A DNA stretch of 45,306 nt from Promineifilum sp. (GTDB lineage Bacteria; Chloroflexota; Anaerolineae; Promineifilales; Promineifilaceae), in assembly GCF_041918635.1 (NCBI RefSeq), contig NZ_JAYRVJ010000009.1:1-45306 (forward strand), written 5' to 3'. The position numbers were made by a program, and so were the translations under genes. The stretch's first letter is position 1, and every line of letters starts with the position of its first letter. The notes beneath the pieces are model-generated. The model was not told where the DNA came from and did not search any database. It saw only the letters and a list, made by a program, of their open reading frames with translations. Positions 1 through 45,306 of the stretch are shown here, one piece after another.

Positions 1-1
1 G

Positions 2-568
2 GGCTGCCTGACCTACATCGGGCCGGGGAACCTGCTGGATGACGACATCGCCATTCACCACATCTTCCATCACGTCCTCGATCCGGCCATCTGCATCTAC
101 GAGTGCCCGGTGCGCGCTTTCCGGGAGTGCCAGAATTTGCCTAAGCGATTTGAGTTGCTGGACGGCGCGCCGGCGATTCAGGGCGTCGTCGCGTCAACAG
201 GCCCGCGCCTCGACGCGCCGCTCATCGCGCCGCGCGAGTTGTGGCGCGTCCTGCGCCTCACATCGCCGTCGCAGCACCCGGCCGTGCTGGACGTGCGCGA
301 GCCGCGCGAGTATCGCCGCTCGCACATCGCTGAGGCTCAGTCCGTGCCCTTGTCTAGTCTGCTCAAGGGTGGGCTGACCGTCGCCAACGACCGGCCGATT
401 GTGCTGGTATGTCAGGCGGGCCGCCGCAGTCGCCGCGCGGCGGCTGTGCTCCGTGACCTGGGGTATGGCGACATCACCGTTGTTGAGGGCGGCATGCAGG
501 GTTGGGAAGCGGCCGGCCTGCTGACCGCCGTGGAGTTCGACCCCGAGCCGCCGGCCGGCCGCGTCTGA
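2..568 (+). CDS. 5'-truncated SulP-family anion transporter C-terminus fused to a rhodanese domain
   Basis: Frame is open from position 2 (GCLTYIGPGNLLDDDIAIHHIFHHVLDPAICIYECPVRAFRECQNLPK), a Cys-rich tail typical of some SulP/STAS proteins. Rhodanese motifs follow: VLDVREPREY..SHI, VLVCQAGRRS, VVEGGMQGW. Confidence 0.7.
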   Translation, partial: GCLTYIGPGNLLDDDIAIHHIFHHVLDPAICIYECPVRAFRECQNLPKRFELLDGAPAIQGVVASTGPRLDAPLIAPRELWRVLRLTSPSQHPAVLDVREPREYRRSHIAEAQSVPLSSLLKGGLTVANDRPIVLVCQAGRRSRRAAAVLRDLGYGDITVVEGGMQGWEAAGLLTAVEFDPEPPAGRV

Positions 569-599
569 CAAAGGGTATCTTTTCTTTTGAGGCGCTCTC

Positions 600-1613
600 A
601 TGGACGTTACGACGCCTAAGCCAAGTCAAGAGGAGCCGTCAATCCTGAATGACCGTCTCGCCTCCCGCAACATCGGTCTTGACCTGGTGCGGGTCACTGA
701 GGCGGCCGCGCTGGCCGCGGGGCGGTGGATAGGGTCGGGCAACTACGCCGCCGCTCACGCCGCGGCCACCGAAGCTATGGCTAACATGCTGCTGACGCTG
801 GGCATCGACGGCTGCATCGCCATCGGCGAGGACCGGCTCATTGACGGGGTCGCGCCGCTGTGCGAGAGGACGGTGTTTGGGCCGGGCCGCGTGCCATGCG
901 ATCTGGCGGTGGATCCCATTGACGGTACGCGACTGCTGGTCGAGGGGAAGCCGGGGGCCATCTCGGTGGTGGCCGTGGCCCCGCGCCATAGCATCTGGTC
1001 GACCGGCCCGGCCGAATACCTCGACAAGATCGTCGTCGACCGCGACGCCGCGCCGCTGCTCGTGCCGGAATGCATGGACGCGCCGGCGGCCTGGACGTTG
1101 GCGCTCATCGCCCGCGCCAAGAAAAAGGCGGTGCGCGACCTCGTGGTGGTGGTGCTCCAGCGCGTGCGCCACTACGAGCTGATCGAGGAGATACGGGCGA
1201 CCGGAGCGCGCATTCTGCTGCGCGAGGAAGGGGACGCGGAGGGAGCGCTGGTGGCCGCCACGCCGGGCACGGGCGTGGACGTGCTGATGGGCGTCGGCGG
1301 GGCGTCCCAGGGGGCGCTGGCGGCTTGCGCCGTGCGGGCCTTGCGCGGCGGCATGCTGGCCCGGCTGGCCCCGCAGTCGGCCGAAGAGCAGGCGGCCGTC
1401 GCTCAGGCGGGGCTGGATACCAAGCGGGTCATGACCATTGACGAATTGGTGACGGGCGACGATATCTTCTTTGCCGCAACGGGCGTCACCGACTCCTCGC
1501 TGTTGCCGGGCATCACCTACCAGGGCGGGCGCGCTGAGACGCACTCGCTGCTAATCCGCGCCAAGACGAAGACAAGGCGGTTTATCCAGGCGGAGCATAC
1601 GTTGGAGGAGTAG
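600..1613 (+). CDS. glpX: Class II fructose-1,6-bisphosphatase (GlpX)-family protein with a divergent active site
   Basis: DLVRVTEAAALAA, DLAVDPIDGT, Y.DK, R.RH and FAATGVTD motifs are present, but several catalytic positions are substituted (see findings). Confidence 0.85.
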   Translation: MDVTTPKPSQEEPSILNDRLASRNIGLDLVRVTEAAALAAGRWIGSGNYAAAHAAATEAMANMLLTLGIDGCIAIGEDRLIDGVAPLCERTVFGPGRVPCDLAVDPIDGTRLLVEGKPGAISVVAVAPRHSIWSTGPAEYLDKIVVDRDAAPLLVPECMDAPAAWTLALIARAKKKAVRDLVVVVLQRVRHYELIEEIRATGARILLREEGDAEGALVAATPGTGVDVLMGVGGASQGALAACAVRALRGGMLARLAPQSAEEQAAVAQAGLDTKRVMTIDELVTGDDIFFAATGVTDSSLLPGITYQGGRAETHSLLIRAKTKTRRFIQAEHTLEE

Positions 1614-1690
1614 CGGGGGAGCAGGGGGGCGCGGGAGCAGGAGAGCCAAAGCGCTTTCACCCCCGCTCCCCTGCACCCCCGCGCTTTCAC
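1612..1690. repeat. Inverted octamer array (GGGGAGCA-like / CCCCTGCA-like), family G
   Basis: GCGGGGGAGCAGGGGGGCGCGGGAGCAGGAG ... CCCCGCTCCCCTGCACCCCCGC lies between convergent stops. A related array is at 45181-45212. Confidence 0.7.
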
Positions 1691-1692
1691 CC

Positions 1693-2130
1693 TTATACGT
1701 AGGCGGCCCTCGTCTCCCGATGAAACAGCCAGGCCAGCCCCAGAATGGGCTGGATGAGCGGGAAGTAGCCATAGTCGGCCCCAAAGCGGCCCCAGACCGT
1801 ACGGCCGATCGCGTCGGGGATGATAAAGCTGAGGGTGCCGATGAGCAGTACCATCGCCAGTTCGAAGACCAGCATGCTGACCGACAACCGCCAGGCCCAG
1901 CGCTTGCGCACGACGAAGCCAACGGTCGCCAGCAGATAGCACACCGCCGCCACGCCGCTGAGCAGCGGCGGCAGGTAGTTGGTTACGCCTTCCTTAAGGA
2001 ACAACTGATAGAGCGCCCGAACGCCGGTGGACAAAGCCAGCACCGGGTAAGAGATAGCCAGGATGACGCCCGCGGCCCGGATGAAACCGGACAGGGCGTT
2101 TTCGGTAACATTGCTTTCTTGCGTGGTCAT
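1693..2130 (-). CDS. Hypothetical membrane protein (about 4 TM helices)
   Basis: Hydrophobic segments. ATG at 2130 (MTTQES..) lies 6 nt downstream of TACGAT, so it is preferred over the ORF-track start at 2199. Confidence 0.7.
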   Translation of the reverse strand: MTTQESNVTENALSGFIRAAGVILAISYPVLALSTGVRALYQLFLKEGVTNYLPPLLSGVAAVCYLLATVGFVVRKRWAWRLSVSMLVFELAMVLLIGTLSFIIPDAIGRTVWGRFGADYGYFPLIQPILGLAWLFHRETRAAYV

Positions 2131-2231
2131 AAGGCGATCGTAGCGCAGCCGGCCAGGCTGCGCCACAACGGTATCTGAACAGTTGCTAAACCCCGGCAAG
2201 CTTCTCCCTGTTGAAATGTTACAATTCTGCC

Positions 2232-3785
2232 ATGTACGATGATGAGCCTCTTTCCGAGCCGTTGAATGCCGATCTCCTGGAATTCGATGAGACGGCCAGC
2301 AACTCTCGCCTTCGCAGTTGCCTGTTCACGGTCATCTCGCTGGTCGTGATCGCCAGTCTGCTCGGCTCCTCGGTAGTGGCTTTCTTCATCGTCAGAGACC
2401 GCGCCACGCAAACCATGTCCGCGGCGGCGGCGACGATGGTTGCCACCGCCGCCCTCTCACTTGAATTGGAAGAGGCCGCGACCGACGCCCCGCCTACAGC
2501 CGCGCCGGCGACCATCGTGGCCGCCGTGCCCACGTCGGCGCCGGTCAGCGACAAACCGGCTTCCGCTGTGCCCGGCATCAATCGCATCGCCATCGTGAAC
2601 GGCGAGGGCCAGATAGAGACGCTGTCGCCCACCGGCGAGGATCGCCGCTCCGTGACTGACGACGACGACAACATCTTCTTCCAGTTCCCCACCTGGTCGC
2701 CGGACGGCAGCCGCATCGCCGTGATCGGCAGCCGCTTCACGGGCGGCGGCGTCTACGTATTTGAAGATGCCGAGACGGAGTTGCCCGCCGTGCAAAGCGA
2801 GGTCTACTTCAGCGCCGACGAGACGCCCTTTTACCTCTATTGGTCGCCCGACAGCAGCCATTTGGCCTTCCTGGCCAACCACGAGCGCAACTCGATGGGC
2901 TTGAACGTTATTGCCGGCGACGGCGCGACGGACAGCCGGTTGCTGGCGACCGGCTCGCCGATGTACTGGGATTGGACTGACGACGGCCGCCGGCTGCTGA
3001 TCCATTCCGGCCAGGGGCGCGCGCGCGACACACTGGCCCTGATTGACCTGCAAGGCGCGGCCCAGGCTGACAACCTGGCGACTCCTGGCTACTTCCAGGC
3101 GCCCGGTGTCGCCTCCGGCGACCGCTATCTCGCTTTTGCCGAACAGGAGAGCGGCGGCCTCAGCACTCTGGTGATCGTAGACACGCAGACCGGGGAACAC
3201 CGGCCCTATGAGCAGGTTGGTTCTCTGGCGCTGAGTTGGAGTCCCACCGAGGATCGTCTCGCCTTCACCAACGGTTCCATTGAGGGACATCCTTTCTGGG
3301 GGGCGCTGCGCTTGCTGGACGTGAGCACGGGCGAAACCCGCGTTTTGAGCAGGCAAACGGTGTTGGCTTTCTTTTGGTCGCCCGATGGCCGCTCCATCGC
3401 CTTCATCACCATTGGCCGCGACGACGAGGACAGCATCCATGCCTCGACCGCGCCCAAGACGCGCCGCGTCGGCCGCCTGACCAGTCAACCGGCCATGCCT
3501 GTCCAACAGCCGGGCCAGAACTATCTCACGCTTTCCATTGTTGACGTGGACACCGGGGAGGGCCTTCGTCTACTAGACTTTGAGCCGACCGCGACCTACC
3601 TGACTCAATTCCTGCCGTTTTTCGATCAGTATGCGCTCAGCCATCGTATCTGGTCGCCGGATAGCAACGCGCTCGTGCTGCCGGTGCGCGAAGAAGGGGT
3701 CAACATGGTGGTTGTCGTACCCGCGCGCGGGGGCCGGCCCCATCGCCTGGCGGAGGGCGACATCGCTTTTTGGAGCCAACAGTAA
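2232..3785 (+). CDS. Membrane-anchored TolB-like / PD40 beta-propeller protein
   Basis: N-terminal TM helix, Ala/Pro/Thr linker and repeated WSPDG/WSPDS blades. ATG at 2232 lies 6 nt after TGnTACAAT. Confidence 0.8.
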   Translation: MYDDEPLSEPLNADLLEFDETASNSRLRSCLFTVISLVVIASLLGSSVVAFFIVRDRATQTMSAAAATMVATAALSLELEEAATDAPPTAAPATIVAAVPTSAPVSDKPASAVPGINRIAIVNGEGQIETLSPTGEDRRSVTDDDDNIFFQFPTWSPDGSRIAVIGSRFTGGGVYVFEDAETELPAVQSEVYFSADETPFYLYWSPDSSHLAFLANHERNSMGLNVIAGDGATDSRLLATGSPMYWDWTDDGRRLLIHSGQGRARDTLALIDLQGAAQADNLATPGYFQAPGVASGDRYLAFAEQESGGLSTLVIVDTQTGEHRPYEQVGSLALSWSPTEDRLAFTNGSIEGHPFWGALRLLDVSTGETRVLSRQTVLAFFWSPDGRSIAFITIGRDDEDSIHASTAPKTRRVGRLTSQPAMPVQQPGQNYLTLSIVDVDTGEGLRLLDFEPTATYLTQFLPFFDQYALSHRIWSPDSNALVLPVREEGVNMVVVVPARGGRPHRLAEGDIAFWSQQ

Positions 3786-3791
3786 GAAGGG

Positions 3792-3821
3792 AATCCACAG
3801 ATTTCGCAGATTGCACAGATT
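3792..3821. repeat. Nonamer array (CACAGATTT-like), family E, single arm
   Basis: AATCCACAGATTTCGCAGATTGCACAGATT; related copies at 13711, 14712, 21956, 23207, 28720 and 31568. Confidence 0.75.
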
Positions 3822-3822
3822 G

Positions 3823-3898
3823 GTTGTTAGTCGTTGGTCGTTGGTTGCCAGTGGTTGGCGACCAACGACCAACCACTAACAACTAACAACTGACAACT
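3823..3898. repeat. Inverted heptamer array (GTCGTTG / ACCAACG / ACTAACA), family H
   Basis: GTTGTTA GTCGTTG GTCGTTG GTTGCCA GTGGTTG, then ACCAACG ACCAACC ACTAACA ACTAACA ACTGACA. Confidence 0.8.
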
Positions 3899-3911
3899 AC
3901 CGACTTCCCCC

Positions 3912-4817
3912 GTGCGCGCCTTCTACTACGATCACCTTCCTCTGTCGCTGCCCGCCACCCACCGCTTTCCGGCCGACAAGTACCGGCGGCTGCGCGAGCG
4001 AATTCTGGCGTCGGGGGTTGTCGCGCCCGATTGCCTTACGCCCGCGCCCGAAGTGACGAACGCCCAGCTGGCCCGCGCCCACGACGCCGATTACGTTGCG
4101 CGCTTCGAGGGCGGCCTGCTGAGCGCGGCTGAGATTCGACGCATTGGCCTGCCCTGGTCACGCGAACTGGTCGCGCGGGTGCGCCACATGGCCGGCGGCT
4201 CCGTCGCGGCGGCGCGTATTGCGTTGCGCGACGGCGTCGGCGTCATCCTGGGCGGTGGAACTCACCACGCCGCCCGCGACCATGGCGAAGGCTTCTGCCT
4301 CTACAATGACGTGATCATCGCCGCGCGGGCCATGCAGGCCGAGGGGCGCGCCCACCGCGTCCTCATCGTCGACGCCGACGTTCACCAGGGCAACGGCACG
4401 GCCCGTATCGCCGCCGGCGACCCCAGTCTCTACACCTTCTCCATCCACGGCGAGAAGAATTTCCCGTACCGCAAATATCCCAGCGATCTCGACGTGGGGT
4501 TGCCCGACGACACGAGGGACGCGGCCTATCTCGATGCCCTGGCCGCGGCGCTGGACGTGGCCTTTCCGGCGGCCGCGCCCGACCTGGTCATCTATCTGGC
4601 CGGGGCCGACCCATTCCGGGGCGACAGGCTCGGCCGGTTGGCGCTGAGCAAGGAGGGGCTGGCGGCGCGCGACGCACTGGTGCTGGAGCGCTGTCGCGCC
4701 GAGCGGACGCCGGTCGCCGTGACGCTGGCTGGCGGTTACGGCCGGGACACGGCCGACACGGTGGACATCTATCACCAGACGGTGGCCCTGGCGGCCCAGG
4801 TCGCCGCTACGTGGTGA
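3912..4817 (+). CDS. Zn-dependent histone deacetylase-family protein
   Basis: GGGTHHA, GFC, DADVHQGNG, GADP..GDRLG and AGGY motifs. Confidence 0.9.
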   Translation: MRAFYYDHLPLSLPATHRFPADKYRRLRERILASGVVAPDCLTPAPEVTNAQLARAHDADYVARFEGGLLSAAEIRRIGLPWSRELVARVRHMAGGSVAAARIALRDGVGVILGGGTHHAARDHGEGFCLYNDVIIAARAMQAEGRAHRVLIVDADVHQGNGTARIAAGDPSLYTFSIHGEKNFPYRKYPSDLDVGLPDDTRDAAYLDALAAALDVAFPAAAPDLVIYLAGADPFRGDRLGRLALSKEGLAARDALVLERCRAERTPVAVTLAGGYGRDTADTVDIYHQTVALAAQVAATW

Positions 4818-6030
4818 CCTGCGCCCCGAATTGCCCGTCGCCCAACTGCACGACGAACACCTGACCTGGATGCACCGCTGTCGCGCTGCGGATGATGTGA
4901 CCATTGGCGTCGCGCACGATGGCGAAACCACGCCCCAACGTCGCCAGCGGGCTGACGGCCGAGAGGCTGGCCCCGGCCACCGCCAGCCGCGCCCGCCGCC
5001 TATCGAGAATGCGCACTGCCGCCCGCGTCAGCCGCCCGGTCAGCACGTCCACCTGCTGCCGGTTGCTGTCCAGCGTGCGGCGTGGACTGAGCAGCCACAA
5101 CAGTTGCGTTTGGGCGCGCACGGCTCGCTGCCGCGCCGCCAGGCCCGCCTTTACCGCCTCCAGCAGCCGTCCGTCGATCTGCGCCAGCGCCGGCCGCAGG
5201 CTGGACAGGTCGGGGACGGCGAGTTCGGCGGCGGCCGAGGGCGTGGGGGCGCGCAAGTCGGCCACGAAGTCGGTGATGGTAAAATCCGTCTCATGGCCGA
5301 CGCCGCTGATGACCGGGTGGCGGGCGTCATAGATGGCGCGGGCCACGCGCTCATCGTTGAACGCCCACAGGTCTTCGATGGAGCCGCCGCCGCGGGCGAT
5401 GAGGATCGTGTCAACGTCGTCCCGGCCGTCAAGCCAGCGCAGGGCGCGCACGATCTGGGCCGGGGCCAGCTCGCCCTGCACCAACGTCGGCGCGATGAGG
5501 ACGGTGACCAGCGGGTTGCGCCGCGCCAGAACGTTGAGGATGTCGCGCAGCGCCGCGCCGTCGGCCGAGGTGACGACGCCGATCTTGCGCGGGAAGCGGG
5601 GGATGGGCTGCTTGTGCTCGGGGTCGAACAGCCCTTCGGCCATCAGGCGCTCTTTCAGGCGCTCGAACGCGGCGGCCAGATCGCCCCGGCCGGCCGGTTG
5701 CAGCCGGTCGACGTAGAGTTGGTAGACGCCGCCGGCTTCGTAGACCGAGACGCGGCCGTGGGCCACCACTGCGTCCCCTTCGGCCGGGCGAAAGCGCAGC
5801 CGCTCGGCCATGTTGCGCCACATGACGCACTTCATCTGCGACGCGCCATCCTTGAGGGTGAAATAGAGGTGGCCCGACGCCGCGCGCGTGAAGTTGGAGA
5901 TCTCGCCGGACACGTCGATGTCTTGCAGGCGATAGTCGAGTTCGAACATCTGCCGCACGTAACTCGACAGCTCGCTCACCGTCCAGATGGCCCGTTCGGG
6001 ACTCTCGGATTGGCCCATGAAGGAGAACAT
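4807..6030 (-). CDS. xseA: Exodeoxyribonuclease VII large subunit
   Basis: VSGEISNF..AASGHLYFTLKD, ARGGGSIEDLWAFN and SGVGHETDFTI.DFVAD.RAPTPSAAAE motifs. ATG at 6030 has GGAG upstream. Confidence 0.95.
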   Translation of the reverse strand: MFSFMGQSESPERAIWTVSELSSYVRQMFELDYRLQDIDVSGEISNFTRAASGHLYFTLKDGASQMKCVMWRNMAERLRFRPAEGDAVVAHGRVSVYEAGGVYQLYVDRLQPAGRGDLAAAFERLKERLMAEGLFDPEHKQPIPRFPRKIGVVTSADGAALRDILNVLARRNPLVTVLIAPTLVQGELAPAQIVRALRWLDGRDDVDTILIARGGGSIEDLWAFNDERVARAIYDARHPVISGVGHETDFTITDFVADLRAPTPSAAAELAVPDLSSLRPALAQIDGRLLEAVKAGLAARQRAVRAQTQLLWLLSPRRTLDSNRQQVDVLTGRLTRAAVRILDRRRARLAVAGASLSAVSPLATLGRGFAIVRDANGHIIRSATAVHPGQVFVVQLGDGQFGAQVTT

Positions 6031-6100
6031 ATGCGCTCCGGCTGTTAGAACATCTGGCCTGATTCTAGCGGGCCGGGGCGCGGGCCGCAACTGACATGCT

Positions 6101-6173
6101 TAGACCTGGCAGGTGGGCAGCCACAAGGCACATCCCTGCCGAAGTACCACTGGCTGCCCACCTGTCAGGTCTA
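6101..6173. repeat. 23-bp inverted repeat element (AGACCTG.CAGGT core), family D
   Basis: TAGACCTGGCAGGTGGGCAGCCA (6101-6123) and TGGCTGCCCACCTGTCAGGTCTA (6151-6173), 1 mismatch. The core recurs at 41064-41078, with a variant at 30481-30515. Confidence 0.85.
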
Positions 6174-6250
6174 TCTGCGGCATGGCAAACCCGCGCTAAA
6201 CGCGCTACAATGCCGTCCTATTCAACATCTATTCGATTTGGAGGTGCTTT

Positions 6251-6598
6251 CTGGAAGGTCTGGAACTGACTAATCTGCTGGCCGATGCGCTGCTGGACAA
6301 GAAGGGCATCGACATCCTCGTGCTGGACATACATACCCAAGCCATCTTCGCCGACTACTTCGTCATCTGTAGCGGCGATTCAGAGCCACAACTGCGCGCG
6401 CTGTCTCAAGCTGTTCTGGGGCAGGTCAAGAAGGAGGGCGAGCGGATGCCCAAAGGGGTAGAGGGTACGCCGGCCGACGGCTGGGTGCTTATCGACTTTG
6501 GCGACGTGGTCGTCCACCTGTTCTCCCCCGACAAGCGGGAGTACTACGATCTGGAAGCCCTCTGGCACCGGGGCCGCGTGGTGATGAGAATGCAGTAG
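6251..6598 (+). CDS. rsfS: Ribosome silencing factor, probable CTG start
   Basis: LDKKGIDILVLDI..ADYFVICSG..W.LIDFGDVVVHLF..REYYDLE.LW. GGAGGT at 6240-6245 precedes CTG at 6251, and there is an in-frame TAA at 6197. Confidence 0.9.
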   Translation: MEGLELTNLLADALLDKKGIDILVLDIHTQAIFADYFVICSGDSEPQLRALSQAVLGQVKKEGERMPKGVEGTPADGWVLIDFGDVVVHLFSPDKREYYDLEALWHRGRVVMRMQ

Positions 6599-6619
6599 GG
6601 CCCACGCAGGCCCTACTGC
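6592..6619. terminator. GTAG..CTAC hairpin between convergent rsfS and ndk (REP-like, possible bidirectional terminator)
   Basis: GCAGTAGGGCC-CACGCA-GGCCCTACTGC; it contains the rsfS TAG. Confidence 0.55.
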
Positions 6620-6632
6620 GCGGTTGTTCCAC

Positions 6633-7082
6633 TTACTCGCGGATCCAGCGTTCCGCGTCGCGCTGCCAGTCAACCAGTTCTTCGGGCGCGAAGAAGAGGG
6701 AGACCTCGCGGGCGGCGCTCTCCACACCGTCAGAGCCGTGGACGAGATTGCGGCCGATCTCCACGGCAAAGTCGCCGCGGATAGTGCCGGGCGCGGCCTC
6801 GACCGGTTTGGTCACGCCCATCGTGTTGCGCACGATCTGGATGGCGCTGTTGCCCTCCCAGACCATCGCCACCACCGGGCCGGACGTGATGTAATCCACC
6901 AGACCGGGGTAGAACGGCTTACCGACGTGAGCCTCGTAGTGCGCGCCGGCCAACTCGCGCGTCATCTGCATGAACTTCAAGCCTTTCAGCTTCAATCCGC
7001 GGCGCTCCAGGCGGTGGATGATCTCCCCGATCAGGCCGCGCTGAACGCCGTCCGGTTTCACCAAGACAAGGGTCTGTTCCAT
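6633..7082 (-). CDS. ndk: Nucleoside diphosphate kinase
   Basis: TLVLVKPDGVQRGLIGEII, PGTIRGDF and NLVHGSD motifs. Confidence 0.97.
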   Translation of the reverse strand: MEQTLVLVKPDGVQRGLIGEIIHRLERRGLKLKGLKFMQMTRELAGAHYEAHVGKPFYPGLVDYITSGPVVAMVWEGNSAIQIVRNTMGVTKPVEAAPGTIRGDFAVEIGRNLVHGSDGVESAAREVSLFFAPEELVDWQRDAERWIRE

Positions 7083-7136
7083 CTAGCTTGCTCCGTTGTA
7101 AGTAAATGAGTCGTAATCAATCGCCGGCCGCGGCGG

Positions 7137-9611
7137 CTATTCGCGCGACTCCAGGCGATCCACCCAGCCCGCGTCGCCCTCTGCCGGCGCGCTGGGTTGC
7201 CCTTCCCGGATGACGAACCGCCGCTTGCGCAGGTTGACGCGCAGGCCGGGCGCGGGCGGCGCAACGGCCAGCGGCTCCGCCGAAAGCTCGACGGGGGGCG
7301 CGGCTACCACGGGCGCGGACGCCTCCACGGACGCTGGCATCTCGACCGGGGCGATTGCCTCTGCCGGGGCGGTCTGCTCCGCCGGTGGTGCGGGCATCGC
7401 CAGTGCTGCAGGCGCTTCGACGGGCTGGGGCGCTTCAACTGGCGAGGCCACCGGTATAGTCGCCGTGGTCGCCGCGACCGGCTTGGCCGAACCTCCCTGA
7501 GCTATCCCTTCCAGCCAGGCCATGACTTCGTCCGGGTCGTCGGGCATATCCAGCAGATTGGCGTCTTCCGTCCACACTTCGTCCGATGAGGGAGGGGCGG
7601 CCGGCAGCGCGGCGCGCGCGGCCTGTGACGACGCGATCGGCTCCGCGGTCGAGGCCGGCGCGGCCATCGCCACGTCCCCTTCCTCGCCGGCGATGCGCTC
7701 CAGCCAGGCCAGCGCCGCGTCGGGGTCGTCCGGCATGCGGTCGAGCAGCTCGGTCTCATCCAGACCAGGCTCTGGCGCGAGGATAGCCGGGGAGGCCGGC
7801 GGGGGCGGCTCGGCCGGCCCCACCAGCGCCGCTTCCAACCAGGCGAGCGCCGCCGGCAAGTCGCGCTGTGGCGCGACTGCGCCACGGCGGCGCAGCGTCA
7901 TATCCACATCGCCCAGCGTGCGCCCGGGAGGCAGGGCCAGCACGTCTAACTCGCGCAGCGTGGCCTCCAGGGCCGATGTCGCTTCCAGGCCGTTTGACGC
8001 GGCCAGATACTCGGGTTCCGGCTCTATAGCGGACATGGGCGCATCCTCCTCCAGCGTGTCGACGAATTGACTCGACGCGGCCACAACAGCCACGTCAAAG
8101 GGGGCCGGCGCTTCCAGGTTGTCGGCCGTTAGTTCAATGGCGTCCGGCCACTCTGCGTCAGTCCCACCGGTTGCAACTTCGGCTTCGACGATCGGTTCCG
8201 CTTGCAAGGGTTCTGCGTCCGATTCGATGAGGGCCGGCAGTAGTTCGTCCGCTTCAGACGCCACTTCGCTGAGCGGCGGAGCGGGCTGGTCCCATTCCTC
8301 GACATAGACTTCCTCGACCGCCGGCTCTTCAACGAACGTGGCGGGTTCCAGGGGCTGCGTCACCGCGTCCTCGTCCCAATGTGTATCGCCGGCTGTTGCG
8401 ACTGTCGCGGCCCCCTCGGTTGCCGTGGCCCCCACGGTTGCCGTGAGCCATGGCGCTTCACCGGCGTCCAACGCCTCCACGCCTGCCGTCTCGTCCGGCG
8501 CAGCTTCCATCCCGTCCGGTCCGGGGAGGGCGCCCGTATCCAATTCGCTCGCCGGCGCCGCCCCCCGCGTCGCCCCCCGCGCCGCCCCCGGCGCCATATC
8601 GTCTAGCAAGCTCATTGCTTCATCAAAAGACAGGGGTTCGGCCGTCTCGTCCACAAGCCCGGCCACTTCCGGCGGGACGAACTCCTCAGCCATGAGTGGT
8701 TCATCGCCCAGATCGGGCGCGGCCGCGCCCGGCAAAACCGTGACCGGCAGAACGGGGGCGTCGGGCGTGAATTCTGGCTCGCCGCCCTGATCGGCCACCA
8801 GCGTCTCGACGAGCACCACGGTGTCGGCGAGATCCTCCGCTTCGACAAAAGCATTGATCGGTGTGCGTTCTTCTAACAAGGAGAAGTCCACGGCGGCCGA
8901 TTCCAGCCCGAAAATGTCCGGCGACAGCCCGGCCTCGAGCATGAGCTTGGAGGCTAAGGCGCGGTCAGCCACGCTGGGCACATCCTCGATGGGCGCGTCC
9001 TGGCTGCCGACCAGTTCTTCGATCCAGGCCATCGCCGCCTCGGCCGCGTCCAGGTCATCGACGGGGGGCAGCGCTTCGGGCGCGGCGATGGGCGGCGCGG
9101 TTAGTTCAGGCTCGTTGGTCGCCTCGAATGTGTCGTCAGCGACCGTCTCCCACGCTTCCGTAGCCGGAGGCGCATCTTGCGCGGCGTCATCAGGCTCCAA
9201 CGCCATTAAAGGTTGCGTCGCCGATTCGGCCAGCGGCGTTTCCGTCTCATCACGCGTGGCGCTCTCATCCGCCTCCCCCAGATAACGCCACTGCACGGTG
9301 GTCTGCTCCTCGACGGACTCGCGCTCGGCCATTTTGCCCAGCCAATCCAGACGGCTCTCAGGCTCATCCTGGTCCGATTCGTCGGGACCGGGCGTCTCGC
9401 GCAGCCAATCCGGCAGAACATCGCCCGGTTCGGTCTCGATCAGCCCGCTAAAAGGGGAATCGATGGGGGCAATCGGGCTGAGGTCGTTGGGGTCGGCCGG
9501 CCCTCGCTGTCGTGCGGTCATCTCTTCCAGCCACTTCAGCGCCTCCTCGAGTTCATCGGGGGGCACGTCCGGCGGCTGTTGGGGTTCGCGGTCGTCGATA
9601 TCGCTGTCCAT
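7137..9611 (-). CDS. Large acidic low-complexity protein with repeated D..AxAWLE helical motifs
   Basis: About 825 aa, A/E/D/P-rich, with about 9 short helical motifs, most Trp-centred. GGAGGA spacing favours the second ATG (9611) over 9617. Confidence 0.75.
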   Translation of the reverse strand: MDSDIDDREPQQPPDVPPDELEEALKWLEEMTARQRGPADPNDLSPIAPIDSPFSGLIETEPGDVLPDWLRETPGPDESDQDEPESRLDWLGKMAERESVEEQTTVQWRYLGEADESATRDETETPLAESATQPLMALEPDDAAQDAPPATEAWETVADDTFEATNEPELTAPPIAAPEALPPVDDLDAAEAAMAWIEELVGSQDAPIEDVPSVADRALASKLMLEAGLSPDIFGLESAAVDFSLLEERTPINAFVEAEDLADTVVLVETLVADQGGEPEFTPDAPVLPVTVLPGAAAPDLGDEPLMAEEFVPPEVAGLVDETAEPLSFDEAMSLLDDMAPGAARGATRGAAPASELDTGALPGPDGMEAAPDETAGVEALDAGEAPWLTATVGATATEGAATVATAGDTHWDEDAVTQPLEPATFVEEPAVEEVYVEEWDQPAPPLSEVASEADELLPALIESDAEPLQAEPIVEAEVATGGTDAEWPDAIELTADNLEAPAPFDVAVVAASSQFVDTLEEDAPMSAIEPEPEYLAASNGLEATSALEATLRELDVLALPPGRTLGDVDMTLRRRGAVAPQRDLPAALAWLEAALVGPAEPPPPASPAILAPEPGLDETELLDRMPDDPDAALAWLERIAGEEGDVAMAAPASTAEPIASSQAARAALPAAPPSSDEVWTEDANLLDMPDDPDEVMAWLEGIAQGGSAKPVAATTATIPVASPVEAPQPVEAPAALAMPAPPAEQTAPAEAIAPVEMPASVEASAPVVAAPPVELSAEPLAVAPPAPGLRVNLRKRRFVIREGQPSAPAEGDAGWVDRLESRE

Positions 9612-9743
9612 CCTCATTCCTCCACACGGGCCACTCGACGCCGGCCGGCGACCGAGAGATCGCGGTCATTAATGGCATCACCGCTGGCAGTTATGCGCGG
9701 CACGTTATGGTCAACTTCCATCCGCTATTATCGGCGGGAATCC

Positions 9744-10778
9744 TCATTTTGACAAGTAGTGCCGCTTCAGGCGCTCTATCAAGGGGGTGACATCGTATTC
9801 CGGCTGGCGCATGGGGCCAAATGGATCGTAGATGATATCGCGGCCGAGCAAGGCGTGCAGGACGTTGAGCACGCCCAGCGAGAGCACTTCCAACTGGTAG
9901 CCGCCTTCGAGCACGAACAGGATCCGCCCCGCGCACAACTCGTCGGCATAGCTCAGCAGTTTGCGAGTAATCTGCGCGTAGCCGGTCAGGCTGAGGCCGG
10001 CCATGGCCAGCGGGTCTTGCCAATGGGCGTCGAAGCCGGCCGAGACAAGCAGTATGTCCGGCCGGAACTGGCGCAGGCGCGGCCCGATCAGTTCGTCGAA
10101 AGCGAGCCGGTAGCCGTAGTCCCCCACGTAGGGCGGGAAGGGCACGTTGAGCGTGTACCCTTTGCCTGGCCCGACGCCAACCTCGTGCATGCCGCCGATG
10201 CCGGGGTAGAAGTAGGGGGCGTAGAGATGAAGGGAAACGAACAAGACGGTGTCATCCTCATAGAAGATGTCCTGCGTGCCGTTCCCGTGGTGCACGTCGT
10301 AATCGATAATGGCTACCCGCGCCGCGCCGTGGGCCACCTGGGCCTGGCGGGCCGCCGCGGCCACATTGTTGAAGAGGCAGAAGCCGCTGACCCGGTCGGT
10401 CTCGGCGTGATGGCCGGGCGGCCGGATAAGGGCGAAGCCGTTGTGAGCGGCTCCGGTCAAAATCTGGTCAACCGCCGCGCAGCAGCCGCCCACGGCCAGC
10501 GACGCCAGATGGTAACTCTGGGCCGTCGCGTAGGTGTCGCCATGGTCGAGCAGGCCGCCGCCGCGATTCGACACCTGGCGCACGTAGCCGATCAATTCCG
10601 GCGTGTGCACGCGTTGCAGTTGGACAGTGGTGGCCGACACCGGCATGACGTGGCGCAGATCGGCCATCAGTCCCGAGCCGTCTAGCGCCCGCCCCAACGC
10701 GGCGGTGCGCTCGTGGTTCTCTGGGTGGTGATGCTTGGTGTGGCCGTCGCCGGGAGCAAATACGAGGAGTGTCGTCAT
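9744..10778 (-). CDS. Histone deacetylase-family protein (class II-like)
   Basis: HPENHER, RPPGHHA, GFCLFNN, DYDVHHGNGTQ, SAGFDAH and LEGGY motifs. Confidence 0.92.
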   Translation of the reverse strand: MTTLLVFAPGDGHTKHHHPENHERTAALGRALDGSGLMADLRHVMPVSATTVQLQRVHTPELIGYVRQVSNRGGGLLDHGDTYATAQSYHLASLAVGGCCAAVDQILTGAAHNGFALIRPPGHHAETDRVSGFCLFNNVAAAARQAQVAHGAARVAIIDYDVHHGNGTQDIFYEDDTVLFVSLHLYAPYFYPGIGGMHEVGVGPGKGYTLNVPFPPYVGDYGYRLAFDELIGPRLRQFRPDILLVSAGFDAHWQDPLAMAGLSLTGYAQITRKLLSYADELCAGRILFVLEGGYQLEVLSLGVLNVLHALLGRDIIYDPFGPMRQPEYDVTPLIERLKRHYLSK

Positions 10779-10977
10779 GCTTTTCTTCGCGCCATCAAAT
10801 ACTCTCCATTATTTCAGATGTCGGCTATTTGTGCGATTTATCGCGAATTGGACTAACATTAAGACGCAGTGAGTCTTGGCGGCGCGGCATAGCTGGCCGA
10901 CTCGGCCGAGTTATCAGCCAAACTAGCCCGCATCCCACCCACTTTAACCGTATTGAGAGGAGGTTTCACAACTTAGC

Positions 10978-13326
10978 ATGGATCAGATATTCAGATTTCT
11001 CCAGATGGGCTTGGAACAATTTGAGGTCATCGCCACATGGGCCATTCTGGCCGTCGCTTTTGTTGGTCTGCTCTACGCGCTCTTCTTGCGGCAGCAAATC
11101 CTCCGTGAAGACAAGGGGACGGAGAAGATGCAGGAAGTGTGGGAGGCCATTCGCCAGGGAGCGAATGCGTACCTGACTCGCCAGTTGCGCACGATTCTGC
11201 CCTTCATCGTCATCCTGACTATCGCCCTGTTTCTCAGCGTCTACATCGTCCCACCGACGGAGTTCTCGATGGAGGTTTTCGCCGGTTACAGTGAAGATAC
11301 CATCCGGCTCATCGTCGGCATCGGCCGGGCCGTGGCCTTCGTGTTGGGCGCGGGCTTCTCGCTGATGGTCGGCCAGTTGGGCATGCGCATGGCCGTTGAG
11401 GGCAACGTTCGCGTGGCCGCCGCGGCCCGCACCAGCTTCAAGGATTCTCTGCGCATCGCCTACCGCACCGGAACCATCACTGGCATGCTGACCGACGGCC
11501 TGGGGCTATTGGGCGGCACGCTCATCTTCATGGTCTTCGGCAAGGCCGCGCCCGACGCCCTGCTCGGCTTCGGCTTTGGCGGCACGCTGATCGCGCTCTT
11601 CATGCGCGTCGGCGGTGGCATCTACACCAAGGCCGCCGACGTGGGCGCCGACCTGGTGGGTAAGGTCGAGCAGGACATGCCGGAGGATGACCCGCGCAAC
11701 GCCGCCGTCATTGCCGACCTGGTGGGCGACAACGTCGGCGACTGCGCCGGTATGGCCGCCGACATCTTCGAGTCCTACGAGGTGACCATCGTCTCCAGCC
11801 TGATCCTCGGCGTCACCCTGACGCTCATCACCGGCCACAACGAGTGGATCCTCTTCCCGCTGCTGGTGCGCGGCATCGGCGTGCTGGCGTCCATCGTTGG
11901 CACCTACCTGGTGCGCGGCGAGTCGGACGACAGCGGCAACGCCATGCAGGCCATCTTCCGCGGCTTCCTGACCTCGGCGGCCATCTCGGTGGTGCTTTTC
12001 GGCGCGGTGGCGCTGTTCTACATGTCCGGGGTCCCCGGCGGCTGGTGGCGGCCGTTCCTCTCGACGGCGGCTGGCGTTGGCTTGGCCATCGTCATCGACC
12101 GGCTGACCGATTACTTCACCGGCACGCACTTCCGGCCGGTGAAGGAGATTCGCGACGCCACCTCCGGCGGCCCGGCGACTACGATCCTGTCCGGTCTCTC
12201 GTCCGGCTATGAGTCGGCCGTCTGGTCAGTCATCGTCATCGCCGCGACCATCGTCGTCGCCATCCTCATCTACAGCGGCGTTTCGGCCGACGCCTTCGTG
12301 TCGGAGCGCTTCTCGCCCGACTTCATCCAGTTCACCTTCGTGCTCTATGGCATCGCCCTGACCGGCATCGGCATGCTGACCCTGACGGGCAACAACGTCG
12401 CCATGGACTCCTTCGGCCCCATCAGCGACAACGCCAACGGCATTGGCGAGATGGCCGGTCTGGAGCCTAAGGCGCGCAAGATCATGGCCGACCTGGACGC
12501 CGTGGGCAACACGACGAAGGCCATCACCAAGGGCATCGCCATCGGCTCGGCGGTCATCGCCGCCGTATCACTGTTTGGCTCGTTCATCACTGACGTGTCG
12601 CTGGTAGACCCGGAAGCGCTGGCGAACGGCATTCGCGTGTCGGAGCCGCTCGTCTTTGTCGGCATGTTGCTGGGCGGGGCGCTGCCATGGATGTTCTCGT
12701 CGCTGGCCATCCGCGCCGTCAGCCGCGCCGCCGGCCAGATGGTCGAGGAAGTGCGCCGGCAGTTCCGCATCCCTGGCATCATCGAGGGGACGGTGACGCC
12801 GGACTATGCCCGCGCTGTGACCATCTCCACGGTGGCCGCCCAGCGCGACCTGATCAATCTGGCCGTGCTGGCCGTCTTCACCCCCATCGCCGTCGGCCTG
12901 CTCTTGCAGGTGGAGGCGTTGGGCGGCTTCCAGGCGGGCATCATCGTCTCCGGTATGCTCCTGGCCGTCTTCATGTCCAACACCGGCGGCGCGTGGGACA
13001 ACGGCAAGAAGCTCATTGAGGATGAGGAGCGCAACATTGAGGCCAACACCGGCAAAGGCTCGGAGCGTCACAAGGCGGCCGTCGTCGGGGACACGGTCGG
13101 CGACCCGCTGAAGGACACGGCCGGCCCGGCGCTGAACCCGATGATTAAGGTCGTCAACCTGGTCAGCCTTATCATCGCGCCCATCGTCGTCCGCTACAGC
13201 GACCGCAACATCGTGGTCATCCTCATCGTGCTGGCCCTCATCGGCGTGCTGGGCTGGGCCATCACGCGCTCCAAGCGCGCCGCCGAGCCTATCGCCGCGC
13301 CGGCGCGGACGCAGACCACGTCGTAG
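10978..13326 (+). CDS. hppA: Membrane-bound cation-translocating pyrophosphatase, K+-independent type
   Basis: GGGIYTKAADVGADLVGKVE, PEDDPRN, GDNVGD, DSFGPISDNANG, GNTTKA (Lys determinant), GGAWDN and GDTVGDP.KD motifs. Confidence 0.95.
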   Translation: MDQIFRFLQMGLEQFEVIATWAILAVAFVGLLYALFLRQQILREDKGTEKMQEVWEAIRQGANAYLTRQLRTILPFIVILTIALFLSVYIVPPTEFSMEVFAGYSEDTIRLIVGIGRAVAFVLGAGFSLMVGQLGMRMAVEGNVRVAAAARTSFKDSLRIAYRTGTITGMLTDGLGLLGGTLIFMVFGKAAPDALLGFGFGGTLIALFMRVGGGIYTKAADVGADLVGKVEQDMPEDDPRNAAVIADLVGDNVGDCAGMAADIFESYEVTIVSSLILGVTLTLITGHNEWILFPLLVRGIGVLASIVGTYLVRGESDDSGNAMQAIFRGFLTSAAISVVLFGAVALFYMSGVPGGWWRPFLSTAAGVGLAIVIDRLTDYFTGTHFRPVKEIRDATSGGPATTILSGLSSGYESAVWSVIVIAATIVVAILIYSGVSADAFVSERFSPDFIQFTFVLYGIALTGIGMLTLTGNNVAMDSFGPISDNANGIGEMAGLEPKARKIMADLDAVGNTTKAITKGIAIGSAVIAAVSLFGSFITDVSLVDPEALANGIRVSEPLVFVGMLLGGALPWMFSSLAIRAVSRAAGQMVEEVRRQFRIPGIIEGTVTPDYARAVTISTVAAQRDLINLAVLAVFTPIAVGLLLQVEALGGFQAGIIVSGMLLAVFMSNTGGAWDNGKKLIEDEERNIEANTGKGSERHKAAVVGDTVGDPLKDTAGPALNPMIKVVNLVSLIIAPIVVRYSDRNIVVILIVLALIGVLGWAITRSKRAAEPIAAPARTQTTS

Positions 13327-13397
13327 TCGGGGCGGGTTTGAAACCCGCCCTTACATGGTAGTGGTGTGGTAGGGGCGGGTTTCAAACCCGCCCCTAC
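13323..13397. repeat. Pair of GTAG-type REP-like palindromes (GGGCGGGTTTCAAACCCGCCC), family A
   Basis: Copies at 13323-13354 and 13369-13397; near-identical copies at 28572-28600 and 28619-28643. Confidence 0.85.
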
Positions 13398-13464
13398 AAC
13401 CGGCACGGTGGGTACCACGGCGGTGCGTTGGCGAGCCGCCGCGTTTTGGCGTACAATGACCCCT

Positions 13465-13692
13465 ATGATGGATGGGACGGAGAACCTGACCTTTGAGGAA
13501 GCGCTCCTGGAACTGGAGCAGACGGTGGCCGCGCTGGAATCGGGCGATCTCACGCTGGAGGCGTCGCTGTCGCTGTTCGAGCGCGGACGGCTGCTGGCGA
13601 CTCGCTGCGGTCGTCTGCTCGACGAGGCCCAACTGCGCGTGGAGCAACTGACCGAGGACGGCGAGATTATCGTCCTGACCCCACCTAATTGA
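13465..13692 (+). CDS. xseB: Exodeoxyribonuclease VII small subunit
   Basis: LTFEEALLELEQTVAALESGDLTLEASLSLFERG..C..LLDEAQLRVEQL. ATG at 13465 lies 7 nt after TACAAT. Confidence 0.9.
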   Translation: MMDGTENLTFEEALLELEQTVAALESGDLTLEASLSLFERGRLLATRCGRLLDEAQLRVEQLTEDGEIIVLTPPN

Positions 13693-13710
13693 ATTAGCAA
13701 GAACAAAGCG

Positions 13711-13774
13711 TCCACAGATTTCACAGATTTCACAGATTTTCTCTTCAATCTGTGTAATCTGTGAAATCTGTGGA
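13711..13774. repeat. Complete inverted nonamer element, family E
   Basis: TCCACAGATTTCACAGATTTCACAGATTTT-spacer-AATCTGTGTAATCTGTGAAATCTGTGGA. Confidence 0.9.
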
Positions 13775-13796
13775 TGCTTCTTATGACGAGGCAAGT

Positions 13797-14702
13797 TTGT
13801 TCAAGAGCATTCGTGAATCACTGAGCCGCACGCGGCAGACGGTGTTCGGCCAGATCGCCGGCGTCCTGGGCGCGGGCGATATTACCGACGAGACCTGGGA
13901 AGACCTGGAAGCGCTGCTCATCCAGGCCGATGTAGGCGTGCCGACGACCGTCTATCTGGTGGATTCGTTGCGCGAGCGCGTGCGCCGCGACGGTCTCTAT
14001 CGGGCCGACCAACTGCTGGCCGCGCTGCGCAGCGAACTGCGCGCCATCCTGGTCGATCCGCCTGTGTTTGAGTTGGAAGAGAACCGGCTGCTGACCGTGG
14101 TCATGGTCGTCGGCGTCAACGGCTCCGGCAAGACCACAACCATCGGCAAGCTGGCCCAGCGCTACAAGGATCACGGGCGCAAGGTCATCCTGGCCGCCGG
14201 CGACACCTTCCGCGCCGCGGCCATTGACCAGTTGCGCATTTGGGGCGAGCGGGCCGACGTGCCGGTCATCGCCGGACAGCCCGGCGGCGACCCGGCGGCT
14301 GTGGCCTACGACGGCATCCGCGCCGCGCGCGCGCGTGGCTTCGATCTGCTCTTCATCGACACCGCTGGCCGGCTGCACACCAAGTTCAATCTGATGAAGG
14401 AGTTGGAGAAGGTGCACGGCGTATGCCAGAAGAGCGTCCACGCTGCGCCGCACGAGGTGCTGCTGGTGCTCGACGCGCCGACGGGCCAGAACGCGCTGGC
14501 CCAGGCTCAGAAGTTTAAGGAGTCGGTGCACGTCTCCGGTGTCATCCTGACCAAGCTGGACAGCACGGCCAAGGGCGGCATGGTCTTCGCCATCTACCGC
14601 GAGTTAGGGCTGCCGGTGCGCTTCATCGGCACGGGCGAGCGGCTGCAAGACCTGGCCCCCTTCGACGCCGACCAGTTTATCGGCGGCCTGTTCGAGCCAT
14701 AA
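13797..14702 (+). CDS. ftsY: Signal recognition particle receptor FtsY (NG domain only)
   Basis: [35 protein letters not shown] and TKLD.TAKGG motifs. TTG start at 13797 follows GAGG. Confidence 0.95.
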
Positions 14703-14711
14703 GAGAAGAAG

Positions 14712-14845
14712 AATCCGCAAATTACGCAGATCACGCAGATTCGCAATTGTGGAGTCTTAAGAAATGGCTACGGATCACGGCAGAAGAAGACGGATCATTG
14801 AATTCGCTCTTAATCCGTATTGTCCGTCCGAATCTGTAGCCATTT
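14712..14845. repeat. Family E arm (14712-14741) plus family F inverted element (14762-14845)
   Basis: AAATGGCTACGGAT..ACGGAT ... ATCCGT..ATCTGTAGCCATTT; a second family F copy is at 32971-33072. Confidence 0.8.
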
Positions 14846-14891
14846 ATTAGACACAAACTATTCGCTCACTGACGCAAGGAACATAAAAGGC

Positions 14892-16014
14892 ATGGAAGAG
14901 TTGATGATCCGCTTGGCCGAAATGATCGATGTGGTGACCAACCTCCGGGGGCGTCTTTGACGTCGCCGCTAAAGAATCCCGAATTGCTGAACTAGAAGAG
15001 AAGATCGCTGACGCCGGCTTCTGGAATGACCCGGCTGCGGGTCAGGGCGTCATGCGCGAATTGACCCGCCTGCGCGAGTCCGTCGCCGTCTGGCAGGAGA
15101 TCGGCCGGTCGCTAGCCGACGCGCGCGAACTGGCCGAGTTGGGCGAAGAGTCGATGCGCGACGAGTTGACGGTCGAGGTCGAGCGCCTGGCGGGTGAGGT
15201 CGCCCAACTGGAGTTCCAGACGCTCATGTCGGGCGACTACGATGACGAGAACGCCATCCTGGCCATCCACGCCGGGGCGGGCGGCACCGAGGCCCAGGAC
15301 TGGGCGCATATGCTTCAGCGCATGTTCCTACGTTGGGCGGAACAACACCGCATGAGCGCTGAGATCGTCGATGAGAGCGCCGGCGACGAGGCGGGCATTA
15401 AGAGCTGCACCATGTCCATCCGCGGCCGGTACGCCTACGGCTGGCTGAAGTCGGAGCGCGGCGTGCACCGGCTGGTGCGCATCTCCCCCTACGACGCTTC
15501 CGCCCGCCGTCACACCTCCTTCGCCAAGGTCGAGGTGTGGCCGGACGTGGCTGAGGAGATCGCGATCGAGATCGACGAGAAAGACCTGCGCATCGACCGC
15601 TTCCGGGCCAGCGGCGCGGGCGGCCAGCACGTGCAGAAGAATGAGACAGCCGTGCGTATCACCCATCTGCCGACGGGGCTGGTCGTCTCCTGCCAGAACC
15701 AGCGCTCACTGACGCAGAACACACAGGTCGCCATGAACATCCTGAAGGCGCAGTTGTTCGACCTGGCCCGTCGCAAGCAGAACGCTGAGATAGCCGCGCT
15801 GAAAGGCGAGGATGTGGACGCCGCCTGGGGCAGCCAGATCCGCTCCTACGTGTTGCAGCCGTACAAGATGGTCAAGGATCACCGCACCGGCCATGAGGTC
15901 GGCAACACACAGGCCGTGCTCGATGGGCGGCTGGACGACTTTATGGAGGCCTACCTGCGCCAGAGCGTGGGTGGAGGTGAGCCGGTGGCTGTGAGTGACG
16001 ATCAAGCGCTGTAG
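14892..16014 (+). CDS. prfB: Peptide chain release factor 2, with programmed +1 frameshift
   Basis: ORF0 MEELMIRLAEMIDVVTNLRGRL ends at CTT TGA C (14955-14961) after an internal GGGG. The +1 frame continues DVAAKESRIAELEE..FWND and contains the SPY and GGQ motifs. Confidence 0.96.
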
Positions 16015-16036
16015 GGCTTGTGTTTTTTCACCAGTG

Positions 16037-16045
16037 TGTTATAAT
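16037..16045 (+). promoter_or_regulatory. Extended -10 promoter upstream of rpoC
   Basis: TGTTATAAT, with TTGTGT at 16018-16023. Confidence 0.5.
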
Positions 16046-16084
16046 TCTGGATCGCGTATTAACGCATTTCTGAGGTTCGAATAT

Positions 16085-16112
16085 TTGACATATTGACGGT
16101 TGCCGATATAAT
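16085..16112 (+). promoter_or_regulatory. Consensus sigma70 promoter for rpoC
   Basis: TTGACA (16085-16090), 16-nt spacer, TATAAT (16107-16112). Confidence 0.75.
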
Positions 16113-16144
16113 TGTCCTAGTCATTGATTGATTCGAACGTGACC

Positions 16145-16176
16145 AAGAGCGCTGGCCATAGGCCAGGCGCTCTTTT
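16145..16176 (+). promoter_or_regulatory. Terminator-like hairpin in the rpoC 5' leader
   Basis: AAGAGCGCTGGCC-ATA-GGCCAGGCGCTCTTTT. Confidence 0.55.
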
Positions 16177-16295
16177 GCGCGTTTATCCACCGACATCAGC
16201 CTTAGGTCGGACGGCCCGACAGCGACAAACAAAACGCATCGTCAATTGCACTTCTTCCGGTTGGGTAGGAGCCTAGTGATTTTGGGAGGTCATTA

Positions 16296-20765
<4,470 letters not shown>

Positions 20766-20788
20766 GGCCGGGTTCTGTTGAGTGAGTG

Positions 20789-20825
20789 AAAGACCGGGCA
20801 GCCGCGAGGTTGCCCGGTCTTTTTG
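20789..20825 (+). terminator. Rho-independent terminator after rpoC
   Basis: AAAGACCGGGCAGCC-GCGA-GGTTGCCCGGTCTTTTT. Confidence 0.85.
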
Positions 20826-20828
20826 TTA

Positions 20829-20895
20829 GTAGTCAGGCAATTCATTGCCGTTCTTCACGCCTGTGGCGAAGAACGGCAATGAACTGCCTGACTAC
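20829..20895. repeat. MITE/REP-doublet-like element, family B
   Basis: GTAGTCAGGCAATTCATTGCCGTTCTT..AAGAACGGCAATGAACTGCCTGACTAC. Copies at 24158-24223 and 39938-40003; half copies at 25536-25559 and 39917-39932. Confidence 0.9.
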
Positions 20896-20911
20896 GAGCG
20901 GGGCGGGGTTC

Positions 20912-21949
20912 CTAGAAATCGCGGCGCAGGAGCATATCGGTCAACTGGCGCAGCGCCGCCGCCCCCGGCTCCACCGGCCGCGCCGCGGCGAGATGGGCCA
21001 GCGCTTCGTCGGAGTAGTCGGCCGCGCGTTCGACGGCATAGGCCCGCGCCCCCGCCTCATCCAGCAGGGCCACCGCGCGGCGCACAAACGTCCTGTCGTC
21101 TTCGGCCGGGGCGTCGTAGAGTTCGCGCAGCGCCGCGCTCCGCTCCAGGGCATAGAGCACCGGCAGCGTCTTCTTGCGCGTGGTGATGTCGGTGGCCGCC
21201 GACTTGCCGGTCAGCGCCTCGTCGCCCCAAATGCCGAGGATGTCATCCTGCACCTGGAAGGCCAGCCCCAGGTTCAGCCCGAAGGCCGCGAAGTGGCTCA
21301 CGCGCGCGTCGTCCGCGCCGGCCACCAGCGCGCCCAGTTCGGCGCACAGGGCGACCAGCACCGCCGTCTTGCCGGTGATCATGGCGACGTACTCCGCGAC
21401 GGCGACGGCCGGCCGCGTCTCAAAGGTCATGTCGGCGTGCTGACCGCGCGTCAGGGCGACCGAGGTCTCGTCGAAGTGGCGCAGCGCCCGCACGACAGTG
21501 GCCGGCGGCACGCCCCGCTCGGCCAGCCGGCCCAGCGCCAGGTGGGCCAGGGCGAACATGCCGTCGCCGGTGTTGATGGCCTGCGGCTGGCCCCACAACG
21601 TCCAGAGGGTGCGCCGGCCGCGGCGGGTGGGGCTGTCATCCTCGATGTCGTCGTGGACGAGGGAGAAGTTGTGCAGGATTTCAATAGCTGCCGCGGCGGG
21701 AACGGCTTGTCGCCAGTCGCCGCCGGCCGCGGCGCAGGCCAGGAGGCAGAGGATGGGGCGAATGCGCTTGCCGCTGTTGCCGCCGGCTGGTTGCAGGGCT
21801 TCGTCGGCCCAGCCCATGTGGTAGTGCATCATGCCGTAGAAGGGGTCGGCCAGGCCGGCGTCCGCGCCATCAGCGCGCAGCACGGCGCGCATCTCGGCTT
21901 CGACAGCCGGCAGGAAGGCGGCGGAAAAGGTGCTCAGTTCGTCGCTCAT
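20912..21949 (-). CDS. Short-chain polyprenyl diphosphate synthase (GGPP/FPP synthase-like)
   Basis: GKRIRP, NFSLVHDDIED..RRG, GKTA and FQVQDDILG motifs. An aromatic residue sits 5 aa before the first aspartate-rich motif. Confidence 0.9.
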   Translation of the reverse strand: MSDELSTFSAAFLPAVEAEMRAVLRADGADAGLADPFYGMMHYHMGWADEALQPAGGNSGKRIRPILCLLACAAAGGDWRQAVPAAAAIEILHNFSLVHDDIEDDSPTRRGRRTLWTLWGQPQAINTGDGMFALAHLALGRLAERGVPPATVVRALRHFDETSVALTRGQHADMTFETRPAVAVAEYVAMITGKTAVLVALCAELGALVAGADDARVSHFAAFGLNLGLAFQVQDDILGIWGDEALTGKSAATDITTRKKTLPVLYALERSAALRELYDAPAEDDRTFVRRAVALLDEAGARAYAVERAADYSDEALAHLAAARPVEPGAAALRQLTDMLLRRDF

Positions 21950-21955
21950 ATTACC

Positions 21956-22022
21956 ATCCGCAGATTAGGCAGATTTTCGTCCTTGTAAAAACCCGGTTTC
22001 TTCTGAGAAACCGGGTTTCTAC
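21956..22022. repeat. Family E arm (21956-21977) plus family C palindrome (21985-22022)
   Basis: GTAAAAACCCGGTTTCTTCTGAGAAACCGGGTTTCTAC; a second family C copy is at 32913-32949. Confidence 0.85.
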
Positions 22023-23137
22023 TAAAAGCTGGTATGTAGTGGTGTCTGGCCCAACGCGCCGATGTCGCCCGCGCCGGCGCAGAACATGGCGACGCGCAGC
22101 TCGTCGGTCAGCGCGCCGGCCAGCTGTGCCACGCCCTCCACCCCGTCCTGGTCGGCCGCCCGCAGGAACTCGCCGGCCAGACCAACCAGCGACGCGCCCA
22201 GGGCGATACACTTGGCCGCCTCGATGCCGTCGTGGATGCCGCCGCTGGCGAAGAGGGCCAGCCCCGGCGCGGCCTCGCGGCAGTAGCGCAGCGAGACGGC
22301 GGTGGGAATGCCCCAGTCGATGAACGCGCCGGCTACGCGAGCCAGGCGAGGCGTGGGCGCCCGGTGCATCTCTACCTGGCTCCACGACGTGCCGCCGGCC
22401 CCGGCCACGTCGATGGCCGCCACGCCGGCCGAAGCCAGCCGCCGCGCGTCCTCGCGCGAGAAGCCCCAGCCTACTTCCTTGGCCACCACCGGCACGGGCA
22501 GCGCCCGGCAGACGGCCTCCACCCGCCGCAGCAGTCCGGCGAAGTTGCCGTCCCCTTCGGGCTGGACGGCCTCTTGCAGGGCGTTGAAGTGCAGGATGAG
22601 GGCGTCGGCCTCGATCATGTCCACGGCGCGCCGGCAGTGGTCGATGCCGTAACCATAGTTGAGTTGCACCGCCCCCAGGTTGGCGAAGAGCAGGATGTCG
22701 GGGGCCACGTCGCGCACCTGGTAGGTGGATTCCAGCGCGGGGTCTTCGATGGCGGCGCGCATGGAACCTAGCCCCATCGCCATGCCCACCGCCTGCGCCC
22801 CGGCGGCCAGCGTGCGGTTGATGTGCCGCGCCCGCTCCGTGCCGCCGGTCATGGACGAGATGAGCAGGGGCGTCGCCTGCCGCTTGCCCAACACCTCCAC
22901 GGACGTATCCACCGCGGCCAGGTCCAGTTCGGGCAGCGCCTGGTGCATGAAGAAGTACGCCTCCAGGCCGTTGGTTAGCCTCTTGAAGGCGACGTCCTCT
23001 TCCAGGTTGATGCGGATGTGGTCGGCCTTGCGCTTCTCGTGAATGTCGGTATTCGGTTCAGGGCCGGCCGAATCGGCCTTGCGCTTCTCGTGGCTATCGG
23101 CGCCCGCGGGCGCGAGCGGGGTCGGTGCATCTTTCAT
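22022..23137 (-). CDS. fni: Type 2 (FMN-dependent) isopentenyl-diphosphate isomerase
   Basis: [37 protein letters not shown] and AGAGGTSW motifs. Confidence 0.95.
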
Positions 23138-23248
23138 AGACGGGTATTATAGCACGCTCGCGCCGTCGCGTACTCCGCTGAACGATGCTAGAATCACGCT
23201 CTTAGTAATCTGCGAAATCGGCGGATCATTCTCCCCCACGTGAGCCCT

Positions 23249-25999
23249 ATGTTGCTCCTGCCGTTCACCTCGACCGACGCCACGCTCCAGACCGCCGGCG
23301 GCAAGGGGGCCAATCTGGCCCGCCTGACGCACGCCGGGTTCCCCGTGCCGCCCGGCTTCATCGCCCCGACGGCCGCCTATCGCGCCTTCGTGGAAGCCAA
23401 TGAGTTAGGCGGCGTCATCGCCGCGTCCCTGACCGGCCTGGCCGCCGACGACGCGGCCCGGCTGGAAGCGGCATCGGCGGCCATTCGCGGGGCCTTCGCA
23501 CGGGGGCGCGTGCCGGAGGAGGTGGCCGCGGCGATTCGGGAGGCGTATAGAGGACTGGCCGGCGGGGACGCCGGCGATCCGAGTGTGGCTGTGCGCTCGT
23601 CGGCCACGCTGGAGGATTTGCCCGACCTGTCTTTCGCCGGGCAGCAGGACACGTTCCTCAACGTGGTGGGCGCGGAGGCGCTGCTGCGGGCGGTGGTGGA
23701 TTGCTGGTCGAGCCTGTGGACGGGGCGGGCCATCGGCTACCGGGCGCGCAACGGCCTGGATCACGAGGGGGCGGCGCTGGCGGTCATCGTGCAGGTCATG
23801 GTTCCCAGCGACGTGTCGGGTGTGCTGTTCACCGCCAACCCGCTGACAGGGTTGCTCAGCGAGTCGGTCATCGACGCCACGTTCGGGTTGGGCGAGGCGC
23901 TGGTGGCCGGGCAGGTAGAGCCGGATCACTTCGTGGTGGACGCGCGCTCCGGCGCGATCCGGTCGGTGGCGCTGGGGGCCAAGGCGGTCGCCACGCGCGG
24001 CCGGCCGGGCGGCGGGGTGGAGACGCGGGCCGAGGACGGCGCGGCGCGGCAGACGCTCGCGCCGGGCGAGATTCGGCGGCTGGTCGAGTTAGGGCAGCGA
24101 GTGCAGGCGGAGTATGGCGCGCCGCAGGATATAGAGTGGGCGCTGGCGCGGCGACATGTAGTCGGGCAATTCATTGCCGTTCCTGGCGAAGGGGAGAAGA
24201 ACGGCGATGAATCGCCTGACTACGAACTCTATCTGCTGCAATCGCGGGCCATCACGTCGCTTTTCCCCGTGCCGGAGGTGTCGTTCGACCCGCTGATCAT
24301 CTGGTTCTCGTTCGGCGCGGCGCAGGGGATGCTGGAGCCGATCACGCCGTTGGGGCGCGACAGCCTGCGCCAACTGCTGGCGGGGGCGGCCGGGCTGTTC
24401 GGGCGGCAGCCCGCGCCCGAGGAACTGCGCGTGTTCGCCGCGGCCGGAGAGCGCATCTGGGTGCGCATCAGCGACCTCATCCGCCACCCGGTCGGCCACC
24501 GCCTGTTCAAGGGTGTGGTCGACTACCTGGAGCCAAGTGTGGGGCAGATCGTCAGCGCCCTGGCCGATGACCCGCGGTTGGGGGCGGGACAGGGGCGGCT
24601 CAAGCTGAGCACGCTGTGGCAGCTGGGCCGCGTCTTTGTGCCGCTCATCGCGCGGATCATCCGCAACGCGGCGCGGCCCGCGGCGGCGAGAGCGCGGCTG
24701 GAGGCCGACATCGAGGCGTACCTGGCCGAGGCCCGTATCCCGGCCGGGGCCGACCGCTTCGAGCGGCTGGGCCACATCGCCGCCTTCCTGCGCGACCGGC
24801 TGGCGCATGGTTTCTCGTTCCTGCTGCCTCGCTTTGTGCCCGTGCTCGGCCCCAGTATGGGGTCGCTGGCCTTACTCAACAAGCTGGCCGGAGACCAACC
24901 GGCGCTAGCGCTGGAAGTGACCCGCGCCCTGCCCCAGAACGTGACGACGGAGATGGACTTGGCGCTGTGGCGGGCGGCGGCGGCCATCCGGGCCGACGCG
25001 GAAGCGGCGGCCTGTTTCGCCGCATTGGACGCGCCCGCGCTGGCCGAGCGCTACTTGCGCGGCGCGCTGCCGCCGGCGGCGCAGACGGCCGTGTCTGGCT
25101 TCCTGGAGCGGTATGGGGCGCGCGGTGTGGGCGAGATCGACATGGGCCGGGCGCGCTGGCGCGAGGAGCCGGCGCCGGTGATGCGCACCCTGCAGAGCTA
25201 CCTCCAGATTGACCCGGCAGCCGCGCCCGACGTGGTGTTTGCGCGCGGCGAGCGGGCGGCGGCCGAGGCGGTGGAGGCGTTGGCCGCCGTCGCCCGCCGC
25301 CAGCGCGGCGGGTGGCTCAAGGAGAAGGTGGCGCGGGCCGCCGCCACGCGCGTCCGGCTGATGATGGGCGCGCGCGAAAGCCCCAAGTTCTTCGCCGTAC
25401 GCGTCATGGGGATCGTTCGTGCGGCGCTGCTGGACGTGGGCGAGGCGTTCGCCGCGGCGGGGACGATTGAGCAGGCCGACGACCTGTTCTTCCTGACCAT
25501 CACTGAATTAGAGAGCCTCTCCCGCAATGAGGTTGGTAGTCAGGCGATTTATCGCCGTCTGATCGCCGAGCGTCGCGCCCTCTACGAGCGCGAGGCGCGC
25601 CGCCGCCAGGTTCCGCGCGTGCTGGTCAGCGACGGCCGGGCCTTCTACGAGGGGCTGGGCGCGCTGAGCGACGCCGGAGATGTCATCATCGGCAGCCCCG
25701 TCTCGCCGGGCGTGGCCGAGGGGGTCGTTCACGTCGTGCTGGATCCGTTCGGGACGCAACTCGCGCCGGGCGAGATTCTGGTTTGTCCCGGCACCGACCC
25801 GGGCTGGACGCCGCTCTTTCTAACTGCTGGCGGGCTCATCACCGAGGTGGGCGGGATGATGACCCACGGCTCGGTGGTGGCGCGGGAGTACGGCATCCCA
25901 GCCGTGGTGGGCGTGCATCAGGCGACGAGCCGGCTGAAGGACGGGCAGCGGATTCGAGTGGATGGCACGCAGGGGCGGATCGTGGTGCTGGACGATTGA
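23249..25999 (+). CDS. PEP-utilising enzyme with rifampin phosphotransferase-like architecture (ATP-grasp, substrate-binding and His-swivel domains)
   Basis: GGKGANL, AVRSSA..EDL..SFAGQ, GLGEALV.G, DIEWA..LQSR.IT, YG.RG.GEID..RW.E.P and TDPGWTPLF..GGMMTHGSVVAREYGIP motifs. Confidence 0.85.
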   Translation: MLLLPFTSTDATLQTAGGKGANLARLTHAGFPVPPGFIAPTAAYRAFVEANELGGVIAASLTGLAADDAARLEAASAAIRGAFARGRVPEEVAAAIREAYRGLAGGDAGDPSVAVRSSATLEDLPDLSFAGQQDTFLNVVGAEALLRAVVDCWSSLWTGRAIGYRARNGLDHEGAALAVIVQVMVPSDVSGVLFTANPLTGLLSESVIDATFGLGEALVAGQVEPDHFVVDARSGAIRSVALGAKAVATRGRPGGGVETRAEDGAARQTLAPGEIRRLVELGQRVQAEYGAPQDIEWALARRHVVGQFIAVPGEGEKNGDESPDYELYLLQSRAITSLFPVPEVSFDPLIIWFSFGAAQGMLEPITPLGRDSLRQLLAGAAGLFGRQPAPEELRVFAAAGERIWVRISDLIRHPVGHRLFKGVVDYLEPSVGQIVSALADDPRLGAGQGRLKLSTLWQLGRVFVPLIARIIRNAARPAAARARLEADIEAYLAEARIPAGADRFERLGHIAAFLRDRLAHGFSFLLPRFVPVLGPSMGSLALLNKLAGDQPALALEVTRALPQNVTTEMDLALWRAAAAIRADAEAAACFAALDAPALAERYLRGALPPAAQTAVSGFLERYGARGVGEIDMGRARWREEPAPVMRTLQSYLQIDPAAAPDVVFARGERAAAEAVEALAAVARRQRGGWLKEKVARAAATRVRLMMGARESPKFFAVRVMGIVRAALLDVGEAFAAAGTIEQADDLFFLTITELESLSRNEVGSQAIYRRLIAERRALYEREARRRQVPRVLVSDGRAFYEGLGALSDAGDVIIGSPVSPGVAEGVVHVVLDPFGTQLAPGEILVCPGTDPGWTPLFLTAGGLITEVGGMMTHGSVVAREYGIPAVVGVHQATSRLKDGQRIRVDGTQGRIVVLDD
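24158..24223. repeat. Family B element inserted in-frame (22 codons) in the PEP-utilising enzyme
   Basis: GTAGTCGGGCAATTCATTGCCGTT..AACGGCGATGAATCGCCTGACTAC is 66 nt and translates as VVGQFIAVPGEGEKNGDESPDY. Confidence 0.9.
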
Positions 26000-26085
26000 G
26001 AGCGGACGCTCTCGCCCGTTTGGGGGACGCAGGGTAGAATTGCGGACTGAAACCAGGGCGCTGGCCCTATAGCTTTGGAGAACCT

Positions 26086-27026
<941 letters not shown>

Positions 27027-27030
<4 letters not shown>

Positions 27031-28622
27031 GCGGACTACTGACGACAGACGACGGACGACGGGCAGCGCTCTTTCTGGCTATCGCCGTGATGGTCGGGTT
27101 GGCCGTCGTCCGACTGCCGCTGCCAGTCGCCGCAGGGGCGGTGGCGCTGGCGGCGGCCGTGCTGCTGGCGCTGATCAACCCGCTCTTCGGGCTGGCGCTG
27201 GCGCTGCTGGTCGGGCCGCTGGGGGCGCTGGAGAACGTCGTTCTGGGCAGCGCCCTGCTGGATAGCGGGCAGGCGGCGCTGCTGCTGGCGCTGGCGTCGT
27301 GGATCGGCGGCGGGCTGGCGCGGCGGCGGCTGTGCGTCCCGGCCACGCCGTTCAATGGGCCGTGGCTGCTCTTCGTCGCCGTCGCCGCCCTGGGCCTGTT
27401 GGACGCTTACTCCATCCCGCTGGGTCTGGTCGAACTGCTGAAATGGCTGGAGATGGGCTTGATCGTCTGGCTGATGCTCGACCTGGCCGACGACCCCACG
27501 CGCCGGCCGGTGGGTCGCCCGGCCGTCTTGCGCCTGGTGCTGGCGGCGCTGCTGCTGGCCGGGCTGATCCAGGCGCTCATCGGCGTCTGGCAATTCGGGT
27601 TGCGCGGCGATGGGCCGGAGCACTTCCTCGTCCTGGGCCGCTTCTATCGCGCCTATGGGACGTTCGAGCAGCCCAACCCGTTCGGCGGGTATATGAATTT
27701 GACGGCGTTCCTGGGGGCGGGGGTGGCATTGGGTTATGCCGCGTACCTGGCTGGCGTTAAGAGGAAGAGGAACACAGAGTTACACAGCTCTGTGTTCCTC
27801 TTCTCTGATCACGCCATCATCACACCAACCCAGTCTCGGAGCGCTCATATCATTTGGCTGATTTTTGCCCTATTGTGCGCGGGGGCGGGAACACTGGGGC
27901 TGGTCTTTTCGTGGAGTCGCGGGGCGTGGCTGGGCTTTCTGGCCGGCGGGGCGGTGTTGCTGCTGTTCAGCGCGCGGCGGGTGGCGGTGGGCGCGGCCGT
28001 GGCCGGCGTGGCGGCGGTCGTGCTGGGCGGGGGGCTGTGGCTGGGCGTGTCGGCCGGGTTCGGGCCGGCGCTGTCGGTGGCCGACCGGCTGAGCGGCTTC
28101 GGCGACGAGTTCCGCCTGGGGGACGTGCGCGGCGTGGACATCAACGACGCCAACTACGCCGTGCTGGAGCGGCTGGCCCACTGGCAGGCGGCGGCCGATA
28201 TGGCCCGCGACGACCTGTGGAGCGGCGTCGGCTTCGGCAACTACGCCGCCGCCTATCCCGACTACGCGCTCATCAATTGGCCCGACGCGCTGGGCCACGC
28301 CCACAACTACTACCTCAACCTGTTGGCCGAAGTGGGCGCGCCCGGTTTGCTGGCCTACGCGCTCTTCTGGCTGTTCGTCGTCGGCCAGACGGTGTGGCTG
28401 GCGCGGCGGCTGGCGTGGCCGGAGCGTGGGGTGGCCGTAGGGTTGCTGGCGGCCTGGGCGGCGTTGGCAGTCCACCACCTCGTGGATAAACTATACGTGA
28501 ATAATATCTACATCCACCTGGGCGGGATGCTCGGTCTGCTACAATTGCTTGTCTGGCGTGGGTTTTATGATGTAGGGCGGGTTTCCAAACCCGCCCCTAC
28601 GGACGACATTTGCCCGGTGTAG
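27027..28622 (+). CDS. O-antigen ligase/polymerase-family membrane protein
   Basis: Multiple TM helices; [30 protein letters not shown] and HAHN.YL..LAE.G motifs. The start overlaps the upstream stop. Confidence 0.85.
27764..27803. repeat. Perfect 16-bp inverted repeat inside the ligase gene (family I, related to family E)
   Basis: GAAGAGGAACACAGAG-TTACACAG-CTCTGTGTTCCTCTTC, within a low-GC island in a GC-rich gene. Confidence 0.85.
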
Positions 28623-28643
28623 GGGCGGGTTTCAAACCCGCCC
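28572..28643. repeat. Pair of family A REP-like palindromes
   Basis: GTAGGGCGGGTTTCCAAACCCGCCCCTAC and GTAGGGGCGGGTTTCAAACCCGCCC; they encode the ligase C-terminus and stop. Confidence 0.85.
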
Positions 28644-28719
28644 TGCGAGTGGGCAAGAGTCGCGGGGCCAACGATCAATGAGATGAACCGCTCACAGATG
28701 CGGCACAACGCCTCTCTTG

Positions 28720-28754
28720 AAATCTGTGCAATCTGTGAAATCTGTGGATGCTTC
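28720..28754. repeat. Family E right arm
   Basis: ATCTGTGAAATCTGTGGATGCTTC (28731-28754) is identical to 13757-13780. Confidence 0.8.
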
Positions 28755-28760
28755 AAAGGA

Positions 28761-29324
28761 ATGTCAAAAGTGGGCATGCTAATTACGGACGTTTCAAGCC
28801 GCTTTGGGATTAATCCCAGGGAGGCCAAGCGCTTTGTCAAGTTCCTGATCGTCGGCGCTATCGGCTTTGTGGTCGACTTCGGCTTCTTCAACCTCCTGCT
28901 GAACCCGATGAATGACCTTGTGTCGCCGGGGGCGGCGCTCTACACGCTGCTGGCCGGTATGGGCTTCGGCGACTACTTCATTACCCACCTCGGCCCGACG
29001 CTGGCTTCATCCATCTCGTTCGTCGCCGCCGTGTTCAGCAACTTCCTGTGGAACCGCTACTGGACGTACCCCGACTCGCGCTCCCGCTCCCGCCGCCGGC
29101 AGTTCACCATGTTCTTCCTGGTCAGCATCGTCGGCGTGCTCATCCGTATCCCCATCGTCTTCCTGATGACGCCCCTCTTCCGCTCGTTCATCAGCAGCAT
29201 CGGGCCGCTCCAGGCGTACACGACGCGCCTGGCAGACAACCTGTCGCTGGGCGTGGCGGTGGTCGTCGTCCTGTTCTGGAACTTCTTCGCCAACCGGCAC
29301 TGGACCTATAACGACGTCGAGTGA
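28761..29324 (+). CDS. GtrA-family flippase-like protein
   Basis: RFVKFLIVGAIGFVVDFG, NFLWNRYWT and WNFFANRHWT motifs. The start lies in 28761-28776. Confidence 0.85.
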   Translation: MSKVGMLITDVSSRFGINPREAKRFVKFLIVGAIGFVVDFGFFNLLLNPMNDLVSPGAALYTLLAGMGFGDYFITHLGPTLASSISFVAAVFSNFLWNRYWTYPDSRSRSRRRQFTMFFLVSIVGVLIRIPIVFLMTPLFRSFISSIGPLQAYTTRLADNLSLGVAVVVVLFWNFFANRHWTYNDVE

Positions 29325-30517
29325 AGCGCGGCGCGACCATCGGCTTCGACGTGACCGCGGCCCTGACGCAGGGGGGCGGCATCGGCCGCTACACCCGCGA
29401 ACTGATCCACGCCCTGGTCAGTGCCGCGCCGCAGTATCGGTATACGCTCTTCTCCGCCCGACCGCCGGCCGCGCCGCCCGTACCCGACTCGCTGCCGGCC
29501 GCGGCCCACGTGGCGCACCGGCCGGCCCCGGTGGACGAGCGCTGGCTCTACCGGCTGTGGTATCGCGCCAACCTGCCACTGCCTGTCCAGTTTTTCACCG
29601 GGCCGATTGACCTGTTCCACTCGCCCGACTTCGTGCTGCCGCCGGTGCGCGGTGACATCCCCACGCTGCTGACTGTCCATGATCTGTCCTTCATCCACTA
29701 CCCGGAGACGTTTCCGGCGCGGCTGGTGGTCTATCTGAACCGCGTCGTGCCCCGGTCGGTGGCGCGGGCTGGTCACATCCTGGCCGACTCCCAGGCCACG
29801 CGGCGTGACCTGGAGGCGGTGTGGGGGGTGTCGCCGGGCAAGGTGACGGTGCTCTACAGCGGCGTCAACCCGCGCTTCCGGCCGGTGCGCGACCTGGCGG
29901 CGCTGGCCGCCGTGCGCGCCCGCTACGGCCTGGGCAACCGGCCCTACGTGCTGACCGTCGGCACGGTGCAGCCGCGCAAGAATTACGAGATGCTGGTGCG
30001 CGCCTTCGCGCCGCTGGCCGAGCGCCACCCGCACACGCTGGTCATCGCCGGCGGGCGGGGTTGGCTGGTGGAGGGGCTGCTGGCCGAGATCGCGCGGCTG
30101 GGGCTGGGCGACCGGGTGCAGCTGGCCGGCTTCGTGGACGATGCCGACCTGCCCGCACTGTACTCGGCGGCCGACCTGTTCGTCTTCCCCAGCCTCTATG
30201 AGGGGTTCGGCCTGCCGCTGCTGGAGGCAATGGCCTGCGGCGCGCCGGTGGTCACGTCCGACGCCTCCAGCCTGCCGGAGGTGGTGCGGACGGACGGCGC
30301 GGCCGCGGCGCTGGCCCTGTCGCCCCACGACGAGGCGGGCTGGACGGCAGCGATGGATAGACTGCTGTCGGACGAGGTGGCGCGGCGCGCGTTGGCCGCG
30401 GCCGGCCCGGTGCAGGCGGCGCGGTTCAGCTGGGAGCGGGCGGCGGGGGAGTTGGCAGACTTGTATGCCACACTTCTGGCAGACCTCAGAGGTTTGCCGC
30501 AAACCTCTGAGGTCTAG
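29321..30517 (+). CDS. GT4 glycosyltransferase
   Basis: GGIGRY, TVHDL, VGTVQPRKN and FPSLYEGFGLPLLEAMACG motifs. Confidence 0.92.
   Translation: MKRGATIGFDVTAALTQGGGIGRYTRELIHALVSAAPQYRYTLFSARPPAAPPVPDSLPAAAHVAHRPAPVDERWLYRLWYRANLPLPVQFFTGPIDLFHSPDFVLPPVRGDIPTLLTVHDLSFIHYPETFPARLVVYLNRVVPRSVARAGHILADSQATRRDLEAVWGVSPGKVTVLYSGVNPRFRPVRDLAALAAVRARYGLGNRPYVLTVGTVQPRKNYEMLVRAFAPLAERHPHTLVIAGGRGWLVEGLLAEIARLGLGDRVQLAGFVDDADLPALYSAADLFVFPSLYEGFGLPLLEAMACGAPVVTSDASSLPEVVRTDGAAAALALSPHDEAGWTAAMDRLLSDEVARRALAAAGPVQAARFSWERAAGELADLYATLLADLRGLPQTSEV
30481..30515. repeat. Family D variant palindrome read by both convergent genes
   Basis: AGACCTCAGAGGTTT-GCCGC-AAACCTCTGAGGTCT. Confidence 0.8.
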
Positions 30518-31547
30518 AGGATTGCCGCAACCACTCGCTGAACAACAAGCTATCCGCCCACAGATGCCCGCCCGTGTCGGCCAGCACACCATAGCTGCGC
30601 AGCCGCGCCGCCGCCCCGCGAATCTCCGCCTCGTCGTAAGGTAGGCGCTCGACCGGCCGCTCCCCGGCCACGGCCAGCAGCACACTCCGCTCCACGTCGC
30701 TGAAGCAGCTCCACCACTGCTCGAAGTATGGCCCCATCTCCGACACCAGGCGCGGCGTGACGCCGGCCGGCGTGGGCCGCTGGGCGTCCGCCTTGTGGCC
30801 CAGCCAGACGGCGGCCGTAGCCTGGACAAAGAAGGGCAGCGAGCCGGCGATATGGCGGATGGCGGCCACATCCTCATCGTCGGCGGCGATGCCCACCCGC
30901 CGGGCGGGGACGCGGATCAACTCATCCAGTTCAGCCGGGCCGAGGCTGGAGAGGTAAATGGGCGTCGGGTAGAATATGTTGTAGAAGGGCGACGTGGGCG
31001 GCAGGCCGGCGAAGGCCCCCAACCGGTACAGATCCCAATAGGACGCGGTGACGTAGGCCAACTCGTAGTCCCACACGCTGGCCAGGGCGCGCAACTCAGT
31101 CAGGAACTCCCCGCCGAAGTCGGCAGCGCGCAGGTGATCGAACTCATCCAGCAGCAAGACGACGCGCCGCTCGCCCAGCTCATAGAGCAGCGACTCCACG
31201 GCATAGACGTCGGCCGGGGCGGCGTCGCCCGGCGCGGTACGGGGCGAGAGGAGACCCAACAGCCGCCGGCCGACGCGGCCGTAGAAGTCGGCGGCGTTGC
31301 GGCAGGCGGAGAGATCGACGTAGAGCAGGGCGTAGCGCGCCGCGTCGGGCAGGTGGGCGGCCATGACCACCGGGTCGGCGACGTGGCGCAGGAAGGAGGT
31401 CTTGCCGGCGCGGCGCAGGCCGAGGATGCTGACGCATTGAGCCTGCACGCCATCCAGCGTCTCGAAGAACTGGCGCGTCTGGCCGGCGCGGCCGAAGAAG
31501 TCGAACGACTGGCGGATGGGGGGGCCGACGAGGTAGGGCGACTTCAT
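30486..31547 (-). CDS. STAND-like P-loop ATPase with a short C-terminal helical region
   Basis: SPY.VGPP..FFGR, Walker A GLRRAGKTS, Walker B VVLLLDEFD and GSLPFFVQ motifs. Confidence 0.8.
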   Translation of the reverse strand: MKSPYLVGPPIRQSFDFFGRAGQTRQFFETLDGVQAQCVSILGLRRAGKTSFLRHVADPVVMAAHLPDAARYALLYVDLSACRNAADFYGRVGRRLLGLLSPRTAPGDAAPADVYAVESLLYELGERRVVLLLDEFDHLRAADFGGEFLTELRALASVWDYELAYVTASYWDLYRLGAFAGLPPTSPFYNIFYPTPIYLSSLGPAELDELIRVPARRVGIAADDEDVAAIRHIAGSLPFFVQATAAVWLGHKADAQRPTPAGVTPRLVSEMGPYFEQWWSCFSDVERSVLLAVAGERPVERLPYDEAEIRGAAARLRSYGVLADTGGHLWADSLLFSEWLRQSSRPQRFAANL

Positions 31548-31592
31548 ATCATCTCCGAAGAAAGAAGAATCCGCAGAAGAACAATCCGCAGA

Positions 31593-32903
31593 TTACGCAG
31601 ATTGGGGCAGCCATTGGTGAGTGTCCTCCGCGATCAAGGTTTCTAGAACGTGGGCGACGTCGGCCGGGCGGAGGTCGTGGCGACCCTGCTCATTGAGCAG
31701 GCTGACCAGGCGGTGGCAGAGGGTCTGGACGGCGAGGGGGTGGCCGGCGGTGGCGTCCCAGATGCGCTCCACGGCCTCATCCTCCACGGTCAGCGCGCCG
31801 GCCAGCGGCCCGCGCACCAGCACCTCGGTCTCCGCCCGGTCGAGCGGGCCGAGCTCGCGCCGGGCGCACAGGTCGAGAAGGGGCCGCCAGAAGGGGTCGA
31901 GCGCGCCGGGGCCGCCGCAGAGCAGGAAGGCCGTCCGCTCGCGGTGCTGCATCTGGGCGCGCAGGAAGGGCAGCAGTTCCGGCTCCAGCCGGCCGCCCTC
32001 GATGCCCGCCCGCAGCTGCTCCAGTTCGTCCACGGCGATGAGCAGCAGCCCCCCGGCCGGCAGCGCCGCCTCGGCCCGGTCGAGCGCCCGCTCCAGCACG
32101 GCATAAGGGGATTCATCGGGCAGGGCGTCACCGGTGTGGCCGTTGGCGTGCGCTTGCGGGGCTACGTCGCCGGCCACATGGCACAGCCACTCGCCCGTGT
32201 GGCAGCCAGCCAGGCGTTGCAGGTCAATATAGACGGGCGTGAGCGGCCGGATGGGATGCCGACGCAGAGGATCGCCGCGCCGCCCGGCGGCGACCTGATA
32301 AAGCGTCGAGGTCTTGCCCACGCGCCGTTGACCGTGGAGCAGCAGGGCGTTGGGGCGGCTGGGGGCGTGGAGATTCTCGGCCAGCCAGGCGAACACCTCC
32401 TCCCGCCCGACGTACAGCGTCTCGGCCGGGCCGGCGAGCGGGCGGCCGACGACGTAGGGGTTGGGGAGCAGGGCCGAGTCGGGCCGCCTGTTCCCAGCCG
32501 GGGCCGGCAGATGGCGACGCAGGGCGCAGGCCAGGTGGGTCAGTTCGCGTGCGCCCTTGGTGAACTGCCAGGCGGCCCCCTCACGCAGCAGGTAGCGCGC
32601 CCGGTCGCCGGAGCGGGCTGAGAAAGCGACGAGCGGCGCGTCCGGCCGCAGCCGCCGCGCCTCGCGCGCGAAGGCGAGCAGGTCGGGCAGGGGGGCGTCG
32701 TCGGCGTCGAGGAGTAGCAGGTCGATGTCCGGCTCGCGCCGCAGCCGCTCCAGCGCGGCGGGCAGGGCCGGCTCGATAGTGAAGGTGAAGTCGGCTGTCT
32801 GGGCCAGGATGACGGCCGGGAAAGGGGCCGCCGCAGTGCGCGCAAAAGCCGCGCCTGCACAAAGGGTCTTGAGGGGGCATTTGGCGGGGGCGTCGATGAT
32901 CAC
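31593..32903 (-). CDS. Receiver-like domain fused to a STAND-like ATPase
   Basis: N-terminal DLLLLD..PLVAFSAR..GAAWQFTK resembles a receiver domain. It is followed by PNPYVVGRP..YVGRE, GQRRVGKTS, LIAVDELE and TAGHPLAVQ. The start is uncertain. Confidence 0.72.
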   Translation of the reverse strand: MIIDAPAKCPLKTLCAGAAFARTAAAPFPAVILAQTADFTFTIEPALPAALERLRREPDIDLLLLDADDAPLPDLLAFAREARRLRPDAPLVAFSARSGDRARYLLREGAAWQFTKGARELTHLACALRRHLPAPAGNRRPDSALLPNPYVVGRPLAGPAETLYVGREEVFAWLAENLHAPSRPNALLLHGQRRVGKTSTLYQVAAGRRGDPLRRHPIRPLTPVYIDLQRLAGCHTGEWLCHVAGDVAPQAHANGHTGDALPDESPYAVLERALDRAEAALPAGGLLLIAVDELEQLRAGIEGGRLEPELLPFLRAQMQHRERTAFLLCGGPGALDPFWRPLLDLCARRELGPLDRAETEVLVRGPLAGALTVEDEAVERIWDATAGHPLAVQTLCHRLVSLLNEQGRHDLRPADVAHVLETLIAEDTHQWLPQSA

Positions 32904-32912
32904 GTCGTTGTC

Positions 32913-33072
32913 GTAGAAACCCGGTTTCTTCTGAGAAACCGGATTCTACTATTTTAGTTTGAAGGGGGAGAAATGGCTACGAATTTGGACGGAAGAGACG
33001 GATGAAGAACGGATTCAACATTGTTTTCAATCCGTTCTTCATCCGTCCCTTCCGTCCAAATCCGTAGCCATT
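32913..33072. repeat. Family C palindrome (32913-32949) plus family F inverted element (32971-33072)
   Basis: GTAGAAACCCGGTTTCTTCTGAGAAACCGGATTCTAC; AAATGGCTACGAATTTGGACGGAAG..GAAGAACGGATT / AATCCGTTCTTC..CTTCCGTCCAAATCCGTAGCCATT. Confidence 0.88.
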
Positions 33073-33087
33073 CTTTCGCGCCACAAG

Positions 33088-33555
33088 CTATCGCGCCGCC
33101 ACTGCCCGCAACACCTCCACCGCCAGCCCCTCAATGGCCGCAATATCGGCGTCGGTCGGCTGCTCGTCCCCCCGGCCGGTGAAGGTGATGGTGATGGTCA
33201 TGGCGTCGGCCGTGGCCGGGTCGCTCTGCTCGTGCTCGAACGAGGCCAGCCGCGCCACCCAGCCGGCCACCTGTTGCGCCTGGGCCGCCGTCAGCGTCGT
33301 CTCGCCCAGCGTCTCCGGCGGCTCGCTGGCGCAGGAGGCGGCCGTCGCCGGGCCACCCGCGCCGACGGTGACCACGTCGCAGAAGCCGGCAATGCCGCCC
33401 ACGCGCTGCCAGACGAAGCCGCCATCCAGCGCCTCCGGCCCGCCCGCGTTCTCTTCGATCTCTTCTCCCTTATCCCCGCCGCTCGCGCTGCACGCCGCCA
33501 GCAGCACCGCCAACACCAGCATCAACACCAACCAGAGTATCGCCCTTGCTCTCAT
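33088..33555 (-). CDS. Putative lipoprotein
   Basis: Signal peptide with an LAAC lipobox; GGIAGFCD motif. Confidence 0.75.
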   Translation of the reverse strand: MRARAILWLVLMLVLAVLLAACSASGGDKGEEIEENAGGPEALDGGFVWQRVGGIAGFCDVVTVGAGGPATAASCASEPPETLGETTLTAAQAQQVAGWVARLASFEHEQSDPATADAMTITITFTGRGDEQPTDADIAAIEGLAVEVLRAVAAR

Positions 33556-33572
33556 CTCATACCCCCTGAGAG

Positions 33573-33632
33573 AAATTATGAATTATGAACTTGTGACCTG
33601 AGCTTTGCTTAATAATTCATAATTCTTAATTC
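33573..33632. repeat. Inverted AT-rich heptamer array (AATTATG / CATAATT), family H type
   Basis: AAATTATGAATTATGAAC ... AATAATTCATAATTCTTAATTC; the right arm encodes the ELRIMNY end of the DnaE-like gene. Confidence 0.8.
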
Positions 33633-36600
33633 TTCCGCTTGAAACCACCCATTCCCCCACTCATCCCGCAACCACCGCCCGGCCAGCCGCATCGGCCGCC
33701 ACACCGGCCGGCGTACGCGCTCCGCGGCCAACTGCTTGTCCAGCCGGGCAATGACGAACGTCTCACCGTCGCCGATGAAGAACCCCGGCCCGCCCGGCCA
33801 GCCCGGCACACGCACCGCGCTCACCACCACTGGCCGGCCCGGCATGTCCGGCAGCCGGCGCAACGGCGTCGCCCCCTCCGGCGGCGCGACCAATTCGAGC
33901 GGATGGACGCTGACCGGCTGCCCGAGCAGCTCCGTCTCCCAGGTCGCGCGCTGGGCGGCCGTCTCGGCTGGCGGCGGGTCGCTGCCGGCGAAGGCGAAGC
34001 TCAGCTGGCGGGCGCTGCCGGCCCGGCCGGCCGTGTGCGCCTCGTCGAGCATGGCCGCCCGGCTATCCCCCAATCCATCCAGCGCGCCGCAGCGGATGAG
34101 ATGGGTAATCTCCTTGGCCTGGAGCGGCACGCGGGCCAGCAGATCGCCGGGGCTGTTGTAGGGCGCGGTCAATCGCCCCGTCGCGATAGCCCGCACCGAC
34201 GCTGCGCGCAGGTCGCGCACCTGTCCCAGCCCCATCCACAGGACGGGCTGCTCCCCCTCGTAGCTCAGGGCGAAGCGCGCCTCGCTGTGGTTAACGTGGG
34301 GCGGCCGGACGGCGATGCCCAGCCGGGTTGCCTCGGCCATGTAGATCGCCGGGTGGTGGAAGCCGCCCGCGTCGGCCAGCCGGGCGCACAGAAACTCGGC
34401 CGGCCAGTGGGCCTTCACGTAGGCCGAGCGGTAGCTCACGTTGGCGTAGGCCGTGGCGTGTCCCTGGTTGAAGCCATAGCCGGCGAAGGCGATGACCTGC
34501 TCCCACAGGCGGGTCGCCCCCTCGCGGCTCATGCCCGGCCCCTCCGGCGCGGGGCGACCGCACCCCTCCACGAACGCGGCGGCCAGCGCGGCCATTTCAT
34601 GCTCCCGGAAGCGGCTCATGCCCCGCCGTAACCCGTCCGCCTGCTCCCAACTCAGTCCGGCGATCTCGCGGGCCAGCCGCAACACCTGCTCCTGGAAGAG
34701 CAGCACGCCCTGAGTTCGGCTCAGGATCGGCTCCAGCGAGGGGTGGAGGTAGGTCACCCGCTCCTGGCCGCGATAGCGCCGGATGAAGGCGCGGACCATG
34801 CCGCCCATGGCCGGGCCAGGCTTGAAGAACGCCCCGGCAACGGCCAGATCGGCCACGTTGCGCGCCGCCAGTTGGCGCAACGTGCGCCGCGCCCCGGCCG
34901 ATTCGCACTGGAAGACGCCGATCGTCTCCGCCTCGGCCAGCAGGTCGCCCGTCGCCGGATCGTCGGCGGGGATGGCGTCGAGTTGGAAGACCGGGTCGTG
35001 ATGGCGGCGCACCAATTCGGCGGCATCGGCCAGCACCGTCAGGGCGCGGATGCCCAGGAGGTCGAGTTTGGGCAGGCCGATGGCCTCCACGTCGGCGTGC
35101 TCGTACTGCGTCGCCAGGAAGCCCTTGGCCGACAGTAGCACCGGCACGGTGTCGGTCAGCGGGCCGGGGGTGATGACCACGCCGCCGGGGTGCAGCCCGG
35201 CGTGGTGGGGCAGGCCCACCAGGCCATACGCCTCCCGGACGACTTCACGATGAATCGGGTCATCAAGCTTCGCCAGCACGTCTTCTACCGTCTCAGTCGA
35301 GCGGCGGCGTGGGTCGGGATGCCACCCTTCCGGCAGCAGCTCGACCAGATGATCAATCACCTCGTCCGGCAGGCCGTACGCCTTGCCCGTTTCGCGCACC
35401 GCCGAGCGCGGCCGGAAGGTGTTCATCGTGCTGACCAGCGCTACCCGGTCGTCGCCATACGTCCGGCGAATATAGTCCAGCACCTCATCGCGGCGGCGGC
35501 TGCAAAAGTCGAGGTCGATGTCGGGCGGGCTGCGGCGGGCCGGGCTGAGGAAGCGCTCGAACAGCAGGTCGTGGGCCATCGGGTCTACGCCGGTGATGCC
35601 CAGGCAGTAGGCCAGTAGCGAGTTCGCCACACTGCCGCGGGTGCTGACTGGGATGCCAGCCGCGCGGGCGAAGCGGACGACGTCGGCCACCAGCAGAAAG
35701 AGCGGCGCGTAGCCGTAGTCGCCGATGGCGGCGATCTCGCGGGCCAGCCGCTCGCCGGCGGCTGGCGGCGCGTCGGCCGGGTAGCGCGCTGCCAGCCCGG
35801 TCGCCGCCGCCTCGCGCAGCGCTTCGACCGGCGACCGCCCGCCCACGTCGGCCAGCACCGGCCACAGCAGTCGGCCGTCGGGCAGCGCCTCGCCGCACTC
35901 ATCGGCTACCTCGCCAGCGGCGCGCAGCAGGTCGGGGCACTCCTCGTAACGTCGGGCCAGCTCGTCCGGCGCGGGCCAGGCGATGGCCGTCGCCGCCTCG
36001 CCGTAGTCGGGCAGTGTGCCGGCGATGGGCTCCCGTTCCGCCTCGGCCAGCGGGCGGTTGGCGTCGATGGCCGCCAGCAGGCGCAGGCGCGGCCGGCGCG
36101 CCTCCTCCAGGCAGAAGATAGGCTGGGCGGCGGCGACGCGCAGGCCGAAGCGCGCGCCGAGGGCCATGATCTCGTCCGCCAGCGGGCGCAGCGGCGGGGC
36201 CATCAGATCGGGACTGATGCTCAAAGCGCAGCGCTCGTCGAACAGGCCGCCCAGCCGGGCCACGTAGCGGGTGGCGGCGGCCAGATTGCCGGCGCGCAGC
36301 AGCCGCTCCAGCCAGCAGGTGCGTCCGCCGGTCACGCAAATGAGGCCGCGCGCGTGCTCCCGCAGTTCGGCCCACTGGAAGCCCATGCGCCGCCGCCGCT
36401 CGTAGTCGGGGTCGGTCCAGTAAAGCGAGGTGAGGCGGCACAGCGAGCGGTAGCCCTCCGGGCCGGCGGCCAGCAGTACCAGCCGGCCCCAACTGGCGTG
36501 CCGGTCGGGCCGCAAATCTTCAGCCGGCAGGGCCAGGCTGGCCGTCATGCCGATGAGGGGGCGTATCTCGGCCGCGCCACAGGCGCGGGCGAAGGCCACT

Positions 36601-36755
36601 GCGCCGTGCAAGGCGTTACTGTCGGTCAGGGCCAGCTGGCTCAGCCCGTCCTGCCGCGCGCGGGCCACGAGTTCCGCCGGCGAACCGGTCGCGCCCAGCA
36701 GCGAGAAATGCGAATGCACGTGTAAGTGGGTAAAATGGGCCGGTAGCGCGCTCAT
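33609..36755 (-). CDS. dnaE2: DNA polymerase III alpha-family protein, DnaE2 (error-prone)-like
   Basis: PHP HLHVHS, RGSVANS (DnaE2-type), LLFERFL..PPDIDLDF, HPGGV, KLDLLG and GYGFN..HA..YA motifs; truncated C-terminus. Confidence 0.8.
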   Translation of the reverse strand: MSALPAHFTHLHVHSHFSLLGATGSPAELVARARQDGLSQLALTDSNALHGAVAFARACGAAEIRPLIGMTASLALPAEDLRPDRHASWGRLVLLAAGPEGYRSLCRLTSLYWTDPDYERRRRMGFQWAELREHARGLICVTGGRTCWLERLLRAGNLAAATRYVARLGGLFDERCALSISPDLMAPPLRPLADEIMALGARFGLRVAAAQPIFCLEEARRPRLRLLAAIDANRPLAEAEREPIAGTLPDYGEAATAIAWPAPDELARRYEECPDLLRAAGEVADECGEALPDGRLLWPVLADVGGRSPVEALREAAATGLAARYPADAPPAAGERLAREIAAIGDYGYAPLFLLVADVVRFARAAGIPVSTRGSVANSLLAYCLGITGVDPMAHDLLFERFLSPARRSPPDIDLDFCSRRRDEVLDYIRRTYGDDRVALVSTMNTFRPRSAVRETGKAYGLPDEVIDHLVELLPEGWHPDPRRRSTETVEDVLAKLDDPIHREVVREAYGLVGLPHHAGLHPGGVVITPGPLTDTVPVLLSAKGFLATQYEHADVEAIGLPKLDLLGIRALTVLADAAELVRRHHDPVFQLDAIPADDPATGDLLAEAETIGVFQCESAGARRTLRQLAARNVADLAVAGAFFKPGPAMGGMVRAFIRRYRGQERVTYLHPSLEPILSRTQGVLLFQEQVLRLAREIAGLSWEQADGLRRGMSRFREHEMAALAAAFVEGCGRPAPEGPGMSREGATRLWEQVIAFAGYGFNQGHATAYANVSYRSAYVKAHWPAEFLCARLADAGGFHHPAIYMAEATRLGIAVRPPHVNHSEARFALSYEGEQPVLWMGLGQVRDLRAASVRAIATGRLTAPYNSPGDLLARVPLQAKEITHLIRCGALDGLGDSRAAMLDEAHTAGRAGSARQLSFAFAGSDPPPAETAAQRATWETELLGQPVSVHPLELVAPPEGATPLRRLPDMPGRPVVVSAVRVPGWPGGPGFFIGDGETFVIARLDKQLAAERVRRPVWRPMRLAGRWLRDEWGNGWFQAEELRIMNY

Positions 36756-36828
36756 CGGTGCTCAATGATAGCATAGTGGCGCGCCATCCGGCGGGCAAGC
36801 GGCAAACAATGAGTGAGGGAAGGGCAAA

Positions 36829-37557
36829 ATGACCGATCTGCGGGGAAAGACGGCGATCATCACCGGCGGCGGTAGCGGCATTGGCGAGGGCGTTGCCATG
36901 GCGCTGGCCCGTCACGGCATGAACGTGGTGATTTGCGGCCGGCGCGAGGCGGCGCTGGCCCGCGTGGTTGGGGCGATCGCGGCCGAGGGAGGCGCGGCGC
37001 TGCCCGTGGCTGCCGACGTGTCCCAGGAGGCGGACGCGGCGCGAGTGGCGGCGGCGGCGGTGGATACCTACGGGGCCGTCCACCTGCTGGTGAATAACGC
37101 CGCCATCTACGGCGGCGGGCCGATTCACGCCCACGACGTCGCGGAGTGGGATCGCGTCATGGCGGTCAACCTGCGCGGGCCATTCCTGATGGCGCGGGCC
37201 GTCCTGCCGCTCATGCGCCAGCAGGGCGAGGGGCACATCATCAACATCAGTTCCGAGTCGGGCGTGGAGTATTATGAGGGAGATGGCGCTTACGGCGTCT
37301 CCAAACACGCGCTGAACGCCCTGAGCGAGATCATCCAGCGCGAGAACCAGGCGCACAACATCCGCGTCAATGCCGTCTGCCCAGGCATGGTCGTGACCGA
37401 GATGACACAGGACTCGGTTGGGCTGAACCGCGAGCGCTGCCTCTATCCGGAGGACATTGCCGACCTGGTGCTGTGGCTGGCGACCCGCCGCGCCAACGTC
37501 AAGATCGGCCGGCCGCTGCTTATCCAGACCATGCTCAACCCGTGGGAGGCGTCATGA
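36829..37557 (+). CDS. SDR-family oxidoreductase
   Basis: TGGGSGIG, LVNNA and YGVSK motifs. Confidence 0.9.
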   Translation: MTDLRGKTAIITGGGSGIGEGVAMALARHGMNVVICGRREAALARVVGAIAAEGGAALPVAADVSQEADAARVAAAAVDTYGAVHLLVNNAAIYGGGPIHAHDVAEWDRVMAVNLRGPFLMARAVLPLMRQQGEGHIINISSESGVEYYEGDGAYGVSKHALNALSEIIQRENQAHNIRVNAVCPGMVVTEMTQDSVGLNRERCLYPEDIADLVLWLATRRANVKIGRPLLIQTMLNPWEAS

Positions 37558-37994
37558 TCCCCGTCGCGCTGGCCCTGGAACTCAAACAGGCCGGTCTGCT
37601 ATGGCGCACCACCATGCACGACTTCTTCGCCATTCCCGACCGCGGCCTGGATGATCGCGTCTACGTCCTGGCCGACATGATGGCCTACACCGACCTGGTG
37701 CAGGGCTGGCCGGTGGTGGCCTTCCACGGCACGGCCGAGTGGGCGCTCGACTACATCTTCACCACTGAGGTCATCTGGCTGCCCACGGAGGAGCAGTTGC
37801 GCGAGGCGCTGGCCGGCGCCCTGGAACGCGCCGGAGACGAGGCCGCGCTGGAGTTGCGGCGCGTGGCCGGCGGCTATCGCTGCGCCATTGGCATCGGCGG
37901 CGAGCGGCTGGCCTTCGACGAGGCTACGGCCAGCGAGGCGTACGGCCGGGCGCTGCTCCATCTGCTGACCCAGCCTGGCCATGACGTAACATAA
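37554..37994 (+). CDS. Conserved hypothetical protein
   Basis: ATGA overlap with the SDR stop. MIPVALALELKQAGL.W..D.FAIPDR..FHGTAEWALD..WLPTEEQLR resembles, from recollection, an actinobacterial family of unknown function. Confidence 0.7.
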   Translation: MIPVALALELKQAGLLWRTTMHDFFAIPDRGLDDRVYVLADMMAYTDLVQGWPVVAFHGTAEWALDYIFTTEVIWLPTEEQLREALAGALERAGDEAALELRRVAGGYRCAIGIGGERLAFDEATASEAYGRALLHLLTQPGHDVT

Positions 37995-38020
37995 TGGGTC
38001 AATTGGTGTATAATCCCGCC

Positions 38021-38524
38021 ATGCGTAACTTTGCCCGGCGATTGGGAGTATTACCCGTACTGGCGCTCAGCGCCGGTCTGGTCGCGCTCGGCCTGTTGGC
38101 GGTCAATCGCGTCGTCAACACCATGTGGCCGTTCGACGTGAACCGCATCGAACTGGTTCGCGCCACGGCCCAGCAGCGCGTCGACGCGGCCATGCTGCTG
38201 GCTGCCGCCAACAACGAGATCATCCTGGCCTTCCTGGCCTCCGTCGTTGTGGCCGTCGCCGGGCTGTTCATGCCCCTGGCCTACTACCTGAACAAGCGCC
38301 TGAACCCACCCCACCTGCGCGACCAGCCGCCGAGCATCCTGGCCGTGCTGCGCCAATCGCTCTACGCCGGGTTGTGGGTTGCCTTCTGCCTCTGGTTGCA
38401 GATGAACCGCACCCTGGGCCTGGCCGTGGCGGCGCTGATGGCCGGCGTGTTCATCCTGTTCGAGCTCCTGCTGCAAATCCGGGCGCGCGCGGCGGCGGCC
38501 CAGGAGCAGGGTTCGCCCTCATAG
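38021..38524 (+). CDS. Hypothetical membrane protein (about 4 TM helices)
   Basis: Hydrophobic helices. ATG at 38021 lies 6 nt after TATAAT. Confidence 0.7.
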   Translation: MRNFARRLGVLPVLALSAGLVALGLLAVNRVVNTMWPFDVNRIELVRATAQQRVDAAMLLAAANNEIILAFLASVVVAVAGLFMPLAYYLNKRLNPPHLRDQPPSILAVLRQSLYAGLWVAFCLWLQMNRTLGLAVAALMAGVFILFELLLQIRARAAAAQEQGSPS

Positions 38525-38534
38525 GGGGTAGCGC

Positions 38535-39941
38535 GTGCCGACCACTATTGCCCCTCCCGCCAGCGCCTTGCGCGACTTGCCCAGTGTGGATCGTTTGCTC
38601 CGCGCTCCCGGCGCGGACGAACTGGCCGCGGCCTACGGCCGGCCACTGGCGACCGAGGCCCTGCGCGCCGCGCTGGATGAGGCCCGTGCCGCCCTGCGTG
38701 ACGGCCGCGAGGATGAGGCCCTGCCCGATTGGGAACTGGTTGTCGGCGCGCGGGCCTGGCTGGAGAGCCTGCTGGCCCCCACACTCCGGCCGGTCATCAA
38801 CGCCACGGGCATCATCGTCCACACCAACCTGGGCCGCGCCCCACTCAGCGACGACGCCCTGGCGGCGGTGGCCGCCGTCTCGTCCGGCTACTCGACGCTG
38901 GAATACGACCTGGAGGAGGGGCGCCGCGGCTCGCGCGCCGTCCACGCCGAGCGCCTGCTGGCGCGGCTGGTGGGCGCGGAGGCGGCGCTCGTCGTCAACA
39001 ACAACGCGGCGGCCGTCCTGTTGCTGCTGACTGCCCTCTGCCGCGGGCGCGAAGTCATCATTAGCCGCGGCCAACTGGTGGAGATCGGCGGCGGCTTCCG
39101 CATCCCGGAAGTGCTGGCCCAATCGGGGGCGCGTCTGGTCGAGGTGGGCACGACCAACCGCACGTACCGGCGCGACTACGCCGAGGCCATCACCGAGGAC
39201 ACCGCGGCCATCCTGGTCGTCCACCACTCCAACTACCAGATTACCGGCTTTACCAGCCAGCCGGAACTGGCCGAATTGGCCGAACTGGCCCATGAACGCG
39301 ACCTGTGGCTGCTGTTCGATCAGGGCAGCGGCGCGCTGCTCGACGTAGCCCCCTACGGCCTGGAGCCGGAGCCAACCGTGCCCGACGGCCTGCGCGCCGG
39401 CTGTGACGTGGTCGCCTTCAGCGGCGATAAGCTGCTGGGCGGCCCACAGGCGGGCATCCTGTGTGGCCGGGCCGACCTGGTAGCGCGCCTGAAGCGACAC
39501 CCACTGGCCCGCGCCGTCCGCGCTGACAAAATGGCCCTGGCGGCCCTAACGGCGACGCTAGGCCACTATCTGACTGGACAGCCGGAGCGCGTGCCCGTCT
39601 GGGGCATGATCGCCCGACCGGCGGCCGAGATCGCCGCCGAGGCCGAGGCGTGGGCGGCCCATCTAACGCGGGCCGGCCTGCGCGCCGAGACGTTGCCGGG
39701 CGAATCGCGCGTCGGCGGCGGCAGTTTGCCCGGCGCGAGCCTGCCGACGCGGCTGGTGGCTGTGACGCCGGACGGGCTGAGCGCCGAGGCATTCGCCGCG
39801 CGGCTGCGGGCCGGCCGCCGGCCGGTCATTGCCCGCATCCAGGACGATCGCCTGCTGCTCGATCCGCGCACTGTGCTGCCGGGTCAAGCGGAGGCCCTGC
39901 TGCGGGCCGTCGAGCGGACGGCGATGAATCGCGGCTCGTAG
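38535..39941 (+). CDS. selA: L-seryl-tRNA(Sec) selenium transferase
   Basis: LPSVD, VINATG...HTNLGRAPL, VNNNAAAV, SRGQLVEIGGGFRIP, EVGTTN and FSGDKLLGGPQAG motifs. Confidence 0.95.
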   Translation: MPTTIAPPASALRDLPSVDRLLRAPGADELAAAYGRPLATEALRAALDEARAALRDGREDEALPDWELVVGARAWLESLLAPTLRPVINATGIIVHTNLGRAPLSDDALAAVAAVSSGYSTLEYDLEEGRRGSRAVHAERLLARLVGAEAALVVNNNAAAVLLLLTALCRGREVIISRGQLVEIGGGFRIPEVLAQSGARLVEVGTTNRTYRRDYAEAITEDTAAILVVHHSNYQITGFTSQPELAELAELAHERDLWLLFDQGSGALLDVAPYGLEPEPTVPDGLRAGCDVVAFSGDKLLGGPQAGILCGRADLVARLKRHPLARAVRADKMALAALTATLGHYLTGQPERVPVWGMIARPAAEIAAEAEAWAAHLTRAGLRAETLPGESRVGGGSLPGASLPTRLVAVTPDGLSAEAFAARLRAGRRPVIARIQDDRLLLDPRTVLPGQAEALLRAVERTAMNRGS

Positions 39942-40003
39942 TCAGACAATTCATTGCCGTTCTTCCGGCTCGCCAGAAGAACGGCAATGTATTGCCTGAC
40001 TAC
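39917..40003. repeat. Family B element (39938-40003) preceded by a half copy
   Basis: GTAGTCAGACAATTCATTGCCGTTCTT..AAGAACGGCAATGTATTGCCTGACTAC; its GTAG contains the selA stop. Confidence 0.88.
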
Positions 40004-40032
40004 GAACGAAGCGGCTTTGTGTTAGGATCATT

Positions 40033-41055
40033 ATGGACGTAAAGGAACACTCGACCCGAATCCTGGCCATCGAAACGTCCTGTGACGAGACGGCCGCGGC
40101 GGTCATCGGCGACGGCGTCACCATCCTGAGCAACGTCGTCGCCAGCCAGACCGACCTGCACGCGCGCTACGGGGGTGTCTTCCCTGAAGTCGCCTCGCGC
40201 CAGCACGTCGAGGTCATCCACGCCGTTGTCGACCAGGCCATGCGTCAGGCCCATCTGGGTTTCGGCGACCTGGACTGCGTCGCCGTCACGCGCGGGCCGG
40301 GGCTGGTCGGGTCGCTGCTGGTGGGCATGAACTTCGCCAAGGGGCTGGCCGTCAGCCGCGGCCTGCCGCTGCTGGGCGTCAACCACATCGAGGGCCACAT
40401 CTACTCCCTCTGGCTCACCGAGGTGGCCCCGGCCATCCGCTTCCCGGTGCTGACCCTGGTCGTCAGCGGCGGCCACACCGAGCTGTACCTGATGAGCGGC
40501 CACGGCCAGTACCAACTGCTCGGGGCCACGCTCGACGACGCCGCCGGTGAGGCGTTCGACAAGGTGGGCCGCCTGCTGGGTCTACCCTATCCCGGCGGCC
40601 CGGCCATCGATGAGGCTTCCGAACGGGGCAACCCGGCCGCCTACCGCTTCCCGCGCGCGGTGATGGAGCAGGAGCATGGCTACGACTTCAGTTTCAGCGG
40701 TCTGAAGACGGCCGTCATGCGCCAGGTCAGCCAGTACCATTCGCCGACAGTCATGCCCGTCGCCGACCTGGCCGCCAGCTTCCAGGCTGCCGCGGTGGAG
40801 GCGCTGGTCAGCAAAACCGCGGCCGCCGCGGCGGCGACGGGAGCCACCGCCGTCCACGTCGCCGGCGGCGTCTCGGCCAACCGGGCCTTGCGCGCGGCCA
40901 TGACAGCGCGGCTGGACGTGCCGGTGCGCGTGCCGCCGCTGGCGCTCTGCACCGACAACGCGGCCATGATCGGCGCGGCGGCCCACTTCCACTTCATCCG
41001 CGGCCGGCGCGATAGCCTCGACCTGGACGTTGTACCGAGTTTACAGTTGACTTGA
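40033..41055 (+). CDS. tsaD: tRNA t6A37 threonylcarbamoyltransferase
   Basis: ILAIETSCDET, HIEGH, VSGGHT, DDAAGEAFDKV, FSFSGLKT and CTDNAAMI motifs. Confidence 0.97.
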   Translation: MDVKEHSTRILAIETSCDETAAAVIGDGVTILSNVVASQTDLHARYGGVFPEVASRQHVEVIHAVVDQAMRQAHLGFGDLDCVAVTRGPGLVGSLLVGMNFAKGLAVSRGLPLLGVNHIEGHIYSLWLTEVAPAIRFPVLTLVVSGGHTELYLMSGHGQYQLLGATLDDAAGEAFDKVGRLLGLPYPGGPAIDEASERGNPAAYRFPRAVMEQEHGYDFSFSGLKTAVMRQVSQYHSPTVMPVADLAASFQAAAVEALVSKTAAAAAATGATAVHVAGGVSANRALRAAMTARLDVPVRVPPLALCTDNAAMIGAAAHFHFIRGRRDSLDLDVVPSLQLT

Positions 41056-41063
41056 ACGTTCCC

Positions 41064-41078
41064 AGACCTGTCAGGTCT
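41064..41078. repeat. Family D core palindrome
   Basis: AGACCTGTCAGGTCT. Confidence 0.6.
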
Positions 41079-41095
41079 AATTGGCACTGTATCTG

Positions 41096-42250
41096 ATGAG
41101 TAACGAGACAGCCCCTCTCCCCCACATGGACAGCGCCGGCCTGGCGCTGAACGCCGACGCGCGCTTCCGCCACGTCTTCGCCGAGGGTTTCGACCCCATT
41201 CTGCTGACCGATCACACCGGCCAGATTCTCGACGGCAACCGCCAGGCGCTCAGCTTCTTCGGCATTGAGCGGCGGGCGTTGCTGGCGGCCAACATCCGCG
41301 ACCTCCACCATCCGGCCGAGCCGCTGCCCGACGTGAACAAACTGACCGGCCCCGGTTCCAGCAGCTTCCAAAGCCGCGTGGTCGCCGGCCGCGTGAAGGA
41401 CGGGCGGGAGCGGCAGGTGACGCTGGCCGTCGAGGTGCGCGCCCGCCGCCTGACGCCCGGCCGTGAAGGGACGTGGCAATGGATCTACCACGACGTCTCC
41501 AGCCGCGTCGAACTGGAGGAGATGCGCCAGGACCTCATCGCCATGCTCCTCCACGACCTGCAAAGCCCGCTGAGCAACGTCATCTCGGCCCTCGAACTGT
41601 TGCGCATGCAGATGGAGACGGCCGACAAGGACGAAGTACTGCTGTCGCTGCTCGACATCGCCTCGCGCAGCAGCGCCCAACTCCAGCGGCTCATCGCCTC
41701 GCTGATGGACATCAGCCGGCTGGAGGCGGGCCAGCCGGTGGGGCGGCAGACGGTCGTCAGCTTGCGCAAGCTGGTCAGCGACGCCTATGAGATCGAGGAG
41801 CCGAACTTCGCGCGGCGCGGCGTCGCCTTGCGCACAACGCTGGCCGACGATTTGCCGCCGCTGCTGGTCGAAGAGAACGTCATCACCCGCGTCTTGCTGA
41901 ACCTGTTCGACAACGGCTTGAAGTATAGCCACAATGGCGAACAGATCCGCGTCGAGGGCCGTGCGGCCGACGATGGCATGGTGCTCGTTTCGGTCAGCGA
42001 TCAGGGGGCGGGCGTCCCTAAGGAGTACCGCGAGGTCATCTTTGAGAAGTTCCAGCGCATCAAGGACGGCTCCTCGTCCAAGGGGCTGGGGCTGGGGCTG
42101 GCCTTTTGCCGGTTGGCGGTGGAGGCGCACGGCGGCCGCATTTGGGTTGATGATGCTGTGGGCCGTGGCGCGCGCTTCAACCTGACCTTGCCGGCCGCGC
42201 CGCTCCAGGCGCAGGCCATCGCCGACGGGGAGGACGGCGCCGCGTCATGA
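41096..42250 (+). CDS. Cytoplasmic PAS-domain sensor histidine kinase
   Basis: PAS region; H-box LLHDLQSPL, N-box NLFDNGLKY, DQGAGV, IFEKF and GLGLGL motifs. The start is 41081 or 41096. Confidence 0.9.
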   Translation: MSNETAPLPHMDSAGLALNADARFRHVFAEGFDPILLTDHTGQILDGNRQALSFFGIERRALLAANIRDLHHPAEPLPDVNKLTGPGSSSFQSRVVAGRVKDGRERQVTLAVEVRARRLTPGREGTWQWIYHDVSSRVELEEMRQDLIAMLLHDLQSPLSNVISALELLRMQMETADKDEVLLSLLDIASRSSAQLQRLIASLMDISRLEAGQPVGRQTVVSLRKLVSDAYEIEEPNFARRGVALRTTLADDLPPLLVEENVITRVLLNLFDNGLKYSHNGEQIRVEGRAADDGMVLVSVSDQGAGVPKEYREVIFEKFQRIKDGSSSKGLGLGLAFCRLAVEAHGGRIWVDDAVGRGARFNLTLPAAPLQAQAIADGEDGAAS

Positions 42251-43485
42251 GCGGGCGGCGCGCCTACTATACCGACGCCTACACCACCCGGTTCGCATCG
42301 GTTGTCGAAGAAGTGACCGAGGAAGCTGGCCGGCCCGCCGTCCGGTTGGCCCAGACCTACTTCTATCCCACCTCCGGCGGCCAGCCGAACGATACCGGCT
42401 GTCTGCGCCAGAGGGATCGGACGGCGCGGGTGCTCGACGTGGTGGTGCGCGAGGCGGATGACGCCGTGCTGCACGTCCTCGACGGGCCGCTGAGCCTGGG
42501 CGAGGTGACGGGGGAGATCGACTGGCCGCGGCGCTTCGACCACATGCAGCAGCACACCGGCCAGCACATCCTCTCGCAGGCGTTCATCCGCGTGGCCGAG
42601 GCCGAGACGGTCGGTTTCCACCTCAGCCCCCAGAGCGTCACCATCGACCTGGATCGGGCCGACGTGACGCCGGAGCTGTGGCGCGCGGCCGAACTGCTGG
42701 CGAACGAGGTCATCTGGCAAAACCGCCCCGTCCACGCCCGCGAAGTCGAGCGCGCCGAGGCGGACGCGCTGCCGCTGCGCAAGATACCGCCCGGCCGCGA
42801 CGGCCGGCTGCGGCTGATCGACATCGAGGGGTTTGACCTGACCGCCTGCGGCGGCACGCATGTGGCCCATACCGGCGCGGTTGGCGCGCTGAAGGTGCTC
42901 AAGGTCGAGCGGCGCGGCGCGAACGCCCGCGTCGAGTTTTGCTGCGGCGGCCGGGCGCTGGCCGACTACCGCCAGAAGCACGACGTGGTGACGGGCCTGG
43001 GCGAGGCGCTGACCACGGGGCAGGCCGACCTGCTGCCGGCGGTGGTTCGGCTACAGGACGAGGCCAAGGGATTGCGCGCCACGCTGAAGCGGCAGTCGGC
43101 GGCTCTGTTGGGGCTGGAGGCGCAACAGCTGCTGGCCGAGGCCGAGCCGCTGGGCGCGGCGCGCCTGGTGTGCCGCGTCTTCGCCGGGCGCGAGGCGGAC
43201 GAACTGCGCCAGTTGGGCAAGCTGCTGGCCGAGGCGGGCGGGACGGTCGGCCTGCTGGGCAGCGCCGGGGCGCAGGCGCAACTACTCTTTTGCCGCTCGG
43301 CCGACGCGCCGGGGATGATGGGCGAGTTGATCAAGCCGGCGCTGGCCGCCCTGGGCGGGGCGCGCGGCGGCGGGAGGCCTACCTTCGCCCAGGGCGGGGG
43401 GCCGCCGGCCGGTGAGGCCGCCGTGACCGCCGCGCTGGCCGAGGCGCGTCAGCGGTTGCGGGCCGCCGCGAACGCAGTAGAATGA
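42247..43485 (+). CDS. Alanyl-tRNA editing protein (AlaX-L type, with DHHA1 domain)
   Basis: FYPTSGGQP.D.G, HMQQHTGQH, ACGGTH and GGG..FAQGGG motifs. Confidence 0.9.
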   Translation: MSGRRAYYTDAYTTRFASVVEEVTEEAGRPAVRLAQTYFYPTSGGQPNDTGCLRQRDRTARVLDVVVREADDAVLHVLDGPLSLGEVTGEIDWPRRFDHMQQHTGQHILSQAFIRVAEAETVGFHLSPQSVTIDLDRADVTPELWRAAELLANEVIWQNRPVHAREVERAEADALPLRKIPPGRDGRLRLIDIEGFDLTACGGTHVAHTGAVGALKVLKVERRGANARVEFCCGGRALADYRQKHDVVTGLGEALTTGQADLLPAVVRLQDEAKGLRATLKRQSAALLGLEAQQLLAEAEPLGAARLVCRVFAGREADELRQLGKLLAEAGGTVGLLGSAGAQAQLLFCRSADAPGMMGELIKPALAALGGARGGGRPTFAQGGGPPAGEAAVTAALAEARQRLRAAANAVE

Positions 43486-43524
43486 AGGGTGGAGCAAGAG
43501 GACGAGTGAGCGGGAGGATGGGAG

Positions 43525-44229
43525 ATGGCAATACGGGATAGTAACGCCGCACAGGCCCTGCAGGTGGTGCCTTTCTTCACCAATTTAGGGGACGAGCACG
43601 CCAATGAACTCGCCACACGGCTGGTTCCCCGCCGCTTCGGCCCCGGTCAGGTGATATTTCACCTGGGCGACCCGGGCGGCCTGCTGTATCTGATCAGCCG
43701 CGGCAAGGTGAAGATCAGCCACACCACGCCCGAGGGGCAGGAAGTCGTGCTGGCGATCCTGGGCACGGGCGACTTCTTCGGCGAGCTGGCCCTGCTCGAT
43801 GACTCCCCGCGCTCGGCCACGGCCGTCGCCCTGGAGCCGACTGAGACCTGGACGCTGCACCGCGAGGAGTTCATGCACTACCTGAGTGAGAACCCCGGTT
43901 TCGCCTTGCACGTGCTGAAGATGCTGGCCCGCGTCATTCGTCGGCTCAACACCCAACTGGCCGACATCTTCTTCCTCGATCTACCCGGGCGTCTGGCGCG
44001 GCTGCTGCTCAACCTGTCCGAACAGTATGGCCGCAAGACCCAGGATGGCGTCCTCATTGACCTGGCACTCACTCAGACCGACCTGGCCGAGATGACCGGC
44101 GCGACGCGGGTCAGCATCAACAAGGCCCTCGGCCGCTTCCGGCGCTCCGGCTGGATTCGCGTGAGCGGCCGGCGGGTGACGGTCGTCGATCAGGCGGCGC
44201 TGGAGGGCCTGATCGAGATCTCCGGGTAA
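43525..44229 (+). CDS. Crp/Fnr-family transcriptional regulator
   Basis: GDFFGELALLD..PRSATA cyclic-nucleotide pocket; HTH LTQTDLAEMTGATRVSINKAL. Confidence 0.93.
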   Translation: MAIRDSNAAQALQVVPFFTNLGDEHANELATRLVPRRFGPGQVIFHLGDPGGLLYLISRGKVKISHTTPEGQEVVLAILGTGDFFGELALLDDSPRSATAVALEPTETWTLHREEFMHYLSENPGFALHVLKMLARVIRRLNTQLADIFFLDLPGRLARLLLNLSEQYGRKTQDGVLIDLALTQTDLAEMTGATRVSINKALGRFRRSGWIRVSGRRVTVVDQAALEGLIEISG

Positions 44230-44395
44230 TTTCACTCCCCTGATTAGAAAGAGAGAAAAAGTACGCCGCAACCGCGCCTGTCGTGTATAAACATGAGATG
44301 GCGCGCTGATGGCACCTGGCCGGTATGGGCGGTGGAGCGGGCGTGGCAGCGAAAACCAAACCGATCCTTTCGGACTAGCGATTGATCAGACGACG

Positions 44396-45306
44396 ATGGG
44401 CGTGACCGACATCGAACACGACAACCTGGACGCGGCGGCGCGAGCAGCGGCGCGCGCCGAGGCGCTGGTAGTCATCCTGCTCCTGGCGGTGCTCGCCCTG
44501 GGGGCCTATTTCCGCCTGGTCGGCCTCGATTGGGACGCTGGCAGCCACCTCCACCCCGACGAGCGCTTCTTGACCATTGTAGCCGGCAAGATCAGCGGCG
44601 TGGAGAACCCCCTCGACTACCTGCGCACCTCCCGTTCGACGCTCAACCCGTATAACTTTGGCGAATCTTTCTACGTCTATGGCAACCTGCCCATGACGGT
44701 GGTGCGCTACGCCGCCGAGTGGATGGCCGGCGTCTGCGACTTCGCCGCCGACGTGGCCGGCGCGCCGCTCGCCTGGTGCCAGCGCGTCTACACTGGCTAC
44801 GACGGCATCCAGCTGGTCGGCCGCGCTCTGTCGGCGCTGGTCGATCTCGTCTCCATTCTGTTCACCTTCCTGATCGGCCGGCGGCTCTATAGCGCCTGGG
44901 CCGGCCTGTTCGCCGCGCTGCTTTTGGCTGTGGCCGTCATGCCCATCCAGCAGTCCCACTTCTTCACGATGGACAACTGGGCGACGGTGTTCACCACGTT
45001 GGCGCTCTACGCCGCCGTGCGCGCCGCCTCGCTGGGCGACGCCGAGCCGCGCTGGCGGCTGCGCTGGTGGGCGCTGTTCGGTCTGGCCTTGGGCCTGGCC
45101 GCCGCCTCGCGCATCAATATGGCGCCGTTGGCGTTGGTCATTAATGTGAGTGCGGTGATCTGGGTGGCGCGCCGGGGCGCCGGGGTGCAGGGGAGCGGGG
45201 GAGCGGGGGAGAGCGTTGCTCGTCGCTCGCCGCTCGTCGTTCAGCCGCGTGACCTGGAGCGGGCGCTCATCGGCATCGCCCTGGCCGCGATCGTGTCCAT
45301 CCTGAC
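44396..45306 (+). CDS. 3'-truncated GT-C/PMT-like membrane glycosyltransferase
   Basis: Frame open to the window end: LGAYFRLVGLDWDAGSHLHPDERFLT..YGNLP..IQQSHFFTMD; multiple TM helices. It is absent from the ORF track because it has no stop in the window. Confidence 0.75.
   Translation, partial: MGVTDIEHDNLDAAARAAARAEALVVILLLAVLALGAYFRLVGLDWDAGSHLHPDERFLTIVAGKISGVENPLDYLRTSRSTLNPYNFGESFYVYGNLPMTVVRYAAEWMAGVCDFAADVAGAPLAWCQRVYTGYDGIQLVGRALSALVDLVSILFTFLIGRRLYSAWAGLFAALLLAVAVMPIQQSHFFTMDNWATVFTTLALYAAVRAASLGDAEPRWRLRWWALFGLALGLAAASRINMAPLALVINVSAVIWVARRGAGVQGSGGAGESVARRSPLVVQPRDLERALIGIALAAIVSIL
45181..45243. repeat. Octamer (family G) and heptamer (family H type) arrays inside the glycosyltransferase CDS
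   Basis: GGGGTGCAGGGGAGCGGGGGAGCGGGGGAG followed by TGCTCGT CGCTCGC CGCTCGT CGTTC; the frame is preserved. Confidence 0.7.

Follow-up and report, generated by a model that had tools for sequence, protein, structure and literature searches.

The short inverted repeats that colonise gene junctions in Promineifilum sp. are probably gene-less hairpin copies of small cassettes, forming an organisation like that of RAYT/REPIN systems and run by other proteins. The genes associated with the tandem-arm families (E to K) match TIGR04256 and TIGR02436 and not an HUH/Y1 transposase: families E, F, I, J and K accompany GxxExxY proteins, which are predicted PD-(D/E)XK nucleases, and families G and H accompany a four-helix bundle.

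Hairpin elements in the window and across the genome

The window, meaning the whole stretch of DNA that was analysed, comprises 45,306 nt of one contig, and 16 of its 34 gene junctions are occupied. An earlier note had described about nine families of short palindromic or inverted-tandem elements here; the items it listed were all found in place, two of them, the 7-mer runs at 27040 and 45217, being weak and missed by the automatic scan. The elements are as follows, with the strand where one was assigned.

1612..1690, family G full hairpin with 8-mer arms; fills a convergent junction and begins within the upstream stop codon
3789..3821, + strand, family E, left arm only; directly after a stop codon
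3823..3899, family H 7-mer hairpin; loop-side neighbour of the E arm
6101..6174, family D long palindrome; divergent junction, partner gene not found
13323..13398, family A, a pair of REP-type palindromes, the first of them overlapping the upstream stop codon
13706..13782, family E, complete 9-mer hairpin, empty
14707..14741, + strand, family E, left arm only
14757..14848, family F hairpin; loop-side neighbour of the E arm
20829..20895, family B palindrome; follows the rpoC terminator
21956..21977, + strand, family E, left arm only
21985..22022, family C palindrome; overlaps a stop codon; C flanks RAYT genes in congeners
23205..23226, - strand, lone right arm of family E, degenerate
24158..24224, family B palindrome; in frame within a PPDK_N/PEP-utiliser gene
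25536..25557, + strand, family B half copy; in frame within the PPDK_N/PEP-utiliser gene; absent from the earlier list
27040..27062, + strand, weak 7-mer-like run; start of the O-antigen-ligase gene; missed by the automatic scan
27764..27803, family I short hairpin; in frame within the O-antigen-ligase gene
28572..28643, two family A palindromes; 3' end of the O-antigen-ligase gene
28720..28754, - strand, lone right arm of family E; family A lies on the loop side of the arm
30481..30515, family D palindrome; overlaps two convergent gene ends
31563..31603, + strand, family E arm; inserted at a gene junction, provides the stop codon
32913..32949, family C palindrome
32969..33075, family F full hairpin with 47-nt arms
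33573..33632, family H 7-mer hairpin; overlaps a gene end
39918..40005, family B half copy and full palindrome; gene end
41064..41078, family D single arm
45181..45240, + strand, family G single arm, then a weak 7-mer-like run; coding sequence, contig end

Where both arms are present they pair closely, as in the F element at 32972-33072 (47-nt arms, 94% complementary) and the E element at 13706-13779 (33-nt arms, 94%). Single arms are frequent among the E, G and D copies (3792, 14712, 21956, 23207, 28720, 31568, 41064 and 45181), and no filled cassette lies within the window, filled forms having been found outside it. The E halves at 21956 and 23207 were considered as the two ends of a filled cassette and rejected, since the gene they enclose (22022-23137) is a host gene present in congeners. 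An Rfam search of the window gave no match. Orthologous junctions differ among relatives (the genome under study is labelled G000 and all other G-numbers denote congeners). The junction at 13706..13782 carries E in G013 and G014, D in G005 and no called element in 18 of 21 congeners, and that at 28720..28754 no called element in 19 of 19, some of the relatives' junctions scored as empty containing other repeats. Three congeners hold other families or no element at 1612..1690, other families are found at 14757..14848 in G013, G001 and G014, and other palindrome families at 20829..20895 in G013, G021 and G014. At 31563..31603 the flanking genes overlap in all 13 of 13 congeners.

The genome-wide scan of G000 returned 2,815 elements in 25 families, covering 3% of the genome and occupying 1,842 of 3,671 gene junctions, or about half; the families come from automatic k-mer clustering, which diverged copies and families missing from G000 escape. 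The repeat excess over chance comprises 3,061 13-mers and 4,476 segments, the thresholds for a 13-mer being 8 or more occurrences and a 40-fold or greater excess over an order-6 Markov expectation. Identical full copies form a single pair among 820 compared, and arm identity within a copy (0.69-0.84, with crude boundaries) is not clearly higher than between copies. The conditions that the earlier note set for rejecting its own reading do not hold: the families reach beyond the window, vary between species and flank consistent cargo. Filled, empty and absent alleles, which it sought at orthologous junctions across strains, were found between species, with no convincing variation among strains of this species. 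Contigs from 6 runs, which drop rare variants, contained no convincing joint removing an element at its own site among the joints listed, and their arm-to-arm joints have short sides and are explicable by other empty copies. The RNA runs, seen as contigs only, looked DNA-like.

Elements lie a median of 3-7 nt from the upstream stop codon, and 92% of the 264 single elements at convergent junctions are within 10 nt of one. The elements rebuild stop codons and ribosome-binding regions, also where neighbouring genes overlap (31 of 88 junctions of this kind). The short distance to upstream stop codons, together with a weak match of one four-helix protein to the DGR Avd model (E=3.5e-4), would fit a route in which hairpin transcripts are reverse-transcribed and reinserted near stop codons with an Avd-like four-helix helper. 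We regard this as highly improbable. No RVT_1 reverse transcriptase was found in G000 or in 4 of the 5 congeners searched, divergent junctions, which have no stop codon nearby, are similarly occupied (0.51 vs 0.47 and 0.66), and lone E arms show no orientation bias relative to transcription (128 vs 111). Two-nucleotide flank matches occur at chance (E 8/78, J 6/120) and longer ones are rare, which sets these elements apart from a DDE-derived MITE, although stem ends were used and an offset duplication could escape such a count.

The earlier note had read the stacking of different families at one junction as a sign of shared insertion hotspots. This was not upheld, as junctions with several families are depleted (368 vs 454±12.5 expected) and enrichment was rejected with each of five shuffle variants; at the occupancy of the window, chance alone would make some junctions shared. 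An excess is confined to certain pairs (E+J, 73 vs 24.5; G+p4, 25 vs 2.4), which are largely nested. The second family lies on the loop side of the first in 216 of 241 cases, against 292 of 392 in the control (p=2e-6), a further 84 junctions are fully nested, and relatives often hold a different family at the same junction. Co-occurrence is mostly loop-side nesting together with replacement between species.

Genes between the arms

Both flanks belong to a G000 family at 22 of 54 GxxExxY loci, every one a 9-mer family, and at 12 of 41 four-helix-bundle loci, every one a 7/8-mer family, with no cross-over between the two arm classes among the loci read. The best flank period is 9-11 in 39 of the 54 GxxExxY loci and 7-8 in 40 of the 41 four-helix loci. 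The earlier note's proposal that 9-mer and 7-mer arrays flank GxxExxY and four-helix-bundle genes is borne out, the 9-mer arms accompanying GxxExxY and the 7-mer arms, as well as the 8-mer (G) arms, the four-helix bundle. In G000 the GxxExxY genes include C617, with E arms, and C677, with J arms, and G002 has one with F arms. DUF559, another cargo it had named, has no match in the 95%-complete G000 assembly.

The GxxExxY cargo corresponds to PF13366. Its residues of catalytic type (D, ExK and QxxxY) are conserved without exception in the alignment (34 of 34 proteins), and its structural model (pLDDT 93) matches folds of the PD-(D/E)XK group, among them Cas4 SSO0001 with a Foldseek E=3e-4; fold matches (VIA, Z 7.5-7.9) stay below Z 8, and a PDB sequence search with the GxxExxY profile gave no real match. 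From the modelled fold and the D/ExK residues together, the protein is predicted to be a PD-(D/E)XK nuclease. Cargo GC is 0.46-0.53, vs 0.66 for the genome. All cassettes read lie between protein genes, one adjoining a tRNA-like sequence and none in an rRNA gene. Other single genes are also enclosed by arms (HicB-like, RHH and Uma2), so enclosure alone is no proof of cognate function. Two further candidate partners were rejected, namely an IS200-like gene (G000:C452), which has an E copy upstream only, and an Ssn-type GIY-YIG protein, whose two G000 matches sit in frames of 300 and 641 aa rather than in a small protein.

The earlier note had placed GTAG-ended palindromes in the REP class mobilised by RAYT HUH transposases, and RAYT genes do accompany some of the palindromes. 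Family C lies on both sides of RAYT genes in two congeners (L167, L170 and L168), as do three families absent from the earlier list: p37 (L164 and L166), pA35 (G000:C224) and p4 (3 of 30 loci). Among 40 RAYT loci, drawn from many more matches, A-like sequence lies beside RAYT on one side only (L172), the same is true of B-like sequence (L169, L328 and L337), and family D lies beside none and has no partner gene found. A tetranucleotide foot 5' of the stem is present in A and B, has 3 of 4 bases fixed in C and is not evident in D. Most families, including A, B and D, are without a cognate gene in the G000 assembly.

The arms might instead be RNA stems (terminators, RNase III sites or suppliers of stop codons) spread by RAYTs or host recombination, the genes merely riding in the loop as in rRNA intervening sequences. 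Loops do take in other elements and unrelated small genes, and the position of elements at convergent junctions within 10 nt of stop codons would suit such stems. We nevertheless find this account quite unlikely: it would lead one to expect neither that arm type follows GxxExxY clade nor that copy number follows the home cassette, both described below, while the catalytic-type residues are invariant and none of 30 RAYT loci has a tandem-arm family on both sides.

Home junctions, probable allele swapping and copy number

Within the genus, six "home" junctions, each belonging to a single arm type and common to 3-5 species, account for 23 of 30 GxxExxY entries, and 7 of 30 are at unshared sites. 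Some homes are common across genera, and four-helix sites are also shared among relatives. Each arm type has one GxxExxY protein clade. The E and F homes present an allele series of filled, truncated, arms only and absent, and filled, decayed and empty alleles at a fixed site were seen at the E, F and J homes. This home-junction organisation of GxxExxY cassettes is a new observation here, as are the copy-number link and the disparity between sister species described next and the depletion of stacking described above.

How many copies of a family a genome contains follows the state of the home cassette, which, as kin are not independent, is a pattern among relatives rather than a test. Where the E home retains a trace of the cassette, 9 of 10 genomes have 20-226 first-look E-type candidates, and where it retains none, 9 of 9 have 0-13; the exception, G012, has a decayed E-home remnant and only 12 candidates. 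The 4 genomes whose J home is filled have 144-300 J-type candidates, and 16 of 19 others have at most 7, the exceptions being G007 (81), G014 (46) and G002 (20), in which no filled J home was seen.

The sister species G013 and G021 have 94.6% host protein identity, and their cargo DNA is 85% identical at the K home, 63% at the E home and 58% at the J home, with flanks at 87-94%, a disparity that points to allele swapping. AU tests, which followed sight of the protein tree, are mixed: the E-home protein rejects the G013/G021 pairing (p=0.013), with p=0.14 for the DNA; the J-home protein gives p=0.44. The arm variant at the E home tracks the cargo and not the host. From these sequence comparisons, GxxExxY alleles have likely been swapped at home junctions. 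Pure domestication would explain the same junctions by a single ancestral insertion followed by vertical descent with frequent loss, the arms being copied and the low cargo identity reflecting uneven rates. It accommodates the shared junction and the one clade per arm type, as for RAYTs in 10.1101/2021.07.10.451892, the AU results for J and for E at the DNA level, which are compatible with host pairing, and the identical cargo protein in G003, G004 and G015. It sits poorly with a single species pair whose identity within one protein family is 85% at one home but 58-63% at two others, with an E-home arm that goes with cargo rather than host, and with cargo GC that is not shifted towards host GC; the many decayed alleles also suggest weak host benefit. 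Overall, we consider domestication unlikely.

A proposed copying cycle and related systems

On the reading of the elements as gene-less copies of small cassettes, each family would likely be copied by its own small protein, with the gene between arms of the same type: RAYT for several palindromes, GxxExxY for the 9-mer arms and the four-helix bundle for the 7/8-mer arms. The nuclease would recognise the arms of its own family when they form a single-stranded hairpin or a cruciform, and would then cut, after which host repair would copy the arms to new sites with no target duplication, a copying chemistry that we infer. Selection would keep mainly the copies at gene ends, where the arm contributes a stop codon or a stem resembling a terminator. 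An element arriving later would likely enter the loop of an earlier one and displace one arm, yielding half arms and family turnover, and a filled cassette would likely persist through replacement at its home by the alleles of other lineages, in a homing-like cycle. Four-helix copying is the weakest step, as this protein is not known to have any catalytic activity.

Free-standing homing endonuclease genes combine a fixed site, patchy presence, decay and re-invasion, and the cassettes here share the fixed site, the patchiness and the decay, with apparent re-invasion. They differ in their hundreds of gene-less arm copies, which homing genes do not normally leave.

Among repeat systems, RAYT/REPIN (TnpA-REP) systems (PMC3733652, PMC6006769, PMC8266576 and 10.1101/2021.07.10.451892) are similar in organisation. 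The likeness includes palindromes C, p37, pA35 and p4 flanking RAYT genes in this group and, for each repeat family, a single-copy gene that relatives hold at one shared extragenic position, as at the GxxExxY homes. The tandem-arm families differ in having a predicted PD-(D/E)XK or four-helix gene and no HUH enzyme, in arms made of tandem 7-9-mers without a tetranucleotide foot, and in home alleles that appear swapped, unlike RAYT genes, whose trees reportedly agree with that of the host. Ssn (PMC11893778), a small single-domain nuclease gene between its own hairpin repeats (NTS/SRM), themselves present in hundreds of copies, is a precedent for hairpin-specific ssDNA cutting, but has a GIY-YIG fold and no tandem arms. 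The S23p/PF05635 intervening sequences of 23S rRNA occupy a conserved site and hold a four-helix gene in a long stem that contains heptamer repeats (PMC4990558), while the present elements, empty in hundreds of cases, lie at junctions between mRNA genes. Heptamers in Beggiatoaceae, cyanobacteria and Bacteroidetes run beside start codons, supply stops in all frames and occupy lineage-specific positions (PMC4679880); they are intergenic direct repeats rather than paired arms, and that paper proposes that a repeat-binding protein could be the mobile element, leaving the protein unnamed and not using the term "helix bundle". Our search, of main texts and few subscription journals, found no literature tying GxxExxY or four-helix-bundle proteins to tandem arms; the name GxxExxY occurs in 3 papers, of which the 2 listed use it once, on unrelated subjects.

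More tentatively, GxxExxY may be a third enzyme class behind REPIN-like populations, of homing type, with one operon junction and one 9-mer hairpin per subfamily, loop cutting, re-invasion of the home across species, and hundreds of empty copies competing with four-helix and RAYT families for gene junctions; we see this as possible, with the balance somewhat against it. If true, every pairing of a GxxExxY protein with its arms would offer a new, programmable specificity for a hairpin nuclease. Short tandem and palindromic repeats occupy the intergenic space of many bacteria, and beyond RAYT and Ssn no protein is known to copy them; two orphan protein families are now paired with defined repeat substrates and home loci. 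The fixed home of the 9-base cassettes and their likely swapping there point to a little-described route for the spread of bacterial repeats. As the elements rebuild gene ends and differ between species, they likely reshape operon expression.

Catalogue and placement of the elements

The genome under study is a 4.92-Mb assembly of 827 contigs (66% GC, 94.7% complete), of which the window makes up contig C9. Judging by gene content, the bacterium may belong to the Chloroflexota, and the DNA sequencing runs that contain it are sludge and wastewater metagenomes. Every element enumerated by an earlier note was recovered in the window, and an additional small palindrome at 2140-2166, p46-like by eye, is absent from that list. 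Across the whole genome, 3,061 13-mers occurred at least 40-fold above Markov expectation, while automatic clustering yielded 25 families with 2,815 elements (148 kb in total), consisting of 996 elements with 9-mer arms, 295 with 8-mer arms, 504 with 7-mer arms, and 1,020 palindromes. The 4,498 gene calls come from a self-trained hexamer model, so start codons are only approximate.

Elements at gene junctions number 2,333 and occupy 1,842 of the 3,671 junctions; another 294 are deep inside called genes, and 188 lie close to contig ends. At co-directional junctions, the first element follows the upstream stop by a median of 3-7 nt, and 810 of 999 single elements lie closer to the stop than to the following start. 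At convergent junctions, 92% of 264 elements are within 10 nt of a stop, and at divergent junctions only 7% of 194 are within 10 nt of a start. A search of the element flanks in this genome found no target-site duplications exceeding chance.

The preferred junction type differs among families genome-wide: convergent for J, F, and H19 (J 0.159, against 0.02 at divergent junctions) and divergent for D, K, and B. Well-supported elements deep inside called genes number 232, and family G, the sequence of which has few stop codons, accounts for 78; several among 37 checked are in-frame insertions lacking counterparts in relatives. In the window, a PPDK_N and PEP-utiliser gene (23240-25999) carries two in-frame family B insertions and is missing at the syntenic place among the congener matches listed. 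The prfB gene (14881-16014) is ordinary: the short upstream frame and frameshift site usual for this gene are present and are conserved in congeners.

Arm classes, cargo genes, and home junctions

The genome encodes three GxxExxY cassettes, whose arms are of types E, J, and F; the F cassette is frameshifted. It also has three four-helix genes with 7-mer arms, as well as a pair of RAYT-like genes, of which one has its own palindromes on both sides. Among relatives, we read the best-scoring GxxExxY (30 of 157), four-helix (30 of 233), and RAYT (30 of 179) loci, plus genus sets. Once 4 GxxExxY loci (truncated or partial) and 5 four-helix loci (truncated or weak) had been set aside, arm class and cargo class split cleanly across the retained 54 and 41. 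This bears out the earlier suggestion that 9-mer and 7-mer arrays flank GxxExxY and four-helix genes; 9-mer arms go with the former and 7/8-mer arms with the latter. The 8-mer arms of family G surround four-helix genes in G002, G014, G001 (all congeners), and two other genera, while family C flanks RAYT genes in G013 and G001; no partner gene for family D was found among the loci read. IS200-like Y1 genes in the family have long double palindromes on either side (loci L081, L082, L084, L086, L089, and L091). Loops may also capture unrelated small genes, as HicB-like, ribbon-helix-helix, and Uma2 nuclease genes lie between single pairs of G or E arms at three loci:
L343, 379-739
L344, 361-757
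L345, 290-1100

The GxxExxY protein is predicted to be a nuclease. Its model is a compact PD-(D/E)XK domain (pLDDT 93); among solved structures, Cas4 SSO0001 and restriction-like nucleases come closest (every Z <8). Residues D, ExK, and QxxxY are invariant in the aligned proteins. Several genera encode tandem double domains in single frames of 260-307 aa.

Within the genus, 23 of 30 GxxExxY entries reside at six home junctions, each common to 3-5 species and each with a distinct arm type and, for the most part, a single protein clade. At the E home, between amidase and MazG, 4 genomes carry the full cassette, 6 carry a truncated form or remnants of the arms, and 9 lack it, with a further 4 unread. 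The F home lies between HPPD and homogentisate dioxygenase. Of 13 genomes with this junction, 3 have a filled cassette, 2 an internally deleted one, and 8 none; in congener G020 the last codons of the cargo survive between the arms, and the site is also occupied in two other genera. For the J home, between NUDIX and PEP carboxylase, 12 genomes have the junction, 4 of them with a filled cassette and 8 without one. In 3 of the 4 filled genomes, the GxxExxY frame runs on from the upstream NUDIX gene via the left arm, despite unequal arm lengths and 59-76% cargo identity:
G000 (this genome), contig C677 (L197)
G013, L199
G021, L198

Family copy number per genome tracks the state of its home, with the exceptions of G012 (E-type) and G007, G014, and G002 (J-type). 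A signal of allele swapping comes from the sister species G013 and G021, for which AU tests were mixed (E protein p=0.013, E DNA 0.14, J protein 0.44). Three genomes of different genera share a cargo protein 96-99% identical downstream of the same gene, which is no proof of recent transfer, since their DNA identity is <88%.

Turnover and stacking at junctions

Window junctions were compared with up to 21 congeners and are mostly element-free there, with one element-rich group having different families at the same places. Occupancy in three relatives over ~1.2 Mb correlated with that of our genome (odds ratios of 2.7 and 12, plus a nonsignificant 1.8 for the third), and 37/53, 11/20, and 28/34 jointly occupied junctions held a different family in the relative. 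Between species, both empty and other-family alleles are thus present at aligned junctions. At 27 convergent junctions with a called element in our genome only, the other spacer left is a median of 5 nt and the relative's gap 63 nt. Among 88 junctions with a gap of ≤5 nt in the relative, 31 hold an element in our genome, for example:
Window 31563-31603, family E arm between two genes that overlap in congeners

In congener G001, the counterpart of window 1613-1693 (L102) is filled by a 619-nt array of a palindrome family outside our catalogue.

Side-by-side families had previously been taken to suggest shared insertion hotspots. The co-localization test instead gave depletion, as 368 junctions hold at least two families compared to 454±12.5 expected under independent placement (200 shuffles, minimum 411), and the deficit persisted when calls were made stricter and for long gaps as well as co-directional junctions. 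Full nesting occurs in 84 of the 368, with J within E in 40. Single arms having a neighbor have it on the loop side in 216/241 cases, whereas the loop side of lone arms is roomier in 292/392, a weaker bias (p=2e-6). The window has four E stacks, and each conforms to this pattern. From the deficit, the nesting, and the loop-side neighbors, stacks look like succession via the loop rather than build-up at hotspots.

Proposed mechanism and relation to known systems

The observations are that arm type and protein go together, that homes are fixed and hold alleles in successive stages of decay, that families turn over, that elements nest on the loop side, and that target duplication is lacking. Beyond these, we propose that GxxExxY proteins would cut their cognate hairpin arms and that host repair would copy the arms to new places. 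Selection would then favor copies at gene ends, and home alleles would be replaced by other alleles.

The tandem-arm families work like RAYT/REPIN (parts of PMC3733652, PMC6006769, PMC8266576, and 10.1101/2021.07.10.451892) and Ssn/SRM (part of PMC11893778), yet belong to neither because the associated protein differs. Heptamer repeats and rRNA intervening sequences are treated in portions of PMC4679880 and PMC4990558, respectively, while the portion of PMC8700078 consulted has no connection to repeats. Our search found no paper on these arm-cargo cassettes, though supplements, which lay outside it, could bear on the point. Palindrome families represent REP classes, either ordinary or probable. 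The hairpin elements are real, partly known already as REPs and partly a novel variation on known systems, and the arm-cargo association offers a testable enzyme-substrate pairing.

What the first reader, a model, noticed from the sequence alone, without database searches (positions are those of the whole stretch)
24158..24223. Complete palindromic element translated in-frame inside an ATP-grasp enzyme
Seen: a family B copy of exactly 66 nt (GTAG..CTAC) sits in codon register between DIEWALARRH and ELYLLQSR, adding VVGQFIAVPGEGEKNGDESPDY. In PEP-synthase/RPH homologues this spacer is normally only a few residues. The intergenic sister at 20829 is 67 nt and would shift the frame. This parallels the Rickettsia palindromic elements that create new protein loops (established for Rickettsia; I do not know of a description in this lineage).
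Basis: partly seen in the sequence, partly recalled or inferred. Interest (0 to 1): 0.8.

Follow-up and report, generated by a model that had tools for sequence, protein, structure and literature searches.

The report
REP doublet read inside an enzyme

Summary
The 66-nt element (24158-24223) is an inverted pair of GTAG-type REP repeats (REPIN-like), in frame in an RPH/PEP-synthase-like gene. The net gain is 23 residues, not 22: 118 of 119 homologues have a 9-residue spacer against 32 here. AlphaFold puts the insert in a low-confidence loop at a beta-hairpin tip, and the catalytic residues are intact.

The family has 208 arms in this genome and is nearly absent from 22 same-genus genomes. In three other genomes it flanks a REP-associated tyrosine transposase. 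About 17 copies are read in frame inside genes, including IleRS, ValRS and a second site in this gene, and no gene-splitting copy was seen.

The 66-versus-67 argument fails: 66 nt is simply the commonest doublet length, and a 67-nt copy is also in frame elsewhere. In-gene GTAG REP dimers adding 20-30 residues are published (PMC3733652), and this scan noted similar cases in other Chloroflexota. Expression is not shown.

One extra lead: the same loops are hit repeatedly in relatives, and single arms sometimes replace host codons instead of adding to them. Verdict: new member of a known kind.

The parts
24158..24223 (+). GTAG-type REP doublet (two inverted arms of about 25 nt around a 16-nt loop, GTAG outside), in frame; residues V304-Y325 of the 916-aa protein P0001
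24224..24227 (+). Family-conserved 4-nt outer flank of the right arm; supplies codon E326. The left arm lacks the matching flank.
   Evidence: G at position -4 in 133 of 136 doublet ends; contigs of other copies leave the stretch at 24227
23240..25999 (+). Host gene: RPH/PEP-synthase-like swivelling phosphotransferase (ATP-grasp N-domain, C-terminal His-swivel domain), substrate unknown; the called protein starts at 23249
   Evidence: Pfam PPDK_N and PEP-utilizers; below NCBIfam RPH cut-off; fold match to RPH-Lm, TM 0.77
25536..25557 (+). Second family-B element in the same gene: a single arm, in frame (GSQAIYRR), net +3 residues against P0002
20829..20895 (.). Intergenic sister doublet, 67 nt, between the convergent ORFs 16296-20765 (rpoC-like, by sequence) and 20912-21949 (polyprenyl synthetase)
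39938..40003 (.). Sister doublet, 66 nt, whose TAG ends the upstream gene

Best explanation
The element is a GTAG-type REP doublet that was likely inserted by a REP-associated tyrosine transposase (RAYT), sits in frame at the tip of a predicted beta-hairpin of the ATP-grasp domain, and is probably tolerated as a near-neutral, predicted-disordered 23-residue loop. Shown: identity and copy number of the repeat, reading frame, net +23 residues, conserved catalytic residues, and a RAYT beside this repeat family in other genomes. Inferred: RAYT-driven insertion with a few bases lost or changed at the left end; selection removing frame-breaking copies; the protein being made and active; slow trimming of in-gene doublets to single arms.
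For: Family of 208 arms, 72 doublets and 64 singles. It is lineage-specific: 168 matches here, and 8, 1, 1 and none in 19 of 22 same-genus genomes. Family-B arms flank ORFs above the NF047646 RAYT cut-off in L134, L135 and L144. Spacer 9 in 118 of 119 homologues. AlphaFold mean pLDDT 87.5, residues 304-319 below 50, strands 293-301 and 325-334 intact. K19, R116, E296, R709, E710, K713 and H873 are invariant and T135 nearly invariant in 103 aligned proteins; they map to RPH-Lm Lys22, Arg117, Glu297, Arg666, Glu667, Lys670, His825 and Thr136. The turn takes other inserts: +13 in P0002 and +28 in L096. In-frame internal copies: 2 of 72 doublets and 13 of 64 singles by the strict filter, in genes including IleRS and ValRS. 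24 copies supply a stop codon and none visibly splits a gene. Both junctions are unchanged in contigs of runs X2, X5, X8 and X18. Precedent: PMC3733652.
Against: Expression is not shown: the RNA-labelled runs cover genes and spacers evenly and look like DNA. No cognate RAYT was found in this assembly: its two RAYT-like genes are flanked by another GTAG family and are about 27-30% identical to the family-B RAYTs; the assembly is in 827 contigs and 94.7% complete. No close empty allele was found, so exact insertion ends are unknown. The gene was not found in 22 of 22 same-genus genomes at E<=1e-30 and carries two repeat insertions, which would also fit relaxed selection. Low pLDDT is expected for a stretch with no alignment depth and does not prove disorder.
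Confidence: 0.8

Rival explanations
1. The gene is dispensable or decaying, and collects repeats because selection on it is weak; the in-frame state is luck (about one in three, further limited by stop codons in the arms).
For: Two family-B insertions in one gene. Gene not found in 22 same-genus genomes. No expression evidence.
Against: Open frame over 919 codons with all catalytic residues. A depth-4 contig about 90% identical shares the right junction and shows 7 synonymous and 6 non-synonymous codon changes among the 14 of 28 differences listed. The same repeat sits in frame in IleRS and ValRS. All sampled words are present in 20 runs from 8 studies, 15 of them possible sources of this DNA.
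Confidence: 0.1
2. The insert is selected for a function, either as an mRNA hairpin that tunes translation or stability, or as a loop that modulates docking of the His-swivel domain next to the ATP site.
For: It lies between the strands carrying E296 and Q331/R333. An insert with a similar right end (SPGY before KLYLLQSR) is in P0002 at 74% identity, so something may have persisted here a long time.
Against: Length and sequence differ between the two (23 versus 13 residues). 118 homologues do without it. The hairpin is not unusually stable: rank 36 of 48 core doublets as RNA.
Confidence: 0.07
3. The insert is an assembly artefact caused by a collapsed repeat.
For: The source is a fragmented metagenome assembly, and public contigs break at the repeat arm.
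Against: Separate assemblies give both junctions with 0-3 differences. A second 916-aa cluster member has the same loop. The 16-nt spacer differs from those of the sister copies seen.
Confidence: 0.02

Closest known systems
Intragenic GTAG REP dimers and singles (Di Nocera, De Gregorio and Rocco 2013, PMC3733652)
   Same: GTAG-tagged short palindromes in inverted dimers; in-ORF copies encode 20-30 residues; a single and a dimer can sit in one gene; TAG ends often supply stop codons; RAYT association.
   Different: The only Chloroflexi family named in the parts I read is T. roseum GTAG-23. The consensus sequences are in Figure 1, which is not held, so I could not match family B to GTAG-1 to 24. 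No orthologue-level junction analysis appears in the parts read.
REPINs of Pseudomonas fluorescens SBW25 (Bertels and Rainey 2011, PMC3116915)
   Same: Inverted REP doublets forming hairpins, hundreds of copies, RAYT-linked, singlets read as decay products.
   Different: Described as extragenic; here 2 of 72 doublets and about 15 of 64 singles are inside genes, and no cognate RAYT was found in this assembly.
Rickettsia palindromic elements (RPE; Ogata et al. 2000, seen only as cited in PMC3733652 and PMC3184786)
   Same: Palindromic repeats in frame inside protein genes.
   Different: RPEs are listed as about 105-146 nt (PMC3184786) and the short RPE-4 and RPE-6 are CGTC-type (PMC3733652); this one is 66-70 nt, GTAG-type and RAYT-linked.
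Rifamycin phosphotransferase RPH-Lm and PEP-synthase-like swivelling enzymes (host protein; PMC4844700)
   Same: Domain order, fold (TM 0.77 to 5hv1), and ATP-site and His/Arg-Glu catalytic residues.
   Different: About 30% identity, below the curated RPH cut-off (559 versus 999 bits); substrate unknown.

Membership tests
GTAG REP / REPIN | Short imperfect palindrome with terminal GTAG | tested here: met
GTAG REP / REPIN | High copy number, mostly extragenic | tested here: met
   208 arms; 95 of 136 elements intergenic or other, 24 supply a stop, 2 read through at a C-terminus, 15 internal
GTAG REP / REPIN | Inverted doublets forming a hairpin, with a typical length | tested here: met
   72 doublets (144 of 208 arms), 35 of them 66-68 nt; fold z -6.8 to -13.6
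GTAG REP / REPIN | Same repeat flanks a RAYT gene | tested here: met
   Met in three other genomes (L134, L135/L136, L144/L145); not found in this assembly
GTAG REP / REPIN | Mobilisation by RAYT shown (excision or insertion intermediates, empty allele) | tested here: inconclusive
   No empty allele in contigs of 7 runs; contigs drop rare variants
Protein-coding palindromic repeats (RPE-like) | In-frame insertion relative to homologues, in several unrelated genes | tested here: met
   +23 here; +8 to +11 ValRS, +10 or +11 DUF512 protein, +3 sigma factor, 0 IleRS
Protein-coding palindromic repeats (RPE-like) | Insert transcribed and translated, protein active | tested here: inconclusive
   RNA-labelled runs look like DNA; no proteomics available
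Rickettsia RPE families proper | RPE length (about 105-146 nt) or CGTC tag | tested here: not met
   66-70 nt, GTAG tag
Rifamycin phosphotransferase (host) | Score above curated NF041857 cut-off | tested here: not met
   559 versus 999 bits
Rifamycin phosphotransferase (host) | ATP-grasp, substrate domain, C-terminal His-swivel order with catalytic residues | tested here: met

The most novel reading that the evidence does not exclude
In these Chloroflexota certain protein loops are recurrent landing sites. REP doublets insert, are trimmed to single arms that favour the hydrophilic NGDESPDY frame, and can overwrite host codons with little or no length change, even in an essential gene such as IleRS. 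Different repeat families take turns at the same loop in sister species. The 24158 copy would be an early, untrimmed stage, and P0002 a trimmed stage of the same site.
Probability: 0.3. Interest if true: 0.55.

Novelty: new member of a known kind. Interest (0 to 1): 0.3.

Why it matters
As a single case it is one more example of a published phenomenon, in a lineage where my searches found no paper on it. Its value is as material. The repeat family expanded in one species, so sister species give reference sites for IleRS, ValRS, a sigma factor and other proteins. That allows direct study of how REP/RAYT insertion treats its target, of whether singles arise from doublets, and of how selfish DNA seeds new loop sequence in proteins.

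Tried and rejected
Empty allele of the host gene: none at high identity. 0 of 22 same-genus genomes; best about 75% over flank DNA among 159 family genomes; best 55% protein identity among 80 metagenome loci kept of 367. The DNA of P0002 could not be obtained, so the nature of its insert is read from the peptide only.

Expression: four RNA-labelled runs gave flat depth over genes and spacers and contigs of 85-143 kb, so they were rejected as evidence. Two joints in run X8 that skip the element have short sides and other letters between; I took them as distant homologues.

Exact doublet pattern across GTDB: 0 matches; the single-arm pattern gave 14 stretches.

The first census missed some arms through a best-match option and was redone by mismatch counting; the flank consensus comes (68 doublets). 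The RAYT translation was in the wrong frame and was redone.

No orthologue of the C254 gene in 5 genomes. The penicillin-amidase site could not be parsed in orthologues.

I considered a compensating 1-nt frameshift just upstream of the element, since host-like codons appear in a shifted frame. It cannot be tested without a close empty allele, and similar stretches at other sites are equally read as spacer remnants, so I do not claim it.

Paper searches for the cyanobacterial repeats and RPE primary papers returned nothing relevant. The look-up of earlier findings in this genome was empty.

Full report
Observation. The 66 nt at 24158-24223 run GTAG..CTAC and start on a codon boundary of ORF 23240-25999 (+). 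They encode VVGQFIAVPGEGEKNGDESPDY as stated and fold into one long hairpin (z -6.8). Sisters in the window lie at 20829 (67 nt), 39938 (66 nt) and 25536, a single arm inside the same gene.

The repeat. Mismatch counting over the 4.9-Mb assembly found 208 arms at <=3 mismatches (controls 0), forming 72 inverted doublets and 64 singles. Doublet ends carry a conserved 4-nt outer flank (G at -4 in 133 of 136 ends). The copy in question has it on the right, to 24227, where contigs of other copies also diverge, but not on the left. The family is a species-level expansion: 168 matches here, 8, 1 and 1 in three and none in 19 of 22 same-genus genomes. An exact single-arm scan of GTDB gave 14 stretches in Anaerolineae, Ardenticatenaceae, other Chloroflexota, Poribacteria, Armatimonadota, Ca. 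Aquidulcis and unnamed bacteria. In three of those genomes the arms flank an ORF above the NCBIfam cut-off for REP-associated tyrosine transposase. This assembly has two RAYT-like genes, both flanked by a different GTAG family, and no close relative of the family-B RAYT was found. The lineage is inferred as Chloroflexota (Anaerolineae-like) from homologue labels; the sequence occurs in sludge and wastewater runs.

The host and the site. The protein has PPDK_N and PEP-utilizer domains in RPH order, scores below the curated RPH and PEP-synthase cut-offs, and folds like RPH-Lm (TM 0.77). The DIEW-to-LQSR spacer is 32 residues here. It is 9 in 118 of 119 homologues, 9 or 10 in all 25 family loci parsed (29 fetched; one more shows 10 in the alignment, two lack the region, one was not extracted), and 9 or 10 in 51 of 80 metagenome loci (one has 37, 28 lacked the motif). 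The net gain is therefore 23 residues. In the model the insert is a low-confidence loop (304-319 below pLDDT 50) between intact strands 293-301 and 325-334. Residues matching RPH-Lm Lys22, Arg117, Thr136, Glu297, Arg666, Glu667, Lys670 and His825 are kept. The closest homologue, P0002 (74% identity), has its own 13-residue insert at the same turn ending SPGY-K-LYLLQSR, against SPDY-E-LYLLQSR here. A depth-4 contig about 90% identical begins with the last 16 nt of the element and its flank. Together these suggest, without proving, that an insertion here is older than this strain or has recurred.

Genome-wide count. With a coding model trained on the genome, 2 of 72 doublets and 13 of 64 singles are read through inside long coding frames; 2 more are read through at a C-terminus, 24 supply the upstream gene's stop, and 95 are intergenic or other. 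A looser filter plus Pfam adds three singles, and I dropped one 3-mismatch hit as likely chance, giving 15. Of 16 host ORFs scanned, 14 had Pfam matches, among them IleRS, ValRS, an ECF sigma factor and a penicillin amidase. Singles are more often intragenic than doublets (15 of 64 versus 2 of 72, Fisher p 4e-4). Their reading frames split 9/3/3/0, with the hydrophilic NGDESPDY frame most common and the hydrophobic VVRRFIA frame absent (p about 0.01). Both tests are post hoc on a hand-trimmed set. I saw no copy that splits a gene, but the 24 stop-supplying copies were not checked against homologues for short truncations.

Orthologue comparisons. Single arms add 8-11 residues in ValRS (18 of 20 loci parsed), 10-11 in the DUF512 protein and 3 in the sigma factor (4 orthologues each), and 3 at the second site of the host gene. 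In IleRS they add nothing: the arm occupies an 18-residue loop that is also 18 residues in 11 of 21 orthologues, while 3 orthologues carry unrelated repeat-like or hairpin DNA of 28, 29 and 47 residues there, and 7 were not parsed. The second host-gene site also has long inserts in several homologues. These orthologues are 65-85% identical in DNA, too distant to fix junction bases, so replacement and hot-spot use are inferred.

Population and expression. Twenty runs in 8 studies hold all sampled words; 15 may be the source of this DNA. Contigs laid from 7 runs show both junctions and no empty allele. The RNA-labelled runs behave like DNA and do not show transcription.

Mechanism. Most likely a RAYT moved the doublet into the gene, with a few bases lost or changed at the left end and the frame preserved. 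The site is a hairpin tip that takes inserts, so the allele persisted as a near-neutral loop. Frame-breaking copies are presumably purged, and in-gene doublets probably decay to single arms. Identity, frame, size, fold context and RAYT linkage in other genomes are shown; the insertion event, translation and neutrality are inferred.

Comparison with what is known. PMC3733652 (seen: passages, section 15, part 1 of 4 of section 4, part 1 of 3 of supplementary file 3; figures not held) reports GTAG repeats in Chloroflexi and intragenic REPs, of which more than half are dimers or groups encoding 20-30 residues. It lists dozens of Opitutus terrae genes, some with a single and a dimer. The unread parts of that supplement could hold Chloroflexi rows. 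PMC3116915 (passages) defines REPINs and treats singlets as decay products. PMC3184786 (passages) reviews in-frame repeats including RPEs. PMC4844700 (passages) gives the RPH catalytic residues. The RPE primary papers I did not see. A search for Anaerolineae with repetitive extragenic palindromic found 0 papers, and searches showed none on this lineage in their listings; the library lacks most subscription papers. Earlier unchecked notes of this scan report similar in-frame repeats in other Chloroflexota.

Verdict. Real, well supported and of a known kind; interest 0.3. The bolder reading, recurrent overwriting of protein loops by rotating repeat families, remains open at about 0.3.

Noticed in passing
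G000:C294 (L115) and L148, L153, L167: The IleRS loop holding a family-B arm has no net length change here, and three sister species carry unrelated repeat-like or hairpin inserts at the same loop.
   Followed up: partly
window 27767-27800: A different hairpin (13-bp arms) lies in frame inside ORF 27027-28622; the same motif is nested inside family-B doublets at C198 and C747.
   Followed up: no
window 28569-28648 and 30481-30517: Two other palindrome families form the last codons of ORFs 27027-28622 and 29321-30517.
   Followed up: no
G000:C254:2035-2101 (L119): A 67-nt family-B doublet is read in frame inside a PMT_2-type glycosyltransferase gene; no orthologue in 5 genomes tried.
   Followed up: partly
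L139:1201-1222 and L147:1201-1222: Family-B arms paired with related arms lie in frames open for 150 nt on each side, in an Anaerolineae and an Armatimonadota genome; host genes not identified by a family scan.
   Followed up: no
L096: A distant homologue of the host enzyme has an unrelated 28-residue insert at the same hairpin turn.
   Followed up: no
G000:C335 (L032) and G000:C224 (L228): Two RAYT-like genes, 53% identical, flanked by tandem or paired arms of another GTAG family.
   Followed up: partly
L130-L133 (G039): In this relative, family-B arms pair with a different GTAG arm, and occur as two or four tandem units at two loci.
   Followed up: no
window 23240-25999: The host gene was not found in 22 same-genus genomes at E<=1e-30 but has about 50-58% homologues in other genera of the family: patchy, substrate unknown.
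   Followed up: partly
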